Below are positions 1 to 64,000 of a DNA stretch of 64,000 nucleotides, piece by piece. The notes under the pieces are model-generated. The model saw nothing but the letters and a program-made list of their open reading frames with translations, had not been told where the DNA came from and did not search any database. Origin of the DNA: a virus (taxonomy: Duplodnaviria; Heunggongvirae; Uroviricota; Caudoviricetes). The DNA lies in IMG/VR virus record IMGVR_UViG_3300028584_001240; one strand, 5' to 3'. The position numbers and the translations under genes were made by a program. Each line of letters begins with the position of its first letter. The first letter of the stretch is position 1.

Positions 1-336
1 ATCATTGTAAAAATAAACTTCCATTTTATTGAATTGACTAATTACATGATCCTTAATCATAAAGTGTGGAGTAATAACCGCTATTTTATTAGTATCTTTA
101 CCAATAGACTTATCTATTAATTCATACTCTTCTAAATAAGAAGCTCCTTGTTGAAAAAATTTCAAAAATAATGGATATTGTTTAATCATTTCAAAGAACG
201 ATACGACTGAAAAATCTTCTTCTATTTCAAAATTTTGAAAAACACTATTATAGAGATCTTCATTTTCAAGTAAAACCGACTTTCCATCGAGTTCAGAAAC
301 TGTAAAAATATGACCTTCTTTGCTTAATCTTAACAT
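1..336 (-). CDS. Hypothetical protein, 5' part only (runs off window); paralog of 347..1108
   Basis: Read manually: ATG at 336 after AGGAG, open to position 1 (MLRLSKEGHIFTVSELDGKSVLLENEDL...FSVVSFFEMIKQYP); aligns by eye with MILIDKYGVLYAQDEHTGEK...FGVRDFISMFETYP. Confidence 0.75.
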   Translation of the reverse strand, partial: MLRLSKEGHIFTVSELDGKSVLLENEDLYNSVFQNFEIEEDFSVVSFFEMIKQYPLFLKFFQQGASYLEEYELIDKSIGKDTNKIAVITPHFMIKDHVISQFNKMEVYFYND

Positions 337-346
337 AAAAAACTCC

Positions 347-1108
347 TTATTGTTTTCCCTTGTCTTTATCTTTCCCCGGATTCATCATATCTTCGATTTG
401 CTTCAATATGTGATTGGTATTTTCTTTTACATCCTCTTCATCCACTTTACGCTCACTTTCAAAGTTTGGCAAGCCCAATCTTTGAGACATAATATTACGC
501 ATTTTAAATAGCTTATCTTTGATTTCATTGAAACTATCTTCGGCCCCTTCATTCTCAGTATTTTGAACAAGACTATTGGCTACGACCGCAATAAAATCGA
601 ATAAAGTAAAGTTCTTAACATTAAATGGGATATGACCTTTATAGGAATTGCTATCACCTAGCTCAAATGTTAAAGCTAAGCTATCCATGATTCTAATGTT
701 GGAGTTGATAACATTTTTGAGAGACAATGAGCAAGCTTGCACATTGAGTGAGAAATTTTCTTGTAGTTTAGTAACACCGATAAGGTTAAAGTACATAATA
801 GAATTTTCTTCATCTTCCCGAGCCACAATATCTGAACCAATCTGCATACACAGGCAATCCACATCAGACTCAGTAAAATTATCATAAACCTTGGACTGAG
901 AAATGACTTCTTCAAATTCTGGCACAATAAGCAACAATGATGGATAGGTTTCAAACATTGAAATAAAATCTCTTACACCAAAGTTATGAGTCATACCAGA
1001 AATGCAATTTCTTAAAAAACTTAAAACTTCCTTGTCTTCAATTCTATATTTTTCTCCTGTGTGTTCATCTTGTGCATATAGGACACCATATTTGTCAATT
1101 AAAATCAT
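347..1108 (-). CDS. Hypothetical protein (253 aa)
   Basis: Long ORF, AGGTG RBS, consensus promoter upstream. Confidence 0.8.
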   Translation of the reverse strand: MILIDKYGVLYAQDEHTGEKYRIEDKEVLSFLRNCISGMTHNFGVRDFISMFETYPSLLLIVPEFEEVISQSKVYDNFTESDVDCLCMQIGSDIVAREDEENSIMYFNLIGVTKLQENFSLNVQACSLSLKNVINSNIRIMDSLALTFELGDSNSYKGHIPFNVKNFTLFDFIAVVANSLVQNTENEGAEDSFNEIKDKLFKMRNIMSQRLGLPNFESERKVDEEDVKENTNHILKQIEDMMNPGKDKDKGKQ

Positions 1109-1135
1109 AGTTCACCTTTAATATAAATTTCCCAA

Positions 1136-1164
1136 ATTATATACACATATAACATAAAAATCAA
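1136..1164 (-). promoter_or_regulatory. Sigma70-type promoter (TTGATT-17-TATAAT)
   Basis: Near-consensus -35/-10 with 17-bp spacer upstream of the 1108 start. Confidence 0.65.
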
Positions 1165-1192
1165 CTTGTTTTTGACGGACTGCTCATTTAGT

Positions 1193-1891
1193 TTATATTT
1201 TTGTCATTGCAATCAAAGAATTATAACGTGTAAAGTCTTCTGCATACAACTTTAATGACGCCAAAAAATCGTCAGCAATTAAAATATCTTTAATAGATGT
1301 ATGTTCCCACAAAAAATAGAAGTCTCGTAAATATGGCTGATAAAGCTCATTTAATCCATTTTCTTTCAAAAAAACTACATCACCCCTATCATAAATATAA
1401 TGATCAGAAAGATGTTGATAATTTTCATCACTCAGTGTAGGATCTTTATGGTTTTGAAATATCACTCTAACTCTCGTTAAATTACCAAACTTATCAAATG
1501 AAAATTCACTGCTAGCTCGTGTTTTATTTTCACATTCAAAACCACCCAGTTCTTGAGCCATTAAATAAAATCTTTCACGAAGATCATGAATACTAAGGTC
1601 ATCGGTATCAAATAATGGAACCAATGGCTCACCAACCCAAGCCAATATTTCATAATGGATATTTTCATAAAATGGACTTGTTTTGGTGGCCGAAACATTG
1701 ACAGTTATTGGCTGTTTACCAGACAAAAAAATTTGAACTCGTTCATCTTCGATAACACTATTAAATTCACTAATATTTGTCCCTGATTGGTCAAAAACAT
1801 TTTGCCACTTAGCATAAAAATTCTTCAAAATATCAGAAGACACATCTATAATATCGGCATCATCCACAATGATTGTTTTATTAATATTCAT
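1193..1891 (-). CDS. Hypothetical protein, tandem family 1, C-terminal MxxI tag (LIAMTKI)
   Basis: Shares FxFLWEHTSI...ExYxxLxxMxKI C-terminal block with three neighbours. Confidence 0.85.
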   Translation of the reverse strand: MNINKTIIVDDADIIDVSSDILKNFYAKWQNVFDQSGTNISEFNSVIEDERVQIFLSGKQPITVNVSATKTSPFYENIHYEILAWVGEPLVPLFDTDDLSIHDLRERFYLMAQELGGFECENKTRASSEFSFDKFGNLTRVRVIFQNHKDPTLSDENYQHLSDHYIYDRGDVVFLKENGLNELYQPYLRDFYFLWEHTSIKDILIADDFLASLKLYAEDFTRYNSLIAMTKI

Positions 1892-1895
1892 GATG

Positions 1896-2600
1896 TTAAA
1901 TAAGCTCCATTTGAATTAAGGCATGATATCGTTCAATATCTTTGATATACAGAAAAAAAGACTTATAAAAATCATCTGAAATCAAACTTTCTCTGATATT
2001 GGATCGCTGCCAAATAAAATATAGATTTCGTAAGTGTTGCAAGTTAGTCTTGCTATTGGAATTATTATAAATTAAAAAATGACTGTCATTGTGTTCATAT
2101 ATACGGTGAGCAAATGCTCTGGTAGCAATATTTTTATTTGTATTTTCAACCATGATAACAACTTCTTCAATATCAAGAGTTAAAAAATCAAAAGAAACTC
2201 TTACTCGAAATGTATTCTCATCAGGTATTTCTATTTTGAATAATCTATTCGCTAATGACCAAAAATTAGCATACATATCATCTGGTGAAAACTTTTCATT
2301 CCTTAATGTTGTTAAATTTTTAGGTGTCACATCTAAAGAAACAGTATAAATCATACTTTCATGGTTAATTTTTGAAAACATGGCTGTAAATGATAGTCTG
2401 AAAGGTCTATCATATGCTTCATCATAATCCGTTAGACGTAATAAATACATATCATTTTGGTATGATTTTTTAATTTCATCAAGATTAAAAGACACTGCTT
2501 CAAAAAATAAAGGCCATTTTAACATGAATACATTTAATTTTTCATGTAAAACAGCATAAATTCCCTCATCAATTTTAATTAAGTTTTGATCATTCATCAT
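1896..2600 (-). CDS. Hypothetical protein, tandem family 1, MxxI tag (LIQMELI)
   Basis: Paralog of neighbours (KW motif near N-terminus, IERYHALIQM at end). Confidence 0.85.
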   Translation of the reverse strand: MMNDQNLIKIDEGIYAVLHEKLNVFMLKWPLFFEAVSFNLDEIKKSYQNDMYLLRLTDYDEAYDRPFRLSFTAMFSKINHESMIYTVSLDVTPKNLTTLRNEKFSPDDMYANFWSLANRLFKIEIPDENTFRVRVSFDFLTLDIEEVVIMVENTNKNIATRAFAHRIYEHNDSHFLIYNNSNSKTNLQHLRNLYFIWQRSNIRESLISDDFYKSFFLYIKDIERYHALIQMELI

Positions 2601-3299
2601 TTAAATTTTTTCCATTTGTAACAAGGTGTGATAACGCTCAATGTCTGCTGTATATATTTTATAAGCTTCATAGAAATGAGGTGTATTAATAATCTCTTCT
2701 ATTGATGTATGTTCCCAAAGGAATTGAAAATTACACAAATTAACCACACCAGAACGAACCATATTATGTTTGCGTAATGCAACAATGTCATCAATTCTAT
2801 AAAGAGAATGCTCAACCCTCCTAGCAGCATGATTTTCGTAATGACTAAATGTCGTCTTAATACTTAACAAATCACCATCATGATCAAAAGCAAATATTAA
2901 TCTAGACGTTTCATTTTCATTTAATTCAGATCCAATAACGTTTTGATAAAATGTTTTAAAGTCATTGATGAGTTTTACAGGGTCAATGTCTTTTGTTTTA
3001 AAGTTGTTGATACTGTCAGCATCCACGCTCACATGAACATTGTAATAATGTTCAGTATAAAACCCAGAGCTAATATTTGCAGAAACAATAATAGCAAACT
3101 TCTTAAGCGTGTTAACATTAATGCCTGTTGTCTTCAAAACATGATGATAATCAGGATTCAATTCTGTTGTGGCTTCATCAAAGAAGATTTTATCATTAGC
3201 AAAAGCGAATTTCCACTTGCTATAAAATCGAGCAAGCACATTGTCTGCGTACGCTTTGATAATAGAAGTTTCTTCTGGTGTTAGATTAATCTGATTCAT
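2601..3299 (-). CDS. Hypothetical protein, tandem family 1, MxxI tag (LLQMEKI)
   Basis: Paralog; start moved to the ATG 6 nt after GGAG. Confidence 0.85.
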   Translation of the reverse strand: MNQINLTPEETSIIKAYADNVLARFYSKWKFAFANDKIFFDEATTELNPDYHHVLKTTGINVNTLKKFAIIVSANISSGFYTEHYYNVHVSVDADSINNFKTKDIDPVKLINDFKTFYQNVIGSELNENETSRLIFAFDHDGDLLSIKTTFSHYENHAARRVEHSLYRIDDIVALRKHNMVRSGVVNLCNFQFLWEHTSIEEIINTPHFYEAYKIYTADIERYHTLLQMEKI

Positions 3300-3360
3300 C
3301 AACATCTCCAAGATACATATATTTCACTATTATACTATAAAACACCAATAATAATCAACA

Positions 3361-3383
3361 AAAAAAGAGCCTAAGCTCTTTTT
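3361..3383. terminator. Intrinsic terminator; near-identical copy at about 4163-4184
   Basis: AAAAAAGAGC-CTAA-GCTCTTTT hairpin with A/T tracts. Confidence 0.7.
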
Positions 3384-3405
3384 AAATAGAAATCTCATTT
3401 ATATA

Positions 3406-4107
3406 TTAAATGCGTTCCATTTGAAGTAATGAATGATAACGCTCAATATTGTCACTGTATAGCGTGTAAGCATTAAAAAAGACAACTTCATTCATCACCG
3501 TTCGAATATTAGTATGATCCCATAGAAATGTAAAATTACGATAGTTAATGACACCCGTATGAACAAGATTGTAACCGCTTAATACATCTAAATCACTGAC
3601 ATGGTAGACAAAATGGTCTGCACGACAGGCTTCATCATTCTTATAAATAGTGAATGTCGTTTTAGCACTTAAAATCTTAGCGTCTTCATCAAAAACAAGG
3701 TATAAACCATAAGCATGTTTATCAACTTCTTTATAATTAAGAATAGATGTATAAAAGGTATGAAACTTATCACGAAGTTCAAGAGGGTTAAAATCATTTT
3801 TTTTAAAATCACGAACTCTATCACCATCAACAGCTACTGAAATGGTATAAACATTCTGTAAAGAATAAGCTTTCCCTAAGATACCTGTCACAACGATATG
3901 CATCTTTTTTAACGTTGATACATTAACAGCAATAACTTTCCATGTATACACCCCTTCACTTGGAAAATCAAGTTGATATTCATCAAAGTAGATTTTGTCA
4001 TTATAAAATGAATGCTGCCATTCCTTACAAAAGTTATTCAAAATTTCAGATGCTCGCTTTTTGAAGACTTCCACTTCTGTATGCTTTATTTCTTCAGTCA
4101 TAGTCAT
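3406..4107 (-). CDS. Hypothetical protein, tandem family 1, MxxI tag (LLQMERI)
   Basis: Close paralog of 2601..3299 (NVxTLKK, FLWxHTxI, IERYHxLLQMExI). Confidence 0.85.
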   Translation of the reverse strand: MTMTEEIKHTEVEVFKKRASEILNNFCKEWQHSFYNDKIYFDEYQLDFPSEGVYTWKVIAVNVSTLKKMHIVVTGILGKAYSLQNVYTISVAVDGDRVRDFKKNDFNPLELRDKFHTFYTSILNYKEVDKHAYGLYLVFDEDAKILSAKTTFTIYKNDEACRADHFVYHVSDLDVLSGYNLVHTGVINYRNFTFLWDHTNIRTVMNEVVFFNAYTLYSDNIERYHSLLQMERI

Positions 4108-4182
4108 TCTCCAAGCTCAATATAATAACCGTATTATACTACAAAATGAAAATAAACTCAATAAAAAAAGAGCCTAAGCTCT

Positions 4183-4443
4183 TTAAATATCGAGGTCGTT
4201 CATGGCCTCTTTAAACACTACATCATTGATTTCTTCTTTCAATGTTTTGTAACCATAAGCTTTGCGTGGATTCATACACTGCTTACAACGTGGTCTACCA
4301 CAATTTAATGCTTTATGCTTCACATACATACCAGAGATAGTTTGTGGAGTAATCATATCATATTGCTTTAAAATTTTCATTTGTTTACGAACTTGTTTAA
4401 CGTCATTAAAACGCCTTTCAGCACGCTTATTATTCTTTTCCAT
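4183..4443 (-). CDS. Small basic Cys-motif protein (CxxxxCxxCxNPR), putative Zn-binding
   Basis: RAERR N-terminus, NCGRPRCKQCMNPRK; AGGAG RBS. Confidence 0.75.
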   Translation of the reverse strand: MEKNNKRAERRFNDVKQVRKQMKILKQYDMITPQTISGMYVKHKALNCGRPRCKQCMNPRKAYGYKTLKEEINDVVFKEAMNDLDI

Positions 4444-4496
4444 ATTACGTCTCCTAAAATTAGTTAACGTCTAAGAAACACCTCGAAAGTAGTTAA

Positions 4497-4544
4497 TTAG
4501 ACGCTAAGTATTTTAAAAGCATCCAAATGATTTGATTTATTCAT
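4497..4544 (-). CDS. Putative 15-aa leader peptide MNKSNHLDAFKILSV
   Basis: Strong AAAGGAG RBS; promoter TTGCTT-17-TATAGT upstream; stop codon lies in a hairpin before the 4443 start. Confidence 0.45.
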   Translation of the reverse strand: MNKSNHLDAFKILSV

Positions 4545-4638
4545 AACAACTCCTTTATCTTTATTCAATTACTATATCAAATAAGTGCCCAAAAAGCAAG
4601 AAGCTTCCCGAAGGAAGCTTTTTTGCATTCAAGCTTTT

Positions 4639-6132
4639 TTACGCCATCATACTGCCGATATTGCCTTCTTCCGGCTCTGGTTCAGGGCGAGCCACAAACT
4701 GTTCGAAGTAACTGATGTGACCATTGATTACATCAAGTTTGTCTTGTGCATGTTCTTCCTTGGTTGCCAACTTACCACCAATCAAGTCAACAAGGTTGTC
4801 TTGACCACGAACTGCTTCAACAACCGCCTCCTGAGCCACTTTCATTTGGTCAAGGTAGAACAACACATTATGTTCACCGATCATCACAGTTGGAACATTA
4901 CGCAAGAACTCAATTAAACGCGGTGTCTCTTTGTAGTAATTAACGTGTGAAACCATACCCGGAATGGCAAGAATGTCATCTTTGTAATCAACATAAGCCT
5001 TTTCGATAATTTCGGCCATTTCTGGAATTTCCATACGGTATACGTTGTTATGTTTAACAAGAGCAAGAGCCAACATTTTTGGATCAACATTGTCTTTGTA
5101 AAGATTAAACACATCAACAGACATTTCCTGACGAAGATCATGGAAGCTTTCACGAACAAATTCATCAATGGTCGATTGTGGCTTACCTTTGAAGTTGATG
5201 TTTTTCACCAACACACCAAGGAAACGGTTAAAATCAAGACCACGATAAGCTACTGAGAAAATCGCACGACTTGTTGCACTATCAAAATCACCACTTGGCG
5301 TATTCAACAAGTCTTTCGAGCTAGCCAAAGACTGAATAAAGCACGCTTGTTTGTTCATTTCGATGCAGTAGCTGACAAGACTTTCATCACGAAACAACAC
5401 ACTGGTATCAATGTTATTGTCATAGATGAAATCACGCATGCCCCAGTCATCATCAACGCGGATGAACTCAGACAATTCGTGGCGAACTTCCATTTCTGCA
5501 AGCTCCGCAGCTTCTGGTTCGGTCACAGTAATTTCAACTTCACCAAAAAACGGCTTCATTGCACAGTTAACGTCATCGTAAACAAAGCCAACCTTAGACA
5601 AAGTGGTAATCATTTCGCGGTAAGTGCCTTGGAAGTGATAAGTCAGACCATCATCAGTTTCTAAACCAGTGCCAAGAGTGAAAGTGTTCAAAAGCACTTT
5701 ACTACCTTTTTTGTAAAGGTCTTCACCGGAAAACATCACAACCACTGGCAAAGTAACTGGTGAGTCAAATGTAGGGTTCAATCTATCGGCATAAATAGGT
5801 TTCAATAGTTTTGCTTCTTCAACTACTTTAAGGAAGTTTTCTACGGTGCCAAATTCTTCTTGAATAGCCACGTTGGTTTCAAGCGTGCCTGCCATGTCGT
5901 TAGTTTCAAACGATTCGATAATAGCGTCAATTTTAGCAGCAATTTCAGTGTTTTTCTCTTTTGCTTCATCAACCATTTCTTTCATAAATGCAAATTTAAA
6001 CAAAGAAGGGATAGCTTTAAAGCCACGGGAGAGGAAGTCTACTTCATTACGGTGTAGAACGAAATAGTTCTTAGCCATTTCTTTGGCCGTTTCAACACAG
6101 ATTTCTGGATATTGCACACGAGTAATAGTCAT
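4639..6132 (-). CDS. Hypothetical protein (497 aa), higher GC than neighbours
   Basis: Long ORF, AGGAG RBS, terminator at about 4601-4624. Confidence 0.85.
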   Translation of the reverse strand: MTITRVQYPEICVETAKEMAKNYFVLHRNEVDFLSRGFKAIPSLFKFAFMKEMVDEAKEKNTEIAAKIDAIIESFETNDMAGTLETNVAIQEEFGTVENFLKVVEEAKLLKPIYADRLNPTFDSPVTLPVVVMFSGEDLYKKGSKVLLNTFTLGTGLETDDGLTYHFQGTYREMITTLSKVGFVYDDVNCAMKPFFGEVEITVTEPEAAELAEMEVRHELSEFIRVDDDWGMRDFIYDNNIDTSVLFRDESLVSYCIEMNKQACFIQSLASSKDLLNTPSGDFDSATSRAIFSVAYRGLDFNRFLGVLVKNINFKGKPQSTIDEFVRESFHDLRQEMSVDVFNLYKDNVDPKMLALALVKHNNVYRMEIPEMAEIIEKAYVDYKDDILAIPGMVSHVNYYKETPRLIEFLRNVPTVMIGEHNVLFYLDQMKVAQEAVVEAVRGQDNLVDLIGGKLATKEEHAQDKLDVINGHISYFEQFVARPEPEPEEGNIGSMMA

Positions 6133-6264
6133 TTAGTTGTTCTCCTGAATTTTCATAATTATAGCAAAGAATAGCCTTCAACGCAACACTTTTTTAAAAT
6201 AGTTCGTAAATAGTTGAAAAAGAAAAAAGCCAGAAAAATCTGGCCTTTCATCTGCTAGTCGCTG

Positions 6265-6392
6265 CCTAACAACATATACTTGGCCTTTGTAGCCTGACCT
6301 ATGCGGGTGCTTACGCGAGTCCTGTGTTCTCTTTTAAAGAGCAGGGGGACAAAAATCCCGGCTCTATTAGCTTACGCCAATTCTTTGTTAGT
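6265..6392 (-). ncRNA. Putative structured RNA motif, copy 1 (homolog at 7991..8092)
   Basis: GC-rich multi-stem fold (CTAACAA/TTGTTAG, TTGGC/GCCAA, GGGA/TCCC, CCTG/CAGG, CTCTT/AAGAG), followed by a terminator at about 6224-6248. Confidence 0.55.
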
Positions 6393-6894
6393 CATTATAG
6401 ACATCCAGCTTACGAAAGAGTTCAAATAATTCTTGATTTCCTTGTAAACGATCTAGAAAACTATTATCTTGACCATTAAACATTTCTAAGGTGACGAAGA
6501 ATTCTTCAATATAATAGAAAGTTTGACCAAAACTATTATGCTGAGATAAATAAGCATGTGATGTAACGCCAGTATTGGTTTCTAACAGAATGACCAAATC
6601 CTTTGTTTCACCATAATAAACAGCTACCAGACCATTTTCACCAGCTTCGGCCACCGCCTCAATAAACTCATCTTCAACTAATTCGTTAAAGATATCTTCT
6701 GTTTTGTCTTTATCAACATAGAAAATGAATGCACCATGATCTTGTGGTCTTGAAAATAGATCTTCCAAGTCAAATAGACTGAATACATCATTTACGTTAT
6801 CATCGGATACATCACCAAACACCATTGCCAGATCAGGCACTTTAAAACAATGCACTAAGCTGTCTAGTTTTGGATTTTGGATTTCATGAAACAT
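6388..6894 (-). CDS. Hypothetical acidic protein, paralog of 6907..7410
   Basis: Shared PDxxxxFGxVS, VDK, GxNxxVxVYxxGxKDLxIxxET motifs. Confidence 0.85.
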   Translation of the reverse strand: MFHEIQNPKLDSLVHCFKVPDLAMVFGDVSDDNVNDVFSLFDLEDLFSRPQDHGAFIFYVDKDKTEDIFNELVEDEFIEAVAEAGENGLVAVYYGETKDLVILLETNTGVTSHAYLSQHNSFGQTFYYIEEFFVTLEMFNGQDNSFLDRLQGNQELFELFRKLDVYND

Positions 6895-6906
6895 AATTAT
6901 TTTCCT

Positions 6907-7410
6907 TTATTCTTCTTCAATAGAAATTTCTTTCAACGCGGCCAATATTTTAGGAGCCTTACCAACATAATGATAGAAATTGGATTCTTTGTCGTTCATA
7001 AGATCTTTTGTTGGGTAAAAATGCGGAACCTCAACAAAATCATCAAGAATATCATGTTCACCTTTTAAATCACAGCCTGTCATAAAACCTGAAGTCTCCA
7101 TCCAAATAATCAAGTCTTTATCACCTAAGTGATAAACAACCACAAACGCATTATCACCACATTCATCAAGAGAGTCAACATATTCGTGATTCGTCAATAG
7201 TGTTATAACTCGTTCAGTTAACGATTTATCAACTAATGCAAGTTCAGCATCATGATCATAACTTTCTTCGAGAAATTTTTCAAGCTGTTCAACTGTAGTA
7301 ATGTCTAAGCTATTTTCACCTGAAACATTACCGAAAGCAATAGAAATATCAGGCTTTTTCAACAGACCAATCACATTATCAATTTTAAGATTTTTAATAA
7401 GTTCTGCCAT
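6907..7410 (-). CDS. Hypothetical acidic protein, paralog of 6388..6894
   Basis: Same motifs as 6388..6894; AGGGG RBS. Confidence 0.85.
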   Translation of the reverse strand: MAELIKNLKIDNVIGLLKKPDISIAFGNVSGENSLDITTVEQLEKFLEESYDHDAELALVDKSLTERVITLLTNHEYVDSLDECGDNAFVVVYHLGDKDLIIWMETSGFMTGCDLKGEHDILDDFVEVPHFYPTKDLMNDKESNFYHYVGKAPKILAALKEISIEEE

Positions 7411-7444
7411 TTTTTCCCCTTAGTTATTTATCAGTCATACTGGT

Positions 7445-7828
7445 TTAAAAGTTAATGAAATTATGATCAAACATATTATGGTTATAAATCTGAGCAATCT
7501 GACCATCAGGATACGCTAAGACATAATCCGCCATATACATTTCATCTTCGATCTCTGGATCGTATAAAATATCTGTCTTCTCGTAAGTATCATACAACTT
7601 ATCAATCATATACTCACGAAAATCATCATCAGTTAAAGATTTCCCATGTTGCTCACATATGTCAGCAATATTAAAATTATATTCCTTCATAACGTTATTG
7701 TATAATTTCATAAGAGATTTAGTATTAAGAGACAACAATTCATTTTCTGTTTTAATCGTCTTTTTACCATCCTTAATTGCTGAACGGCTAATCGCTTTTT
7801 TTAAAACCTCAATAACAATCTGCTTCAT
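7445..7828 (-). CDS. Hypothetical protein (about 127 aa, MKQIVIEV...)
   Basis: Start moved to ATG after GAGGA; the longer ORF call overlaps tRNA-Gly. Confidence 0.7.
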   Translation of the reverse strand: MKQIVIEVLKKAISRSAIKDGKKTIKTENELLSLNTKSLMKLYNNVMKEYNFNIADICEQHGKSLTDDDFREYMIDKLYDTYEKTDILYDPEIEDEMYMADYVLAYPDGQIAQIYNHNMFDHNFINF

Positions 7829-7875
7829 AGAATGTCCTCTTTTATAATTAGAAATCACTGTAAACCACAAATAAA

Positions 7876-7893
7876 AAAACACCCGAAGGTGTT
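7876..7893 (-). terminator. Terminator of the tRNA operon
   Basis: AACACC-TTCG-GGTGTT followed by a T tract on the minus strand. Confidence 0.75.
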
Positions 7894-7900
7894 GTAAATT

Positions 7901-7974
7901 TGGAGCGGAATACGAGGATCGAACTCGTGTAGCCAGCTTGGAAGGCTGGAGCACAGCCACTATGCCAATTCCGC
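7901..7974 (-). tRNA. tRNA-Gly(TCC)
   Basis: Full cloverleaf GCGGAAT...CCAGC-CTTCCAA-GCTGG...GTTCGA...ATTCCGC-T-CCA. Confidence 0.95.
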
Positions 7975-7990
7975 AATAACGATTAAACTC

Positions 7991-8092
7991 ACACTTCCAG
8001 TTTGCTTATACTCGCTTTTGCAGTCTTCGCAGATCCTGTGCTCTCGTCGGGAGTAGGCTTCTAGAGCCTTGCATAATTTCTTTGCTGAGTGT
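7991..8092 (-). ncRNA. Putative structured RNA motif, copy 2, inside tRNA operon
   Basis: Shares CAAAGAA...CTC-loop-GAG-A[AG]CACAGGA...GCG.AAG...CAAA.G...AGTATA with 6265..6392; closing stem ACACT-CAG/CTG-AGTGT. Confidence 0.5.
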
Positions 8093-8102
8093 TTATTTAA
8101 TC

Positions 8103-8220
8103 TGGTGCGGAACGGTCTTACAACACGAACCACATATCTTTCGTGCCCATTTAAGGGCTTTACAGTAAAGGGTTTTAGCCCTGTCGCTGGGGTAGATTAC
8201 TGCTATCTTCGCCCAACCAA
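8103..8220 (-). ncRNA. Putative CCA-terminated multi-hairpin RNA of unknown class
   Basis: Hairpins GTTGGG/CCCAGC, AGGG/CCCT, GCCC/GGGC, ACGAA/TTCGT; ends TTCCGCACCA with the same GATTAAA trailer as tRNA-Thr. Confidence 0.4.
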
Positions 8221-8222
8221 AA

Positions 8223-8351
8223 TGGTCTGCTTGTATTCGGACTTGAACCGAAGATTAAATCCTCAATGACTCTTTCAGCCCCGGAAGCCTTAGCTGTGGT
8301 TGACTAGTATACCACAACGTTCATTAATTCATCAATAAACCTATTACAAGC
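8223..8351 (-). ncRNA. tRNA-like RNA (acceptor stem plus T-arm, enlarged central region)
   Basis: GCTTGTA/TACAAGC 7-bp stem abutting TTCGG-TTCAAGT-CCGAA T-arm; about 90-nt multi-hairpin insert; ends AGACCA. Confidence 0.55.
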
Positions 8352-8364
8352 ATAAATTTTAATC

Positions 8365-8440
<76 letters not shown>

Positions 8441-8469
8441 ATAAAGTGTTTGCTGCTTCAATATTGATA

Positions 8470-8498
8470 ATACTACAGTAATCACTCATTGAAGTCAA
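8470..8498 (-). promoter_or_regulatory. Promoter of the tRNA operon (TTGACT-17-TAGTAT)
   Basis: Sigma70-like match 30 nt upstream of tRNA-Thr. Confidence 0.7.
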
Positions 8499-8727
8499 GC
8501 AGTTTTTTCTATTTTATTCTTTTATTTTATCTTTTAAATCAATGTTTTTCTTCAGTTAACGGTTTTTTGTCATCCAACCTGAATACATTTAAAAGATGCT
8601 AATACTATTTTTTTCAATCCTTATAGAAATATGATTTTTATTTCATTTCCAACAAACCTCTTTATTTTAAAAAATATAGTGTATATTAACAGATACGGAT
8701 TAAAAATTCAACCTAGGAGATACATGA

Positions 8728-9375
8728 ATGAATATAAGTAAAATTGCATTAAGCCTATTAATAACCACTTGTACCGCACCTGTATTTGCAACAGACCTAA
8801 GAAGTTACCAGCTTGCAGACTACAATTGTGAAGAATCATCAGCCATAGAAGTAAAAGCCTGCCTTGAAACAACACTATCAGAAAGTTTAGCTAAATTAAG
8901 TGAGTCAGAACATTATTTCAATAAATCTGTTGAAAGCATTAATTTAGATCAAGATTCAACAACAACATTAAAAAAATCTTTTGAAGAAGAAAAATTAGCC
9001 TACAAAAATTATGCAGAAACTCAATGTAACTTTAAAATAGCAATTGAAAGTAAGCAAAATCCTAATGCTGACATAGAGAGATTATCTTTAATTTGCAAAA
9101 TTAACACAATTGATAGCAGAATAGAAGGATTAACTGAATTTACACATGATTTAACAAATGACTTCGTAGCATCTAAGTCACCAGAATCAGTTGCCAGTGA
9201 TACACCTATTGTTCCTTTTGTAGAAGAAAATACAGAAGCCGTCCAAGAAGCACCGATGAACGAAGTGACTGAACAAACTCCAGTAGTCGATGAAGATTTC
9301 ACCAAATCAGTGCAATCAGAAACCGAAATGGTGCCAACAGATAATGAAACTGATGTAGAAGATGATTTAAATTAA
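8728..9375 (+). CDS. Secreted LprI/DUF1311-like (lysozyme inhibitor family) protein with acidic tail
   Basis: Signal peptide; four Cys in the pattern C...EVKAC...YxxYxxxQC...C...RIxxL. Confidence 0.6.
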   Translation: MNISKIALSLLITTCTAPVFATDLRSYQLADYNCEESSAIEVKACLETTLSESLAKLSESEHYFNKSVESINLDQDSTTTLKKSFEEEKLAYKNYAETQCNFKIAIESKQNPNADIERLSLICKINTIDSRIEGLTEFTHDLTNDFVASKSPESVASDTPIVPFVEENTEAVQEAPMNEVTEQTPVVDEDFTKSVQSETEMVPTDNETDVEDDLN

Positions 9376-9440
9376 GACGAAGAGAATAAAAAAGGATAAC
9401 TAGATTATCCTTTTTTTATATCTTGATTAAGCAATAAATA

Positions 9441-11093
9441 TCAAGTATTAAACTGAGATACCAATTCATTCAACTTATTAGCTTTATCTTGAAGTTTTGA
9501 AACTGTGTCTTCTGTTTGCTCAACAATTTTTTGGCTACGAATAGAACTATTACTGCCTTCCTCGGCTGAACGAGCCATGTCTTGGGTAGCAATAGACTGT
9601 TCTTTGGTCGCTAAGTTGATTACTTGAACATTATCAAAGACGGCCTTCATATCCGTTTGAATTGAACCGATCTGAACTAACACATTACCAGCAAGCTTAA
9701 CCCCATTTTCAACTTTGTGGTTAGTTTCGTCCATTTTCTTGGTAGCACTTACAATCTGTTTACTGATATCGCTAATTGTTTTAGAAATATTCAGAGTGGC
9801 TTCTGCTGTTTTACCAGCCAAGTTACGAACTTCTTCGGCCACTACCGCAAAACCTCTTCCATGCTCACCTGCTCGTGCAGCTTCAATTGAAGCATTGAGA
9901 GCCAATAAGTTGGTTTGATCAGCAATGCCATGAATAACAGTGACAATCTTTGAAATATCAAGGGACTTAACTTCCAAATTATGGATCAATCCTGAAAGAT
10001 CCTGAGCTGATGTAGTGATGTCTGCTACTTCTGAACTCAACAACTTAACTGAGTTTGAACTTTCACTTGTCAATTCATTTACGTTCTCTACGGATTTAGT
10101 CGTAGTGTCAGTGCTTAATGAAATACTTCCCATACTTGTAGTTAACTCTTCTATTGTTGCTGCAGAAGCTGTGGCTCTGTCTGATTGTCCTTGGGCGTCT
10201 ACTAACAAGTTATTCATCAAACCATTAATTTCAACAAGACCTGTTGTAAGCTCATGTGTGTTCATTTTAATAGAAGAAACCATATCTCTAAGTGTTGTGA
10301 TAAATGAATTAAAATTGCGAGCCATTTGACCACTTTCATCGTTAAACTTAACAGGTATTTGATAGGTTAAATCAGCATCACCAGAACCTAGTTGTTCAAA
10401 AACTTTCACCATTTCAAGAATAGGAGCAGTAATCAATCGACCAAGCAAGTAAGCGACAAAGTTAATAAAGAGAATAGAAACAGCGAACATGATAGCAACT
10501 GTTGTAATAATACGTTCTTTAATTGCAGTGACATCGGAAAGATTAATGTCAGCAGCCACCACATATTGGTTACCAGCCAATGTTTTTTTAGGCACATACA
10601 ATGTTCTAAAATCACCTGTTTTTGAAGTGTATTCTTCGGTTGCTTGGATATTTGTGCTCAATACTTTTCTAATAAAGTTCTCTGTTTCAGGTTCATCATA
10701 AGGTGTTGCCGTGTAATGTATAGCTTCATCACTAACCTCTTTTTCTGTTAAATTAGAGGTGATGTATTTTGATTTACCATCTTTATCAATAAATATAGCA
10801 TAAAAATAAGGTATTTCTAATTCATTAACAAAAGTCGTTAGCTGAATAGATTTTTGTCGAGATAAATTAACATCAATCTCATTATGATTAATAACACCAT
10901 CAATAAATGGTTCATTAATGATTTCATTAAAATATTTAGTTGCAAAATCAAGTTTGCTGTCCATATTTCCTAATTCACTTTTAACAGCATATGAATAATA
11001 AAAATAACTAAATGCAGACATGATAATCAAAGACACTGCAAGAAATGCAATTTGTATCTTCCATTTTATACCTAAATCATTAAACAGTTTCAT
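9441..11093 (-). CDS. Methyl-accepting chemotaxis protein
   Basis: Two TM helices, HAMP, and signalling hairpin [37 protein letters not shown]. Confidence 0.97.
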
Positions 11094-11246
11094 ATTAAGA
11101 CATCCTCTAAAAAATTTGATGACATAATGCCATAACTTATATATAAGTCAACAAAAATTATTTTAAAATGTGCATTTAGTAACACTTTCTATCCACTAGT
11201 AAAATTAAATACCAGTAAATAGAGATGTGTAGAGGATTTTGAAAAT

Positions 11247-11780
11247 TTAATTATTTTTCTTGAACGATGGGAATTTAATAGAAATGGATGATTTTTCAGT
11301 GAGTTTTTGCTTTTCAGAAGAATATTCACTTTCAACTTTTGTTTTCAAAATGTCAGCTTTCATTTCTTTTAAACTGTCAATGCTGCTTTTTTCGTTTTCA
11401 TATTGACCATATTCAATAGCCTCAAAATTACTGCTGAAGTTAACAACATCATCAACTCTTTCAAATTGCCATTTTTTAAATCTTGACGGATCACCGGCTG
11501 AAACCAAAATCATTTCATAGGGTTCAAATACATGAAGGTTACCTTTTTCTGTAAACTCAATACGCTCAGTAGGCTGTACCAAGAAGAAAATAGAATTATC
11601 TGTGCAAATACTTTTATTAGTAAAGTCTTGTGTTTCATTATCAAAGATTCGAACAACAGAATGCTTTTTATGTTGAGCTGGGTCAACGTCTGCTTCGTCT
11701 ATAACAAATGGTTTTACTTTTGCATAAACAGTATTCATATCTGCTTCTGATATAAGGGCTGTGTAAGAATTTATTTTCAT
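11247..11780 (-). CDS. Hypothetical protein, basic C-terminal tail
   Basis: 177-aa ORF with upstream TGxTATAAT. Confidence 0.75.
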   Translation of the reverse strand: MKINSYTALISEADMNTVYAKVKPFVIDEADVDPAQHKKHSVVRIFDNETQDFTNKSICTDNSIFFLVQPTERIEFTEKGNLHVFEPYEMILVSAGDPSRFKKWQFERVDDVVNFSSNFEAIEYGQYENEKSSIDSLKEMKADILKTKVESEYSSEKQKLTEKSSISIKFPSFKKNN

Positions 11781-11846
11781 CTCTTTTTATTCCTTGGTTT
11801 TATCTATTCATTATAACATAAATCATAGCTTTTAAAAGAAAGTCTA

Positions 11847-12596
11847 TCAAATACTATACATAATCGCAGTATCTAATTCATTTTTAGTATAATCAATAAT
11901 TTTCTTATCGAAAGTATTATTAAACATGACAACTTCACTATAACTCATGAAGACTTTTTTAAGATAGATTCCTTGCTTATTCATTTTAAGAAAAATACCT
12001 AACACAAACCATGTCTTAATATTCTTATTAAATCCGAGCATATAATTATTAGGTGTACCAGTAAACTTTCCAAAAATGCCATAATGAGTTGATGCAATAA
12101 CAATTAATCCGGTTTCTTCACTTACCTTTGAAAAAACAGAATTTTTAACATTGTGATATTGTTGAATTAGAACCTTTCTAAGTTCTATGGCTAGACACAA
12201 TAATGCTACCGCATATAATATCTGAAAACTAATAATGGCGGGTATATGAGTTACTGTGCAAAATTTCAGCAGAAAATTTAAAATACAAATGACAACCACA
12301 AAAAAATAAAGAATTTTTGGAAGTATGTATTCAGTTTTTTTAATTCTAAAAGTTAAATAGTAAAATGAACTAACTAAATAAATTATACAAAAAATACTTA
12401 ATAATGAACTAATAAAACCAATAAACATTTGTAAATCAAAAGTTCTTGTTAAAATATTAACTGAGCTACATGATGTTATACAAGCTAAAATAACAACCAA
12501 TTTAGCAACATCATTGCTTTTAACAAAATTAAAAGCTCTAATAATTTCAATTTTGAATAACGGCCAAACTTGCAGCCATACCAAAAGTATTTTCAT
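11847..12596 (-). CDS. Multi-TM membrane protein with MxxI tag (TAIMYSI)
   Basis: About 4 hydrophobic helices; C-terminus resembles 36494..37141. Confidence 0.75.
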   Translation of the reverse strand: MKILLVWLQVWPLFKIEIIRAFNFVKSNDVAKLVVILACITSCSSVNILTRTFDLQMFIGFISSLLSIFCIIYLVSSFYYLTFRIKKTEYILPKILYFFVVVICILNFLLKFCTVTHIPAIISFQILYAVALLCLAIELRKVLIQQYHNVKNSVFSKVSEETGLIVIASTHYGIFGKFTGTPNNYMLGFNKNIKTWFVLGIFLKMNKQGIYLKKVFMSYSEVVMFNNTFDKKIIDYTKNELDTAIMYSI

Positions 12597-12599
12597 TTT

Positions 12600-13205
12600 C
12601 TAATCTACCTTCTTTTCAGCAGGCTTAATACTAGAATAACTTGAATTTTTTATCCAACCTGTAAATGATTTATTATCATCATTAATGTATTCAATGGATG
12701 TATAACCATCTTTAACTTCAATAACACTAAATACATCATCTTTTACAATATAGACTTTACTTTCTGTCCCAGCAATAGGCGTTTTGTTTAAGTAAACCTT
12801 TGCTTCTGTTATAACACCTAAACCAATCCAAGGTTTCTTTTCCAGCAAGGAGAAATTTAAACCATATTTAGCTTGACTTGCACCAACACTGGAACAACCC
12901 GGATGGTCATCAGCAACTTCCATGAAGAGTGAATCAGGTTGATTATCAATAACACCATCAATCTTACTGGTGTCTGACCATGTTTTTACATAAGTAGATC
13001 CATTAGGAACAATGGCACCTTCAAAAAAGAATGTACACGTTCTGGTCACACCTTCACCCATAACTTCATGATAATAACCTTCGATTCGATTGTCAGGCGT
13101 TACAGCCATTTTTATAAACTCATATTGACCAGCTTGGAACTTATTGTCAGCCGAAGCAATCCCAACTGTTAATAGTGATAAAGCAATAGAAATAGTTTTA
13201 AACAT
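12600..13205 (-). CDS. Secreted protein with C-terminal SH3-like region
   Basis: Signal peptide (…IASA); YIVKDDVFSVIEVKDGYTSIEY...GWIK. Confidence 0.6.
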   Translation of the reverse strand: MFKTISIALSLLTVGIASADNKFQAGQYEFIKMAVTPDNRIEGYYHEVMGEGVTRTCTFFFEGAIVPNGSTYVKTWSDTSKIDGVIDNQPDSLFMEVADDHPGCSSVGASQAKYGLNFSLLEKKPWIGLGVITEAKVYLNKTPIAGTESKVYIVKDDVFSVIEVKDGYTSIEYINDDNKSFTGWIKNSSYSSIKPAEKKVD

Positions 13206-13324
13206 GATTAACCTCTTAATATGTTATTTAAATTATATTTATGATATGATTTAAATTTAAACATGTCAAAAAAAATAAAAAGACTGAAGCAAAAAAACCA
13301 CCGAAGTGGTTTTAAATATTTTCA

Positions 13325-13395
13325 AGTTCGCACTTAGGGTAGCGTATCACCTATTTTAACAACCTTATTTCTAAGGTCACTCGTGCCTAAACGGC
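13325..13395 (-). ncRNA. Structured trailer between tRNA-fMet and its terminator
   Basis: ACCTTA-GAAA-TAAGGT hairpin plus GCAC/GTGC or GTTTAGG/CCTAAGT pairing; terminator at about 13291-13313. Confidence 0.3.
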
Positions 13396-13401
13396 TAAAT
13401 C

Positions 13402-13476
13402 TGGTTGCAGGGGCGGGAATTGAACCCACGATCTTCAGGTTATGAGCCTAACGAGATACCACTTCTCCACCCTGCG
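13402..13476 (-). tRNA. tRNA-Met(CAT), initiator (fMet) type
   Basis: CGCAGGG...CTCATAA...CCCTGCA-A-CCA; C1:A72 mismatch and A11:U24 pair. Confidence 0.93.
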
Positions 13477-13529
13477 ACTAAGTAAAATAAAAATATTCAT
13501 TTAAGAATTGTTCTTTATTTCGTTTTTAT

Positions 13530-13558
13530 ATAATACCTTGGATTTAAAACCATGTCAA
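13530..13558 (-). promoter_or_regulatory. Promoter for tRNA-fMet (TTGACA-17-TATTAT)
   Basis: Consensus -35, overlapped by inverted repeat AAAACCATGT-CA-ACATGGTTTT. Confidence 0.7.
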
Positions 13559-13576
13559 CATGGTTTTTATATATTT

Positions 13577-14224
13577 TTAATAAGATATCATACTAAGCAG
13601 ATCTTTACATCGTTTTTTATTATCAATTTTTTGACCTTGAAGGATAAGATTAAGATCAAAATGGTCATCTTTTACAATATCATTATTTGCATTATAAATA
13701 CAAGCCAACACAAAATCAGGTAAAATTTCAAATATGGTTTGTGTTCCATTTAAATCATAATCAACTCCATCTGTGGTGATTTTGACAAAATCATCTTCTA
13801 AAATTAGTTCAATATGATTACTATACCTATTATTTCCAGAACCATTGTAAGGTTTAAATGAATACAAGAAATCAAAACTAAATGATTTAAAAGTGAAATC
13901 GTTATTCAAGTAAAAAGCAAAGGTCAAGTAATAATGATTAACCGTTTTATCGACATTATTAATCTGGGAGAAAATAAACTCACTGTTGAATAATACTTTA
14001 GTCCTATTATTAATGTTTTGAAACATACCTAACTCTTGACCAGAGTTATTGACTAATCGACCATAAGACATGTTATGATCCAGTGGTGTAGAAAGAGACT
14101 CTTTCAAAGCGTCATAACCGTCTAAATCATTACGATTAAGCTTTTTGAGCCTAAATCCTTCTGTATAATAAGGAAATACGTCCTTAAATATAGCTGACAA
14201 ATCCATTCCATCTACAAAATACAT
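13577..14224 (-). CDS. Hypothetical protein with MxxI-type tag (LLSMISY)
   Basis: 215-aa ORF, translationally coupled to 14226. Confidence 0.8.
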   Translation of the reverse strand: MYFVDGMDLSAIFKDVFPYYTEGFRLKKLNRNDLDGYDALKESLSTPLDHNMSYGRLVNNSGQELGMFQNINNRTKVLFNSEFIFSQINNVDKTVNHYYLTFAFYLNNDFTFKSFSFDFLYSFKPYNGSGNNRYSNHIELILEDDFVKITTDGVDYDLNGTQTIFEILPDFVLACIYNANNDIVKDDHFDLNLILQGQKIDNKKRCKDLLSMISY

Positions 14225-14225
14225 G

Positions 14226-14945
14226 TTAAACCTCTTTCATGGCATGCAATAACAAATAATCGTCCAGATTATCTACATTGACTTCTTTATAATCTATATT
14301 TACCAGTTCTCTAAAACCTTTCTCAATAAAGTAATCAATAAAAAAATCAAAAGCTTTGGCTTTTTTCTCAATAGATAAATCTTTCATGACTTCCTTTACA
14401 TGCGAATCTTCAAACCCTATATTAATCAAATTATGATTTTTGTCAAATACAAAGGTAACATAAACAGAAGGATAATGGTAGGCAAAGAAGGCAGTAGTAT
14501 GACTAACCACAAAATGACCAGATGTGTCGTCAAGATCAATCCTAAACCTATCCAGACGTTCGTCTTTCAATAACTTATATTTTGTAGGAATTGCTTTTTC
14601 TAATGAAGCACAATAAGACTGAACAAATTTCAAATTGCTCAGGATTCGTTCATGATAGGTCAATGCACTTTTACTGGATTGCTGAGTTGCCATATCGACT
14701 ATTTTGAACAGATTATTGACACCACCTGCCGTGTTCATAAAAAAGATATGATAGTTTTCATAGTTCTCATAACTGAATAGGGTTTTATTTGTATAGTCAT
14801 TTTCATTATTTAAATGAATCAAACCACCCGGCTTAGCCTTTTCATGAATGTATAAATCTAAAAAGCCATCGTCATCCTCACACTTCACCTCTTCAAAAGA
14901 TAAAATGTATGATTTAATTAAGTTGGCTACTTCTAATTTATCCAC
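14226..14945 (-). CDS. Hypothetical protein with tag (LHAMKEV); paralog of 15787..16485
   Basis: Shared VFDxxxNxxxxxF and xExKxxxFxFF segments. Confidence 0.8.
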   Translation of the reverse strand: MDKLEVANLIKSYILSFEEVKCEDDDGFLDLYIHEKAKPGGLIHLNNENDYTNKTLFSYENYENYHIFFMNTAGGVNNLFKIVDMATQQSSKSALTYHERILSNLKFVQSYCASLEKAIPTKYKLLKDERLDRFRIDLDDTSGHFVVSHTTAFFAYHYPSVYVTFVFDKNHNLINIGFEDSHVKEVMKDLSIEKKAKAFDFFIDYFIEKGFRELVNIDYKEVNVDNLDDYLLLHAMKEV

Positions 14946-15066
14946 GTATGAATCCTCGGTAATAGAGCGTTATTATAACAAAAAATAAACCAAAAGTAAA
15001 GTTAAAGGAGTTCTTTAATTCACAATGTTTTTATGCTATAATAGTTAAAATAATGAGGATTTATTG

Positions 15067-15723
15067 ATGTTAACAGCCTATCAATTAGAACAGGAACAAC
15101 TAAACTGCAGTTTCTTTAAGCACACATTGACCCGACATATTGAGAGGCGAAAAGCAACCTATCAAAATAATGGATTTCAAACTCGTGACGGCGAAAGTAT
15201 TGGTACCATGACTGCTGAAGAATTGGTTTTACAATTTAATACAGAATTTGCAAAACATAACTTATCCGTAGCTTGTGAAGATAATATCAAACACGAAATA
15301 TTATCAGGCGGCGATGTTAATCATTTACTCTCTACTTTATTTAAACCTTCTAATAGCTACAGTCCATCAACGATAAGATCTTTAATGAATTATATAGACC
15401 TTATGGAGTCTATTGCAAAAATAACGACAAAAGTATTTAAACATGATCCTACTGATTACAGTCGATTAACTCCATTCGATATTGATTTTTTCTTGTCAAA
15501 AATGAGATTGCACACTAGAGAATTCACCTTGCCGACACAAAAAGGCCGTTCAATTGCAAAAAAACAATTAAAATTACTTGATGCTGATAATAGATTTCGC
15601 TATTTGCCAAAAACACTGTGTATGTTAATGGAACATAGTTTGCTTGATATTATGGCAAAAGAAGCAATTATTGTATATGACAGAAATCAAAGATTAAAGA
15701 ATTCACCAGACATAACACTTTAA
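15067..15723 (+). CDS. Hypothetical protein
   Basis: ORF with GAGGA RBS, TGCTATAAT promoter, terminator at about 15736-15765. Confidence 0.75.
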   Translation: MLTAYQLEQEQLNCSFFKHTLTRHIERRKATYQNNGFQTRDGESIGTMTAEELVLQFNTEFAKHNLSVACEDNIKHEILSGGDVNHLLSTLFKPSNSYSPSTIRSLMNYIDLMESIAKITTKVFKHDPTDYSRLTPFDIDFFLSKMRLHTREFTLPTQKGRSIAKKQLKLLDADNRFRYLPKTLCMLMEHSLLDIMAKEAIIVYDRNQRLKNSPDITL

Positions 15724-15786
15724 AACAAAAAACAATAAAAACATCTGCCGAAACAGATGTTTTTTATTATGTTTTTTTGAGATTTA

Positions 15787-16485
15787 TTAAATATTAACCA
15801 TTCTATAAATGGTGAGGTAATCACGAATTTCCTCAAAAGATAATTCATCATACTTCTTACAAAGTTCATCTCTTAGCAAAGGGCTTCTGAAGTAAACATT
15901 AAAAAAGGCAAAGATAACTTTCTTATCTTCCAATGGATGTGTTCTAAACTTTTCTAAATTCGGATGTCGAAAGTAAACATCAACAATGTTAAAAGATTGA
16001 TCAAATACAGCTCTAAATCCAGTGTCGTAGTTGAGCACATGAAATAATTTTATAACGCCATCAACATTTTTTAACACTGCTTTATAGCTGCTAGTGCGGT
16101 TATCAAGGAAAGGATTGTCAACACCCATGCTAGAATGCAACTCATCATGCATACGGCGTAAGAATTCCATTTGAGTGAGGACGCGATCTATCGTAGGATA
16201 CTTAGCAATGTAATAAAGAAAATTACCTGCCCCTGTAAATGAATAAGCCGCCTCATGTGGAGTATCAGCTTGATTGAAAACATGAACTTTGTGTTGTTCT
16301 GTTTGAATGTAGATTTCAGGCGTAGAAATATCTTGAACGCCATTCTCATCGACATTACGAGTATGGTATTTTAGTGTTCTAATGGATTCATGTTGACTCA
16401 ATTCCTGAACAAGATGCAGGTAGTCAAGAAGCGATAACGTGTAGTTATCATTTTGCTTAGTAAATACAAAATTATCGAAATCCAT
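15787..16485 (-). CDS. Hypothetical protein with MxxI tag (IYRMVNI)
   Basis: 232-aa ORF, GAGG RBS. Confidence 0.8.
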   Translation of the reverse strand: MDFDNFVFTKQNDNYTLSLLDYLHLVQELSQHESIRTLKYHTRNVDENGVQDISTPEIYIQTEQHKVHVFNQADTPHEAAYSFTGAGNFLYYIAKYPTIDRVLTQMEFLRRMHDELHSSMGVDNPFLDNRTSSYKAVLKNVDGVIKLFHVLNYDTGFRAVFDQSFNIVDVYFRHPNLEKFRTHPLEDKKVIFAFFNVYFRSPLLRDELCKKYDELSFEEIRDYLTIYRMVNI

Positions 16486-16554
16486 AAAAATACCTCATAA
16501 GATGAATCTCTGTATACTATCAAAATACTGAATGTTAAGCAAGAAAAAACCTTC

Positions 16555-17334
16555 TTATGAAGGCTTTATTTTATGATTATTGTTTTTTTTATCTTTTAAT
16601 GTATTCAAACAATAGATCCTAGCGGTATCTAATGTCTCATCCACAAATTTTGTAAAGTTTTCACTGGTAAAAGAAACCACTTGATTATGAAGACTACCTT
16701 CTTCGCCTGTATTAACTATATCAGCCCAGTTGTCATATTTAGGACATGAAACTACTAACTTCGGAACATCTAGGTCAATTGCAGTTTCAAATAAATCGAC
16801 ATTTTCAGTATTTAATGACTTTATAACAGCCTGTGCTAAGACTAGACCAGCAATCTCATCATTAAAAGGGTCACCGTCAGATAAGGCATTAATATTTTCT
16901 GCAATATTATCTACGGACATTTTCCTTTGATAATTATCTAATTCGAAATTTTTTATAGCCGAAATAACAGCATCTACAGGGTTAGCGTAGGTTTTAATAT
17001 CATCATCGGTAAGTGTATAACGGGAAACATGCTCATCATTTGTCACTTTATCAACATACAGAAATGATGGTACGCCAAAGTGATGACCTTCAGGAGTTGG
17101 TATTTTATAGATCTCAACAACTAAGAACTTAACATCATCTAATGTTTCTGGATGTTCTTTGTTACTGAGTAATATGAGTTCTTTGACATTGGTCAATTCG
17201 TCATACACAGACAACCCGATATAAGGGAACTTACTGTCACTGTTACGAACAACCATTTCAGTGCTGTAAGACATGTTCTCTTTATTAAGTTCATCTATAT
17301 AACTATCGACTATCTTTTTTGTGTTATTTTCCAT
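16555..17334 (-). CDS. Hypothetical protein, basic tail (KDKKNNNHKIKPS)
   Basis: 259-aa ORF. Confidence 0.8.
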   Translation of the reverse strand: MENNTKKIVDSYIDELNKENMSYSTEMVVRNSDSKFPYIGLSVYDELTNVKELILLSNKEHPETLDDVKFLVVEIYKIPTPEGHHFGVPSFLYVDKVTNDEHVSRYTLTDDDIKTYANPVDAVISAIKNFELDNYQRKMSVDNIAENINALSDGDPFNDEIAGLVLAQAVIKSLNTENVDLFETAIDLDVPKLVVSCPKYDNWADIVNTGEEGSLHNQVVSFTSENFTKFVDETLDTARIYCLNTLKDKKNNNHKIKPS

Positions 17335-17458
17335 AAGTAAGTCTGCTTGTTTGATATTCTTATTATAACATGAAATTGAAATAAAAAAATAAAATAGAGT
17401 TTTTATTTATCACATTATTATGTTATAATGAATAGTAATAAATCAATGATAGCATAAA

Positions 17459-18607
17459 ATGACATTAAAATTCGAAAATCCGGGCTATGTCTATATATTA
17501 AGTAATGAATCATTAAAAGACTTAAAAATAGGCTACACACAAAATTCTCCATATGATAGATCCTTCGATTTATTCACTACTGGCGTACCTACACCTTTCT
17601 TTGTAGAAAAATACTGGTTCGTAGAAGATGCAATGTTGTGTGAAGAACTTATTCATACTAGACTTACTCGTTTTAGAACAAATGAAAGCCGAGAATTCTT
17701 TCGTGTTGACTTAGACAAAGCCGTTATGGCTGCGATGCAAGCAATGGATGATCTTCGTGAAAGATTATGGGCTAAGAATGCAATAAAAAAAGACTACAAA
17801 CAAACACCTTCACAAAACGAAATGCCTACTACTGCACGTTCAACACCAGAACAAAAACACGCCGATGAAATTATTGCGGCTGGTTTGAAACCATTAGTTC
17901 AACAACAGTCATATAACAATCCAAAGTTTACGGCTATGATGAAGGCATTAAAAGAATCAAGAAGAATGTTGACAACCGAAGAAATTGCAAAGGCCATCAG
18001 TATTTCATCAAAAGGTGTGGATGCTCTTGTCAGAATGATGCAAAAAGAAGGGGCAATGTTGTATATTAAAGAAGAAGAAAAAGAAGGTGTTAAAGTAAAA
18101 AAATATGCAATGTCATTGTCTTTCAACGTTCATCAACTTAAAATGTTGGCTGAAAAATTCCCTGATCTTGACTTAATGTCATTGGAAAAATTATTTGAAA
18201 AACCTGTACAAAACAATAAAGCAGGATACCAAAATAGAACGGGTGCAAAACCAAGCTATCCAGCTAAGAAGCCTGTTGAAACTACTAATGCTCAAAAAAC
18301 ACAACAAGCAACACCAGCCCCGCAAAAAGCTGCTGCACAAGCCCCGGCTGCACAGCCAAGAACAGTAACGCCACAACAACGACCTGCTGGGGATAAAGCT
18401 CCATCACCGGCTGAGTTCATACAACAAAAGCTTAATCAGGAAAGGCAACAAGCAGTTACACCACCTGCATCTGTTGCACCAAAGAAATTAACTGAAAGAG
18501 AAGAGTTTATGAGAAATTGTAAAGTCGCCTACCAAGAAGCTGTTGCTTCTGGGCAGATAAAAGAAAAAGAAACACAAACTGTTACAAGAAAGCCTATCAA
18601 GCCATAA
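17459..18607 (+). CDS. T5orf172/MUG113-type GIY-YIG domain protein with possible wHTH and Pro/Gln/Ala-rich tail
   Basis: GYVYILSN...KIGYT...R...TGVPTPF...EELIH..L...R....REFF signature. Confidence 0.85.
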   Translation: MTLKFENPGYVYILSNESLKDLKIGYTQNSPYDRSFDLFTTGVPTPFFVEKYWFVEDAMLCEELIHTRLTRFRTNESREFFRVDLDKAVMAAMQAMDDLRERLWAKNAIKKDYKQTPSQNEMPTTARSTPEQKHADEIIAAGLKPLVQQQSYNNPKFTAMMKALKESRRMLTTEEIAKAISISSKGVDALVRMMQKEGAMLYIKEEEKEGVKVKKYAMSLSFNVHQLKMLAEKFPDLDLMSLEKLFEKPVQNNKAGYQNRTGAKPSYPAKKPVETTNAQKTQQATPAPQKAAAQAPAAQPRTVTPQQRPAGDKAPSPAEFIQQKLNQERQQAVTPPASVAPKKLTEREEFMRNCKVAYQEAVASGQIKEKETQTVTRKPIKP

Positions 18608-18668
18608 GAAATTATGGCTTTTTCATTTATTTATGCTACAATGACTATAAGAGAACATTGAGAAAAAT

Positions 18669-19430
18669 ATGGATAAATTAAAAAACGAATTCAACAAAAA
18701 GCCTATGCCAACCAATGACATCAAGCATAAAGTTGAATTGAATCCTGAAATATCTAATGACGTACAGCTTGAAAGATTGAGATTATTAAAGAATGAACAA
18801 GAACTCACTTACAGACCTGAACACGATTTGAAACTCAATCCTGAACTCGCCAATACCCTTGATTTTGAAATGGAACCCGCCTTAAAAAATCAAAATGATT
18901 TTAGATACAGACCAGAACAAGATTTAAAACCTAAACCTGAACAATCAGCGGGTGTCACTAATGACAATGATCCAACTATGACAGAAGAAGAGTGTATGAG
19001 TCAATTAGAAAGTATTCTTACACCTGAATTGATGGCTAAATTTGTTATGGCTCACTATGCTCATGATGATGGCAATGATTCTCCGGCTTCCTCAGCAGAA
19101 CTAGAAGAGTCATTCAGAAGTTTTGTTGCACAACTGGGTTTCCGTGGTCCAAAGATAGAAGGTTTTGTGCAAAGAGCAATGACCGTCATTGATGATTTTG
19201 ATGTCAGTGATAAATATGACAACATTGATCAAACATCTGGTATTAAAATGTATCAGAAAGATGCTGACATAGATTATACATCAAGTCTTGCTGGATTAGA
19301 ACTTGAAGTGGATATGCAAGACAGAGAACCACCTGATTTGGGAACAAGTAACTCAATTAAGAATCCAAACTTGAATAATCCTTATTACATCAATCCTAAT
19401 ATGAAACCAAAACCAACACCTTTTGATTGA
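18669..19430 (+). CDS. Hypothetical acidic protein with YRPExDLK repeats
   Basis: 253-aa ORF; terminator at about 19445-19470. Confidence 0.75.
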   Translation: MDKLKNEFNKKPMPTNDIKHKVELNPEISNDVQLERLRLLKNEQELTYRPEHDLKLNPELANTLDFEMEPALKNQNDFRYRPEQDLKPKPEQSAGVTNDNDPTMTEEECMSQLESILTPELMAKFVMAHYAHDDGNDSPASSAELEESFRSFVAQLGFRGPKIEGFVQRAMTVIDDFDVSDKYDNIDQTSGIKMYQKDADIDYTSSLAGLELEVDMQDREPPDLGTSNSIKNPNLNNPYYINPNMKPKPTPFD

Positions 19431-19526
19431 TAATCAAAAACTTTAAAGCCTCGATATGTCGGGGCTTTTCATTGCTTATTTTTTTTGAAATGTTAATATA
19501 GTTGATATATTATAACGGAGATTAAA

Positions 19527-19859
19527 ATGATTACCGAATTTGATCCAAATATTAGAATAATCGTCTCAGACAATGCTAATGAAAAAATAAAAACCATCTT
19601 AAAGGATAATGAATTTATCCGCCTTTATATTCAAGGGGGTGGTTGCTCGGGATTCCAGTATATGTTTGATGTGGTACCCACTATGGAAGAAGACGATATC
19701 CAAGTCCCCGGATCAAGATTATTGATTGACCCACTCAGCTATCAGTATATAGAAAACTCACAAATAGACTATACCAGTGATATCCTAGGATCTAAATTCA
19801 TTGTGAATAACCCACAAGCCACCACAACATGCGGTTGTGGACAATCTTTTACGCTTTAA
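19527..19859 (+). CDS. erpA: Iron-sulfur cluster insertion protein ErpA (HesB/IscA family)
   Basis: IRLYIQGGGCSGFQY, IDPLSYQY, NPQATTTCGCGQSF. Confidence 0.9.
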   Translation: MITEFDPNIRIIVSDNANEKIKTILKDNEFIRLYIQGGGCSGFQYMFDVVPTMEEDDIQVPGSRLLIDPLSYQYIENSQIDYTSDILGSKFIVNNPQATTTCGCGQSFTL

Positions 19860-19926
19860 TTCAAACAAGTGATTGATGTTTTCCTCCTAGTGTAGTATAA
19901 TAATACTATACGAAAGAGGACTAGAA

Positions 19927-20910
19927 ATGGATATTATCGAAGAATTTGGAATCTCAAAAACTGTTTACTCGCTGTGTTTCCCTGAGACAAAAAAAGTACT
20001 AGAATCACTTTGGAATAAATCCGAAGGGCTTCATGACATGTACTCGGAAACATGGACTAAAAAACAAGATAACTACCACCTATCCTTTGCCGAAGCTTTT
20101 AAAGAATGGTCAAAACCTAATCTCACTGTAAACTGGGATGATTTTCCGTTCTTCTATCCAACTAATGGTGCTTCTGAAGCCATTCGTGAACAATTGGCTT
20201 ATTTAGCTACAAAAGAAAACAAACGCATTTTCGTGTTCGATGGTGAATATGAAGGCTATGAAGCTGTAGCGACTGCTCTCAATATGGTGGTTATTAAAAT
20301 AAACCGTGAAAAATACACTGAGTATGCCAGAGAATTTGAAAAAGGTGGTAGTTTCTTTATTAGTCAACCAAGCTCTATTGACGGAAACGTTTGGAATGAA
20401 TTCAATGCCTTTATGAGTTACCTTTCAATCTACGACAATATATCTGTTTACATTGATACTGTTTATGTCGGTTGCATTTCGAAAGAATATAGCATTTATT
20501 TGGATTTTGAAATCATTAAAGGTATATTCTTCAGTTTAAGCAAAGCCTTTGGTGTTTATTACCATCGTATTGGTGGTGTTTTCTTGAAAGAAGCTAATCC
20601 ATTACTATATGGCAACATGTGGTTTAAAAACGTATTTTCAATGCGTTATGGTGAAGAATTAATGAAACAGTTCAATGTTTACTACTTCCCTAAAAAGTAC
20701 AATGGGCAAAAGTTGAAAGCTATTAAGAAATTGGAAAGCACCATGAATGTAAAAATTAGAAATTCTGATGCTTTGTTGCTGACCACTGTTGTGAAAGACA
20801 CCTTTGAACATGAGAAGTTTTTAACACGCAGTAAAAATGCCAAAGAAATTAGAGTGTGTATTACACCAACCCTTGAAAAAATCATTAATAAGGATGTGAA
20901 CCATGAATAA
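19927..20910 (+). CDS. PLP-dependent aminotransferase-like protein (fold type I)
   Basis: TNGASEAI, YIDTVY (PLP Asp), FFSLSKAFG...RIG (PLP Lys). Confidence 0.75.
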   Translation: MDIIEEFGISKTVYSLCFPETKKVLESLWNKSEGLHDMYSETWTKKQDNYHLSFAEAFKEWSKPNLTVNWDDFPFFYPTNGASEAIREQLAYLATKENKRIFVFDGEYEGYEAVATALNMVVIKINREKYTEYAREFEKGGSFFISQPSSIDGNVWNEFNAFMSYLSIYDNISVYIDTVYVGCISKEYSIYLDFEIIKGIFFSLSKAFGVYYHRIGGVFLKEANPLLYGNMWFKNVFSMRYGEELMKQFNVYYFPKKYNGQKLKAIKKLESTMNVKIRNSDALLLTTVVKDTFEHEKFLTRSKNAKEIRVCITPTLEKIINKDVNHE

Positions 20911-21697
20911 CATTCAATTTGTATCAAGTGAAACTATGGATGACTTTATCTATAATAACTGGAAAACAGATTTCTTTAAAAACCTTCAAAAGAAAAAAGG
21001 TTCGGTCGTTGATCTCATGATTACTCGACTTAAAGAAAAAGGTTTGTTTGTATTCGATTACTCTAATGATTTGGAATACAAACACATGTTCCTTTGGTTC
21101 TACCACATCGGTCATCGTCAATATGATAACCCCTATATCCATGATTTGTTCTTCTTTCATGAGTTCTATCACCTTATCTCGTTTCCTGAGAAGAAATTTG
21201 ATAACTTTGAAGAATGGAAATCTGCTATGTGGCAAAACGAACTGGAAGCTTCGCTTATGTCTGAAGTGTTCATCTATTACTTTGAACCTGAATTGAGACA
21301 ACATACTTTCAAACAACGCATCTGGTGTGATGATGTGATTGAAATGTTTGGTTATGAGCAGGTTAATGTGACTGATGATATTTTAATGTTTAAAGGTCAT
21401 AATGAAGTATTCAAAAAAATCACTGATCGTCGTGAACAACTTCGTGCTGGTTTGGAGTCAACTATTCAAACAGAAGATTGGATCAGAAACTTCAACAATA
21501 AAGATGACTGGTTTGTTAGCTGGAAGGATGTTTTCCACACAGTTGAAGGCATTCGTAATGACTTTGAACAAATGGTTAAAGTTGATCCAACATTGGCATC
21601 AAACAACCTCATTCAAGCTTTGGTCGATAACTCAACACATGGCACGCCATTCTATAAAACAGCCATTGAAAATAGAAAAATGTCCATGTCAAGCTAA
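20903..21697 (+). CDS. Hypothetical protein with HExxH motif
   Basis: FHEFYH plus downstream NELEAS; overlaps upstream gene by 8 nt. Confidence 0.65.
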   Translation: MNNIQFVSSETMDDFIYNNWKTDFFKNLQKKKGSVVDLMITRLKEKGLFVFDYSNDLEYKHMFLWFYHIGHRQYDNPYIHDLFFFHEFYHLISFPEKKFDNFEEWKSAMWQNELEASLMSEVFIYYFEPELRQHTFKQRIWCDDVIEMFGYEQVNVTDDILMFKGHNEVFKKITDRREQLRAGLESTIQTEDWIRNFNNKDDWFVSWKDVFHTVEGIRNDFEQMVKVDPTLASNNLIQALVDNSTHGTPFYKTAIENRKMSMSS

Positions 21698-21758
21698 TAA
21701 TGCTTGACTGGATTATTTGAAAGATGTTATTATCTGTCAAATTTATTGAGGTGAGCTT

Positions 21759-22382
21759 ATGGGTTATACATTATCATTACACTTAAAAGAAGGTGCTCCT
21801 ATTGATGCGATTGTTAGATCTTTAGAAAATTCACCCACGATTAAAGAAAATCCATCAGTCAGGGTGTCAACGAATCCAGATGAACATGGCTATGCTAATG
21901 TAAGTCCAAGTGATTATGGTGTATACATCAGCTACAGTAGCCTTATGACCGTAGAATCATATCTTATTCATGCATTGATTCATCTAGCGGCTGTCCACTA
22001 TGGGTTAAGAACAAAACATCATAAAGTCAAAATGACTGTTCCTTATTACATGTATGATGATACTTTAGTATTTGTGTTGTCTGAAAATGAATTAAGTAAA
22101 CTTAGTCCAGAACAATATCAGTATAAAATGTATAATGACGTTGTTAAAAAACGATATGTTGTTCCTACTGAACCTGAAGATGATCGTCAATATGCGTACT
22201 TTGAAGCCTCAAAATATAACGAATCTCCTAAAATGGATAATCTTGGAATGGGATTAAAAGTAATTAAATTTTTAGGTGGTGAGTTTAAACGTTTAAAAGT
22301 TGCCGAAAAAGAGTTTAAAGCTATTAAGTCAACATGGTTAGAAAACTACCCATCGAGAACAAAACCAACAGAAATTTATTAA
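21759..22382 (+). CDS. Hypothetical protein, paralog of 22397..23044
   Basis: MGYTLSLHLK...NPxEHxY...GxYIS...YxYDD. Confidence 0.8.
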   Translation: MGYTLSLHLKEGAPIDAIVRSLENSPTIKENPSVRVSTNPDEHGYANVSPSDYGVYISYSSLMTVESYLIHALIHLAAVHYGLRTKHHKVKMTVPYYMYDDTLVFVLSENELSKLSPEQYQYKMYNDVVKKRYVVPTEPEDDRQYAYFEASKYNESPKMDNLGMGLKVIKFLGGEFKRLKVAEKEFKAIKSTWLENYPSRTKPTEIY

Positions 22383-22396
22383 TTAGAGAGGTTGTT

Positions 22397-23044
22397 ATGG
22401 GCTATTCAATGTCAGTTCATTTAAAAAAAGACGCTCCTGCAGATAAACTTGAAGCTATTTTGAAAAATTCAAAATTTATTGAAAATAATGGGTCTATTTA
22501 CATTTCACAAAATCCCAAAGAACATAGTTATTCTGTCCATTATGACAAAGGACTCTATATCAGTTTTAGCGGACTAAATTCTATTGAAAATTGTTTTGTT
22601 CACAGTTTTTTCAAAACTGTTGCTTCTCTGTATGGAGAGCCTATTCTTAATCCTAAAAATCAAAAATATTATCAATTTTACAATTATGATGACGAAATAA
22701 CATTGTTAATACCAGAAGTTAAATATTTAGCCAACCCATCAGAATACAAAGATTTTGATGCGGACAATGGTGTTGTAGTTGACGATGATTATGTTGAAGA
22801 CGCCTATTTAGAGTTAGAAAGAAGATCGGATGAGGCTCTTGCAAAAAATGAAGTATATAAGGACGACATCACTATTAATATACGCCATTTCACTTTTGAC
22901 TATATCAGAAGCGAACCATACAAAATAGAATCAACCGTACCTGCATTTTTAGTTAACATGATGACTGATGAGAATAAGCTATTCAAAGAAATTTTTGAAA
23001 CAATGAAAAAAATCGAAGATGACTTCAACAAAAATAAAAAATAA
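22397..23044 (+). CDS. Hypothetical protein, paralog of 21759..22382
   Basis: Start moved to MGYSMSVHLK after GAGG. Confidence 0.8.
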   Translation: MGYSMSVHLKKDAPADKLEAILKNSKFIENNGSIYISQNPKEHSYSVHYDKGLYISFSGLNSIENCFVHSFFKTVASLYGEPILNPKNQKYYQFYNYDDEITLLIPEVKYLANPSEYKDFDADNGVVVDDDYVEDAYLELERRSDEALAKNEVYKDDITINIRHFTFDYIRSEPYKIESTVPAFLVNMMTDENKLFKEIFETMKKIEDDFNKNKK

Positions 23045-23102
23045 TTTAAGAAGTAAAATAAAAAAGACCTTAGAAAAGGTCTTTTTTTATATACTTGAAA
23101 AT

Positions 23103-23951
23103 TTAAGGCTTAAACTTAACAGGATCTTTTTTCAGCAAACCACTTTTAATTCTCAACTCTTTAGCTGCTTCCTGAATATTTTTATCCTGAGCATTTTCAG
23201 TCACCAATTCAAGCAAGTCATGCTTGTTAAGATCACCAACAACTCTAGCATATTTTTCATTGAGTCTGTAAGTGTTAAAAATTTCTTGTGTGTAATTATC
23301 ATCAATGATAAATTCAAAATCTTGAATAACATTGTATGCTTCATAATATTTTGCAAACAATTCAGGTTTAACATCATCACCATGTTCATCTGTTGCCAAA
23401 CTAACATCAACCATCAATGAATTAATTTCAATATCACGCTCGTCCTCATGAGAAAAAACCTCATAAGTTTCACCTTTAACAAACGGAAAATAAATAGAAT
23501 CTTGAACTTCTTGATTTTTATCAAGGAAGTCAACCGTAAGGCCACTCACGTTGGCAGATTGAAGCAATGGGAAATACCCAATACTGTCAGCCAATTTTTC
23601 AGCCATTTGCTTACTATGTTCGGCTGTCTCAGCTTTTTCCTGCTTGATCTTTTCAGCAATAGCCTTTTGAAGTGGTGAAAGTGGGTTTAATGACTCATCT
23701 TCTTCTTCACGCTTTTCAACAGAAACACGTTCAAAATGAGAAACTTCAGGAGCACTAAAATTATAATACCCTTGATTTTTTGTTCGAACAATAAAATATT
23801 CAGTTTCTCTACTATCAATTAATCGAACACCACTCAATTCTGTTGGTTTTCCTTGTACATTCGCAATAAATGTAACTTTTTCATACTCACCATAGGTGTC
23901 TAAATTTTCTTGCATAAGACTGGTAACTTCTTCGTCTTTTATAGGCTTCAT
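23103..23951 (-). CDS. Hypothetical protein, basic tail (KKDPVKFKP)
   Basis: 282-aa ORF, AGGAG RBS. Confidence 0.8.
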   Translation of the reverse strand: MKPIKDEEVTSLMQENLDTYGEYEKVTFIANVQGKPTELSGVRLIDSRETEYFIVRTKNQGYYNFSAPEVSHFERVSVEKREEEDESLNPLSPLQKAIAEKIKQEKAETAEHSKQMAEKLADSIGYFPLLQSANVSGLTVDFLDKNQEVQDSIYFPFVKGETYEVFSHEDERDIEINSLMVDVSLATDEHGDDVKPELFAKYYEAYNVIQDFEFIIDDNYTQEIFNTYRLNEKYARVVGDLNKHDLLELVTENAQDKNIQEAAKELRIKSGLLKKDPVKFKP

Positions 23952-24057
23952 TATTTTCTCCTAATATTTATATCATTATAGCATAAAGATCCTAGATATA
24001 AAAGACAATTCAAACTTTTTTTATTTTTTTTTAGATATTTTCTTCTAATATGTTATA

Positions 24058-25959
24058 ATGAAATTAACTAATATACTATACAATAAGATGAACCCTTCGG
24101 AAAACATAGAAAAAATATTCAATTTAAGTCGAACAAATTTTCAGATAGCTGATGATGAACATTTGTATCCAACTTATAGTCCAAATAGCTATCTTAACTT
24201 AGATTTCAATACACTCGATAATTTGGATTTATTCAATAGCTCAACCAATCGCTTTAAAATTGTATCAAAAATTCTTGAATCTATTGAAGATTACTATCTG
24301 ATTGTAAACTCTGATAGTTGCACTAATGTCATTTATGAGAAATTAAGCTATATTCCTATGTCATTTGGGTATCACAACTATGAAATAAACAACTATATAA
24401 AAAATTTAAACACCATTTTGTTTACAGCTAATAATATCATTCATAAAAGTAAACAAGATTTAGGTAACTCGCCTGTCCAAATGGAAATAGAAGAAAATAT
24501 TAAACATCATCTTAAAACAGTGGAAGCACAAAAAACTTTTATCAAAAAAGTAATTAATGCCAATGACAAAATGATAAAAGATGCTAACTTCTTTGTGGGG
24601 AATGATGATTCTTTTGAACCAGAAGAAAAAGAAATGTTTTTTAAAAGAATACAAAAACATATGATCAATAATAAAGACTTCATTAGTAATGGTATAAATG
24701 ATAGATTGAATATTCTTCCAAATGAACTGATTGAAACTATTATTGGGATAAAAACTGAAACCTATAAGTTGATCGAACATGCCAAAGAATTAGGTGTTAA
24801 TCCCATGTATAGAAGTCTTGCTGACAAATACAAAACACTAAACAATAACGGTAGTCCAGTAGCAACATTTATGACTGATAAGATGTTAGAAGATGACACC
24901 AAGACATCATTAACATTTGATAAGAGCAATATTAATTCAAAAGTCTATCTTATGAAAGATTCAAGTATTCTATATGCTAATAGAAGTGGTGAACTTTACA
25001 CTGTGACAAACAATTCAGAACTAAAAAAGCTACTTTCAACTATCAGTAGAGATTTGATTTCAGAAATTTTACCTAACAAACCAAAAATAGTAAAATTCTT
25101 TAATGATATTGCTATTGAAGAAGGGTTAGAAATGAAAACAATCAATCATCTGTTAAGCACTGTCAGGACATTTGCAAACAATCAAGACGTATTAAAAAAC
25201 ATAGGCTTAAATATTTTGTCAATAAAAGAAAAGAGTTTAGAAACTATTGACGATTACTTAAATGCTGAAAGTAAAGCATATAAAGCAAAACAATTCTCTA
25301 AAAATATACTGAGTAATAAATATAAGGGATTAGAAACTCCTGAATCTGATATTTACTTTAAAGAATTGTATGAAAAAAATCTAAGTGAAAAAGATCTACA
25401 AAACTTTATAGGTAAAAAATTAGCAGCTCTTAAAACACCAGATGACTTATTAAACTTATTGAAAAAAGTATTCCAACAATTGGACGGATTTACGCCTGAA
25501 AATTTAGAAAGAAATTTAAATAGATTTGGCATTGAACCTTTTTACAACAAAGACAATGTTGTTGTCTTTAAAATTGATAAATATGAAGAGTGTAAAGAGT
25601 TAGGAAGCCCTTCTTGGTGCATTCATCGTGAAGAAAGCTATTTTAAAACATATACCAATAATGGTTGTCGTCAATTTATCATCTATGACTTTGAAAAAGA
25701 CAGCAAAGATATAAACTCTATAATTGGATTCACAACTTATGCAGATGGCACATTAAGGACTCAACATTTAAAAAATGATGACTATGTGAAATTTGATAAT
25801 AAAAAGCAATTGTCTGAACTCCACCTTAAAGCGGTTGAAGCCTACATACCAAAAGAAGAAATGAATATAACACTCCGAGAGATTATTCATCCAGAAAAAC
25901 AAGAAGAGATTGAAGAAACAGTCAATCAAAAAAAATCAACTAAAATGAGTGTAATGTAA
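24058..25959 (+). CDS. Large hypothetical protein with LGSPSWCI motif, basic tail
   Basis: 633-aa ORF. Confidence 0.8.
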   Translation: MKLTNILYNKMNPSENIEKIFNLSRTNFQIADDEHLYPTYSPNSYLNLDFNTLDNLDLFNSSTNRFKIVSKILESIEDYYLIVNSDSCTNVIYEKLSYIPMSFGYHNYEINNYIKNLNTILFTANNIIHKSKQDLGNSPVQMEIEENIKHHLKTVEAQKTFIKKVINANDKMIKDANFFVGNDDSFEPEEKEMFFKRIQKHMINNKDFISNGINDRLNILPNELIETIIGIKTETYKLIEHAKELGVNPMYRSLADKYKTLNNNGSPVATFMTDKMLEDDTKTSLTFDKSNINSKVYLMKDSSILYANRSGELYTVTNNSELKKLLSTISRDLISEILPNKPKIVKFFNDIAIEEGLEMKTINHLLSTVRTFANNQDVLKNIGLNILSIKEKSLETIDDYLNAESKAYKAKQFSKNILSNKYKGLETPESDIYFKELYEKNLSEKDLQNFIGKKLAALKTPDDLLNLLKKVFQQLDGFTPENLERNLNRFGIEPFYNKDNVVVFKIDKYEECKELGSPSWCIHREESYFKTYTNNGCRQFIIYDFEKDSKDINSIIGFTTYADGTLRTQHLKNDDYVKFDNKKQLSELHLKAVEAYIPKEEMNITLREIIHPEKQEEIEETVNQKKSTKMSVM

Positions 25960-25961
25960 TT

Positions 25962-27671
25962 ATGAGTAATATAACAATAGAAGATGTAGCAAAAATAATA
26001 TTTGACATCAAAGAAAAATATAACATTACCGATAAAAAATTCGAAATTTTTGCATTAGCGGCTGTGTTGGATGAATTAAAAATAGAAGATTTTTATAATT
26101 TATCTATTCTTAGAACATCTAGTGATAAACATGATCCTAGCTATTCAGTTGATTCTAAATATTCTTTTCAAATTGGCTTCCCTAATATGTCCGATGTTTT
26201 TGGTCGTTTTGATAAAGATAAAAAAATATTTGTGGCTACGCATGAAAGCAGAGGTAATAAAAGTGCATCGCATTCCGTTCATACTGATAAAGAAATGTCT
26301 GTATTAAAAGATATCTATAATATTTTTGAAAATAATGAAACGTTTGATGAATTCAAAAAAGATTTTACGACTAATTTAAGTCACAAAATTAATAAAGACT
26401 ACATTGAACAGTTAAACAATCTTCATGACAAATCTGTTGACCTTAAAAAATTGATGTTTTTCAAACATTTAAAAGATGCTGAAACTGTCGATACATTGTC
26501 TGATAGAATAGAACAAATTGATATTGGCTTAGATTTATATCGCTCAGCAATGGCAAGATTACGTTCAGTAACCGAATCTGATTTTTCACCAGTAGACAGC
26601 ATACATATTGTTATGAACAAAGGAACTCGTGAGGAAAAAATAAATTCAAGAACTTTTGAAGCCACTTGTGAATTTGATAATTTAGTAACTAATCATAGAG
26701 AAGATTATTTAACAGAAGATGATATTCTAAAAATAAAACAGCTTTTAGAAACAGATTACGTTAAAAATAATACAGTCACTGGTATTTCAATGAACGATGA
26801 TCTTTCAATAAGTGAAAAATATTTTGCTTTCGTTGGGGTGTTTTATGAAGAATTAAGAAATGATTTTATTAATTCACTTGAAAATATAACATTACTCAAA
26901 ACAAGAGAAGAAATGTCAGCTAATTTTCATATAGATGAAATAAAAGAAAAAATATTAGAAGAGTTTCCAACAGCTTTCAATGAGAAAAATTTAAAGGCGA
27001 CTCACATTGTTGAGACGGGTAATTTTACCAGTGAAGTAACCGAATCAGGTATACAATATCGTGAATATTTAAAAAGTATAAAACCTTTTGGACTTATAAG
27101 AGGTATAGACACAATTAATGCTAACAACTTCAACGTCAATCATGATGCTTTTTTTGAAGAAAGCTATTCACAAGGAAAGCGTGTCACATTGAAATCAAGT
27201 AATGAAGTTGAAACATTGTATCAATATACATTTAAAGAATATGACGTATATGGTACTAAACTATTAGAACCAAAAGATATCTATATGAGTAAAGAATTAG
27301 GGTACGGTGGATTTAACGATTCCTTGTATGAGCTAATTAAATACGCCAAAGAAAATGATTGTGTCTTAGTCACAAGTGACAACATAGATGATGGCTTATT
27401 GTATGATGATTTTCAAAAACACCTATCTACTTATCAATATGAAAATGTTTTATTTTACGATAGACATTCGGTTGAAGAAAGAAATCATTTAAATCTCATC
27501 ATGGGAATAAAGAAAGAAGCTGGAGATAAATTCACGTTTAAAGACCATATTAAACTAAAAGAGTTTATAAATAGCAAAACCTATATAGATTCAGATGAAA
27601 TAATTGAGAAATCAAAAGAATTGATGAAATCGAAAAAAGAAAAGAAATCCAAAATAAATGGACCTAGTTAA
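25962..27671 (+). CDS. Large hypothetical protein, basic tail (KKEKKSKINGPS)
   Basis: 569-aa ORF coupled to the previous gene. Confidence 0.8.
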   Translation: MSNITIEDVAKIIFDIKEKYNITDKKFEIFALAAVLDELKIEDFYNLSILRTSSDKHDPSYSVDSKYSFQIGFPNMSDVFGRFDKDKKIFVATHESRGNKSASHSVHTDKEMSVLKDIYNIFENNETFDEFKKDFTTNLSHKINKDYIEQLNNLHDKSVDLKKLMFFKHLKDAETVDTLSDRIEQIDIGLDLYRSAMARLRSVTESDFSPVDSIHIVMNKGTREEKINSRTFEATCEFDNLVTNHREDYLTEDDILKIKQLLETDYVKNNTVTGISMNDDLSISEKYFAFVGVFYEELRNDFINSLENITLLKTREEMSANFHIDEIKEKILEEFPTAFNEKNLKATHIVETGNFTSEVTESGIQYREYLKSIKPFGLIRGIDTINANNFNVNHDAFFEESYSQGKRVTLKSSNEVETLYQYTFKEYDVYGTKLLEPKDIYMSKELGYGGFNDSLYELIKYAKENDCVLVTSDNIDDGLLYDDFQKHLSTYQYENVLFYDRHSVEERNHLNLIMGIKKEAGDKFTFKDHIKLKEFINSKTYIDSDEIIEKSKELMKSKKEKKSKINGPS

Positions 27672-28585
27672 AGGTCCATGATTTTTTTGAATGCTAACCA
27701 AGTAAAGGCTGCATCGTTACCACTGTTATGCAAGTTCTTGAATGGAATTTTCAAGTAAGTCAACATATCAATAAGTGAAACTGGTTTCACATGTGTGCTG
27801 TCATAATCCTTATACAAGAATTGAGTATCAACAACAGCGTCTACAAAGTAAGACAATGAAATACCAGCACGACTTAAATAGTGATTCTCTGAGTTCACCG
27901 AGTGAGCCAAGAACATATCAGTCTTATCAAGATAGCTCGCCATGATATCCACAAACTCTTCATAGCTTACAATACTTGTTTTACCGAAATGGAACTTACG
28001 TTGTAATGCACCACCCACTTTTAATTTATAGAATTCTTCAATCAAAAAGTGTTCGTAAATCTCTTTTTCACCGTCGAAATAAACCAAGCCAAATTCGGTA
28101 GGTTTGAACTCTTTATCAGTGTTAGTTTGAATTTCAACATCGAGGCACAAAATTTTAGGTTTGTTTTTGGCGTAGTAATCTTTGCAGTCTTGAAGACGAA
28201 CGATAGTGCATTCACGAAGAAGCTGGTTCTCCGAGATTCTGGGTCGTTCATTCGTGTTGTTCATGCTCACGTTCTGAAAGTATTCAATAAGTTCAGCACC
28301 ACCTGTAAATTTAATGATATGGAAATCACTCAATTCACGAAGTGAATCAGACTTAACATCGAAGTTCAATTTTTTCTTCTTAAGAGCTTTAACGATCTTC
28401 AAGAAGTCATTCTTTAGAATACCAAAGGATTTGTTTACATAAAAGCAGAATGTATTGACCCCTAACGAATCAATAATGTTCGCGGGTTGAAGTTCAAGTT
28501 TAATTTTATGGTGGTCTTCCACACTGTGAGCACCACTCAATATAGATGCTCTAATACTTGAAAAAGAGAAAGCTTCAAAAATCAT
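27668..28585 (-). CDS. DEDDh-family 3'-5' exonuclease domain protein
   Basis: CLDVE, AHSVNSE, VDTQ, HNSGNDA motifs. Confidence 0.8.
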   Translation of the reverse strand: MIFEAFSFSSIRASILSGAHSVEDHHKIKLELQPANIIDSLGVNTFCFYVNKSFGILKNDFLKIVKALKKKKLNFDVKSDSLRELSDFHIIKFTGGAELIEYFQNVSMNNTNERPRISENQLLRECTIVRLQDCKDYYAKNKPKILCLDVEIQTNTDKEFKPTEFGLVYFDGEKEIYEHFLIEEFYKLKVGGALQRKFHFGKTSIVSYEEFVDIMASYLDKTDMFLAHSVNSENHYLSRAGISLSYFVDAVVDTQFLYKDYDSTHVKPVSLIDMLTYLKIPFKNLHNSGNDAAFTWLAFKKIMDL

Positions 28586-28821
28586 ATTATTCTACCTTTT
28601 ACTAGATTATTATGATTATATCATTTTAAACAGTATTTTGTCAATTATTACCATTTCCTTTCATACACTTAGTTAAAAAAATACTATAAAATAGAGGTTA
28701 AAATACAGGTGATATCAAAATAGATATATTTTCGTCGGATTTCTATTGAAATGTTTTTATAACTATGTAAAATATGAAAAATTTCAAAAAAGTACAATCA
28801 CCCCTAACCAAGAAGGAAATT

Positions 28822-31800
28822 ATGATAAACAATAATTACAAGGAAAAGTATAAGTTGTATAGTAAAAGAATGGGCGTTTCCATCTTAATCTTATTAACAG
28901 CATGTACCAATACAAATCCAACCAGAACTGTTACGAATAACTCATCAACTGTCGTCAATTCGTCCAATGATAATAAAGGAACTGCAACTCAATTTCAAGA
29001 GGCTAATGAATTTAACCTGCCTACAATGGGGATTGAGTCACAAAAAAAGGAAAATAAAAAAACAATTGAATACGACACAGGTCAAGATATCTATGAACAA
29101 AAAATTGCTAATCCTAGAACAGCAAAAACAAAAGATGTTCAAGATCTTCAATCAATGGGTTTCGGTTTAATCAACTCAACCACTTCCGAAGAAGTTAAAA
29201 AATGGTTTAACAGCCATAAAATAACCTCAGAAGTTTCAGTGGGAGCCAGTGATGATGGTGTTCGCAATCTTAGTTTTGATCTATTAATGCCTTTATACGA
29301 ACAAGACAACAATTTGTTTTTTACGCAAGTTGGATTTAGACGTTCAAATCGTTATACCGAAGACTATAGAAATACACTTAACATTGGTGTGGGCTATCGT
29401 CATATGTATGAAAAAGCATTATTAGGTCTTAACACCTTCTATGACACAGATATTACTGGACACAATAACCGTTTAGGTCTTGGTGTTGAAGCATGGGCTG
29501 ATTATCTCAAACTGGCGGCTAACTCCTACATTAGATTAACTGATTGGAAGAAATCAGTTGACATGTATGATTATATGGAAAGACCAGCTAATGGTTGGGA
29601 TTTAAGAGCAGATGCCTATTTGCCTCAATACCCACAATTAGGTGGTAAATTGATGTATGAACAATACTATGGTGACAATGTTGGGCTATTTGGTTCGTCT
29701 ACTAAACAGAAAGATCCAAGTGCAACCACTGTTGGATTGAATTACACTCCGATTCCACTCATTACCTTATCCAGTGATTACAGAACAGGACAAGACAATC
29801 AATCCGATCTAACAGTTAGCTTGGCTTTAAACTTTCAAATAGGCGTTCCATTAAAGAAACAACTCTCGCCTGACGAAATTAGAAGTAGTCGTTTACTTTC
29901 AAACGCCAAATATGACCTAGTTAACCGAAACAACGAAATCGTTATGGACTATCGCAAGAATGAGTTGGGGACATTAACACTACCTGCTACATTAAGTGCA
30001 AGCCCAAACAGCACGTTATCAATTCCTGTCACCTTTACAGGAAGAATCAGTAACGTAACATGGACAGGTTCTGCTGCACAATATGCAATACCTTATGGCG
30101 GTGGAGCAACAGCATCTGTTCAAATACCAGCCTATAATCCCACAGGTATCAATGTGTATGACTTGCAGGCTATCGGAAACGATGAATTTGGTCACCTTGT
30201 AAAATCAAACATTACTCAAATCACTGTAACTGCTAATCAATTAACCATGTTGGCGTCTCAACCAACCACAATTGCTAACGGTACTGATTTCATTGTCTTC
30301 ACAGCAAACCTTAAGCAGTATTCAGGTGTTGCTGTTCAAAACACAGATGTTGTCTGGACAATACAAGGTAATGCAACCGTCATGGAACAAGAAAACAAAA
30401 CAGATTCTAATGGTATTGCTCGTCTAAAAATATCCAGTAAATTTGCTAATCTTGTAAAAGTATCGGTTAAAGAAGTGGGTGGAGCTGATATTACTAATGA
30501 TGTTGTATTTACTGCCGATAGTGGTACCGCTAAAGTAACATCAGTCACTTCTACACTATCAAGTTTAGTGGCCGATGGTGTTTCTTTCTCTACCATTACT
30601 GCGATAATACAAGATGAAAATGGAAACACAGTACCTGTTAATACACCCATTACATGGTCAACAACCAGTGGACAATTAAGCAGTCTAACAAGCTTAACCG
30701 ATGTCAATGGTCAAACAACTGTTACATTTAAGACAACTCTTGCCGGTAATGCAACAATAACAGCCAGTGCCGCTAAGGGCAATGGAACTGTTTCAATAAC
30801 CGCTACACCTAACACATCAACTGCACGAGTAATTTCAATTAATTCGTCAGCTCCTTCGGTTGTCGCCAATAATACAACATCAAGTGTTATCAGCGTTACT
30901 GTTCATGATGTTAATGGAAATCCGGTACCGGCCAACACACCTATTGGATGGTCAACAACTTTTGGTACATTGAGTTCAAACCTTACTTATACCGACACTA
31001 ATGGTGTTGCAACGGTTTCTATATTGTCATCAACAGTAGGTAGTGCAAGTATTACCGCTACTGCGACACAAGGGTCAATGAGTACACCAGTAGCATTCAC
31101 AGTCGATTTAGCGACATTAGCACCTATTAATCTAATAGCAACGCCAACGTCTGCTGTAGCTGATGATACTAGTGTTATTTTATTTAGGGTGACTGTGCAA
31201 GATGCATTTGGTAATAAAGCACCCGCTAATACGCCAGTGTCATGGACAACAACATTGGGTACTTGGACTTCTTCAACAAGTGTAACAGATAGTAACGGAT
31301 ATGCTGTTATATCATTAAAAAGCAATACAGCAGGTGTTGCAACGGTATCCGCAATTTCAGGTGGGGGTTCAATTGATACGACTGTATCTTTTACAGCTAG
31401 CACAACTGCAGCGGTTTCTAGCGTTTCAACTTCATCACCAACTGTGGTTGCCAACAACACAACAGTCACACTGCAAGCTATCGTTCTTGATAGTAATTAT
31501 CTACCAGTGCAAAATGCGGTTGTAAATTGGTCAACAACCCTTGGAAATCTTTCAAGTGCAAACAGCACAACGAATAGCAGCGGTATTGCAGAAATCACCT
31601 TGTCAGGAACAGTGGCAGGAACCGCTACAATATCTGCGTCATCTGATATTGGTGGAACTAAATCAACGAATGTTCAATTTAATGCTGATCCATCAACTGC
31701 TAATATTTATTCAATGAGTGCAAGCTCAACATCAATGCCTGCTGACTTTGATATGTCTCCACCTACACAAAATAATTTATATGCACAATTATCTGATGCT

Positions 31801-32331
31801 AATGGAAATCCATTGGGTGCTGGTATTACAGTAAATTGGTCTACTAATGGTTATTCTACATTTGATGTTGATAATTTCACTCAAAATATATCAAGTCAAA
31901 CAGATTCAACAGGAAAAGCTACTATACCATTTTACGTTGGTGCAACTGGATCTTATACAGTAATTTCTGAGTATAATGGTGTTTCACAAAATATTGTAAT
32001 AAATGCAACTCCAAGAATTGTTTCTATAGTATCATTTAGAGTGGAGCCAACATCACTGAATCAAGATGAAGCTGGAGATATTTATGTAAACTTAGATGGA
32101 CTAGTCTTTGGTGATTATAAAGCTTATATTGATTGTGACTCTGGTTTTATTTGTCAAGATATAAATGGACAAAATATAACTCCTGACTATATAGATGTAA
32201 CAAACACTGCTCAGTTTAAAATAACAGTAAATCCTACTGGAAAAGTTGGTTTTGTAAAATTTAATGTAAGAATAAACAACGGACAATCAATAGATATTGG
32301 TCCAATTGAAGTAAATCCACCACCAATCTAA
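28822..32331 (+). CDS. Inverse autotransporter (intimin/invasin family) with about 6 Big_1 Ig-like domains
   Basis: Barrel motifs RNTLNIGVGYR, GVEAWADYLK, ERPANGWDLR, YEQYYGDNV, YDLVNRNNEIV; repeated WSTT.G...TDxNG units; start moved to ATG after AAGGA. Confidence 0.93.
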   Translation: MINNNYKEKYKLYSKRMGVSILILLTACTNTNPTRTVTNNSSTVVNSSNDNKGTATQFQEANEFNLPTMGIESQKKENKKTIEYDTGQDIYEQKIANPRTAKTKDVQDLQSMGFGLINSTTSEEVKKWFNSHKITSEVSVGASDDGVRNLSFDLLMPLYEQDNNLFFTQVGFRRSNRYTEDYRNTLNIGVGYRHMYEKALLGLNTFYDTDITGHNNRLGLGVEAWADYLKLAANSYIRLTDWKKSVDMYDYMERPANGWDLRADAYLPQYPQLGGKLMYEQYYGDNVGLFGSSTKQKDPSATTVGLNYTPIPLITLSSDYRTGQDNQSDLTVSLALNFQIGVPLKKQLSPDEIRSSRLLSNAKYDLVNRNNEIVMDYRKNELGTLTLPATLSASPNSTLSIPVTFTGRISNVTWTGSAAQYAIPYGGGATASVQIPAYNPTGINVYDLQAIGNDEFGHLVKSNITQITVTANQLTMLASQPTTIANGTDFIVFTANLKQYSGVAVQNTDVVWTIQGNATVMEQENKTDSNGIARLKISSKFANLVKVSVKEVGGADITNDVVFTADSGTAKVTSVTSTLSSLVADGVSFSTITAIIQDENGNTVPVNTPITWSTTSGQLSSLTSLTDVNGQTTVTFKTTLAGNATITASAAKGNGTVSITATPNTSTARVISINSSAPSVVANNTTSSVISVTVHDVNGNPVPANTPIGWSTTFGTLSSNLTYTDTNGVATVSILSSTVGSASITATATQGSMSTPVAFTVDLATLAPINLIATPTSAVADDTSVILFRVTVQDAFGNKAPANTPVSWTTTLGTWTSSTSVTDSNGYAVISLKSNTAGVATVSAISGGGSIDTTVSFTASTTAAVSSVSTSSPTVVANNTTVTLQAIVLDSNYLPVQNAVVNWSTTLGNLSSANSTTNSSGIAEITLSGTVAGTATISASSDIGGTKSTNVQFNADPSTANIYSMSASSTSMPADFDMSPPTQNNLYAQLSDANGNPLGAGITVNWSTNGYSTFDVDNFTQNISSQTDSTGKATIPFYVGATGSYTVISEYNGVSQNIVINATPRIVSIVSFRVEPTSLNQDEAGDIYVNLDGLVFGDYKAYIDCDSGFICQDINGQNITPDYIDVTNTAQFKITVNPTGKVGFVKFNVRINNGQSIDIGPIEVNPPPI

Positions 32332-32549
32332 GGTAAAGTAAAAAATAAAGACCTCATGCAAATGGGGTTTTTTATTGTCTAAAATTCGTGAAGGATAAAC
32401 AACGATATCCAATCACACCTAAGAACAAAAAGCTTTTAACCCCAGAAGCTTTTGATTTTGCTGTTGATTGTAATTTATTTTTTTTAATTTTTAGAAACAG
32501 AATTATTTATTTGAAACGGGCTTTGCCGTGAGTACAGATGTTTTGTGCA

Positions 32550-32910
32550 GGGGATGTTTGAAAAACAGCAACAAACAAAAAGATCTTCCCCGATGTGGGG
32601 CAGCGAAAAGCATAGTGGCGAAGTCCACGTCATGCTTCGAAAGCTGATGCGAAGCAAGAAGCTTGAAGAGCTGTAGCATTATAGTCATCCTCAGTAAAAA
32701 GAGTAAATTAGACTAACGATCCATTGCTAAAGATCTAAAAAAAGCTATACCCATCCGATAAAATACTAAAAAAAATATGAAACCTTATGATCGTGCAGAC
32801 TATGTATATAGATACTTTTACGGATTAATGACATCACTTTAGATCGCACCCTAAAAAATAAAATAGCTGAAAACCATAGCGTCATTGTTATAAAAAAAGA
32901 TCTAAAAAAA
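32550..32910. other. Hairpin cluster plus GATC-rich AT tract between convergent genes (candidate origin or ncRNA)
   Basis: Five short hairpins enclosed by GGGGATG/CATCCTC; six GATC sites in about 320 bp. Confidence 0.35.
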
Positions 32911-32964
32911 ATTATAATCATAAAAAAAACCCCTCGAAAGGGGCTTTTTGGTATACTTTTTGAA

Positions 32965-33693
32965 TTAATCTAGGTTTTCAATATATTTATTTGAATTACC
33001 TTGAACTTGTTTGATGCGTTTGTTCTTAACTCGTTCCCATTCGTCAACTGGGTCTTGCTTGTTCCACACTTCAAACAATTTACGTTGTGCGTCACTAATA
33101 CGAATGCCATAACGGTCAGACATATAGAAGTAGGTTCTTGCTACGTCACCACGAACATTGGCTGGTGGTTGAACTGCCTTACCTTTAAAGTCAATCTTCA
33201 TGTCACATTGACCGTATACAAAGTCAGTGCTTGTGAGAGCCGCGAAACGAAAGTTGCTTCGATCCATGTTGACTTCACCTACGGCTGGCACAAGGTTATG
33301 CAAGTCGATGTAAGCTTGACGGAAGGTCGGGTCTGTTTTCTCGCAGTAAGCACGCTTATCCTTGCGGGATTTGTTCTCAATCATACATTTGTTCTGATAA
33401 CCAATATGAGCGGCTGGAACGATGTGTTCTGCTTCAATACGTTGGGCACGACTGAGGTTGCCTTCTTTACGGTTTTCATAACCACAACTTTCAAGGTCTG
33501 GAACCAATTTTTTACCTTGTCGCTGAATATCACAACCACAATAGAATTCCTTGTGATCTTCATTTGCTTTATAGACCTTAGTATAAAGCACTCGTTTTGC
33601 TTCACTAAAACTATCAATGGTGCTATTAGATGCAGAAGCACTGATACTCAGAGCCGAAGCAAACAATACAACCAACACGTTTCTCAATTTCAT
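32965..33693 (-). CDS. endA: Periplasmic endonuclease I (EndA/Dns family)
   Basis: Signal peptide; FYCGC, RIEAEHIVPA, DLHNLVPAVGEVNMDRSN, RGDVARTYFYM, WNKQDPVDEWE. Confidence 0.93.
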   Translation of the reverse strand: MKLRNVLVVLFASALSISASASNSTIDSFSEAKRVLYTKVYKANEDHKEFYCGCDIQRQGKKLVPDLESCGYENRKEGNLSRAQRIEAEHIVPAAHIGYQNKCMIENKSRKDKRAYCEKTDPTFRQAYIDLHNLVPAVGEVNMDRSNFRFAALTSTDFVYGQCDMKIDFKGKAVQPPANVRGDVARTYFYMSDRYGIRISDAQRKLFEVWNKQDPVDEWERVKNKRIKQVQGNSNKYIENLD

Positions 33694-33759
33694 ATAAGTT
33701 CCTCTCATTTGTTTAGATGATTATAATATCACAACCGTTTAATTTAGGCAAAGCTTTTT

Positions 33760-35250
33760 TTAAATCTTAAACGTATTGTGTGTCGATTGTTTAACTTCTG
33801 CCATACTTTGCTGTTTTTGACTGAATGCCTGTTGATTATTTTTCAAGCTTGATAAGGTTTCCATTTGTACTTTATAATCAATCGCTGAATTCATGCCTTG
33901 ATCTAAAATAGAATGATTCTTAACAAATTCATTTAACTCTTGTGCGGTCTTTTTATGATCCCATTTATTATGAGCATTCATCATGGATGTCACCACATCA
34001 AAATTTGAATCCTCTTGAAAAACTTTAGAAAGTCGTTTAGCCACTTTTTCCTGTCTAGCTTCATTAGGAACTGCTCTCATTCGCTCAACAGTAAATGTAC
34101 CCACTTTTGTTCCCCACTCATTGTAAAGAGGATCATTATTACCTTCATTAATATCTTTCATAATTTTTGCAACCGAAAAATCAACGCCTGAATTTTCCAA
34201 GCCAGCCAATTGTTCTGGTGTAAATTTGTGGTTTGATATCTGTTTAGCAAGAATACCCGTAAATGAAGCAACATCACTTGGTTTCATATTGAGTAAATCA
34301 GGATTTTTATTAACTAACTGTTTAAGCTCTGCTACACCAAATGTAGTATTATGAGAAATAGTTTTTTCCATTCTTTTCATTCTGAAGTCTATTACATAGT
34401 CTGCTAATTTATTAAATTCTTGCAAACTTTTGGATTCTGTGCCTAGCATCATCACTGTCGCCATATCGGAATGGAGTTCTAAGTCAACTTCTCTTTTATC
34501 AACCTGATTCTGAATATTGAACTCACGAGATTGATAAAATGAGCCATGTGCTGCTTCATGATAAACAACATACTTAGTTATCAAGTCATGATCTTCTGGC
34601 TGAACACCGATGAAGTTAATTATATCATTAACCTCTTTAAAATTAATAACAATACGTTCTTCTGTGTTGTTGGCTAAAACAGCCGCTGAATGAAGATCTG
34701 CAGTCACTTCAACTTCTCCATCACGATAATAAGCTGAATTTATAGGGGTGTTTTCTAGTTCAATGACGTTATTTTCCCAAAATGGGTTTTTAAATGCTAA
34801 CGGGGTACGTTCTGGCATACTTTTAAGTTGTTCTATACCTGTTGAGCTTAGTGATGGAACTTCTTTACCAATATAATTAGTGTTTACAATTTTATTAGAT
34901 AACTCAATAGTATCCTGAAAAGTAGCAAGATTAGATTTCATATCCAATCCAGAGAAGTCAGATTTAACAACAATTTCAGTTGGCATAGGACTTGGTTGTT
35001 GTTGGATAACCGTTTCATATTGTGTTTGAGATGAGAGTAATGCACCCAAATCCATATCTTTAATAACAGATAATTGAGACAGTGCGTTAATACTAGTGGC
35101 AGCTAACAATCCTATCAAAACAGCTTTGTTTTCTTTTATGTATTGACCAAAATCATATAAAAGACCTTTCGTGGTTTTAAATTCATCGACTTGGTAAAGT
35201 GTGTCATCAAAGTTTTCGCGTATATTCGCAATTTTATCAAATTTAGACAT
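33760..35250 (-). CDS. Hypothetical protein with N-terminal hydrophobic segment and HExxH motif (possible Zn peptidase)
   Basis: YVVYHEAAHG...ELHSD. Confidence 0.6.
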   Translation of the reverse strand: MSKFDKIANIRENFDDTLYQVDEFKTTKGLLYDFGQYIKENKAVLIGLLAATSINALSQLSVIKDMDLGALLSSQTQYETVIQQQPSPMPTEIVVKSDFSGLDMKSNLATFQDTIELSNKIVNTNYIGKEVPSLSSTGIEQLKSMPERTPLAFKNPFWENNVIELENTPINSAYYRDGEVEVTADLHSAAVLANNTEERIVINFKEVNDIINFIGVQPEDHDLITKYVVYHEAAHGSFYQSREFNIQNQVDKREVDLELHSDMATVMMLGTESKSLQEFNKLADYVIDFRMKRMEKTISHNTTFGVAELKQLVNKNPDLLNMKPSDVASFTGILAKQISNHKFTPEQLAGLENSGVDFSVAKIMKDINEGNNDPLYNEWGTKVGTFTVERMRAVPNEARQEKVAKRLSKVFQEDSNFDVVTSMMNAHNKWDHKKTAQELNEFVKNHSILDQGMNSAIDYKVQMETLSSLKNNQQAFSQKQQSMAEVKQSTHNTFKI

Positions 35251-35377
35251 ATTATTTCTTTTTGTTTTTTATCATTTTACCATATTTCAGATATAAATAA
35301 AATAAAGAAGCAATTTTTCTCTTTGTAGTTGAATAAAGGTGGTAAAAGTGATATTATCATGCAAAAGGAGAAACGGA

Positions 35378-35860
35378 ATGGTAAAAGCACTGTCAATATT
35401 AACAGCTTTAATGCTAACACAAACAACATTTGCTAGTGTGGTAAGTGAAACACCAAAATTAAGCTATCAAATAATTTCTGATGACTATAAGATTGGTGTT
35501 GTCGCTTTTGCCCACATGAATCAACCGACTGAAGTTAATTATGGTTTGAAATCTGAATGTCAATACTTAGAGATAGGCAGTAAAACTCAAAAGGAAGTTG
35601 CCTTGACAGATATGCCAGAAACAAAATTGACTGTATTTCCATTACAAGAAAAAGATGGACAAGTGCAAACACTTATCGTTGTCGAAACAGCAGAGCCAGC
35701 AGCAACACAACTCACTAAATTATCTGAAAGCTGTAGTATAAGATTGGCTCAGACAATATTTACTCGAAAATCTGTAAATACTTATTTCAAAGAAAACGAA
35801 ACAAAAGTATTTTCAATTGGGAATTCAACAATGACAGTTAAAATGAATCATATTAAATAA
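35378..35860 (+). CDS. Secreted hypothetical protein
   Basis: Start after AGGAG; signal peptide ending TFA. Confidence 0.7.
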   Translation: MVKALSILTALMLTQTTFASVVSETPKLSYQIISDDYKIGVVAFAHMNQPTEVNYGLKSECQYLEIGSKTQKEVALTDMPETKLTVFPLQEKDGQVQTLIVVETAEPAATQLTKLSESCSIRLAQTIFTRKSVNTYFKENETKVFSIGNSTMTVKMNHIK

Positions 35861-35883
35861 TTAAACAACAATTAGGAGATCTT

Positions 35884-36423
35884 ATGAATACATTAAAAAA
35901 TGAACTACAAGACCATTATCAACTTTACTTCCCGAATGGATTTATGGACGAATTGGTTAAATTGGGTGCAAAAAATATTGAGACTTCTGTTGAAATTATC
36001 AAAGCAAACTATTTGAGAAAAGTGACCAGATACATTCTAAACGATTATGAATTGGTTGATAGCTATGGTCTAGTTAAATTTAAAGGAAGTATCTTGGTTA
36101 TTGATCCAGCAAAACCACTATATTCCAATGGTGATGAGCGTAAGTTTGAGGGGTATGTTGGCATGGGTGCGATTGACTCACTGTTTAAAGCAACCAAAAC
36201 TGAACTCAAAAAGAATATTGAGATTTTCCACTACGGTTCCAGTGCTGTGACTTCATTGAAAGAAGGGTATAAAGATATTGTAACCTCAGAAGCGAAGGTG
36301 ATGACATTAATGGGTATCATCGACAATGACAGTCAAAAGATTTACTGGGGTGTAGGTGAAAGTTCTAATGCACTACGTTCTGCTGTGGACTCTTTACTAT
36401 CGGCCATCAATCGCATTGATTAA
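35884..36423 (+). CDS. Stand-alone LeuA (2-isopropylmalate synthase) allosteric-domain-like protein
   Basis: GxGxGAIDSLFKA and YWGVGESSNALRSAVDSLLSAINR resemble the LeuA regulatory domain; no catalytic barrel. Confidence 0.65.
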   Translation: MNTLKNELQDHYQLYFPNGFMDELVKLGAKNIETSVEIIKANYLRKVTRYILNDYELVDSYGLVKFKGSILVIDPAKPLYSNGDERKFEGYVGMGAIDSLFKATKTELKKNIEIFHYGSSAVTSLKEGYKDIVTSEAKVMTLMGIIDNDSQKIYWGVGESSNALRSAVDSLLSAINRID

Positions 36424-36493
36424 AAAAACTATCTATTAATAATCTATCCTCATGTATGCAATAGAGGATAGGTTCTTTTTTTAAGGACTTAAC

Positions 36494-37141
36494 ATGTCAA
36501 AAATTAAATTTTTCTTAAAGATTCTGTTAGCACCAGTATTTTTATTCTTAATAATGAATTGCATTGTTTTTGTTAATCAAATAAAAATCATAAATAATGA
36601 TTCGAGTATATGGGTTCAATTGCCTTTTGTTTTTTCACTGATGGGAATAGGTGTATTTATTTATTACATTTACAAAAGCATTAAAAATAAAGTATTTATT
36701 ATCAATGTATGTAATGATAAAGCCTCATTAATCTTGAATTATGCCAGTGTACTGACAGTGGTTTCAGTACTACCATCAATACTTATGGGTTCTGAATCAA
36801 TAATGAATCTCTTATCAATAATAAATGTTTTTACATTTGTAATAGGTAATTTTACGAATTTATTTATTATTCTTTATTTTTTTAATGTCTCAAGATTATA
36901 TGAAAATGAATTTATTGATGAGTTCAAGCTCGTGTTCTCAGATCCTAAATACGTCAAATGGTTTTTACTGTTTAGTCAATCAATGTTTAACTTAAATGTA
37001 AAATTTAATAATGATGGTGTCATGATTAATAGTAGTTTTATAGAAAAAGATAGCATTCAATATTATGAAGATATGTTTGATAAACGATTAAAGAATTTAA
37101 GTCAGGATGAATTAAAATTAATTGAAATGAACGCTATCTAG
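36494..37141 (+). CDS. Multi-TM membrane protein with MxxI tag (LIEMNAI)
   Basis: About 4 TM helices; tail FDKRLKNLSQDELKLIEMNAI. Confidence 0.75.
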   Translation: MSKIKFFLKILLAPVFLFLIMNCIVFVNQIKIINNDSSIWVQLPFVFSLMGIGVFIYYIYKSIKNKVFIINVCNDKASLILNYASVLTVVSVLPSILMGSESIMNLLSIINVFTFVIGNFTNLFIILYFFNVSRLYENEFIDEFKLVFSDPKYVKWFLLFSQSMFNLNVKFNNDGVMINSSFIEKDSIQYYEDMFDKRLKNLSQDELKLIEMNAI

Positions 37142-37171
37142 TAGATAACAAAAAAGCCCATCAGGGCTTTT

Positions 37172-37678
37172 TTATTGTATTGCTGTAAGTTCGGTCGGAA
37201 AGACTAAATCAGTGATAATCCATGTAAACAAATAACGACGACTGAATACAACTTGTTGTTTTTTGCCATCTACTTCAAAATTGATAACAAATCTATTTAA
37301 TCCTTCATAATCATAAGATGAGTGTAATTTTTTACCATCTGGGGTTTTGCCCGTTCTTAAAGATTCAAGTAATACTGCAATGTTCTCTGGTTCAACAATG
37401 ACATCAATACCAAACTTAATAGAGTTTTCCATAATTCTTTTTGATTTGATTGCATTACTATCTAATGTGCTTTCATCTACATTGCCAAACAATGTTTTAG
37501 AATATCTATCATAAATATTGTTTTCAACTGTAACAGGTTCTACAAAATAATTAAGGATACTTATCTTTTCATCTTTAATAGACATAAAGAGATTATGTAA
37601 GGCAATGTAAGGTGATACATATAAAGCAAAACAGACGGCTGACACCAATACAAGCACACTAATTTTTCTAATTTTCAT
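37172..37678 (-). CDS. DUF2939-like membrane-anchored protein
   Basis: N-terminal TM then YVSPYIAL; YEGLNRF; RRYLFTW. Confidence 0.6.
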   Translation of the reverse strand: MKIRKISVLVLVSAVCFALYVSPYIALHNLFMSIKDEKISILNYFVEPVTVENNIYDRYSKTLFGNVDESTLDSNAIKSKRIMENSIKFGIDVIVEPENIAVLLESLRTGKTPDGKKLHSSYDYEGLNRFVINFEVDGKKQQVVFSRRYLFTWIITDLVFPTELTAIQ

Positions 37679-37730
37679 TCATTAACTCCAATAATTATAA
37701 CTTTAAAGATTAACATTTTTTAAAGAGATG

Positions 37731-38150
37731 TCAAAGTTTAAGCTTCTTTTTCCTTTTCAATTTATCTGTATCGAACACAGGAATAGGTGTGATACCTTCT
37801 GGTATGGTGTAGGTCTTAGACATATGACGAATTGTAGGCTCAACTATTCTTCCATCATTTCTAAAAGCAGCATTCTTAAAACACTGTTCTGGGTTGTTTT
37901 CGAAGTAGATATAATTGATAGGAATGTTTGGAAAATTCTTTTCTGCAAAGGTCTTAAACCCATTCATCGACTGTTCACGACAGAGATGACAATCAGCGAT
38001 AATCAAATGATTGTCAAATTCTAAGGGGATATCACTTGCTTTGCGAGGATCATCAACAACCGTATATTCACCTTTGTTGAAGTTTTTGCTGATATAGTCT
38101 GATTTACCAGAACCCGGTAAACCGATAAGTAGTGTAATTTTTTTTTGCAT
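37731..38150 (-). CDS. Small P-loop NTPase/kinase (AAA_33-like), basic tail
   Basis: LLIGLPGSGKS Walker A. Confidence 0.75.
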   Translation of the reverse strand: MQKKITLLIGLPGSGKSDYISKNFNKGEYTVVDDPRKASDIPLEFDNHLIIADCHLCREQSMNGFKTFAEKNFPNIPINYIYFENNPEQCFKNAAFRNDGRIVEPTIRHMSKTYTIPEGITPIPVFDTDKLKRKKKLKL

Positions 38151-38199
38151 GTCAGTATGTCCTTAATTTAAGAACAGTATATCACATTTTTTATTGCTT

Positions 38200-38463
38200 T
38201 TAAACTTCTACAGCATCAACAATATCATCTTTATAAATAGCAATGTTAGTTAAATATCCAGTGTTAACATAATAGCAGACATTATCTTCACCGACTACTT
38301 TAACGACCCTCTTTATACGAATTTTACCACCAGACACAGAATATTCCATCAGAAAATTTTTTCCGACCTTAATCATTTCAAACGACTCCATAGTTTTTGA
38401 TTTTTTTGTTGCTACATTGACCTGTTCAACCCAGAAATTGGACATAAAAAACTTCCTTATCAA
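38200..38463 (-). CDS. Hypothetical protein
   Basis: Short ORF; start uncertain. Confidence 0.55.
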   Translation of the reverse strand: MIRKFFMSNFWVEQVNVATKKSKTMESFEMIKVGKNFLMEYSVSGGKIRIKRVVKVVGEDNVCYYVNTGYLTNIAIYKDDIVDAVEV

Positions 38464-38496
38464 AAGGAAGTAGTTTACTAGATTCTACATTACTGG

Positions 38497-39048
38497 TCAA
38501 GTAATAGTTTCTGTTTCATCCACATCCATAAAGATTTCTTTTGCAATTGGGATCATTTCTTGAAAATCAGAGAGTTCGGCAACGTCTAGATTTAAGGTAA
38601 ATTCACCCATTGTGATATCGTAAATGTCGGCTGGGAATATGTAGAATTGACTGGATACTTTGTTTTTAAAGAAATGAGTCAATGGCATAATTCTGAAGGC
38701 TTTTGTGTTAACCAACTTATCGTGAAATGGTTTATTAGTTTCTTTTATAAAGTCGATAACATTTTGGAACTCTATCTTATGAATTAAGTAAACTCTTTTG
38801 TAAATATTAGCATCTTTGCCTTTTAATGATAACTGAGCATTATCTAAACCGCTGTTTTGATAGTTTTTAATGTTGATGTATTGTTCGATTACTTCACCAT
38901 TGATTACGTCAGTTAAATTAGCCCATACCATGTATTCTTTATTGGCTAAAACAAACTTCAAGTAACTATCTAAGCTATCTATAGAATGTGTAGATATTTT
39001 TATGTTCTTATTGTTGTCTATGTGACTGTATGTGATTATTGCACTCAT
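38497..39048 (-). CDS. Hypothetical protein
   Basis: 183-aa ORF with AGGAG RBS. Confidence 0.75.
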   Translation of the reverse strand: MSAIITYSHIDNNKNIKISTHSIDSLDSYLKFVLANKEYMVWANLTDVINGEVIEQYINIKNYQNSGLDNAQLSLKGKDANIYKRVYLIHKIEFQNVIDFIKETNKPFHDKLVNTKAFRIMPLTHFFKNKVSSQFYIFPADIYDITMGEFTLNLDVAELSDFQEMIPIAKEIFMDVDETETIT

Positions 39049-39198
39049 ACTTTTATCTCCTTGTCCTTAATTTTATTTTAAACATTATTAACAATTAGTC
39101 AATGATGGCAGAATAAAAAATAAATTAAAAAAACTCATAAAATAAAAGGAAAAACAAGGGCTTGTCTTATCTTTTAGACATTTTGTTGCGGTCTTTGC

Positions 39199-39441
39199 TC
39201 AAACGTAAATATTTATCAAAGTACCAATCTTGTTATTTTCCGCTTCTGGAGACTTTGACACAGATGGTACTTCATTTAAATAATTTGGATTAAGTAACAA
39301 CTGTTCTGAATGAGAGACTTCACCAGATGAACGTTTATACATTGCAATCGCTTTGTTGACATGATGGCTATTTTTAATGTTAAGTTTTGGCTTGTTTGAA
39401 TGTGCCATACTTTTTCTAACACTATCTAATATATCTAACAT
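39199..39441 (-). CDS. Small protein ending KIGTLINIYV (YjfB/motility-type C-terminal motif)
   Basis: AGGAG RBS, TTGACA promoter; terminal GxxI[ND]xY[VA] motif. Confidence 0.55.
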   Translation of the reverse strand: MLDILDSVRKSMAHSNKPKLNIKNSHHVNKAIAMYKRSSGEVSHSEQLLLNPNYLNEVPSVSKSPEAENNKIGTLINIYV

Positions 39442-39558
39442 AATAGTCTCCTTTTCTCAAGCCTACTTTAACACGTTGCAGCCTAAATGTCAAAAGCATT
39501 GAAAAAATAGTAATCTATGTTATCTTGACAAGTAACCAATAGCTTTTAAGGAGTTATC

Positions 39559-40023
39559 ATGATTAAAAAGATAGTCTTAGGTTCATTGCTTGCTTTATCA
39601 GTAAGCACATCATTTGCTGGCGTTAAATGCGGTGGCGAAATAGTGGGACTAGATATCAATACTGACAGCAGTGTCAAGGAATTGAAACAATATAGAAAAG
39701 AATTGGAAGCAACAAAAGAAAGAGTTGACTACATTTATTATTATACATTGACCCATAACAGAATTGTTATCAAAACTGAAAAATTGAAATACAACAGTGC
39801 CATTAATAAAATAAAAGAAACCTACGCATCCGATCCTAAAAAGGTAGAGATGATTACCAGTAAAGAAGGCGAATTATACTCGTCACTCGATGCTGCACTA
39901 GACAATATTAACATAAAAACAGAAGATTCTAAGAACCAAAAGCTCTTGGAAATAGATGATCAAATAAAATATGTGAATGAATTAATAAGTGAAAGACCTA
40001 TAATAGAGAGGTTAGGCTTTTAA
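39559..40023 (+). CDS. Secreted hypothetical protein
   Basis: Signal peptide ending SFA; AGGAG RBS. Confidence 0.75.
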   Translation: MIKKIVLGSLLALSVSTSFAGVKCGGEIVGLDINTDSSVKELKQYRKELEATKERVDYIYYYTLTHNRIVIKTEKLKYNSAINKIKETYASDPKKVEMITSKEGELYSSLDAALDNINIKTEDSKNQKLLEIDDQIKYVNELISERPIIERLGF

Positions 40024-40122
40024 TATCTGTACAATTTGGTGCAAAAAGGATCAATGGTACTTGTATTTGAAAACAAAAGGAATATAATTGTGAACAGAGA
40101 AAGTAAACAGAGTGAGGAAAAT

Positions 40123-40662
40123 ATGGATAATAAAAGTGTAGTCCTCTCAGAACTAGATAATCATCTACGCCATTTGTTTGAATATCGGTTTTTTAATAAG
40201 TTTTACAATGCTGTCGAAATAATATGCCGTTACACCTTGTATGTAACGGCTATTGCTGTGTTGGCAGGGTCGTATCTTTATTCAAGATCTGAGAGTTATG
40301 CTGATATTACTTTTATTGACATTACTAAAATTGTATTTGGTGTTTCTTTTTTGATTATCTCTTTGTCTATAATTATTCGAGAGATAACGATATTGTTCTA
40401 CGGAAAAATATACGGGGAAACATTCAAACAATATGTAGCTGTAAGTGAAGATGATATCAACAAAATAGTAACAAAATTGAAAAAAGAGTCTAATGATCCA
40501 TCGTTAATTTACGAAGTGGATAAAATTGTTAAAAGATATAAGTATAAAGAGAATGGTCTTTATGTAATCTTTACTGATGGTATAAACAAGAAGATAATAA
40601 AAGAGTTAATGAAGTTAGAAATTAACTACAAATACTCGAAACGAGATGAAGAAAGAAGATAA
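40123..40662 (+). CDS. Membrane protein (2 TM)
   Basis: Start moved to ATG after GAGGA; two hydrophobic helices. Confidence 0.7.
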   Translation: MDNKSVVLSELDNHLRHLFEYRFFNKFYNAVEIICRYTLYVTAIAVLAGSYLYSRSESYADITFIDITKIVFGVSFLIISLSIIIREITILFYGKIYGETFKQYVAVSEDDINKIVTKLKKESNDPSLIYEVDKIVKRYKYKENGLYVIFTDGINKKIIKELMKLEINYKYSKRDEERR

Positions 40663-40681
40663 AAAGCCCCTCGGGGCTTTT

Positions 40682-41839
40682 TTATTTTTTGTTGATAATA
40701 CCACCCACCGAAATCAGTTCATCATTGTGATAGATAAACGGCATATCTTCACGCAACCATGTTGGAACCTTTAATTCACTAAACAATTTCTTAACCTCTT
40801 TATGGATGTTACCTTGTTTAATAGTGGCTCCATTCACACGATTTTTGACAACAACTTCATTAACGGGAATATCAAAACCAGCGTCAGTAAGAATACGAGC
40901 AATGTCATAGTCCTTTTTTTCTTTTTTAACGAAATGCAGTTCACCATTATAACGAGTAATGAAATAGTTCTTTTGTTCCCACTTCATTTTAGCGTCATCA
41001 CGGGCTGGAATGATTTCATTGAAAATAGTATTCAACATGTTTTGAGAAGCTGACTGACCAATATGATTAGCCACCCACTTACGAACAATTTGAACTTGCT
41101 CATAATCATTAACTTCTTGCAATGCTTGAATACTGATAGTGTCTGATTCGGTATCAAAAATTTTTACATTATTGTCGATATACTGTTTTGCATTCTGAAT
41201 ATGTTCAACACTGTTGCAAATAGATGCAGACGCATTCTTCCAACGAGTTTTAAGCAGTGGAACAACTTCGTTTCGAATGAAATTACGGTCATATACACTG
41301 TCTTTGTTACTTTCGTCTTCAACCCACTGCAGACCTTCGGAAACTGCATATTCTGTTAGTTCTTCTTTTCCAATAGACAAGAAAGGGCGACCATGAAAAC
41401 CTTTACCAAACGATTTGATTTCAGGCATAGATGACAAACCATCCAGACCAGCACCACGCATAAGGTTCAACATGAAGGTTTCAACCTGATCATCCATATG
41501 ATGCCCAGTCACAAGAACAGTGCGATCATTCATAACGCTTTCAAAGGCACCATAGCGAGCTTTTCGAGCTTTGTCTTCAAGATTGCTTTCACCCAACAGG
41601 TTAAACTTTTCAAATTTGAAGGCTACGGAAAGCGACTGTGCCGTAGTAGAGCAGAAGTCTTTCCACGTTTTAGCATTATCAGAAATACCATGATTGACAT
41701 GAAATGCAATAACCTTTTCTGGAACGATTTTAGCGAAGGTATGAAGAAGCACTTGACTATCAACACCACCACTGTATGCGATGACATAGTTATCAAAATC
41801 GTATTTAGCGATAAATTGTTTTACAAGTTGCTCAATCAT
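40682..41839 (-). CDS. tilS: tRNA(Ile)-lysidine synthetase
   Basis: AYSGGVDS PP-loop, HVNHG, ARKARY, HHMDDQVET, DESN...RNFIR, C-terminal KVPTWLR. Confidence 0.95.
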   Translation of the reverse strand: MIEQLVKQFIAKYDFDNYVIAYSGGVDSQVLLHTFAKIVPEKVIAFHVNHGISDNAKTWKDFCSTTAQSLSVAFKFEKFNLLGESNLEDKARKARYGAFESVMNDRTVLVTGHHMDDQVETFMLNLMRGAGLDGLSSMPEIKSFGKGFHGRPFLSIGKEELTEYAVSEGLQWVEDESNKDSVYDRNFIRNEVVPLLKTRWKNASASICNSVEHIQNAKQYIDNNVKIFDTESDTISIQALQEVNDYEQVQIVRKWVANHIGQSASQNMLNTIFNEIIPARDDAKMKWEQKNYFITRYNGELHFVKKEKKDYDIARILTDAGFDIPVNEVVVKNRVNGATIKQGNIHKEVKKLFSELKVPTWLREDMPFIYHNDELISVGGIINKK

Positions 41840-41894
41840 GAATAATATCCTTACCGTTTAAGTGAGGCTATTATAACAAAAAATAGGGGATAGT

Positions 41895-42548
41895 TCAATA
41901 AGTAATTGCGTCAACCATCCATGAATATGCTTCAAAGTTATTGATAAGATCTTCTATATCATGAAAACCTTCATAAACTCTTGGACGGCGTTCAATATCA
42001 TGAAACAACATTTTCTTAAAAGCAGTATCAGCATACGCTGGAGCTTTCAAGTCTAAAATAGTACTTAATTTGAAAACAGATGGTCTGTGGTAAAGCATAC
42101 CATTCTTATCAACAGACAAGATCACCTCAAACTCAGGCACTTCTCTATTGCTCCATGCTCGTTGATGAAACATAAAGTATATTTTAAACATCTTCACTGT
42201 TGATAGAATATCAAAGTGTTCCATTAGTAATGAAATCATTGGATGCTTTGATTCTTTATTGAGATCATTGAAATCAATTTCGTAATAGACTTCATTGTGA
42301 TATTTTAGTGCAGGCGTAGGCAATTCATGTTTGATGAGTTGATTTTTTTCATTAAAATCACCAACCAAATAGATATGTTTATCTAAAAAATAGGACTCTG
42401 CACAATCTTCATAATAAAGATAGTCATCTTCTGTACAGCCATGTATCTCTAAATAACCCCAGTAGGAATCTTTTTCAATAAGCTGCTTTTCTACATTGTC
42501 ATTATGCAGTTCCATTAGACTGATGTATTTACGATACCCCTTCCCCAT
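41895..42548 (-). CDS. Hypothetical protein (variant tag, NNFEAYSWMVDAITY)
   Basis: 217-aa ORF, AGGAG RBS. Confidence 0.75.
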   Translation of the reverse strand: MGKGYRKYISLMELHNDNVEKQLIEKDSYWGYLEIHGCTEDDYLYYEDCAESYFLDKHIYLVGDFNEKNQLIKHELPTPALKYHNEVYYEIDFNDLNKESKHPMISLLMEHFDILSTVKMFKIYFMFHQRAWSNREVPEFEVILSVDKNGMLYHRPSVFKLSTILDLKAPAYADTAFKKMLFHDIERRPRVYEGFHDIEDLINNFEAYSWMVDAITY

Positions 42549-42613
42549 TTAAAATCTCCTAAAGAAAAACACCAAAGGGTATTGGTGTTTTCATGAACTG
42601 AATTGCAGATTAA

Positions 42614-42931
42614 TTATTCTGCGAGTGCAATCTTTTGGTGTAGCTTGCCTTTTTGTTTCTCTTTGAGCTTTTTGAGCTTAATCAAAACTTTGTTTGTAGC
42701 GTCTGTAATAGAGTGATACATGTCTTCACTTGAACATGAAACCACAACGTCTTCGGTATTTGGAACCGACACTTTAAATTCAGCCACGAACTTAAATTTG
42801 TCTTTTTTAAGGAAGACATCGACTCGTGTGATTTTATCATGTTGATGTTGAATCTTGGCTAGATGACCATTGATGTGAGAGCTTAGAGCTTCGGTTACTT
42901 CGAAATCTGTAGAATGGATACTTTTAATCAT
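42614..42931 (-). CDS. hpf: Ribosome hibernation promoting factor (HPF/RaiA)
   Basis: FEVTEAL..HI..., DMYHSI......KV..KLKKLKEK. Confidence 0.85.
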   Translation of the reverse strand: MIKSIHSTDFEVTEALSSHINGHLAKIQHQHDKITRVDVFLKKDKFKFVAEFKVSVPNTEDVVVSCSSEDMYHSITDATNKVLIKLKKLKEKQKGKLHQKIALAE

Positions 42932-43067
42932 AATCAACTCCTATAATTAAACTAAAACAGACAAGATTGCCTCATCTGTTTTCGTATCTTAACAGAGAAG
43001 CCGCAAAAAAGCAACCACTAAAAAAAAGAAAAGCACCACTAAGGTGCTTACTATTTTATCTTATTGT

Positions 43068-43253
43068 TTACTTATCTCTTTTATTAGCTCTTTTTATAGC
43101 TTCCTTCTTCCTTAGAACTTTTAGTTCTGTTTCAGGAATATAAAATTCATGTTTCTTATAATCTTGAATTATCTTAGCTTTGTCACAAGCTTTTTTAAAT
43201 CTACGAAGGGCAAATTCAATTCTTTCGTTAGGTTTGAGTATTATTTTTGGCAT
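43068..43253 (-). CDS. rpsU: Ribosomal protein bS21
   Basis: MPKI...NERIEFALRRFKKACDKA...HEFY.P. Confidence 0.9.
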   Translation of the reverse strand: MPKIILKPNERIEFALRRFKKACDKAKIIQDYKKHEFYIPETELKVLRKKEAIKRANKRDK

Positions 43254-43451
43254 TATGATATCCTATTCTTTTCAAGTCCATTTATTATATTATACCATAT
43301 CAATTAAAATATTATAAGTCAATAACAACAATTCCTATTTGTATATATTGAATAATCCATCATTAGACGAATGACTATTATTTTACTCCTGTTTAATATA
43401 GATTTTTTAAGATTAAACTGTTAAAATACTAAACAATTTAGGAGAATATTA

Positions 43452-43838
43452 ATGACTAAAATTACAGTAGAAAATTTACTGGCTGAATTAAGTGCCAATG
43501 ACCTCAGTCCAAGAGACAAACAAAGAACAGTCAATATTGTGGTAGTCAATGAAGGCACAATGGGGGCTACACCTACCGTTAATGTCAAACAAGCCAGTTT
43601 TGGTTTTGATTGGGATTCCCAAATGTTTATGCTGTTTCCAGAACAACCACTCACTACACTGACCCGAGAAGAAATTGAAGACATCTCTAAAAGTGTCAAT
43701 AATACACAATCCTTTCATACACGCCAACTCCTTAAAGAGAACTATGAAAGAGAGAAGACATTAAGAGAATTTATAAAAAATCTTGACAAAAGTGTGATGA
43801 CTGATGAGCAAAAAGAATTCATTAGCCAATTGAGGTAG
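43452..43838 (+). CDS. Hypothetical protein
   Basis: AGGAG RBS; terminator at about 43856-43882. Confidence 0.75.
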   Translation: MTKITVENLLAELSANDLSPRDKQRTVNIVVVNEGTMGATPTVNVKQASFGFDWDSQMFMLFPEQPLTTLTREEIEDISKSVNNTQSFHTRQLLKENYEREKTLREFIKNLDKSVMTDEQKEFISQLR

Positions 43839-43898
43839 TTTTAAAAGAGTAAAAAGAAAAGAGCTTTGATAGCTCTTTTTTTTGTTTTTGTTAACGTG

Positions 43899-44507
43899 TT
43901 ACGTCATTTTTAACATTTCGAATAGTGTTAAATTAGCTTCTGTTAAATCTTCCATACTTTGAATATGAAGATCTTTAAAACAGGTTTTAACAAATTCTTT
44001 ATTGCCTTTTAAGACTTCCATAATAATAAGATTCATCAAAGGCGTATCTTTATAATCTAATGTAATATCAAAAATCTTCTCCATAAAGAAATGGTTAAAG
44101 AATTCGTTCAATTGATCGTTAAGTAAAATACTGTCACTGTGGTCATACCAAAAATATTTGGAATCTAATAAAGCTCCATTCACGGCATAATTATTCAAAG
44201 TCTTAGTAGGCTTGCCATATGTATTTGCATTTTTATAGTAGATAAGGACAGGTTGTCCTGTAAACGAGTACGTTATCTGAGCTGGAAGATCATATTCACT
44301 TTCTTTACGGTCAGATGAGTTTTTGTTGAATTTTTTAATAATACTATTACTGCCATCGTCATTCACAATAAACGTAAAACTGTCATAAATATAATGAATG
44401 TTAAAATGAGTTTGTAGAAAAGACACGATGCCATATTTTTCTATGTCTTCGGGTAATAGAACGGAGTAGCTTTCTGCGATAAAATATTCATAATCTTCTT
44501 TATTCAT
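43899..44507 (-). CDS. Hypothetical protein with extended tag (DLTEANLTLFEMLKMT)
   Basis: 202-aa ORF. Confidence 0.75.
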   Translation of the reverse strand: MNKEDYEYFIAESYSVLLPEDIEKYGIVSFLQTHFNIHYIYDSFTFIVNDDGSNSIIKKFNKNSSDRKESEYDLPAQITYSFTGQPVLIYYKNANTYGKPTKTLNNYAVNGALLDSKYFWYDHSDSILLNDQLNEFFNHFFMEKIFDITLDYKDTPLMNLIIMEVLKGNKEFVKTCFKDLHIQSMEDLTEANLTLFEMLKMT

Positions 44508-44596
44508 ATATCACCTATTGTTGTACCTATAATATACACACTAGCTGACTAAATCAAGACATTAACTCCAAACGGTATCAAAATAGAAAATATAGT

Positions 44597-44884
44597 TTAG
44601 ATTTCGGATAAAGATTCGCTCTCCATCAATTTTTTGACTATCTGCTTTACTATCAATACAAAATCATCGTTTAAAATGTCTTTTACAATCAACTTATCAA
44701 AATAAATTTTGTCTAAATCAAGTAAAGCCGAAATGCTAACCTCATTGCCACTCAAATAGTATTTGAAATCCCATAGCAAACCCTTCGAATTCTCGAAGTC
44801 ATCTAATCCAGAATAATCATCAAGATTTAATACGAATGCTTCACTCGTTTCCGCAATTTTAGCATAATTATCTAACATATTCAA
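44597..44884 (-). CDS. Hypothetical protein
   Basis: 95-aa ORF. Confidence 0.55.
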   Translation of the reverse strand: MNMLDNYAKIAETSEAFVLNLDDYSGLDDFENSKGLLWDFKYYLSGNEVSISALLDLDKIYFDKLIVKDILNDDFVLIVKQIVKKLMESESLSEI

Positions 44885-45079
44885 ATCATTGTTTTGTTAT
44901 ATCTTAACACCATTTTTATATAAATCAAGAAAAACCCTGTTTTTGTTGGATTTTATGAAAAATGAATGGAAAATTTAGAGGTTTTCTTAATTTTTCTAAA
45001 TTGATATATTTTTAAATAACCATATTTCAAAGAACACAAAAAGAGACATCAGCCTCTTATATTTGTTAAATAAATAATT

Positions 45080-45829
45080 TCAATTAATTTCAGTAATTTT
45101 AATAATGAAAAATCTGCTTTCACGAGTTTTGTTATCAACTCCAGCGTCTTTAACATCACTTGATAAGATCGTATATTCATTAATATTCAATAATGATGAT
45201 TGCTGGAATGAATTACTCATGCCACTGCGTTCTTTACCAATGTTATCTTTAACAGATTCATCACTTGTACCATATTCTGTATTAACGTCACCTTTAACAA
45301 ATAATTGCATAGATTTATCACCCAAACGATCTAAATAGAATTCAAATTTATAAGCGTTTGCACTTTCTATTGATTTGTAAGCACTAGTAATTGAAGTGTT
45401 TTTAAGATCTTGTTTTCTTGTTTCTACCACATATCTTCGAGTATACGAATTATCAAAGTTAACTTGTTTATTAGTTGCCACCTTAGTGAAATTGAAAACA
45501 TTTGTTTCTTGAACCTTACCCAATGATTGAAAGAAGGAATCTAGTTTCATCTGGTCACCAGTAGCCTTAACGCCTTTGTCAATCTCATCAAATGACTTCT
45601 TAACATTTTGGACAATAACCTCTTGAACTTCAACATTAACAAAGCTGTTTTCAGTTTTCACAATGTTAATATATTGATCTTCTAGTCTTTTCAAGCTAAG
45701 AGCCATTTTCATCTTCTCTTCTGACTCCTTCATATCGGCCATATCTGCATTTTCTGGAATATCCCCAGCAAACACAAAATTTGACGCCATGACTAAACAC
45801 AATGGTAATGCTTTTAAATAATCCTTCAT
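45080..45829 (-). CDS. Secreted hypothetical protein
   Basis: Signal peptide ending VFA; AGGAG RBS. Confidence 0.75.
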   Translation of the reverse strand: MKDYLKALPLCLVMASNFVFAGDIPENADMADMKESEEKMKMALSLKRLEDQYINIVKTENSFVNVEVQEVIVQNVKKSFDEIDKGVKATGDQMKLDSFFQSLGKVQETNVFNFTKVATNKQVNFDNSYTRRYVVETRKQDLKNTSITSAYKSIESANAYKFEFYLDRLGDKSMQLFVKGDVNTEYGTSDESVKDNIGKERSGMSNSFQQSSLLNINEYTILSSDVKDAGVDNKTRESRFFIIKITEIN

Positions 45830-45951
45830 CGAATATCTCCTATTTATAATATCTTAACAATCTATCACCATAGAAATTGTTGTCAAATTCAATGCATAAA
45901 TGCATATAATAGTGGAACAAAAAAGAGGCCCAAGCCCCTTTAAATTATTTT

Positions 45952-46803
45952 TTAAATATAATATTTTTCATAATTTGCTAAATATCGAAATAACATATTT
46001 TTTTGTATCAAGAATTTTTTTAATAAAGCAGTATTTGTAATTAAACTTTCCTTATAAGCTACTCCCTTAGTTAACAAGGTAACGAAAGACGAAAAAGCTG
46101 ATGGAGACATATCATAACCAACCATTCGAACAATTAAATCCATATATGGATATTCACCACAATAATCTGCTGATTCAAAATCTTCTGTGCCAATAAATTC
46201 TGAATCATATAGAGGTTTAGCATATTTATTTATTTCATTTAAATTTTCTTTTAACGTTCTTGGCGTTCTATATTTATAATCTAAGGCAGCTTCTTCAACT
46301 ATTTCTTTGTTTTTCTCAACTATTTTGGAAAGAAAGCTTTCTTTCCACAAAAATATTAAATCTATTTTGTATACATCAGCCGTTCTATTGTTATGAGCTT
46401 TCACAGTTAAATATAAGTTGTCACATGATAAAGATTTTTCAGTGGAATATTCTTTAATTAAATATCCTTTCTCTTGTAAAAGTTCTTTTATATTAGCTGG
46501 TCTATATTCTTTATCTTTACAAAATGATGTTAACGTTGTATATCCTTTAATTTTTTTATAATCACTCTCTAAATAATTCATCAAAGCACTTGAAAAAGAA
46601 ACAATTTTAGCATTTTGAACCTTCAATGGTTCTTTTGAACAAGATTTTTTTATAATTTTTTTTAATTCACTTTTCACTGTGTTTTTGTTAAAATTTGCAT
46701 TCAAATTGTTAAATATTTCGTCAAAATCAAAAAAACTTGCATTTAAACGTCTTTCAAGTATTTCATAAAAATATGTAAATTTATCATAATTTAATTTTAT
46801 CAT
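45952..46803 (-). CDS. Hypothetical protein, very AT-rich
   Basis: 283-aa ORF. Confidence 0.7.
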   Translation of the reverse strand: MIKLNYDKFTYFYEILERRLNASFFDFDEIFNNLNANFNKNTVKSELKKIIKKSCSKEPLKVQNAKIVSFSSALMNYLESDYKKIKGYTTLTSFCKDKEYRPANIKELLQEKGYLIKEYSTEKSLSCDNLYLTVKAHNNRTADVYKIDLIFLWKESFLSKIVEKNKEIVEEAALDYKYRTPRTLKENLNEINKYAKPLYDSEFIGTEDFESADYCGEYPYMDLIVRMVGYDMSPSAFSSFVTLLTKGVAYKESLITNTALLKKFLIQKNMLFRYLANYEKYYI

Positions 46804-47010
46804 TTGTTTGTTCCTATTTAATATTTAATTGTAGATATATCGTAATTAAATTATAAGAAATAAAAAACCACTTGCAATAGCGATTTTTATGTCATACATT
46901 AGCATTGCTGCGTTATTCTATTTTGTGTTGAATTATATTGATAAAACAATAATAATGTTTTTTTAAATTTATTTAGAAGTAAAATAACAAAGAGGTCGAA
47001 GCCCCTTTTT

Positions 47011-47268
47011 TTACCACGATACATATAGTGGGATTTCATCACCATATTCGATGGCTAATTTTTCTTTGATAATCTTAATATCATCGTCATCACTTTCTTC
47101 TGGTCTGGTATCAAAGGTAATAAAGCTTCCATTGTCCGGTTCATAAGCATCAACAAACCAATGCCACAAGTTCATGAAAGATACTTCAAGATTGTATTTT
47201 TCTTCAACATAGTCAAACAATGACATCAGGTCAAAATATTCTTTTTTTGCTGCAACTGGCTTTTCCAT
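47011..47268 (-). CDS. Hypothetical protein
   Basis: Last gene of a coupled operon; terminator at about 46989-47012. Confidence 0.7.
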   Translation of the reverse strand: MEKPVAAKKEYFDLMSLFDYVEEKYNLEVSFMNLWHWFVDAYEPDNGSFITFDTRPEESDDDDIKIIKEKLAIEYGDEIPLYVSW

Positions 47269-47777
47269 TAATAAGTCCTCTTATAGTTTCTATCGTATGG
47301 CCCAAGGTTGTGTGGTTTTTCTTCAAAACTCTTTGTTGCGTCTACTAAACGTTGTTCAAAGACAACTTTTAAATCATCATCCAGTTCTATGTCATTCTTG
47401 TTATTTTTTATAATATTAAGTACTGCCTGATCAACTAAACTGTTATTATGAATAGAATTCGGATCTTGATAGTCAAATGGTGGCGTAATCTTCATAACAA
47501 CACCCAGTTCAGCGAGTTCATGTCCAATTCTGTTAAAATCTAATGCAGCCATAACTGTAACATATTTAATTTCATTTCTTTCTAACACATCAAGAATTCG
47601 TCGGGCTGAGATAGGGTTGCAACTCACATCCATCAACAGATCTAGAAAGAGTTTATAATCATTGGGAATACCTTCGAAAGATAAGCCAACGCCCATATAT
47701 TCTGGATAGTCCCATTCACCTTGATAGAAATCTTCAAATTTAAGTCGTCTACTCATCATTCCCCCATACTTTAACAT
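47268..47777 (-). CDS. Hypothetical protein
   Basis: Overlap-coupled; true start probably at MMSRR. Confidence 0.7.
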   Translation of the reverse strand: MLKYGGMMSRRLKFEDFYQGEWDYPEYMGVGLSFEGIPNDYKLFLDLLMDVSCNPISARRILDVLERNEIKYVTVMAALDFNRIGHELAELGVVMKITPPFDYQDPNSIHNNSLVDQAVLNIIKNNKNDIELDDDLKVVFEQRLVDATKSFEEKPHNLGPYDRNYKRTY

Positions 47778-48144
47778 TGACAGTTAACTGTCCCAATGAA
47801 TATCCATTGCGGTCCCCACCTAAACAAATAGGATCACCAAATTTGAAATCGGATATTGTTTTAATGTCTGATTTTCTTTTCGTCAAATTGTTTTGTATTG
47901 CTGAATTCATGAGAATATCTAGAAAAAAAATAGAATTATCACTTTCTTGAACAGTAAGCACATGCTTTTTTAAGAAACATGCCATTGCTTCGAAGTTGAT
48001 TGGCAACTGAGGTTCTGCTGATTGATATCCATATACACCATCAAAACCAATACACAAAGCTGCTGATGGAAATCTATTGTTATCTTCTTCAACATAAAAC
48101 AACATCATCTCTTTCTTAAACCGATTCACTTCTTTTTGAAACAT
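47749..48144 (-). CDS. Hypothetical protein, paralog of 48148..48507
   Basis: KEMMxFYV, FDGV, LTVxES, ISDFKFG, LGQL shared. Confidence 0.8.
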   Translation of the reverse strand: MFQKEVNRFKKEMMLFYVEEDNNRFPSAALCIGFDGVYGYQSAEPQLPINFEAMACFLKKHVLTVQESDNSIFFLDILMNSAIQNNLTKRKSDIKTISDFKFGDPICLGGDRNGYSLGQLTVNVKVWGNDE

Positions 48145-48147
48145 CAG

Positions 48148-48507
48148 TCAGCCCTCATTAATATTAACTAATAGCTGACCTAACGCATTTCCAAAATTGC
48201 CAGCACCTAAATAAACATACTCACCAAACTTAAAATCAGAAATTCTTTTAATCTTTGTATCCTTTGGTAATGTTTCCATAATGACATCATGAAAAAACAT
48301 AACATGCGAGCTTTCAATAACCGTAAGTATATTTGTTTTTAAGAATTCAGTAATATCTTCAAAGGTTTTAGGAAGATGTTCCATAGCATGAGAATAAGAA
48401 CTTACGCCATCAAATGCAACACAATAAGCATGGTCAGTTCCCATACGGCCAGAATTTAGTTGTTCGGAAACATAAAAAACCATCATTTCTTTTTGAATCA
48501 TAGCCAC
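48148..48507 (-). CDS. Hypothetical protein, paralog of 47749..48144
   Basis: Same motifs as 47749..48144. Confidence 0.8.
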   Translation of the reverse strand: MAMIQKEMMVFYVSEQLNSGRMGTDHAYCVAFDGVSSYSHAMEHLPKTFEDITEFLKTNILTVIESSHVMFFHDVIMETLPKDTKIKRISDFKFGEYVYLGAGNFGNALGQLLVNINEG

Positions 48508-48594
48508 CTCTCAAATCAATCACGTTAGCATACCAGAACCTTTTTGAAAGATCAACAAAAAAGAGGCCGAAGCCCCTTTTTTCTACTTTAAAAA

Positions 48595-50268
48595 TCAATA
48601 CTGAACAGCAACAATAGGGATTTGGCGACCTACACCAAACGCTCTATATTGCACACGAATGATAGGTGGTGCTTGATGACGTTTGAATTCTGAGTTGTGA
48701 ACCAAACGAACCACCTTATCAATCACTTCTTGCTTAACATCTTTCAACAGAGCAAGCTCTTCAAGACGTTCTTTCTCATCCAAATAATCATGTTCAATAT
48801 ACAAACGCAAGATGGCGTCAAGCACTGGGTATTCTGGCAGCAAATCGCTGTCTACTTGACCCGGAAACAATTCTGCAGAAGGTTCTTTTACAATAATCGC
48901 TTCTGGAATAATCTCAACACCATGCAATTCGTTGTAGTAACGAGACAGTGCATACACTTGCATTTTATACAAGTCACCAATCAAGTTCAAACCACCGTTA
49001 GTATCACCATACAATGTGCAGAAACCAACCGACAGTTCTGACTTGTTACCTGTTGAAAGAACGATAGCACCTGTGTTGTTAGAGTATTCCATCAAGATAC
49101 GTCCACGAATACGTGATTGAATGTTTTCGATGGTTACTTTTTTAGGATCTTCACCAAAGCTCTTTTTAAATTCTTCAACAGTCACATCAAAATCTCGACC
49201 GATTGGACGGGTATACAGTTTCACACCCAAGTTATTACAAAGGATAACGGAGTCATCCACACTACCACTTGATGAGTAATGCGACGGCATAGTAATTGCT
49301 TTAACGTTTTCAGCCCCAAGAGCATCCACAGCAAGAGCTAGTGTCAAAGCACTATCAATACCGCCAGATGAGCCAACCACGACACTGGTAAAGCCACACT
49401 TGCCGATATAGTCACGAAGTCCCATCACAGTTTGTTTGTAAAAGAGTTCATTGGCAGTTGGAAACTTGCTGACCTTGTGTTGTGAAATGTATTCAAGGTT
49501 ATCCATTTCAACTACGGAGACTTGTTCCGAAAAGAATTCAAGGTGACCACTGAGAATACCTTTATTGTTCATGATGAAACTAGCCCCATCAAAAACAATT
49601 TGGTCATTCGCACCTACTTGGTTCACATACACAAAGGGCACTTTCAAAATTTCTGAAACGGCTTTTGAAAAGACTTCAAGACGGTCTTCAGCTTTGTTAA
49701 TGTTACTTGGCGAAGCGTTAATGCTTACAACGAATTCTGGGTTCTGTGATTTAAGAGCCTTAACTGGGGAAGCATTATACATCTTATTAGGTGCAGAGTC
49801 ATCCCAACCATCTTCACAAATCAGCACACCCACACGATGACCATTCAAGTTAAAGACCATAGGCTGATCGGCACTACCTTCTTCAAAGTAACGTTTTTCG
49901 TCAAAGATATTGTAAGTAGGCAGCAATTGTTTGCGGTAGTTGAAAATTTGCTCGCCTTTACTGAATACAGCAAGGGAGTTAAAGAAACGTTTACCTGTTT
50001 CTGCAGAGTTATGTTCGATATAACCAATCATAATAGGGGTTTTAGCAGATTTAGACAGTTTTTTTACTTTATCGAAATAAACGTCCTGCATTTCCATGAA
50101 CTTGTCATTAAGGATAAGGTCGCGGGGGAAATAACCGCTGAGGCAGAGTTCTGTGAATGCCACCATCTCAACTTTTGCTTTCTTTTCAAGAACAGCATGT
50201 TCAATTTTAGCATAGTTGCCAGCGAAATCACCAATTTTATAGTTGAGTTGAGCGATTGCAATTTTCAT
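48595..50268 (-). CDS. nadE: Glutamine-dependent NAD+ synthetase
   Basis: Nitrilase-like N-domain (ELCLSGY, KQLLPTY, ICEDGW) plus SGGIDS, ENIQSRIRG, TGNKSE, PSAEL. Confidence 0.96.
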   Translation of the reverse strand: MKIAIAQLNYKIGDFAGNYAKIEHAVLEKKAKVEMVAFTELCLSGYFPRDLILNDKFMEMQDVYFDKVKKLSKSAKTPIMIGYIEHNSAETGKRFFNSLAVFSKGEQIFNYRKQLLPTYNIFDEKRYFEEGSADQPMVFNLNGHRVGVLICEDGWDDSAPNKMYNASPVKALKSQNPEFVVSINASPSNINKAEDRLEVFSKAVSEILKVPFVYVNQVGANDQIVFDGASFIMNNKGILSGHLEFFSEQVSVVEMDNLEYISQHKVSKFPTANELFYKQTVMGLRDYIGKCGFTSVVVGSSGGIDSALTLALAVDALGAENVKAITMPSHYSSSGSVDDSVILCNNLGVKLYTRPIGRDFDVTVEEFKKSFGEDPKKVTIENIQSRIRGRILMEYSNNTGAIVLSTGNKSELSVGFCTLYGDTNGGLNLIGDLYKMQVYALSRYYNELHGVEIIPEAIIVKEPSAELFPGQVDSDLLPEYPVLDAILRLYIEHDYLDEKERLEELALLKDVKQEVIDKVVRLVHNSEFKRHQAPPIIRVQYRAFGVGRQIPIVAVQY

Positions 50269-50329
50269 GATGGTGGAACTCCTTGATGTTTAATGACCCT
50301 ATTATACAAGACTTAATAGCAATAGTCAA

Positions 50330-51118
50330 CTAACTTATTAAAGCCATTTCAATAAGATTCTTATAACGTTCTTTATTTTCATTAAATTCAGTCATGCGAG
50401 GTAATTCAATATTGTGTTTCAGCATCAAGGTGTAATTGACTACAAATGAAATAATCTCTGTAAAGTCAGGTATATGATCAACATCAAATACAATAGCTGG
50501 TCGGTAATCTTCATATTGATGAGTAAATATATAGTTGTCATTATTCTTAGTAACCACCATATTGATATTGTTATTTAAATCTTGAATTTCTGTTATGCCA
50601 AGAACTTTCAAATTAATAACACTACTATTCAAAATAGACGTTTTAAAGTTATCAATAATGCAGACTACGCCATCTTGTTTAACAACTTTAAAAGTTATGC
50701 TCAAGTTTTCATTAAAATATACATCTGTATTATCGAATTTACATCGGTGAAAAACATTTTCTCCACGTAAATCAAATCCAAAATCACTTAGTGTTCTATC
50801 TTGCGGTTTATTTGGATTGCCGGAGTCGAGAATGTCATCAAAAATCATAGATAGTTTTTGCGTAACCTTGACAAAATCATTGATCGGCTGCTTATGAATA
50901 AAATCAAAAAATAAAATATTTGGTAAAAAATAACAAAGATTCGTTGGAATTTTTTCTAAATTCTCTACGGGTTCTTCAGATAACTTTCCTACATCAACGC
51001 CATCAATATAAACATGAACGACATCTTTGTAGTGGCTTTTAAGCTCAACTTTCGAGTCTGAGTTAATTAGTCTGCCAGACATCGCTGAAATGAAACCTTC
51101 CATTAAATTATTAATCAT
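50330..51118 (-). CDS. Hypothetical protein, family A, tag (LIEMALIS)
   Basis: Paralog of 51836 and 53163 (RL.N, VG.., YF.P...FF, DF.FDL, DxFK). Confidence 0.8.
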   Translation of the reverse strand: MINNLMEGFISAMSGRLINSDSKVELKSHYKDVVHVYIDGVDVGKLSEEPVENLEKIPTNLCYFLPNILFFDFIHKQPINDFVKVTQKLSMIFDDILDSGNPNKPQDRTLSDFGFDLRGENVFHRCKFDNTDVYFNENLSITFKVVKQDGVVCIIDNFKTSILNSSVINLKVLGITEIQDLNNNINMVVTKNNDNYIFTHQYEDYRPAIVFDVDHIPDFTEIISFVVNYTLMLKHNIELPRMTEFNENKERYKNLIEMALIS

Positions 51119-51130
51119 TTTATATTCCTA

Positions 51131-51832
51131 TTATAGATTGATCATTTGAACAACGGGAGAATCTTGAAATAAAAGATCATAGACATCTTTTTCAATTTTT
51201 GTAGCGGCATGAACAGTCATGAATTTACGTTTAAACGAAGGCCAATAAAATTCTTCAATCAAAACCTTCCTAACTGGCTCACCACCATATTTATCAGAAT
51301 CCGCATAAGCATGAAACCGTGCAGATGGTTCCAGCTTTCCTGTATTAATATTAAATAAAATTTTCATTGTCATTAAAAATGATATGTCATCGTTTGATTT
51401 TTTGACATCAGCAGAATAATCAATAAGATCTTCACCAGAAATATGAACGTTTTGAATCATGTCGTCTACATGCTGACTAGACAAACAAGCTTTCTTTCCA
51501 AAACAGAAAATGTTCATAAAGTTGAAATCATGATTAACTTCTTTAAGGATTTCATTAACATTTTCAAAGATGTCAGATCTAAAAATTAAAGGCATTTCTC
51601 TATGAGATTCTTTATCACGAGCAAGCATGATGAAAGATTCGAGCGACGCAATAATAAACCAATATTCATAATGTTTATAATTTTTTGAAAAAGTAACCAT
51701 CTGGATATTCGATCTCTCTAAATGATCCATCCTGTAAGTGGGATTGGTATTTCGTCTTAAACTGTTACGGAGAGACATATGAAAACCTCTAATAGATGGC
51801 AGTATATTATCATACCATAGGTTAAATATCAA
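51131..51832 (-). CDS. Hypothetical protein, family B, tag (VVQMINL)
   Basis: True start probably MSLRN; paralog of the pseudogene at 52700..52962. Confidence 0.8.
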   Translation of the reverse strand: MIFNLWYDNILPSIRGFHMSLRNSLRRNTNPTYRMDHLERSNIQMVTFSKNYKHYEYWFIIASLESFIMLARDKESHREMPLIFRSDIFENVNEILKEVNHDFNFMNIFCFGKKACLSSQHVDDMIQNVHISGEDLIDYSADVKKSNDDISFLMTMKILFNINTGKLEPSARFHAYADSDKYGGEPVRKVLIEEFYWPSFKRKFMTVHAATKIEKDVYDLLFQDSPVVQMINL

Positions 51833-51835
51833 TAA

Positions 51836-52684
51836 TTATATTAAAGACATGTCAATGACTTGCTTATAGTCATTAAAATTACTAACAAAGTCTTCAATAC
51901 TAGGTGTTTCAAGCTTGTTTGTTTTCATTATAGAATAATAAAAAATCACAGAGATATAATCACGCATATCAGGAATAGAATCATGTTCACTGAAGCTGAT
52001 AGAATGCAAAGGATCTGCACATTCGTGGTTAAGTCTGTAAGTGTCACCATTTTTTGACAATGAAGCACTGAACATTTTATTGGATTCAAAAATCGCGTAA
52101 TCTTGAGTTCCAATTATATCGAACATAGTTGCACTTCGATTTTTAATAAGCATCTTGAAGTCATCAACAAGCTTAAATGATGAACCATCTTTAATCAAAT
52201 TGAATACAAATCTTGAGTTTTCTGTGCATTCAATCTTTCGATTAGAAACCATACCAGAGAGTTCTGATTTTTGAGAAGCACTCAGATCTAAATCAAAATC
52301 TTCAAATTTTTTCAATTTTACTTCATTTACATTTTTATTTACTGAAATGTTTTCAACATACGATTCCAGAAATTGATTAGACAACTTAATGAAGTGTTCA
52401 ATATTGTCTATGTTAACAAATTTAAAGAAATCTATATTGGGAATAAAATAAAGAATAACATCATCTGGGATTTCTAGGTTTTCGTAATAAGACACTATCA
52501 TTCCAACGACAATATTATCAATCAATACATCGGCTCTGGTGTCTTCAAATTTTCTCCAATTGACAGTTACACTTAAATTTTTATTATTAAGCCGGTCTTC
52601 CAATGCTTTAATAAATGAATCCTTATGTCTGTAGATAGTAGGATTACCTATTTTTTTTAGATTAATTTCCTTAAAATTACTCAT
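51836..52684 (-). CDS. Hypothetical protein, family A, tag (VIDMSLI)
   Basis: GAGGA RBS; paralog motifs. Confidence 0.8.
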   Translation of the reverse strand: MSNFKEINLKKIGNPTIYRHKDSFIKALEDRLNNKNLSVTVNWRKFEDTRADVLIDNIVVGMIVSYYENLEIPDDVILYFIPNIDFFKFVNIDNIEHFIKLSNQFLESYVENISVNKNVNEVKLKKFEDFDLDLSASQKSELSGMVSNRKIECTENSRFVFNLIKDGSSFKLVDDFKMLIKNRSATMFDIIGTQDYAIFESNKMFSASLSKNGDTYRLNHECADPLHSISFSEHDSIPDMRDYISVIFYYSIMKTNKLETPSIEDFVSNFNDYKQVIDMSLI

Positions 52685-52699
52685 ATTTAAATCCTCAGT

Positions 52700-52962
52700 T
52701 TAAAGGTTAACCATTTGAACAACAGAAGAATCCAAGAAAGTGAGTTCACTTACCTTCTTTTCAATTTTTTGAGATCCATAAATAGACATGAAATCAATTT
52801 TAAATTAATTAACAAATATTCTTCTGCTGAAGACATCAAGAAATGATATTCATATCGCTTATCGTCTTTTTCGAAAACCACAGTTCTAATATTGGAAGAC
52901 CTGTTGTGATTGATTCGATAAGAAGGGTTTGTGTGATTTCTAATCAAAGCTTCGAAGAACAT
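52700..52962 (-). pseudogene. Internally deleted, frameshifted copy of the family B gene
   Basis: N-terminus MFFEALIRNHTNPSYRINH matches 51131 gene; another frame gives FKIDFMSIYGSQKIEKKVSELTFLDSSVVQMVNL-stop, matching its C-terminus. Confidence 0.8.
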
Positions 52963-53162
52963 AATTAATCCTCTAAAATTATTGAAGTATATTATCATAC
53001 TTAGAGAAAATAATCAATCATTACAACGTATTAAAAAATCAACTTTTTTAGTCATTCATCTCATGACATTCATTGTAAAATAACTATTTTTTTAATTGAA
53101 AAAGTCAACTATGTTAAAAAAACACAGTAACCATTATATTAAAGTCTAAATATCAACATTAA

Positions 53163-53960
53163 TTAAATGACAGACATCTCTACAATTTTCTTATAGTCAG
53201 ATAGGTTAGATAAATAATCTTCAAAAAGTGGACATTCCATATTAGTTTCAAGCATTACTGAGTAATAGAAAACTATGTCAGCAAAGTGCTTAATGTTTGG
53301 CAATGGCTCAGTTTCAGTAAATTCAAGACTATAAATAATGTTAGTCGTTGAATTATCTCGAATACAATATATGTCATCTTCTTTGATAATGATAACACTT
53401 AAAAGATTACTAAACCTTTTCATATCAAAAATATTTAGCGTATGGTTATGTATAGAATATTTAAAATCATCGACAATTTTGAATTCATCACCTTCTTTAA
53501 TCATCCGATAAACCAGATTACCCGTCTCATTAAAACAAATAGTTTCAGAGCATAGTGTGCCATAGAACTGCTTGTCTTCATGTTGAAGGTCAAAACGAAA
53601 GTCCAACAAACCTTTATGGGGTGGGTTGTCACTGTCTTTTAATACATTCAATGTAACGAGTGTATTTTTCAAAAGCTGTGAGGAATAGTCTAAAAATTGA
53701 GTGATTGAATCCATTTTACAATAATCAAAGAACGAATAATATGGAAAGAAATAAAGATACATGTCTTCGGGAAATGGCCTGTTTGCAAAAAAAGTGATAA
53801 TTTTGCCAACACGAACATTATCCACATTCACAATACCTTGTGTATCACCATGTTGAAGAGAATTGACAGTCACTACCGCATGATCATTAATAAGACGTTT
53901 CTTGAATGCATTCAAGAAGATATCAATGGTTTCTTGTGTAATCACTTGGCTTTTATTCAT
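53163..53960 (-). CDS. Hypothetical protein, family A, tag (IVEMSVI)
   Basis: GAGGA RBS; paralog motifs. Confidence 0.8.
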   Translation of the reverse strand: MNKSQVITQETIDIFLNAFKKRLINDHAVVTVNSLQHGDTQGIVNVDNVRVGKIITFFANRPFPEDMYLYFFPYYSFFDYCKMDSITQFLDYSSQLLKNTLVTLNVLKDSDNPPHKGLLDFRFDLQHEDKQFYGTLCSETICFNETGNLVYRMIKEGDEFKIVDDFKYSIHNHTLNIFDMKRFSNLLSVIIIKEDDIYCIRDNSTTNIIYSLEFTETEPLPNIKHFADIVFYYSVMLETNMECPLFEDYLSNLSDYKKIVEMSVI

Positions 53961-53969
53961 TTTAAATCC

Positions 53970-54407
53970 TCAGTAAAACATCCAAATAGTGCCTAGGTTC
54001 TTAAAGATCTTTTGAACTGCAGTATCTTCAAACAAAAGACCGGGAATACGTTTAACATCCGAAACGACAATATTACCCCATTTATCATAGACCAAACCAG
54101 TTTCAAAATAGTCAGGACGTTTAGGATCTGTAATCTTCGCAGCGTTGAAAACTTCGTCAACAGTAATCAATGTTTTTTCGCACGCAATGTGGTGTTCTTC
54201 ACAAACACTTGCTGCATTGTTTAAATAGTACCCACCATCATCAAACAGCTTGCGATCATACACATGATGAGCGTCAATTGCGGGTTTATCACAAAATATA
54301 CAGGTGTGATGATCCCTTTCAAAACAAGCAGTTTTAAAATCTTCTCGACTGAGTAACGTGTTCTCATCTATTTTTTGATGTTTCATTTTGTTCACCTTAA
54401 ATTTCAA
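53970..54407 (-). CDS. HNH endonuclease-like protein
   Basis: ERDxxxCxxC...DAHH...NAASVCEEHH. Confidence 0.75.
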   Translation of the reverse strand: MKFKVNKMKHQKIDENTLLSREDFKTACFERDHHTCIFCDKPAIDAHHVYDRKLFDDGGYYLNNAASVCEEHHIACEKTLITVDEVFNAAKITDPKRPDYFETGLVYDKWGNIVVSDVKRIPGLLFEDTAVQKIFKNLGTIWMFY

Positions 54408-55305
54408 TCATGTCTTGCAGCAGTAAATGTTCTTTCAAATTATTCATGTCATTGACGTGGACATTTTTTAATTTCAAAACAGCAACAATCATATTTTCAA
54501 TGTCAACAATTTCCGAATTTACAAATTCTTTATAGGTCAACTTAACCGTTTGATTCTGCATTTGCAATGTTATTTTAATATCATCCAGTTTTTTTTCTGA
54601 AAATAAATCAATGTTAATAGAAAAAATACTTTGTGGATTGATGACTGTGTGTTTTGCTTTACTTTCAATAATAAATTCTTTTGTTGAAATCTTTATGTCA
54701 AAGCACTCATGGACTAAATTATTTTTTTCAAAATAAATTCCATTTTTTTTAATCAAATTATAAATACTGTTATCATAATTTAATAGCTTATCTACTTTTT
54801 TAATCATTTGAAGCATGTGAGCTGTCAGCCAACTACATGAAACACCTTCATCCTTTACACCAGAATAATTATGGCACAATCTTTCAAACATCTCTTCTGC
54901 TGATAAGTCATGTCGATTGAAATCATTTAAACTCATATCAAAATATAAATTATTGGATTTGTTCGAAATATGGGGCAAAATATTAGAATGTTTATCGCCA
55001 TCATTAATGTGTTCAATCTTAATAGTCACTGTTGGATAAGTGTCTGCTGATATATTGAAAATAAAATGAACAGGAATATCTATCTTATTCATAATATTAG
55101 CTTCGGATTGAATTATCTTCAAGAAAGGTTCAATCCGTGTAAGATTAATCGTATAACTTTTTTTTGAATTTCGAATTTTTTTTGTGAGTGCTTTATAATC
55201 AATATTATGTAGATTGAATAAAGATGTTACTTCGGCATATTTCATTAATCTACTCCATAACTTAATAATGCCGATATTATAGCATAAAATGTGATTATTT
55301 TCCAT
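54397..55305 (-). CDS. Hypothetical protein, tag (LQDMIEI)
   Basis: True start probably MKYAE after GGAG. Confidence 0.75.
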   Translation of the reverse strand: MENNHILCYNIGIIKLWSRLMKYAEVTSLFNLHNIDYKALTKKIRNSKKSYTINLTRIEPFLKIIQSEANIMNKIDIPVHFIFNISADTYPTVTIKIEHINDGDKHSNILPHISNKSNNLYFDMSLNDFNRHDLSAEEMFERLCHNYSGVKDEGVSCSWLTAHMLQMIKKVDKLLNYDNSIYNLIKKNGIYFEKNNLVHECFDIKISTKEFIIESKAKHTVINPQSIFSINIDLFSEKKLDDIKITLQMQNQTVKLTYKEFVNSEIVDIENMIVAVLKLKNVHVNDMNNLKEHLLLQDMIEI

Positions 55306-55326
55306 TCATTTCTAATCTATTATTGG

Positions 55327-55884
55327 TTAAATTTTAACCATATCATGTAAAACGAGCAGATTTTTAAAATTTCGTTCACCTTTGCGATATAACTCAATAA
55401 GACTGTTATCAACAGCACCTTCCATTTCAGTAATGTATTTACCGTAAATCATATAAGGAATGATAGAGGGGGCAATATCTTCATAAATATTACCATTGTC
55501 TTGAAGATTTCTTCTTGAATAGAAATAAAATGACTTCCAGTAAAGTGAATCTTTGAACAATATTTCTAAATCATACGGTTTAAAGATAAAATCTATATCA
55601 ATAGAGTCACGAACATTTAGACTAACTGTATAAGCCAACACTTCACCATTAACAGTTACCTCTTTTCCTGATGACATAAACCTAAAATGTTCAGTAATGA
55701 TACATTCAGAATCATCTAATAATTGAGAATCAACTAGAATTTGTTTTAACGTCTTGTTATTGATCAGGAGCTTAATATCTCCTTTATCATTCAAAGTCAC
55801 AGTGAATATTTTTTTCATTCTTTCAATAATGCTGTATGGAATAGACTTGCTTAATGTAATAGCCATGTGTAATTGACTCCCCAA
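55327..55884 (-). CDS. Hypothetical protein, tag (LHDMVKI)
   Basis: About 180-aa ORF. Confidence 0.75.
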   Translation of the reverse strand: MGSQLHMAITLSKSIPYSIIERMKKIFTVTLNDKGDIKLLINNKTLKQILVDSQLLDDSECIITEHFRFMSSGKEVTVNGEVLAYTVSLNVRDSIDIDFIFKPYDLEILFKDSLYWKSFYFYSRRNLQDNGNIYEDIAPSIIPYMIYGKYITEMEGAVDNSLIELYRKGERNFKNLLVLHDMVKI

Positions 55885-55986
55885 TAATAGATCTTATATT
55901 GTAATACATTGCAAGGATGGTTGTAAACAAAAATTTTAATAAAAAAAGACATCCGAAGATATCTCTTTTTATAATTAAATAAAAAA

Positions 55987-56541
55987 TTAATTATGAACAG
56001 TTGCTTTACTAATATTAATACAACTATCAACGATTTCCCAACATTCATCTGTGGTTAACTGTTTGCTAAATGGACATACAGCTTCTGCATTTTTCTCTTT
56101 AATAACCGAAGCATTTTCAAGCACTACAGCCCCACGATATAAACGAGTAATAGCAAAGTCTGTCGATATTCTATGAAATTCATGACTTAACGATGTATAG
56201 CTGTCACCTGTTCTAAAATGTTGAACACTTTCTGGAATAACAATCACATTGACTTTTTGTGGTTTGACTATTTTTTCTTGTTTGCAATTTTCTTCAATCA
56301 TAATGTAATCACTAAGCCCAGAATGTATAGTAAATAATTCTTGTGTGAGTTTTCCAGCCATGATAGTTGAAATAAAGTCATATCTATGATTATGGATTTC
56401 TTCTACGTTGACTATTGGGTTAACATCTGGATGATAGAAATGCATTCTTAAATTATTGTCTAATTTTAGCTGTACAAAACCTAAACCAAAGAAATGTATC
56501 ATTTGATGGTTTTTTCTTAAAAAATCGGTATCTAAATACAT
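55987..56541 (-). CDS. Cupin-like (double-stranded beta-helix) protein
   Basis: IHNHRYDFISTIMAG...GDSY.....EFHRI. Confidence 0.6.
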   Translation of the reverse strand: MYLDTDFLRKNHQMIHFFGLGFVQLKLDNNLRMHFYHPDVNPIVNVEEIHNHRYDFISTIMAGKLTQELFTIHSGLSDYIMIEENCKQEKIVKPQKVNVIVIPESVQHFRTGDSYTSLSHEFHRISTDFAITRLYRGAVVLENASVIKEKNAEAVCPFSKQLTTDECWEIVDSCINISKATVHN

Positions 56542-56619
56542 ATCTTCACCTTTATTTATTTATCTTATTATATAATAAGATTGCTTTAATTCAATAACAT
56601 CTTAAAAAGAAAGTTTTTC

Positions 56620-57291
56620 TTAAATGGTCAGCATTTTCAGTAAGAAAAGCTGCTCAGAAAACTCATCTGATGGTTGTGTAACATCTAAATTCATTACATC
56701 TCCTACATTGTAATAATTTGACAAATTTTTTAATGAATTAAAAATAAACTCTTTCTTTTTTACTTTAATTTTACTATCAACAAAACGACAAATAATATCA
56801 ATTTTATCAATAAACTTATCAGCAGAGTAGAATTGTGCTGTTATTTTTATATTGTCATAGTTTGTTTTTGATGGAAATAATTTATTCATAATTGAATTAT
56901 TATAAACTTTTTCAAAATAAAATTTTGTTTCTATTAAAAGATGGACATCTGTATTATACAATGAATAGAATGCGATTAGATTGTTAAAATAAAGATCCAA
57001 ATTCATATCAAACTTGCTGAAATTTGTTATATTTTGTAATTCTGTCGAGTAATGTCGATGAACAACATGAAAAAGCTCATAAGTCGGACCATTACTTTTC
57101 ACAAAGAATACACCATTCTTAACGTCATCATCATGCACATGAGTGTTCAAAATAATTGAAGATGTTTTAACAGTGGAAGAATAAATACTATTCATTACAT
57201 TTTTTATGCTTGGTTTTAAAGACTGTATAGCACTTTTTGATAAATATAGCTTTTTAATATTTTTGTCAACTTTTGTTTTAATATCAACCAT
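56620..57291 (-). CDS. Hypothetical protein, tag (LLKMLTI); paralog of 57321
   Basis: NxIYSS, FxxVHxHY, FDMxLDLYxNN shared. Confidence 0.8.
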   Translation of the reverse strand: MVDIKTKVDKNIKKLYLSKSAIQSLKPSIKNVMNSIYSSTVKTSSIILNTHVHDDDVKNGVFFVKSNGPTYELFHVVHRHYSTELQNITNFSKFDMNLDLYFNNLIAFYSLYNTDVHLLIETKFYFEKVYNNSIMNKLFPSKTNYDNIKITAQFYSADKFIDKIDIICRFVDSKIKVKKKEFIFNSLKNLSNYYNVGDVMNLDVTQPSDEFSEQLFLLKMLTI

Positions 57292-57320
57292 AGTATTTAA
57301 TCCTTTCCAGTCTAATATTC

Positions 57321-57995
57321 TTAAATAGTTGCCATATGCAACAGTATTGTGCCTTTTTTAAACTCTTCTTCTGTTTGTGTGTAATCGAGATTAATCTCAT
57401 CAGGTATGTTGAACAATTCTTTCAAATGGGTTATAGACTGCTCAAAAAAATGATGAACATCTTTTTTGTTTGTTACAATCATTTTACCATACGAAGACTG
57501 ACAAGATAGATAAAATACACCCGTTAGATCTTTATGAAAATAAATTTCCAATTGAATGTGAATATTATTACTAGCAACTTTTGGTATAAATAATTTACTC
57601 AGCAGCCCACTATTGAAAATATCATCCAAAAATAGTCTTGTATCTACAAAAAAATAAGGATTGTTGGCATACACTCCACATAAACTTAGAAAATTGTTAA
57701 TATATAAATCTAAATCCATATCAAAGTTTTGAAAACTGATCTTATGGTTATTCGGTGTTGGGTAATGTTTATGGACGAATTTAAACATTGTATCAGTTTC
57801 ATTCTCTTTTTTATAAAAAATGATGCCATCTTCTTCTTCGGACGTTCTATCGTAGTTATCCATATCAGTTAATTTTGCTGAACTTGAATAAATAGTGTTT
57901 AATGATTTTAAAAAAACTGGCATCAATCTTGTTACAACTGCTTGAGAAATCGGTGGCTTCAGAGACATAGGTAAAACTCCAAAATAATTATACAT
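57321..57995 (-). CDS. Hypothetical protein, tag (LLHMATI); paralog of 56620
   Basis: Same motifs as 56620; start probably MSLKP. Confidence 0.8.
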   Translation of the reverse strand: MYNYFGVLPMSLKPPISQAVVTRLMPVFLKSLNTIYSSSAKLTDMDNYDRTSEEEDGIIFYKKENETDTMFKFVHKHYPTPNNHKISFQNFDMDLDLYINNFLSLCGVYANNPYFFVDTRLFLDDIFNSGLLSKLFIPKVASNNIHIQLEIYFHKDLTGVFYLSCQSSYGKMIVTNKKDVHHFFEQSITHLKELFNIPDEINLDYTQTEEEFKKGTILLHMATI

Positions 57996-58668
57996 TCAAC
58001 ATTTGAAGAACAGTAGAGTCTTCTGGTGTAAGATCTTCTTTCTTTTTGCCAATCTTTGAAAAAATAACACTCTCAAAAAGATCTGCAATAGACTCTTCAT
58101 AATCATTATATTCAACATAACCAGAAACAATTCTGTAATCTATTTCAATTGTTCTCTTTTGTAGATTAACAACTGGATATAATCTGATTTCATAGTTATG
58201 TCCTAAATCATCTATATACGCATCTAATAGGAAACAATAGTTATTCCCATCATACTGAGCATAAAAAAGAATGTCATCTATCGTCTCTGGTCGTTTTACA
58301 CCTGTATGTTTGTTCCCATAAGCAAACGTATAAATAGCATGAACCTCATCGTAGGCCCGAGACATTAACTGAAGGATTGTTTCTTTTCCTGTGATGTTGA
58401 AGTGTTTCTCAAAATCCACGAAAGCTTCTTTCCAGCCAGAATCAATAATAAAAATGTCATCTTCGTGTTCTCTGTCTTCGGCTGAAAAGAAAAAAGTTTC
58501 ATTACATAAAATGTATGAATACTCATCTGCAAATTTAAAATGTAAAAAGGTGTCAGGATGATTCCTTTTCATTTCTATATATGTTACAGGCAAAGAAGAC
58601 ACAGTATTCTCTTTAACAATGGCTAAAAGTTCTTGTGTGATGGCTTCTTTGCTGAGTGTGGTTCTCAT
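57988..58668 (-). CDS. Hypothetical protein, tag (VLQMLNV); paralog of 58665
   Basis: PETxxD.....YDGxNY shared. Confidence 0.8.
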   Translation of the reverse strand: MRTTLSKEAITQELLAIVKENTVSSLPVTYIEMKRNHPDTFLHFKFADEYSYILCNETFFFSAEDREHEDDIFIIDSGWKEAFVDFEKHFNITGKETILQLMSRAYDEVHAIYTFAYGNKHTGVKRPETIDDILFYAQYDGNNYCFLLDAYIDDLGHNYEIRLYPVVNLQKRTIEIDYRIVSGYVEYNDYEESIADLFESVIFSKIGKKKEDLTPEDSTVLQMLNV

Positions 58669-59369
58669 TTATCTTCCTTTTTATTATCGTTTGTATTAAG
58701 TTTCCAAAAATTTTCTTGTGTTTCACCTTTCGGCGGTGTCACATATTTACTAATAAAACCAGCTTTCATTTCTTCAAAGTTGGCATACTGATCATGCCCA
58801 ATGAAATATCTAAATTTAAAAAAGAAGGTTTTCGTTTCAATATTTAACATAGGATCGGCAAGTATCATCATTTTTGTGTAATAGTTATCATCACCCACAA
58901 CCGCTCTCAAAAAGTAGTTGTCACCATCATAATACATCGAATCAATCATATCTTCCAAGGTTTCTGGTTTAGTTGAAGTGATCTCAACACCCAAAAATGT
59001 TTTGTAGAAGTCACTTAACTCTTCATACTGTTGTCGTAACTCCACCAGAAAAGAATCGGACATTGTTAAAAAATTATTCATATAATTAATAATGCTAGAT
59101 CGGTCATAATAAATCAGATTAAACTCATCAGGAGATTCATTCTCGTCCAATTCGGCAGATCGCATCAAATTATAGTAATCTTCTGTGATCTCACCATCTT
59201 TACTCAGATTGAAATAAATTTCGTACAAGCGTTCGTTAGGACAACTTAAACTTTGCAAAATAATATCTTTACCCATCGCCTTAACATTATATTCAAGTGC
59301 AGATAAAACTTTTTCGAAAATTTCATTTGGGATGTTATCTGGTATGTTATTCAATTTTACATCATTCAT
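58665..59369 (-). CDS. Hypothetical protein, paralog of 57988 lacking the tag
   Basis: KPETLEDMIDSMYYDGDNY; ends NDNKKEDK. Confidence 0.8.
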   Translation of the reverse strand: MNDVKLNNIPDNIPNEIFEKVLSALEYNVKAMGKDIILQSLSCPNERLYEIYFNLSKDGEITEDYYNLMRSAELDENESPDEFNLIYYDRSSIINYMNNFLTMSDSFLVELRQQYEELSDFYKTFLGVEITSTKPETLEDMIDSMYYDGDNYFLRAVVGDDNYYTKMMILADPMLNIETKTFFFKFRYFIGHDQYANFEEMKAGFISKYVTPPKGETQENFWKLNTNDNKKEDK

Positions 59370-60037
59370 ATTTTCACCATTGCTAATAGAGTATGATCTC
59401 TTAATGTTAAGTCTTCTAATTTTTTATTAAGTGGCTCACAAGCATAGGCTACTAACAAATGGTTAATAACTTCTTCTGGTGTTCCTGAGTATAAGTTCCC
59501 ATCAATTCTTGAATTTACAAAAAAATGTGGTTCAAATCTTGTGAAATCATCATTAAGTATAAACCTAACAATAATTTTGCTATCCAAACAATGGGTAGGC
59601 ATAAATGGTTTAAGTTCTTTTGAAAATTTAAGAATATCATTGGGTGTGTTAATTTTAAAATCAACTGAATTATAATTGTTATCTGTTGCATATTGCCTAT
59701 TATCAAACAAAAAGTAATTGACAAATTTAAGTTTATTTGCAATGACTTCGATTTGGTTTAATATTTGTCTATCAAGTTCACCCTTTACACCAACATTAAA
59801 TACGCTGTCAGCCTGTTGAATTTTTGATTCACTACCAAATACAAGACATTTTTTCTCGCTTTCCATAACAAGAATCATTTTCATATCCATACCGATGTAA
59901 AGTCCTTTGAAAATCAATTGAATATTATGATAAGACGTATTCACTGGCGATACTGTCAACTCATAATTTTCTTTATCATACACAAGTCGTTTTTTTAACA
60001 CCTGCATATAATAATTTCTTTGATATTCTGAACTCAT
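59366..60037 (-). CDS. Hypothetical protein, tag (LLAMVKI)
   Basis: GAGGA RBS and TATAAT promoter upstream. Confidence 0.8.
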   Translation of the reverse strand: MSSEYQRNYYMQVLKKRLVYDKENYELTVSPVNTSYHNIQLIFKGLYIGMDMKMILVMESEKKCLVFGSESKIQQADSVFNVGVKGELDRQILNQIEVIANKLKFVNYFLFDNRQYATDNNYNSVDFKINTPNDILKFSKELKPFMPTHCLDSKIIVRFILNDDFTRFEPHFFVNSRIDGNLYSGTPEEVINHLLVAYACEPLNKKLEDLTLRDHTLLAMVKI

Positions 60038-60085
60038 TCATAATTCCTCATTTGGTCGATATTATACCATAACCATAGAGAAACA

Positions 60086-60634
60086 TCAATCACTTGATTG
60101 CTTACTCGTAATGCTATGAAGAATATCTTCGGCAGTATAGAGTTTCATCTCTTGTTCATAAGAAATGTTAATCCTCTTAATATCTTCATGACTATTCAAC
60201 TTACCCCCGTGCAAATGAACTGATCCACGAACACCAGACATACCGGGCCATTCCAGCATAGGATAGTGCATTAAGACAACTTTCTGTTTAAGAAACATGA
60301 TTTCTTTATATTGAGATACACTCTCAATGCCTAAGTTCTTGTCTGCCATCATTTGATTAAAGGTATCCATATGATCTTCTGAACTCAACACAAAGTGTTT
60401 ATGTCCATTGAGTTCATACACCAAGTTCATGTAAGATTGAAGAGCACCTTTTACAATAGAACAAAACCCACCCAGAATATAAATAGTATCATCTGGTTTT
60501 ACTTGTGTATTCCACTGGTTAATAATACTCTCTTCCATTGCTTCTACATTATCGAAACCACGAGCAATAGCCACATCTTTATTTCTGAAATGAAGATTAG
60601 CTGTAAAATGAATGTCTTTAAGTTTTTGAATCAT
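60086..60634 (-). CDS. Calcineurin-like metallophosphoesterase homolog with degenerate active site
   Basis: Scaffold FTAxLHF...WNxxVxPxDTIYILG...LNGxKxFV...LxHYP...HLHG retained; metal ligands substituted. Confidence 0.75.
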   Translation of the reverse strand: MIQKLKDIHFTANLHFRNKDVAIARGFDNVEAMEESIINQWNTQVKPDDTIYILGGFCSIVKGALQSYMNLVYELNGHKHFVLSSEDHMDTFNQMMADKNLGIESVSQYKEIMFLKQKVVLMHYPMLEWPGMSGVRGSVHLHGGKLNSHEDIKRINISYEQEMKLYTAEDILHSITSKQSSD

Positions 60635-60807
60635 TTATGATCTCCAAAATGTTTCTTATTATACCATTTCTTATAACTTGTGTATAGTTCTATCTGTTAT
60701 GCTAAAGTTTAAAAATCTAATGTTTACAGTATAAAGAGCAACTATTTTTTTAATCACATGTTGAAATAAAAAAATAACAATGCTATGATGTAGAAAAAGG
60801 AGGCTCT

Positions 60808-61122
60808 ATGTCGAATACTAAAGTTCTGCTGGAAACAATGGAAGTAAGATACGGAAAAGGGTTCGTGAGAGAATTAAAAGAGTCTTGCGAATTGACAGAT
60901 GATGACTACGAGAATGTCATCCTTATATTTAGAGCTGCAATCTCTTCCTTGGACAAATATTGCCGAGTGAAAGAGTCTACTTTAAAAGCACTTCGAGTAT
61001 TCAACCCAGAATTGCAAGGTGTAAGAATTAGTGATGATAGCGAAGTTCTGATTGGCGACAGTTATTTTAATAAAGTAAGAAATGAAATTGATACCATGAA
61101 ACAAATTGTTCAAAATTTATAA
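60808..61122 (+). CDS. Hypothetical protein
   Basis: AGGAGG RBS, promoter, terminator at about 61143-61166. Confidence 0.75.
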   Translation: MSNTKVLLETMEVRYGKGFVRELKESCELTDDDYENVILIFRAAISSLDKYCRVKESTLKALRVFNPELQGVRISDDSEVLIGDSYFNKVRNEIDTMKQIVQNL

Positions 61123-61202
61123 TTATGTCATAAGCGTTAAAAGACCACCACTTGGTGGTTTTTTTGTTTATGGTATACTATAGTAAAAACAAAGAGATTT
61201 AA

Positions 61203-62114
61203 ATGAAAGTATTATTGTTACAACATTTCGAAAGCTACTGGGAAGGTCCACTGAGAGATCTTCACAACACGAATTTTGAAGAATGTATGAGCAAAGTGTT
61301 AGATTTCGTGGCCTCAACCGAAGATCTTGATAAAATTATCATCACACTTTTCGAAGATTATGAACTCAATCATGAGTATGAACTGCTTCAATCCATGTGT
61401 CAAAATAAAGGTATACAACTTGATGTTCATACTTACGGATACGCATGGTATAGAGATCCTAATGACGAAGATAACGGATACCCAGAAGAGACTAGAAATA
61501 TTGATTGGTGTCAAGGCACTCGTGACTATCATGGTGACGAAGATGTTATTGAAATTCATGATTGGCAAAAAGAGTTAAAATCCAATAATGCTGAGGTTTT
61601 GTTGGGTGGTGCATTCGATGGAGAGTGTGTGAAAGACCAAGAAGCTGCACTCGATTGCTTGGAAATTAATTATGAAAGAGTAGAAGGTTTAATAGTCGGT
61701 TCTGGTCATGATTATGAATTTGTGTTAGGTTCGGCATCTGACATTCATGACAGTATGATGTGTTTGATGTCTGACATGGCTGAAAAATATGAAGAATTGT
61801 TATCTGATTGTGATGATGACGAAGATTTATTAGAAGAAGACTGTTTGGATGAGATGATTGAAATTGAAAAAGCATTGAATGATTTTGTTTCTGAAAACAG
61901 AACAATTATAGAAGCTTATGAATTAGAGTTCATCTCTGGAAATGAAGTTATTGATGAAATGATTTATGAGAATATCAAACACGGTACAGCAGCCAGTAAA
62001 TATTCAGACATAGCAGATGAGAAAAATCTTGCTGCCATTAAATCAAAATTGAAAGCTACTGATGAATCACCTGTTATTGAAAAAACAAAATCAAGGAATA
62101 AACTAACCGCATAA
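61203..62114 (+). CDS. Acidic hypothetical protein, possible isochorismatase-like N-domain, basic tail
   Basis: VLLGGAFDGECV resembles the cysteine-hydrolase nucleophile segment (weak). Confidence 0.55.
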   Translation: MKVLLLQHFESYWEGPLRDLHNTNFEECMSKVLDFVASTEDLDKIIITLFEDYELNHEYELLQSMCQNKGIQLDVHTYGYAWYRDPNDEDNGYPEETRNIDWCQGTRDYHGDEDVIEIHDWQKELKSNNAEVLLGGAFDGECVKDQEAALDCLEINYERVEGLIVGSGHDYEFVLGSASDIHDSMMCLMSDMAEKYEELLSDCDDDEDLLEEDCLDEMIEIEKALNDFVSENRTIIEAYELEFISGNEVIDEMIYENIKHGTAASKYSDIADEKNLAAIKSKLKATDESPVIEKTKSRNKLTA

Positions 62115-62235
62115 CAAAATAAAACAACCTTCGGGTTGTTTTTTATTTCTTGAAATTTTTCTTGTTTTTTGATATACTGAAAACTCGTTAAAACCATATT
62201 GATATAGGTGAAAACGCTACAAGCGAGGTTCATTG

Positions 62236-63021
62236 ATGTATTCCATTAAAACTGATTTTAAACAAGACACTATTACAGTTAATGAGTCAGATAAGGAAAA
62301 ATTAATAGAAGTGTCTATTGATGTCGCCAAACATGTCTGTAAAGTTGATAGCAATGCTTATGCTTTTGAATCCGAAGCTAGACTAAGTGTTTTTGATAAG
62401 ATCAATGGAAACATATACTCTATCATGGTATATGCAAAGAGTCCCTTTAATGAATTATGTTTTACATACTCGTTCAGATATGATTCGAATGATACCTTAT
62501 TACTGTACAGCAGCGATGTATTTTTCTCTGACTGGTCCTTATATAATGATTTACCATTAAAAAACACCTATCCTGACTCCATTTATATTAATTTCTATGA
62601 TGATTTTAAAATTGATTCGTATGAAGTTAGCTATCGTAGTGTTATTCGTCATTATATCTACGAAAATGAAGAGTATGATACCACATCCGTTGTCGATTTT
62701 AATTATAAGCTTAAAAACGAAACAATAACCTTAAATATGGAGTATAATTACTGGGATCAGCACACAAACCCAGAAAATTATTTTAGCTTAACCAAACTCA
62801 ATGTTAACGAAGATCAATTAGCACAGGATAAGATATTTCTTAATCTGTTGAATTATATTGAAATGGGCAGTGTTGCAATGACTGACCTATTTGATTATAT
62901 GGTTACCCAAAAAGTAAAGACAGCGGAAGGATTTAAAGCTGCCTATGAGTACTTTACAAATATTGAAGATAAAGAAATGGTAAAAAATAAAATATCTGTT
63001 ATAAAAATGGAAAATATTTAA
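62236..63021 (+). CDS. Hypothetical protein, tag (VIKMENI)
   Basis: GAGG RBS; about 261 aa. Confidence 0.8.
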   Translation: MYSIKTDFKQDTITVNESDKEKLIEVSIDVAKHVCKVDSNAYAFESEARLSVFDKINGNIYSIMVYAKSPFNELCFTYSFRYDSNDTLLLYSSDVFFSDWSLYNDLPLKNTYPDSIYINFYDDFKIDSYEVSYRSVIRHYIYENEEYDTTSVVDFNYKLKNETITLNMEYNYWDQHTNPENYFSLTKLNVNEDQLAQDKIFLNLLNYIEMGSVAMTDLFDYMVTQKVKTAEGFKAAYEYFTNIEDKEMVKNKISVIKMENI

Positions 63022-63042
63022 AAATAGACAACCGCTACTTTT

Positions 63043-63687
63043 TTAGATATTCACCATGTTCAATAATTCAAAATATTGATCAACATTATCATAGGTGATC
63101 TCATCACAAATGGATAGGTTGCCTTTCTCGTGAAACATCTGCTGCAGGTAAAGTACACAAAATTCATAATTATGAAGTATTTTAAAAGACTTATGGATTA
63201 AGTTTTGATTGTGATATCCAAAGTAAGTATAAAGCGGTTCACCATCAGTATCACTTTGAACTTTTATAAATAAATAAGCTCCCCTAATATCATGAGTACA
63301 GCTTGACCATTGTTCATATAAATCATTTTCTTTTGTAAAATAAAACATGTGCTCAATGACATAGTTCACATGAAGTTTAAATTTATCTGCAATAACATTC
63401 TTTTGTTCATGAATAGGTTCGAATTTTTCTCTTAAATCACTTTCAATGTCATGTTTAAAGACAAAACCATTCATTTTCATTGTATCAAAGAAATCTCTAT
63501 TATCTTTAACCGTCATTTTGATAATAAATACCCACCGTTCAGGTTCGTCAATAATCGACATGGTTAAGTAAGGCACATTAAACACGATATTAGTGGTATC
63601 TGTCGAGAGTTTTTTATATCGACTATGATTAAGTTCAGCAGTCTGTTCAAACAATGTCGAACTGACAATATTACAGAGTTCATCCAT
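63043..63687 (-). CDS. Hypothetical protein, tag (LLNMVNI)
   Basis: 214-aa ORF. Confidence 0.8.
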   Translation of the reverse strand: MDELCNIVSSTLFEQTAELNHSRYKKLSTDTTNIVFNVPYLTMSIIDEPERWVFIIKMTVKDNRDFFDTMKMNGFVFKHDIESDLREKFEPIHEQKNVIADKFKLHVNYVIEHMFYFTKENDLYEQWSSCTHDIRGAYLFIKVQSDTDGEPLYTYFGYHNQNLIHKSFKILHNYEFCVLYLQQMFHEKGNLSICDEITYDNVDQYFELLNMVNI

Positions 63688-64000
63688 TTAGGTATTCTTC
63701 CATTCTTTTATTGGCTTCTTGTAAAAATATAAATCTAGCTGATTCATCAACAGGTGTAGTATCATATTTCAAGCGATAATGAATAAAACACAAAAGCTCT
63801 AGCTGACTATCAGTAAATTTATGCTTGGCAGGCATATTTAATTTAATAGGTTGCCCAATATCTTTCAAGACTGGATAAATGTCTTCAACGATTTCTGTAT
63901 ACACAATTCGATAGTCATCATTCATCTTTGAATTATCAGCAATGAACTTTTTTAAGAACGTATAAAAAGGGTCTTTATCTTTTATGTAATTATCCATCAT
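63680..64000 (-). CDS. Hypothetical protein, probably truncated by the window edge
   Basis: Open frame reaches the window end; overlaps the 63687 start. Confidence 0.6.
   Translation of the reverse strand: MMDNYIKDKDPFYTFLKKFIADNSKMNDDYRIVYTEIVEDIYPVLKDIGQPIKLNMPAKHKFTDSQLELLCFIHYRLKYDTTPVDESARFIFLQEANKRMEEYLNG

Follow-up and report, generated by a model that had tools for sequence, protein, structure and literature searches.

C-terminal signals in bacterial secretion and sorting

The C-terminal signals of type IV and type I secretion substrates are notoriously degenerate; as a result, effector prediction needs machine learning, and structures of receptors with their signals are scarce. BID domains of Bartonella serve as T4SS recognition modules, and in the protease/HasA class of T1SS substrates, the signal reportedly combines an amphipathic helix with an extreme four-residue terminal motif, as described by Ghigo and Wandersman in 1994. 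C-terminal peptides can also act as intracellular docking tags, with the cargo-loading peptides of encapsulins and C-terminal degrons as precedents. To our knowledge, none of the T4SS or T1SS signals is as stereotyped as the tag described below, and none has an invariant Met. Type IVB signals include the RalF-type terminal hydrophobic residue, the E-block, and an adaptor-bound C-terminal helix (the LvgA-bound FxxxLxxxK; PMC7251119), and TM-bearing effectors travel by the type IVB route (PMC11602083). In the Rickettsiales, families of Ank and TRP effectors are secreted by a T1SS (PMC4315096, PMC10225607), while the XVIPCD of the X-Tfe effectors of Xanthomonadales is a T4SS recognition module (PMC8740702).

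The stretch of DNA analyzed here, 64 kb in full length and termed the window, carries the C-terminal consensus L-x-x-M-x-x-I-stop on about one-fourth of its genes, whose products are referred to as carriers. Several features of the carriers recall the Dot/Icm systems of Legionella and Coxiella. Dot/Icm signals lie within the last ~20 to 35 residues of Sec-less proteins, here in residues −21 to −1; they have a hydrophobic residue at −3/−4, here an invariant Met at −4; and an acidic cluster ~10 to 17 residues before the end is a further likeness, though one of resemblance only. Dot/Icm substrates also feature an amphipathic C-terminal helix that can be bound by an adaptor of the coupling complex, and they number hundreds of unrelated proteins, TM-hairpin proteins among them. 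However, Legionella signals are degenerate, whereas the tag is near-fixed, with Met at exactly −4 and Ile at −1. Moreover, the carriers are small, uniform, and devoid of eukaryote-like domains, and no Dot/Icm gene was found in ~127 kb. T1SS substrates are likewise acidic and Sec-less, with an uncleaved signal at the very end made up of a helix and a short hydrophobic terminus, and in Orientia, dozens of paralogous effectors use such a C-terminal signal. Unlike MxxI, the known T1SS terminal motif is acidic and then hydrophobic (e.g., DVIV); substrates with four TM segments would be unexpected for this route, and no ABC, MFP, or TolC genes were seen. XVIPCD and BID resemble the tag as conserved C-terminal modules common to unrelated effectors and read by a coupling protein, but they are folded domains of ~100 to 120 residues that profiles detect, whereas the tag spans ~15 to 21 residues and is invisible to HHalign.

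A position-fixed C-terminal helix

Among the 72 non-nested ORFs of at least 90 aa in the window, 21 have Met at −4, where ~2 would be expected by chance (binomial P(X>=21) ~1e-15), in agreement with the expectation given in the first-pass annotation. Every other position from −1 to −15 holds Met in only 0 to 4 of these ORFs (overall Met content 2.9%). One of the 21, the 633-aa ORF 24058–25959 (ending KMSVM), looks like a chance occurrence; the other 20 are the carriers, all of which exist with the endings, coordinates, and strands originally listed. Twenty of the 72 ORFs end in Ile, and −7 is dominated by L/V/I. The pattern [LIVMF]xxMxx[IVLFY]-stop terminates 19 of 72 window ORFs versus none of 1,655 from 83 unrelated genomes (41–49% GC, i.e., less AT-rich than the window). 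It recurs in 23 of 99 ORFs from four related assemblies. A 69-kb stretch of the sister species has Met at −4 in 24 of its 75 ORFs, with one or two extra residues in a few only.

The tag is confined to the end of the protein. A PSSM of the final 16 residues gives high scores only at genuine C-termini, with carrier-like scores at very few of 17,239 internal positions, and in a C-terminally anchored alignment of 31 families, column information exceeds the 99% null only from about −21 to −1. Codons at −7, −6, and −1 differ among carriers (TTG, TTA, CTG, CTA, ATT, GTT, and others), and the tag is thus conserved as protein, as had been proposed. No upstream k-mer or promoter motif was specific to carriers.

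The final 15 to 21 residues are a self-contained amphipathic α-helix that reaches the last residue. An acidic patch and N-cap ([DE]-L-[ST]-x-[DE] or [DE]-x-Phi-x-[RD]-Y) precede Phi(−7)-Phi(−6)-x-M(−4)-Phi(−3)-x-I(−1)-COOH. Met at −4 is invariant in the 31-family alignment, and −3 is hydrophobic in 61%. Asp and Glu make up 23% of positions −8 to −20 in carriers versus 13% in non-carriers, peaking at −15 and −11, although a literal EExxE pattern is not general. Hydrophobic residues fill 64% of the last seven positions, which lack Pro and Gly, and Gly accounts for 1.5% of −8 to −20. Two known kinds of C-terminal peptide fit the tag poorly. In the case of a PDZ-type ligand, the hydrophobic last residue is present, but the class-defining third-from-last residue is unconserved (V, E, T, S, I, K, N, A, or L). 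In the case of an encapsulin cargo-loading peptide, the GSL-type consensus is absent, no Gly occurs in the last seven residues, and no capsid-like family was found.

The carriers and their families

Most carriers lie on the minus strand. These include the four family A paralogs at 1193–1891 (ending LIAMTKI), 1896–2600 (LIQMELI), 2601–3311 (LLQMEKI), and 3406–4107 (LLQMERI); the family D members at 14226–14945 (LHAMKEV) and 15787–16485 (IYRMVNI); the family B members at 51836–52684 (VIDMSLI) and 53163–53960 (IVEMSVI); the family C members at 56620–57291 (LLKMLTI) and 57321–57995 (LLHMATI); and a carrier of the "DLTxxD" subclass at 59366–60037 (LLAMVKI). Also on this strand are 13577–14224 (LLSMISY), 51131–51832 (VVQMINL), 54397–55305 (LQDMIEI), 55327–55884 (LHDMVKI), 63043–63687 (LLNMVNI), and 57988–58668 (VLQMLNV), which has a paralog without the tag at 58665–59369. 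On the plus strand, 62233–63021 ends in VIKMENI. Two carriers have four TM segments before the tag: 11847–12596 (minus strand; two hairpins; TAIMYSI), which keeps the tag in its L083, L099, and L100 orthologues, and 36494–37141 (plus strand; LIEMNAI). Since the TM count is even, the tag of these two would be cytoplasmic if the N-terminus is cytoplasmic too. Two minus-strand variants, 43899–44507 (LFEMLKMT) and the family B member 50330–51118 (LIEMALIS), are one residue longer, and a frameshifted remnant at 52700–53013 (minus strand), kin of 51131–51832, still encodes SSVVQMVNL; all three had been noted in the first annotation and were recovered.

Carriers are 185 to 302 aa long, and most have a net negative charge; the earlier description of carriers of 180 to 300 aa, on both strands and both soluble and with four TM segments, was accurate. 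The uniform size and the lack of eukaryote-like domains are unlike known effector sets and were counted against an export reading. A Sec-type N-terminus is present in none of the 20 carriers versus at least eight non-carriers, and the tag is indeed missing from signal-peptide proteins and recognizable enzymes. Neither Pfam, NCBIfam, nor Sec-signal searches matched any carrier family, and an NCBIfam search with 10 proteins gave no matches. Feature searches on 6388–6894 and 51836–52684 produced weak leads or none.

By BLAST and phmmer, the carriers comprise at least 16 sequence families in the window and 31 when a sister species is added. HHalign assigned all 120 family pairs a probability below 30% (median 0.2%; 0.1% for A1 versus A2), values whose sensitivity is limited by shallow alignments, and no profile similarity between families was found with or without the tails. 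At the level of sequence and profile, the claim of mutually dissimilar families therefore stands; at the level of fold it may not, because the family A and D models are alike in length and element order. Both proteins are ~232 aa and share, in a comparison of element order rather than by superposition, a helix, a 4-stranded sheet, helices, three to four strands, a helix, and three C-terminal helices, and in both models, the helix continues to the last residue. The family D model (15787–16485) has an α+β body followed by three C-terminal helices, with tail helices at pLDDT 70–86; the family A model (3406–4107) has an α+β body and a low-confidence helical tail. Conservation in family A peaks in the tail region, yet AlphaFold2 models the best-conserved 50 residues at pLDDT 35–55, which would fit a segment that needs a partner. 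Homodimer prediction for family A gave a score of 0.24 against a mark of 0.42, a value that counts neither for nor against a dimer.

Because A and D are alike in length and α+β topology, part of the set may be one highly diverged superfamily, and because the D tail is also fairly confident, the tail of some carriers may simply belong to the fold. Extended to the whole set, this becomes a reading in which the carriers would be one ancient, hyper-diverged paralog superfamily with a ~230-aa fold in which helices cap, at the C-terminal end, a tandem helix plus 4-stranded sheet (cystatin/PepSY/BLIP-like); the tag would be an inherited structural or self-association helix without any reader. That reading is rather unlikely. 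None of the 120 family pairs is linked by profile similarity, with or without tails, anchored conservation ends at about −21, and a structural helix would not normally hold an invariant Met and an exact stop position while core strands diverge. Foldseek of the family A model against PDB returned nothing at E<=0.001; the best match in a shape search with the predicted structure was a PepSY-like tandem (TM 0.40/0.59), and the fold matches fall within the range that the tool itself rates as common arrangements. The 4-TM carriers cannot have that fold over their full length, so a one-fold scenario, as far as the models go, would be open for the soluble carriers only.

Evolution of bodies and tails

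Between the window and L083, carrier bodies are 41% identical and carrier tails 61%, versus 69% and 63% for non-carriers; between the window and L001, the body and tail values are 68% and 78% for carriers versus 91% and 90% for non-carriers. Carrier bodies thus evolve about twice as fast as neighboring genes, and tails are kept better than bodies. The tag is retained in orthologues of four species, in which the family A tandem array numbers 4, 4, 2, and 2 copies. No carrier family was found outside this lineage. A search of 1.84 billion proteins with family A yielded 14 representatives, of which every full-length one is tag-terminated; among these 14, no internal or fused form of the tag was found.

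The source replicon

The window had been framed as part of an element or replicon. That framing is wrong: the replicon is a bacterial chromosome of ~1.85 Mb and 32% GC, not a phage. Contigs of 1.85 to 1.86 Mb carry these genes, and Shine–Dalgarno motifs peak at −14 to −9 upstream of start codons. Together with nearly empty phage-family searches, these observations led to rejection of a phage or giant-virus origin: PHROG gave no matches but one T5orf172 protein, viral_contigs held no relative of family A, and phage records held no match to a conserved orphan. A first metagenome scan with family A had no matches; near-identical sequence is known only from metagenomes and from a small number of organism-labelled runs. 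The best NadE matches, in several phyla, reach no more than 44% identity, and those of TilS no more than 36% across 401 gammaproteobacterial genomes. The bacterium is probably a small-genome, host-associated, Gram-negative species. Most genes over at least 127 kb of it belong to no known family.

What may read the tag

The tail helix most likely addresses its carriers to a single machine for export or docking. For the earlier proposal that one common partner reads the helix, the short, strictly C-terminal motif on many families speaks in favor; the other half of the proposal, the partner or machine itself, was not found. Quite possibly, though we hold this tentatively, the tail serves an effector-like repertoire as a C-terminal signal for Sec-independent export or translocation. 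Its register is fixed, the shared signal is short, and constraint falls on the tail rather than on the body. Carriers have no Sec N-terminus, and the composition of the tail resembles type IVB signals. The repertoire is effector-like, with tandem paralogs of changing copy number, a pseudogene, and lineage-restricted families, and the small genome, the organism-labelled runs, and the low pLDDT of the family A tail point the same way. The data establish the motif, its constant spacing from the terminus, the selection acting on it, the lack of Sec signals, and the rapid divergence of the bodies; export of the carriers, and the kind of machine that would read the tag, are inferred. In the proposed mechanism, the tail helix would label small candidate effectors that are lineage-specific, numerous, and quick to diversify. 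Its receptor would be a cytoplasmic component of a single secretion machine and would recognize the free C-terminus, the invariant Met, and the hydrophobic side of the helix. Type IV coupling-protein complexes or adaptors are candidates for this receptor, and type I ABC exporters would be less likely ones.

Counting against export, no T1SS, T4SS, or T6SS genes were recognizable in the ~127 kb formed by the window and sister-species flank. Dot/Icm machine genes (DotL/IcmO, DotM, IcmS/W, DotB, DotO, and others) were found neither in the 64-kb window nor in 69 kb of the sister species, and the ~127 kb of DNA looked at contained no ABC exporter, membrane fusion protein, or TolC-like channel. In the sister species, the gene at the position corresponding to a candidate DotL-like gene ~51 kb to the left of the window has no T4CP match in Pfam. 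A DotH/IcmK search of the five genomes that ranked highest by TilS had no matches, a result that is uninformative because control genomes likewise had none. The stereotypy of the tag and its invariant Met, for which we know of no parallel among T4SS or T1SS signals, also weigh against export.

The missing machine genes would suit a tag that docks carriers onto one cytoplasmic partner, such as an adaptor or scaffold, a chaperone, an AAA+ protease reading a C-degron, or a cargo compartment or particle. The fixed register, invariant Met, tail-over-body constraint, and low-confidence family A tail fit such docking equally well. We nevertheless regard it as unlikely: the tag does not correspond to any known degron or cargo peptide, a compartment taking in more than 100 kinds of cargo would have no precedent, searches turned up no shell, capsid, or phage-like gene, and the fast divergence, orphan status, and exclusion of Sec signals fit exported host-interaction proteins better.

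The tag could instead act after delivery, as a short linear motif that localizes many effectors to one site in a eukaryotic host. We know of no eukaryotic motif with Met at −4. Host-read C-terminal motifs do occur on effectors, as in CaaX boxes (PMC13081727). A free C-terminus ending in I/V/L/Y resembles P0 of PDZ-type ligands, and the organism-labelled sequencing runs contain this bacterium; however, the residue that sets PDZ ligand class is not conserved, and export would still need another signal, which makes a host-directed motif very improbable.

Returning to export, it is distinctly unlikely, but conceivable, that the tag is part of an addressing system not yet described, in an unclassified host-associated lineage. 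Here, a dedicated receptor, unrelated to known T1SS and T4SS substrate receptors, would read the ~15- to 21-residue helix and free carboxyl end via Met −4, feeding at least 100 interchangeable small proteins into a new export or packaging device.

Significance

With at least 100 candidate substrates bearing a near-invariant, position-fixed helix, a near error-free list of an effector-like repertoire could be drawn from sequence alone, and the tag would provide a defined peptide for receptor pull-down and co-folding. The finding flags an uncultured ~1.85 Mb bacterium rich in genes of no known family, and the lineage would represent a natural experiment in how a library of cargo diversifies while its address label stays fixed.

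Occurrence of the tag

The window is AT-rich (~32% GC) and densely coding. Among its 72 non-nested ORFs (≥90 aa), 21 have Met at position -4, counting back from the last residue (-1), and between 0 and 4 have Met at any other position from -1 to -15. Because Met makes up 2.9% of all residues, the probability of 21/72 at -4 is ~1e-15. The first-pass annotation had listed 20 ORFs that share a C-terminal tag of approximately L-x-x-M-x-x-I-stop, here termed carriers; all of their coordinates and endings were matched in the window, and they account for 20 of these 21. The 21st (24058-25959, 633 aa, ending KMSVM) looks like a chance ending. The frameshifted remnant at 52700-53013 was also confirmed, as were both variants that end one residue later.

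The pattern [LIVMF]xxMxx[IVLFY]-stop is matched by 19 of the 72 window ORFs and, across four related assemblies, by 23 of 99. In 83 unrelated control genomes, which are less AT-rich than the window, it matches none of 1,655 ORFs. Furthermore, a 16-column PSSM picked out the motif at genuine C-termini and very rarely among 17,239 internal positions. Conserved Leu, Val and Ile residues are encoded by differing codons, so conservation acts on the protein, as originally proposed. The tag observation is real and robust.

Lys-rich tails (such as ...GKDKDKGKQ, ...KKEKKSKINGPS and ...KLKRKKKLKL) are found on many untagged proteins, including those of 347-1108, 16555-17334, 17459-18607, 23103-23951, 25962-27671, 37731-38150 and others. 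These could be a second signal or merely the AAA-rich ends of an AT-rich genome.

Anatomy of the tag

When 31 BLAST-defined carrier families, drawn from the window, from its left flank and from 69 kb of sister-species DNA, were aligned at their C-termini, column information rose above the 99% null solely from about -21 to -1. Hydrophobic residues occupy -21, -14, -9, -7 (90%), -6, -4, -3 and -1, with Met at -4 in ~96% of weighted families and mainly Ile at -1. Acidic positions are -15, -11 and -5, basic positions are -19 and -12, and Pro and Gly are absent from the last seven residues. Many tails start with [DE]-L-[ST]-x-[DE], a helix N-cap, and in AlphaFold2 models of two carrier families, A (the paralog array at 1193-4107) and D (14226-14945 and 15787-16485), a terminal helix reaches the last residue. 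The tag is therefore not a domain but a single amphipathic helix, three to five turns long, whose end is fixed. A profile built from the C-terminal 50 residues of family A matched other families weakly and over their last ~15 residues only.

Carrier families and their neighbors

No carrier has a Pfam or NCBIfam family. Once the tails are removed, carriers fall into at least 16 families, and the mutual dissimilarity claimed at first pass held at the sequence level in an all-versus-all profile check: none of 120 family pairs reached 30% HHalign probability (median 0.2%), and the families stayed unlinked with tails left on. Plain descent of all carriers within one diverged fold is considered doubtful.

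The first-pass statement that signal-peptide proteins and recognizable enzymes lack the tag was also borne out. No carrier has a Sec-type N-terminus, versus at least eight non-carriers with one, and the tag is missing from MCP/HAMP, TilS, NadE, inverse autotransporter, endonuclease I and HPF genes, with three tRNAs also among the untagged. In two carriers (11847-12596 and 36494-37141), four TM segments form a pair of hairpins, so that the tag follows an even number of membrane passes.

The product of 58665-59369, a paralog of carrier 57988-58668, has a Lys/Asp-rich tail in place of the tag and is a natural tag-less member and possible control. Many carriers are tightly packed in co-directional arrays, a few overlapping or abutting a neighboring gene, and TAnAAT boxes 15-60 nt upstream accompany 27 of 51 non-carrier genes versus 6 of 20 carrier genes in the window.

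Other features of the neighborhood were recorded. Near the family A array, 6388-6894 and 6907-7410 are adjoining, very acidic paralogs of ~168 aa, with net charges of -25 and -21, conserved in the related assemblies L001 and L083/L100 and seen as one copy in L099; leads from Atlas features were weak, pointing to SUKH/SMI1-like or chaperone-like proteins (score 0.84). BLAST similarity between 33760-35250 (a 496-aa orphan) and 44597-44884 (a 95-aa ORF) suggests that the latter may be a fragment copy. In the sister species, ~25-35 kb left of the window and amid carrier arrays, L123:2719-3555, L124:16573-17412 and L123:1122-2246 encode a 278-aa protein with the AlaRS catalytic core family (tRNA-synt_2c) only, a protein of the Thg1 family and one of the PcfJ family.

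Evolution of carriers

DNA related to the window is known from metagenome or run assemblies only. Syntenic stretches were found from three further species (L001, L099, and L083/L100 with its extension), and the tag is kept in orthologues of all three. Against L083, identity is 41% for carrier bodies and 61% for carrier tails (last 16 residues), versus 69% and 63% for non-carriers; against L001, the corresponding values are 68% and 78% versus 91% and 90%. Divergence is therefore much faster in carriers than in their neighbors, and carrier tails are better preserved than carrier bodies. The 69-kb sister-species stretch confirms that the tag is also dense left of the window, with 24 of 75 ORFs carrying it.

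The copy number of family A differs among the four species (4, 4, 2 and 2), and its paralogs are only 21-38% identical to one another, which indicates that its genes arise, are lost and diverge rapidly. Just 14 relatives of family A exist in 1.84 billion representative proteins. The full-length ones are all ~230 aa and end ...Y-[HN]-x-L-[LIV]-x-M-x-x-I, and no internal or fused form was found in that set.

Replicon and possible lifestyle

The replicon is a small bacterial chromosome. The window protein 15787-16485 sits on a contig of 1,851,360 bp, and a sister species is on JGI contig Ga0308158_10000001 of 1,859,102 bp. A phage or 'giant element' reading was rejected, given these ~1.85-Mb contigs, a Shine-Dalgarno motif peak at -14 to -9, and searches of PHROGs, viral contigs and phage records that returned nothing apart from a PHROG match for a T5orf172 protein.

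Most genes of the whole window, and of L082, L083 and L122-L126, are without a Pfam, NCBIfam or PHROG family, an unusually high share for a bacterial chromosome; these orphans include genes 82-99% conserved between species (4639-6132, 347-1108 and L082:9903-10742). The glutamine-dependent NAD synthetase (48595-50268) has at most ~44% identity to any match, with best matches in Acidobacteriota and Bacteroidota rather than Proteobacteria, and so may have been acquired by transfer or may reflect a deep lineage.

DNA nearly identical to the window's turns up in metagenomes of groundwater, freshwater, food-related and peat origin and in organism-labelled runs. For positions 50001-60000 of the window, about half of sampled words are in one organism-labelled (non-metagenome) run, and two further such runs hold small shares only (0.13-0.15). 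These runs hint at eukaryote-associated or co-cultured life. That the tag is a motif read by a host is judged improbable.

Possible function of the tag

A proposed reader would recognize the terminal helix and the end of the chain jointly, because the Met is invariant, the stop codon keeps a fixed distance while the rest diverges, the tag is limited to free C-termini and excluded from Sec substrates, and the bodies evolve fast. The nearest described systems are C-terminal signals that direct one-step secretion. In type IVB systems, the signals combine a hydrophobic residue at the terminus with an acidic block and helices bound by adaptors, and they serve hundreds of substrates, TM proteins among them (PMC7251119, PMC11602083). 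Type I signals must be at the extreme C-terminus and are used by paralogous effector families of Rickettsiales (PMC4315096, PMC10225607).

No secretion machine was found in the 64-kb window or the 69 kb of sister-species DNA, and a sister-species gene that corresponds in position to a suspected 'DotL-like' gene showed no T4CP signature. A tag for docking or degradation in the cytoplasm, where a reader of the same free end would act without export, is unlikely. An export or translocation signal is a tentative reading, with somewhat less than an even chance of being right. The readings partly overlap, as an exported single superfamily would satisfy both export and descent within one fold. For this fast-diverging set of proteins, the tag is plausible as an addressing label.

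Follow-up and report, generated by a model that had tools for sequence, protein, structure and literature searches.

Are two non-coding stretches of a phage-like genome diverged copies of one RNA motif, or are they RNAs of separate kinds? The question arose from a first-pass annotation of the window, by which we mean the whole 64,000-nt stretch of DNA that was analysed. The strings it quoted are found on the minus strand, at 6265-6392 (copy 1) and 7991-8092 (copy 2), and its placement of them was confirmed: copy 1 precedes an intrinsic terminator, and copy 2 lies within a tRNA operon, between tRNA-Thr and tRNA-Gly. Its view that they could not be assigned to a known class also held when Rfam 15 was searched. 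At the gathering threshold tRNAs alone passed and no family covered either stretch; at E ≤ 10 nothing overlapped them save a sub-threshold rimP-leader match (6195-6281; 33.6 bits, against a threshold of 47), which covers the last hairpin of copy 1 (hairpin D below), the terminator and downstream sequence, and thus clips the 3′ edge of copy 1. It is very probable that the two stretches are structured RNAs with a function, encoded on the minus strand and outside known classes.

Protein-anchored locus searches of IMG/VR and GTDB genomes returned no relatives, and a 20-mer of copy 2 occurred nowhere in these collections; it was present in one JGI contig, identical to related locus L053. Searching known phages and plasmids with both elements by blastn gave tRNA matches only. 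An exact-pattern scan of IMG/VR with the blocks shared by the two stretches gave 38 matches, all 38 by chance and mostly in apparent coding sequence. The Logan contigs end inside tRNA-Thr and tRNA-Gly, and most yield copy 1 alone or neither element. A search of the window for antisense targets yielded nothing beyond chance matches rich in T and a single 15-mer, on the same strand, within coding sequence. Each element was analysed through its orthologues in the related genomes. The copy-2 operon has the following layout.

8470..8498, minus strand: promoter-like site of the operon, TTGACT-17-TAGTAT, conserved in relatives
8365..8440, minus strand: tRNA-Thr(UGU), first gene of the operon
7975..8105, minus strand: copy 2 RNA (family model R2), in the spacer from the CCA-ending unit to tRNA-Gly; closed by GAUUAAAU/GUUUAAUC and ACACU/AGUGU; 158.9 bits with R2; one orthologue per related genome
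8055..8069, minus strand: copy-2 hairpin AGGCU-CURGA-AGCCU, its sole change in the loop
8021..8038, minus strand: copy-2 hairpin CAG(GA)UCU-loop-AGACUG; loop GCGA, GCAA or UUAU depending on the genome; five of the few substitutions of copy 2 fall in the loop and closing pair
7901..7974, minus strand: tRNA-Gly(UCC), directly 3′ of copy 2
7878..7893, minus strand: intrinsic terminator after tRNA-Gly, the end of the tRNA operon (terminator scan)

The core of copy 2 is 90-98% identical across relatives, compared with 100% for the tRNAs and 85-92% for a neighbouring tRNA mimic, so that its conservation is nearly as strong as that of the flanking tRNAs. The proposed fold is compatible with pairing in 142 of 142 alignment cells, and its ACACU/AGUGU helix includes one swap of C-G to U-A. 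Since the alignment holds four distinct sequences with one double-sided change, and 122 of 500 shuffles matched the covariation score, the internal fold is not established. Single-sequence folding energies of the stretches were unremarkable (z from -1.0 to -2.4). The substitutions of copy 2 lie in hairpin loops or in a pair that closes a loop, except for those of the terminal helix, which are compensated. The transcription unit has a single promoter-like site at its upstream side and a single terminator at its downstream side, with no terminator inside. The near-invariant core, the loop-confined or compensated substitutions and the single transcription unit argue that copy 2 is selected as an RNA.

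In the scheme that we favour, the operon would be read as one transcript running from the promoter through tRNA-Thr, the tRNA mimic, the CCA-ending unit, copy 2 and tRNA-Gly to the terminator. Copy 2 would emerge from it as a small RNA of about 125 nt, its 3′ end presumably set by the RNase P cut at tRNA-Gly and its 5′ end by trimming of the preceding unit's ..CACCA/GAUUAAA trailer. The two ends would pair (GAUUAAAU/GUUUAAUC, ACACU/AGUGU and CAG/CUG) and enclose a compact multi-hairpin core. Because this core is almost invariant, the RNA most likely accumulates in stable form and binds a specific partner. Processing, stability and action in trans are what we infer here, as for copy 1 below. 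Copy 2 might instead act in cis, as a structured spacer that governs folding and nuclease access while the CCA unit and tRNA-Gly mature and is degraded afterwards. In its terminal helices the trailer of the unit before it does pair with the tRNA-Gly leader, and an identical GAUUAAA trailer, able to pair with the same leader, follows tRNA-Thr; but about 85 nt of internal sequence, nearly invariant and varying in loops only, exceed what a processing stem needs, and L043, a more distant relative, does without copy 2 in maturing tRNA-Gly. We regard a spacer role as unlikely, though it is the strongest of the competing explanations.

A stable RNA made in this way would have a precedent in phage T4, where RNAC (species 1) and RNAD (species 2), small stable RNAs whose roles are unknown, are transcribed from the tRNA region (PMC3014915, PMC9697503). 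Of the systems compared, copy 2 seems most like these RNAs, in kind and not by homology: R1 (the model built for copy 1) and R2 gave no meaningful match to T4 rnaC/rnaD (L060, 2909-3172). The T4 RNAs, about 120-140 nt long, are likewise not tRNAs and directly adjoin tRNA genes within one cluster, and copy 2 shows the same layout of a non-tRNA RNA gene inside a phage tRNA cluster and in the same transcription unit. T4 rnaD ends in ..GCGCACCA, which mirrors the CCA-ending unit before copy 2, and rnaC carries a T-arm-like GGUUCGAAUCC, which mirrors the tRNA mimic. Copy 2 itself, however, lacks a T-arm or CCA end, and it sits between two tRNA-type units whereas the T4 RNAs sit at a cluster end.

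Upstream of copy 1 is the stop codon of a 168-aa ORF; downstream is an intrinsic terminator. The elements of copy 1 are as follows.

6251..6388, minus strand: copy 1 RNA domain (family model R1); five hairpins and conserved unpaired segments UCGCGUAAGCACC..CAUAGGUC and AAGUAUAUGU; 164.7 bits with R1; one orthologue per related genome
6366..6381, minus strand: hairpin A, AUURGC/GCUAAU; tetraloop GUAA, GUGA, GUUA or UUCG depending on the genome
6338..6365, minus strand: hairpin B, AGAGC..GGG/CCC..GCUCU; inner pairs covary (GGG/CCC, GUG/CAC, GAG/CUC, GGU/GCU); loop with invariant GUCC
6317..6331, minus strand: short hairpin GAG-N9-CUC; GAA/UUC in three genomes
6282..6294, minus strand: hairpin C, GGCU-N5-GGCC; variants GACU/AGUC and AGCU/AGCU; two pairs with double-sided changes
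6252..6272, minus strand: hairpin D, UUGUUAG-N7-CUARCAG; one G-C to A-U swap
6214..6249, minus strand: intrinsic terminator after copy 1 (terminator scan); stem covaries among orthologues

The five-hairpin fold pairs 96.9% of the alignment cells, against 30-49% in slid controls. Seven pairs carry double-sided, compensatory changes, a result reached by none of 500 shuffles; several of these changes are common to L039, L040 and L053 and may trace to few events. The covariation is already sufficient to define a family model. The closing stem CTAACAA/TTGTTAG of the first-pass annotation was discarded: hairpin D, for which there is covariation, excludes it, and the 5′ strand of the stem lacks conservation.

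Copy 1 is 75-90% identical to its orthologues, compared with identities at four-fold sites of 56-72% for the adjacent 497-aa gene and of 14-61% for the upstream ORF. Many of its G-U pairs fit the minus strand only, and in hairpin A GNRA and UUCG tetraloops replace one another among orthologues. In L039 copy 1 is intact (152.7 bits) though the upstream 168-aa paralogue has shrunk to a 26-codon remnant. This retention, together with conservation above four-fold sites, compensatory changes, strand-specific G-U pairs and tetraloop swaps, points to selection of copy 1 as an RNA. A candidate promoter of its own was rejected: a TATAAT across the stop codon is not conserved and has no -35 element at usable spacing.

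Copy 1 is an independent five-hairpin domain, about 135 nt in length, which would be read at the 3′ end of the downstream three-ORF unit with the terminator directly after it. The most likely outcome would be a stable 3′-terminal RNA, either a small RNA derived from the 3′-UTR or a stabilising or protein-binding 3′ domain. Bacteria have 3′-UTR-derived small RNAs and terminator-proximal stabilising domains, CpxQ, SroC and DapZ being examples. Like these, copy 1 is structured and conserved and lies between stop codon and terminator, and its conservation is independent of the upstream ORF. It differs in being larger and more structured than is typical, in belonging to an uncultured phage-like element and in having no identified seed-target pair, processing site or Hfq-type features. 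A structured domain followed at once by a terminator could also be a cis-regulatory sensor, resembling a riboswitch or attenuator, that controls read-through into the 497-aa gene. Hairpin C can indeed pair, through its 5′ arm (GGCU/GACU), with the corresponding arm of the terminator (GGCC/GGUC); in L039 and L053 both arms have changed together. This alternative pairing, however, spans just 4 bp and does not hold in L048; past the terminator the downstream gene has a conserved promoter of its own, it works in L043 without copy 1, and no riboswitch family was matched. We therefore judge a sensor to be improbable and retain the stable 3′-terminal RNA as the better account.

It remains to ask whether copies 1 and 2 belong together. 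The first-pass annotation had proposed two diverged members of one functional RNA family, sharing a loop-E-closed junction, a CTC/GAG hairpin and a compensated GYA/URC helix. In this genome both are non-coding segments of the same strand that are richer in GC, with the collinear blocks CAAAGAA, GAGARCACAGGA (a 12-mer, the best shared block) and AGTATA, and under soft local scoring only 4 of 500 shuffles reached the observed score. Strict local alignment of the two scored 20 (shuffles, 15.3 ± 2.2), a value attained by 17 of 500 shuffles. Among 1742 same-size windows of the 64 kb, copy 1 ranked fifth as a match to copy 2, four unrelated windows doing equally well or better; a coding stretch (58526-58671) that has a 15-mer in common with copy 2 outscores copy 1. 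The pairwise similarity falls within the tail of the background and is not above chance.

The orthologues bear on the shared blocks directly. At the GAGARCACAGGA position the copy-1 set reads GAGAATACAGGA, AAAGACA-AGGA, GAAAATATAGGA and GAAACTGTAGGA; this block, CAAAGAA and AGUAUA all vary among copy-1 orthologues and are invariant only in copy 2. No relationship between copy 1 and copy 2 was detected with separate models either. R1 and R2 each recovered solely their own orthologues, one per genome, and never the other family; cross-matches were absent at E ≤ 10 with filters off in the window and at E ≤ 1 across 181 kb of related loci, and nhmmer profiles gave none between the families at E ≤ 100. 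The folds differ as well, copy 1 being five serial hairpins and copy 2 a structure closed by its ends.

The structural details proposed for the common motif fared no better. The CTC/GAG stem (pair 49/61) is broken in three of seven copy-1 orthologues. The same GAG covaries in copy 1 with the downstream CUC of the short hairpin, where pair 61/71 is G-C in four genomes and A-U in three. The supposed GTA/TAC compensatory change is nowhere double-sided on the copy-1 alignment; the stems of the annotation have no double-sided changes on copy 1 at all, and 500 of 500 shuffles do as well. GAA and AGUA strings resembling the sarcin-ricin/loop-E (bulged-G) motif do stand at the two ends of both stretches in this genome. 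In copy-1 orthologues, however, the G of AGUAUA becomes A in two lineages (AAAUAUA in L040 and in L050/L051), and GAA becomes UAA in L039 and GCA in L053; copy 2 is invariant at the motif positions, and there GUAUAA can instead pair with UUAUGC in a 6-bp helix. On comparative grounds the loop-E motif is unsupported, and the copy-1 fold that covariation favours is a row of five hairpins and not a loop-E-closed junction.

Common membership of one family is thus very unlikely and has largely been refuted already. What stands of the proposal is its functional part: both stretches are conserved well above neutral sites and copy 1 covaries, although a single family is not supported. We think it probable that copies 1 and 2 are different RNAs, each acting as set out above, and not one motif occurring twice; a very old common origin, beyond detection, may nevertheless lie behind them. 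Hardly credible is the view that the conservation reflects protein coding or a DNA-level site: the 57-codon ORF over copy 2 (7960-8133) is open in the four genomes, but it has no ribosome-binding site, extends into tRNA-Gly, shows near-total identity at all three codon positions against 56-72% four-fold identity in neighbouring genes (a non-coding pattern) and has two residues altered by a clustered 5-nt change, and the G-U pairs fit the transcribed strand only.

A two-member RNA family with a loop-E core should therefore not be carried forward. Copy 1 and copy 2 are separate, conserved and previously undescribed structured RNAs of an uncultured giant phage-like element. Very tentatively, and with the odds against it, copy 2, the tRNA mimic and the CCA-ending unit might constitute an undescribed tRNA-operon RNA set of this element (contigs of 0.5-1.8 Mb) that acts on the machinery of translation or tRNA surveillance, its members serving perhaps as adaptors or decoys towards host enzymes, be they tRNA-targeting nucleases or modification enzymes; on this view copy 1 would represent another new class of RNA, whose partner is a specific protein or ligand. 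The value that remains lies in two conserved, well-delimited RNA elements that match no database entry and come from a lineage of phage-like replicons, very large and almost wholly unannotated. Comparative material for the role of T4 RNAC and RNAD is offered by an independent lineage in which non-tRNA RNAs are likewise housed in a tRNA operon.

In a first-pass annotation, two minus-strand stretches of the window, here copy 1 and copy 2, had been described as diverged copies of one structured RNA motif. The strings quoted for them are the exact minus-strand sequence at 6265-6392 and 7991-8092, and both genomic settings had been recognised correctly. Copy 1 begins at the stop codon of a 168-aa ORF and ends ahead of an intrinsic terminator, beyond which lies the promoter of a 497-aa gene. 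Copy 2 lies within a tRNA operon, in the 390-nt spacer separating tRNA-Thr from tRNA-Gly. The terminator scan found no terminator between the promoter-like site of this operon and its closing terminator; copy 2 is part of a single transcription unit extending from the conserved TTGACT-17-TAGTAT to that terminator.

Features surrounding copy 1 and copy 2 in the window
6249-6224, minus strand, intrinsic terminator 3' of copy 1 (terminator scan)
6388-6894, minus strand, 168-aa ORF upstream of copy 1
7893-7878, minus strand, terminator closing the tRNA operon
7901-7974, minus strand, tRNA-Gly
8103-8221, minus strand, multi-hairpin unit 5' of copy 2 (CCA unit), ending in ..GUUCCGCACCA
8222-8352, minus strand, tRNA mimic (also at 60-205, plus strand, in the related locus L043)
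8365-8440, minus strand, tRNA-Thr
8498-8470, minus strand, conserved promoter-like site TTGACT-17-TAGTAT of the operon

A pair of paralogous ORFs (167 and 168 aa) lies side by side at 6388-7410 (minus strand), between the tRNA operon and copy 1; neither gave a family match.

Searches of INPHARED phages, PLSDB plasmids, IMG/VR and GTDB species genomes found no similar sequence. Raw metagenome assemblies are the sole source of relatives; in them, syntenic contigs were reached through homologues of two flanking proteins, of 497 and 215 aa. Logan contigs end inside both tRNA genes, and ENA and JGI contigs cross them. The following contain copy 1 and copy 2, arranged as in the window.

Syntenic contigs with both copies
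L048, 171,020 bases
L050, 1,843,594 bases (1.84 Mb)
L053, 243,722 bases
L055, 520,353 bases

The more distant L043 retains tRNA-Thr, the tRNA mimic and tRNA-Gly, and is devoid of the CCA unit, both paralogous ORFs, copy 1 and copy 2. L050 and L051 carry an insertion that the window does not have, some 6 kb from the tRNA operon: an IS607-like pair (in L050 at 10784-12708, minus strand), consisting of a TnpB-like ORF with a weak Cas12f1-like_TNB match and a MerR/resolvase-type ORF. Most window ORFs (GC about 32%) have no Pfam or PHROG match, the recognisable genes being those for NAD synthase, TilS, intimin-like, chemoreceptor-like, endonuclease I and T5orf172 proteins. The element resembles a huge phage or some other very large extrachromosomal element. 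Nearly all ORFs of the long contigs of the relatives are unannotatable, and these replicons may be huge phages, megaplasmids or small-genome cells.

Strict local alignment of copy 1 with copy 2 spans only GAGARCACAGGA and a few more bases. Its score of 20 was equalled or exceeded in 17 of 500 shuffles (15.3 +/- 2.2), and the score obtained with soft scoring was reached in 4 of 500. Among all 146-nt segments of the 64 kb, taken from either strand and aligned with copy 2, four unrelated ones scored at least as high as copy 1. The top-scoring segments are coding sequence; one of these, 58526-58671, is the start of an ORF and has a 15-mer in common with copy 2. This 15-mer, ACACTCAGCAAAGAA, from the 5' end of copy 2, recurs at 58645-58659 (minus strand), at the beginning of an unrelated 226-aa ORF, a chance match that illustrates the background similarity of the window. 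By-eye scanning of a window will turn up such pairs and, judged by alignment, the resemblance between the two copies is no more than chance. The block GAGAACACAGGA that mainly links them reads GAGAATACAGGA, AAAGACA-AGGA, GAAAATATAGGA, GAGAATAGCGGA or GAAACTGTAGGA in copy-1 orthologues. Covariance models of the copy-1 and copy-2 families (R1 and R2) each retrieved their own orthologues, one per genome, at 144-165 bits; they gave no cross-match or other match in the window at E<=10 with filters off, nor in 181 kb of related DNA at E<=1, and nhmmer profiles of both families gave no cross-match at E<=100. The architectures also differ: hairpins follow one another in copy 1, and the ends of copy 2 close a junction. 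With no reciprocal match, chance-level similarity and different architectures, the notion of two copies of one motif had to be abandoned: homology is not demonstrable, and the common blocks are best read as coincidence.

Seven distinct copy-1 orthologues were aligned (A7). Their identity to the window is 75-90%, above that at four-fold degenerate sites of the adjacent 497-aa gene (56-72%) and the upstream ORF (14-61%); copy 1 is accordingly under purifying selection. In L039 (1131-1211, plus strand) the orthologue of the 168-aa ORF has shrunk to a 26-codon C-terminal remnant, whereas copy 1 (152.7 bits) and the neighbouring paralogue (167/169 aa) are both intact. Since copy 1 persists there despite decay of the upstream gene, it is retained in its own right. 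RNAalifold and manual inspection yielded five hairpins followed by the terminator. On A7 this fold has 96.9% of cells paired and double-sided changes in 7 pairs, values matched by none of 500 shuffles (slid controls, 30-49%). The tetraloop of hairpin A varies (GUAA, GUGA, GUUA, UUCG), as do the inner helix of hairpin B (GGG/CCC, GUG/CAC, GAG/CUC, GGU/GCU) and hairpin C (GGCU/GGCC, GACU/AGUC, AGCU/AGCU); the numerous G-U pairs are compatible with the minus strand only. The stems proposed initially fared poorly in copy 1: CCTG/CAGG, CTC/GAG and GTA/TAC show zero compensatory changes and are equalled by every shuffle. CTC/GAG is disrupted in 3 of the 7 sequences, its GAG covarying instead with a CUC further downstream (G-C in four sequences and A-U in the other three). 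Nor are the letters of the supposed loop-E (GAA/AGTA) fixed: two lineages have AAUAUA in place of AGUAUA, and GAA is replaced by UAA or GCA. A closing stem seen in the window was discarded; it takes the 5' arm of hairpin D and the non-conserved stop-codon region. A sub-threshold Rfam match to the gammaproteobacterial rimP leader (6195-6281, minus strand; 33.6 bits vs a threshold of 47) spans hairpin D, the terminator and downstream sequence, and is probably terminator-driven.

The simplest reading of copy 1 is a 3' domain that is stable and structured, or else a small RNA derived from the 3' UTR. Less likely is a switch controlling read-through at the terminator: hairpin C can pair alternatively with the terminator over 4 bp, but this pairing breaks down in L048, and the downstream gene has its own promoter.

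The copy-2 alignment (A6) comprises four distinct sequences. The core delimited initially is 90-98% identical to the window, compared with 100% for the flanking tRNAs, 85-92% for the tRNA mimic and 71-98% for the CCA unit; neighbouring proteins reach only 51-60%. Nearly all substitutions fall in the outer helices, the loop of AGGCU-CURGA-AGCCU, or the loop and closing pair of CAG(GA)UCU-[GCGA, GCAA or UUAU]-AGACUG. The outer helix ACACU/AGUGU becomes UUACU/AGUAA through G-U changes and a single replacement of C-G by U-A, and the 5' trailer GAUUAAAU pairs with GUUUAAUC, directly before tRNA-Gly. The fold (terminal helices plus a four-way core) has 100% of cells paired, with all sequences compatible; its covariation score was equalled in 122 of 500 shuffles, variation being too low to prove it. 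A 57-codon ORF remains open over copy 2; a coding role was rejected, as the ORF has no ribosome-binding site and enters tRNA-Gly, and all codon positions are equally conserved.

The tRNA mimic combines an acceptor stem of 7 bp (GCUUGUA/UACAAGC) with a T-arm (UUCGG-UUCAAGU-CCGAA) and has ..AGACCA on its 3' side; roughly 100 nt take the place of the D and anticodon arms. Its acceptor and T helices covary, since both sides change in L043 (GGGUACA/UGUACUC and AUCGG/CCGAU). Covariation is also seen in an inner 7-bp stem, GUUGUGG/CCACAGC (in L048, GUUGCGG/UCGCAAC), which has a conserved loop, AUACUAGU. The CCA unit is followed by a GAUUAAA trailer identical to that of tRNA-Thr. In its 3' portion the unit is similar to the T-arm and acceptor end of tRNA-Gly, and it may be tRNA-derived. 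In L053 the CCA is lost (CACUAG). Elsewhere, a GC-richer non-coding stretch of about 90 nt (13310-13400, minus strand) separates tRNA-Met (13402-13476) from its terminator and is another candidate for an RNA joined to a tRNA gene.

Because standard processing of tRNA precursors works in this way, we infer that RNase P cleavage at tRNA-Gly would set free the 3' side of the copy-2 RNA and a trailer cut after ..CACCA its 5' side, leaving an RNA some 125 nt long whose ends pair. No homology of either family to the T4 RNAs was found. As a non-tRNA RNA of a tRNA cluster, copy 2 is of the same type as T4 RNAC and RNAD, whose genes adjoin tRNA-Arg. These RNAs originate from the tRNA region and their roles are unknown (PMC3014915, PMC9697503). 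The rnaD 3' end GCGCACCA resembles the CCA unit, and the T-arm-like GGUUCGAAUCC of rnaC resembles the tRNA mimic, both of which precede copy 2; unlike rnaD and rnaC, copy 2 itself has neither a CCA end nor a T-arm. The structured nature proposed for both stretches is supported and their union in a single family is rejected: covariation in copy 1 and near-tRNA-level conservation in copy 2 support two separate new structured RNAs.
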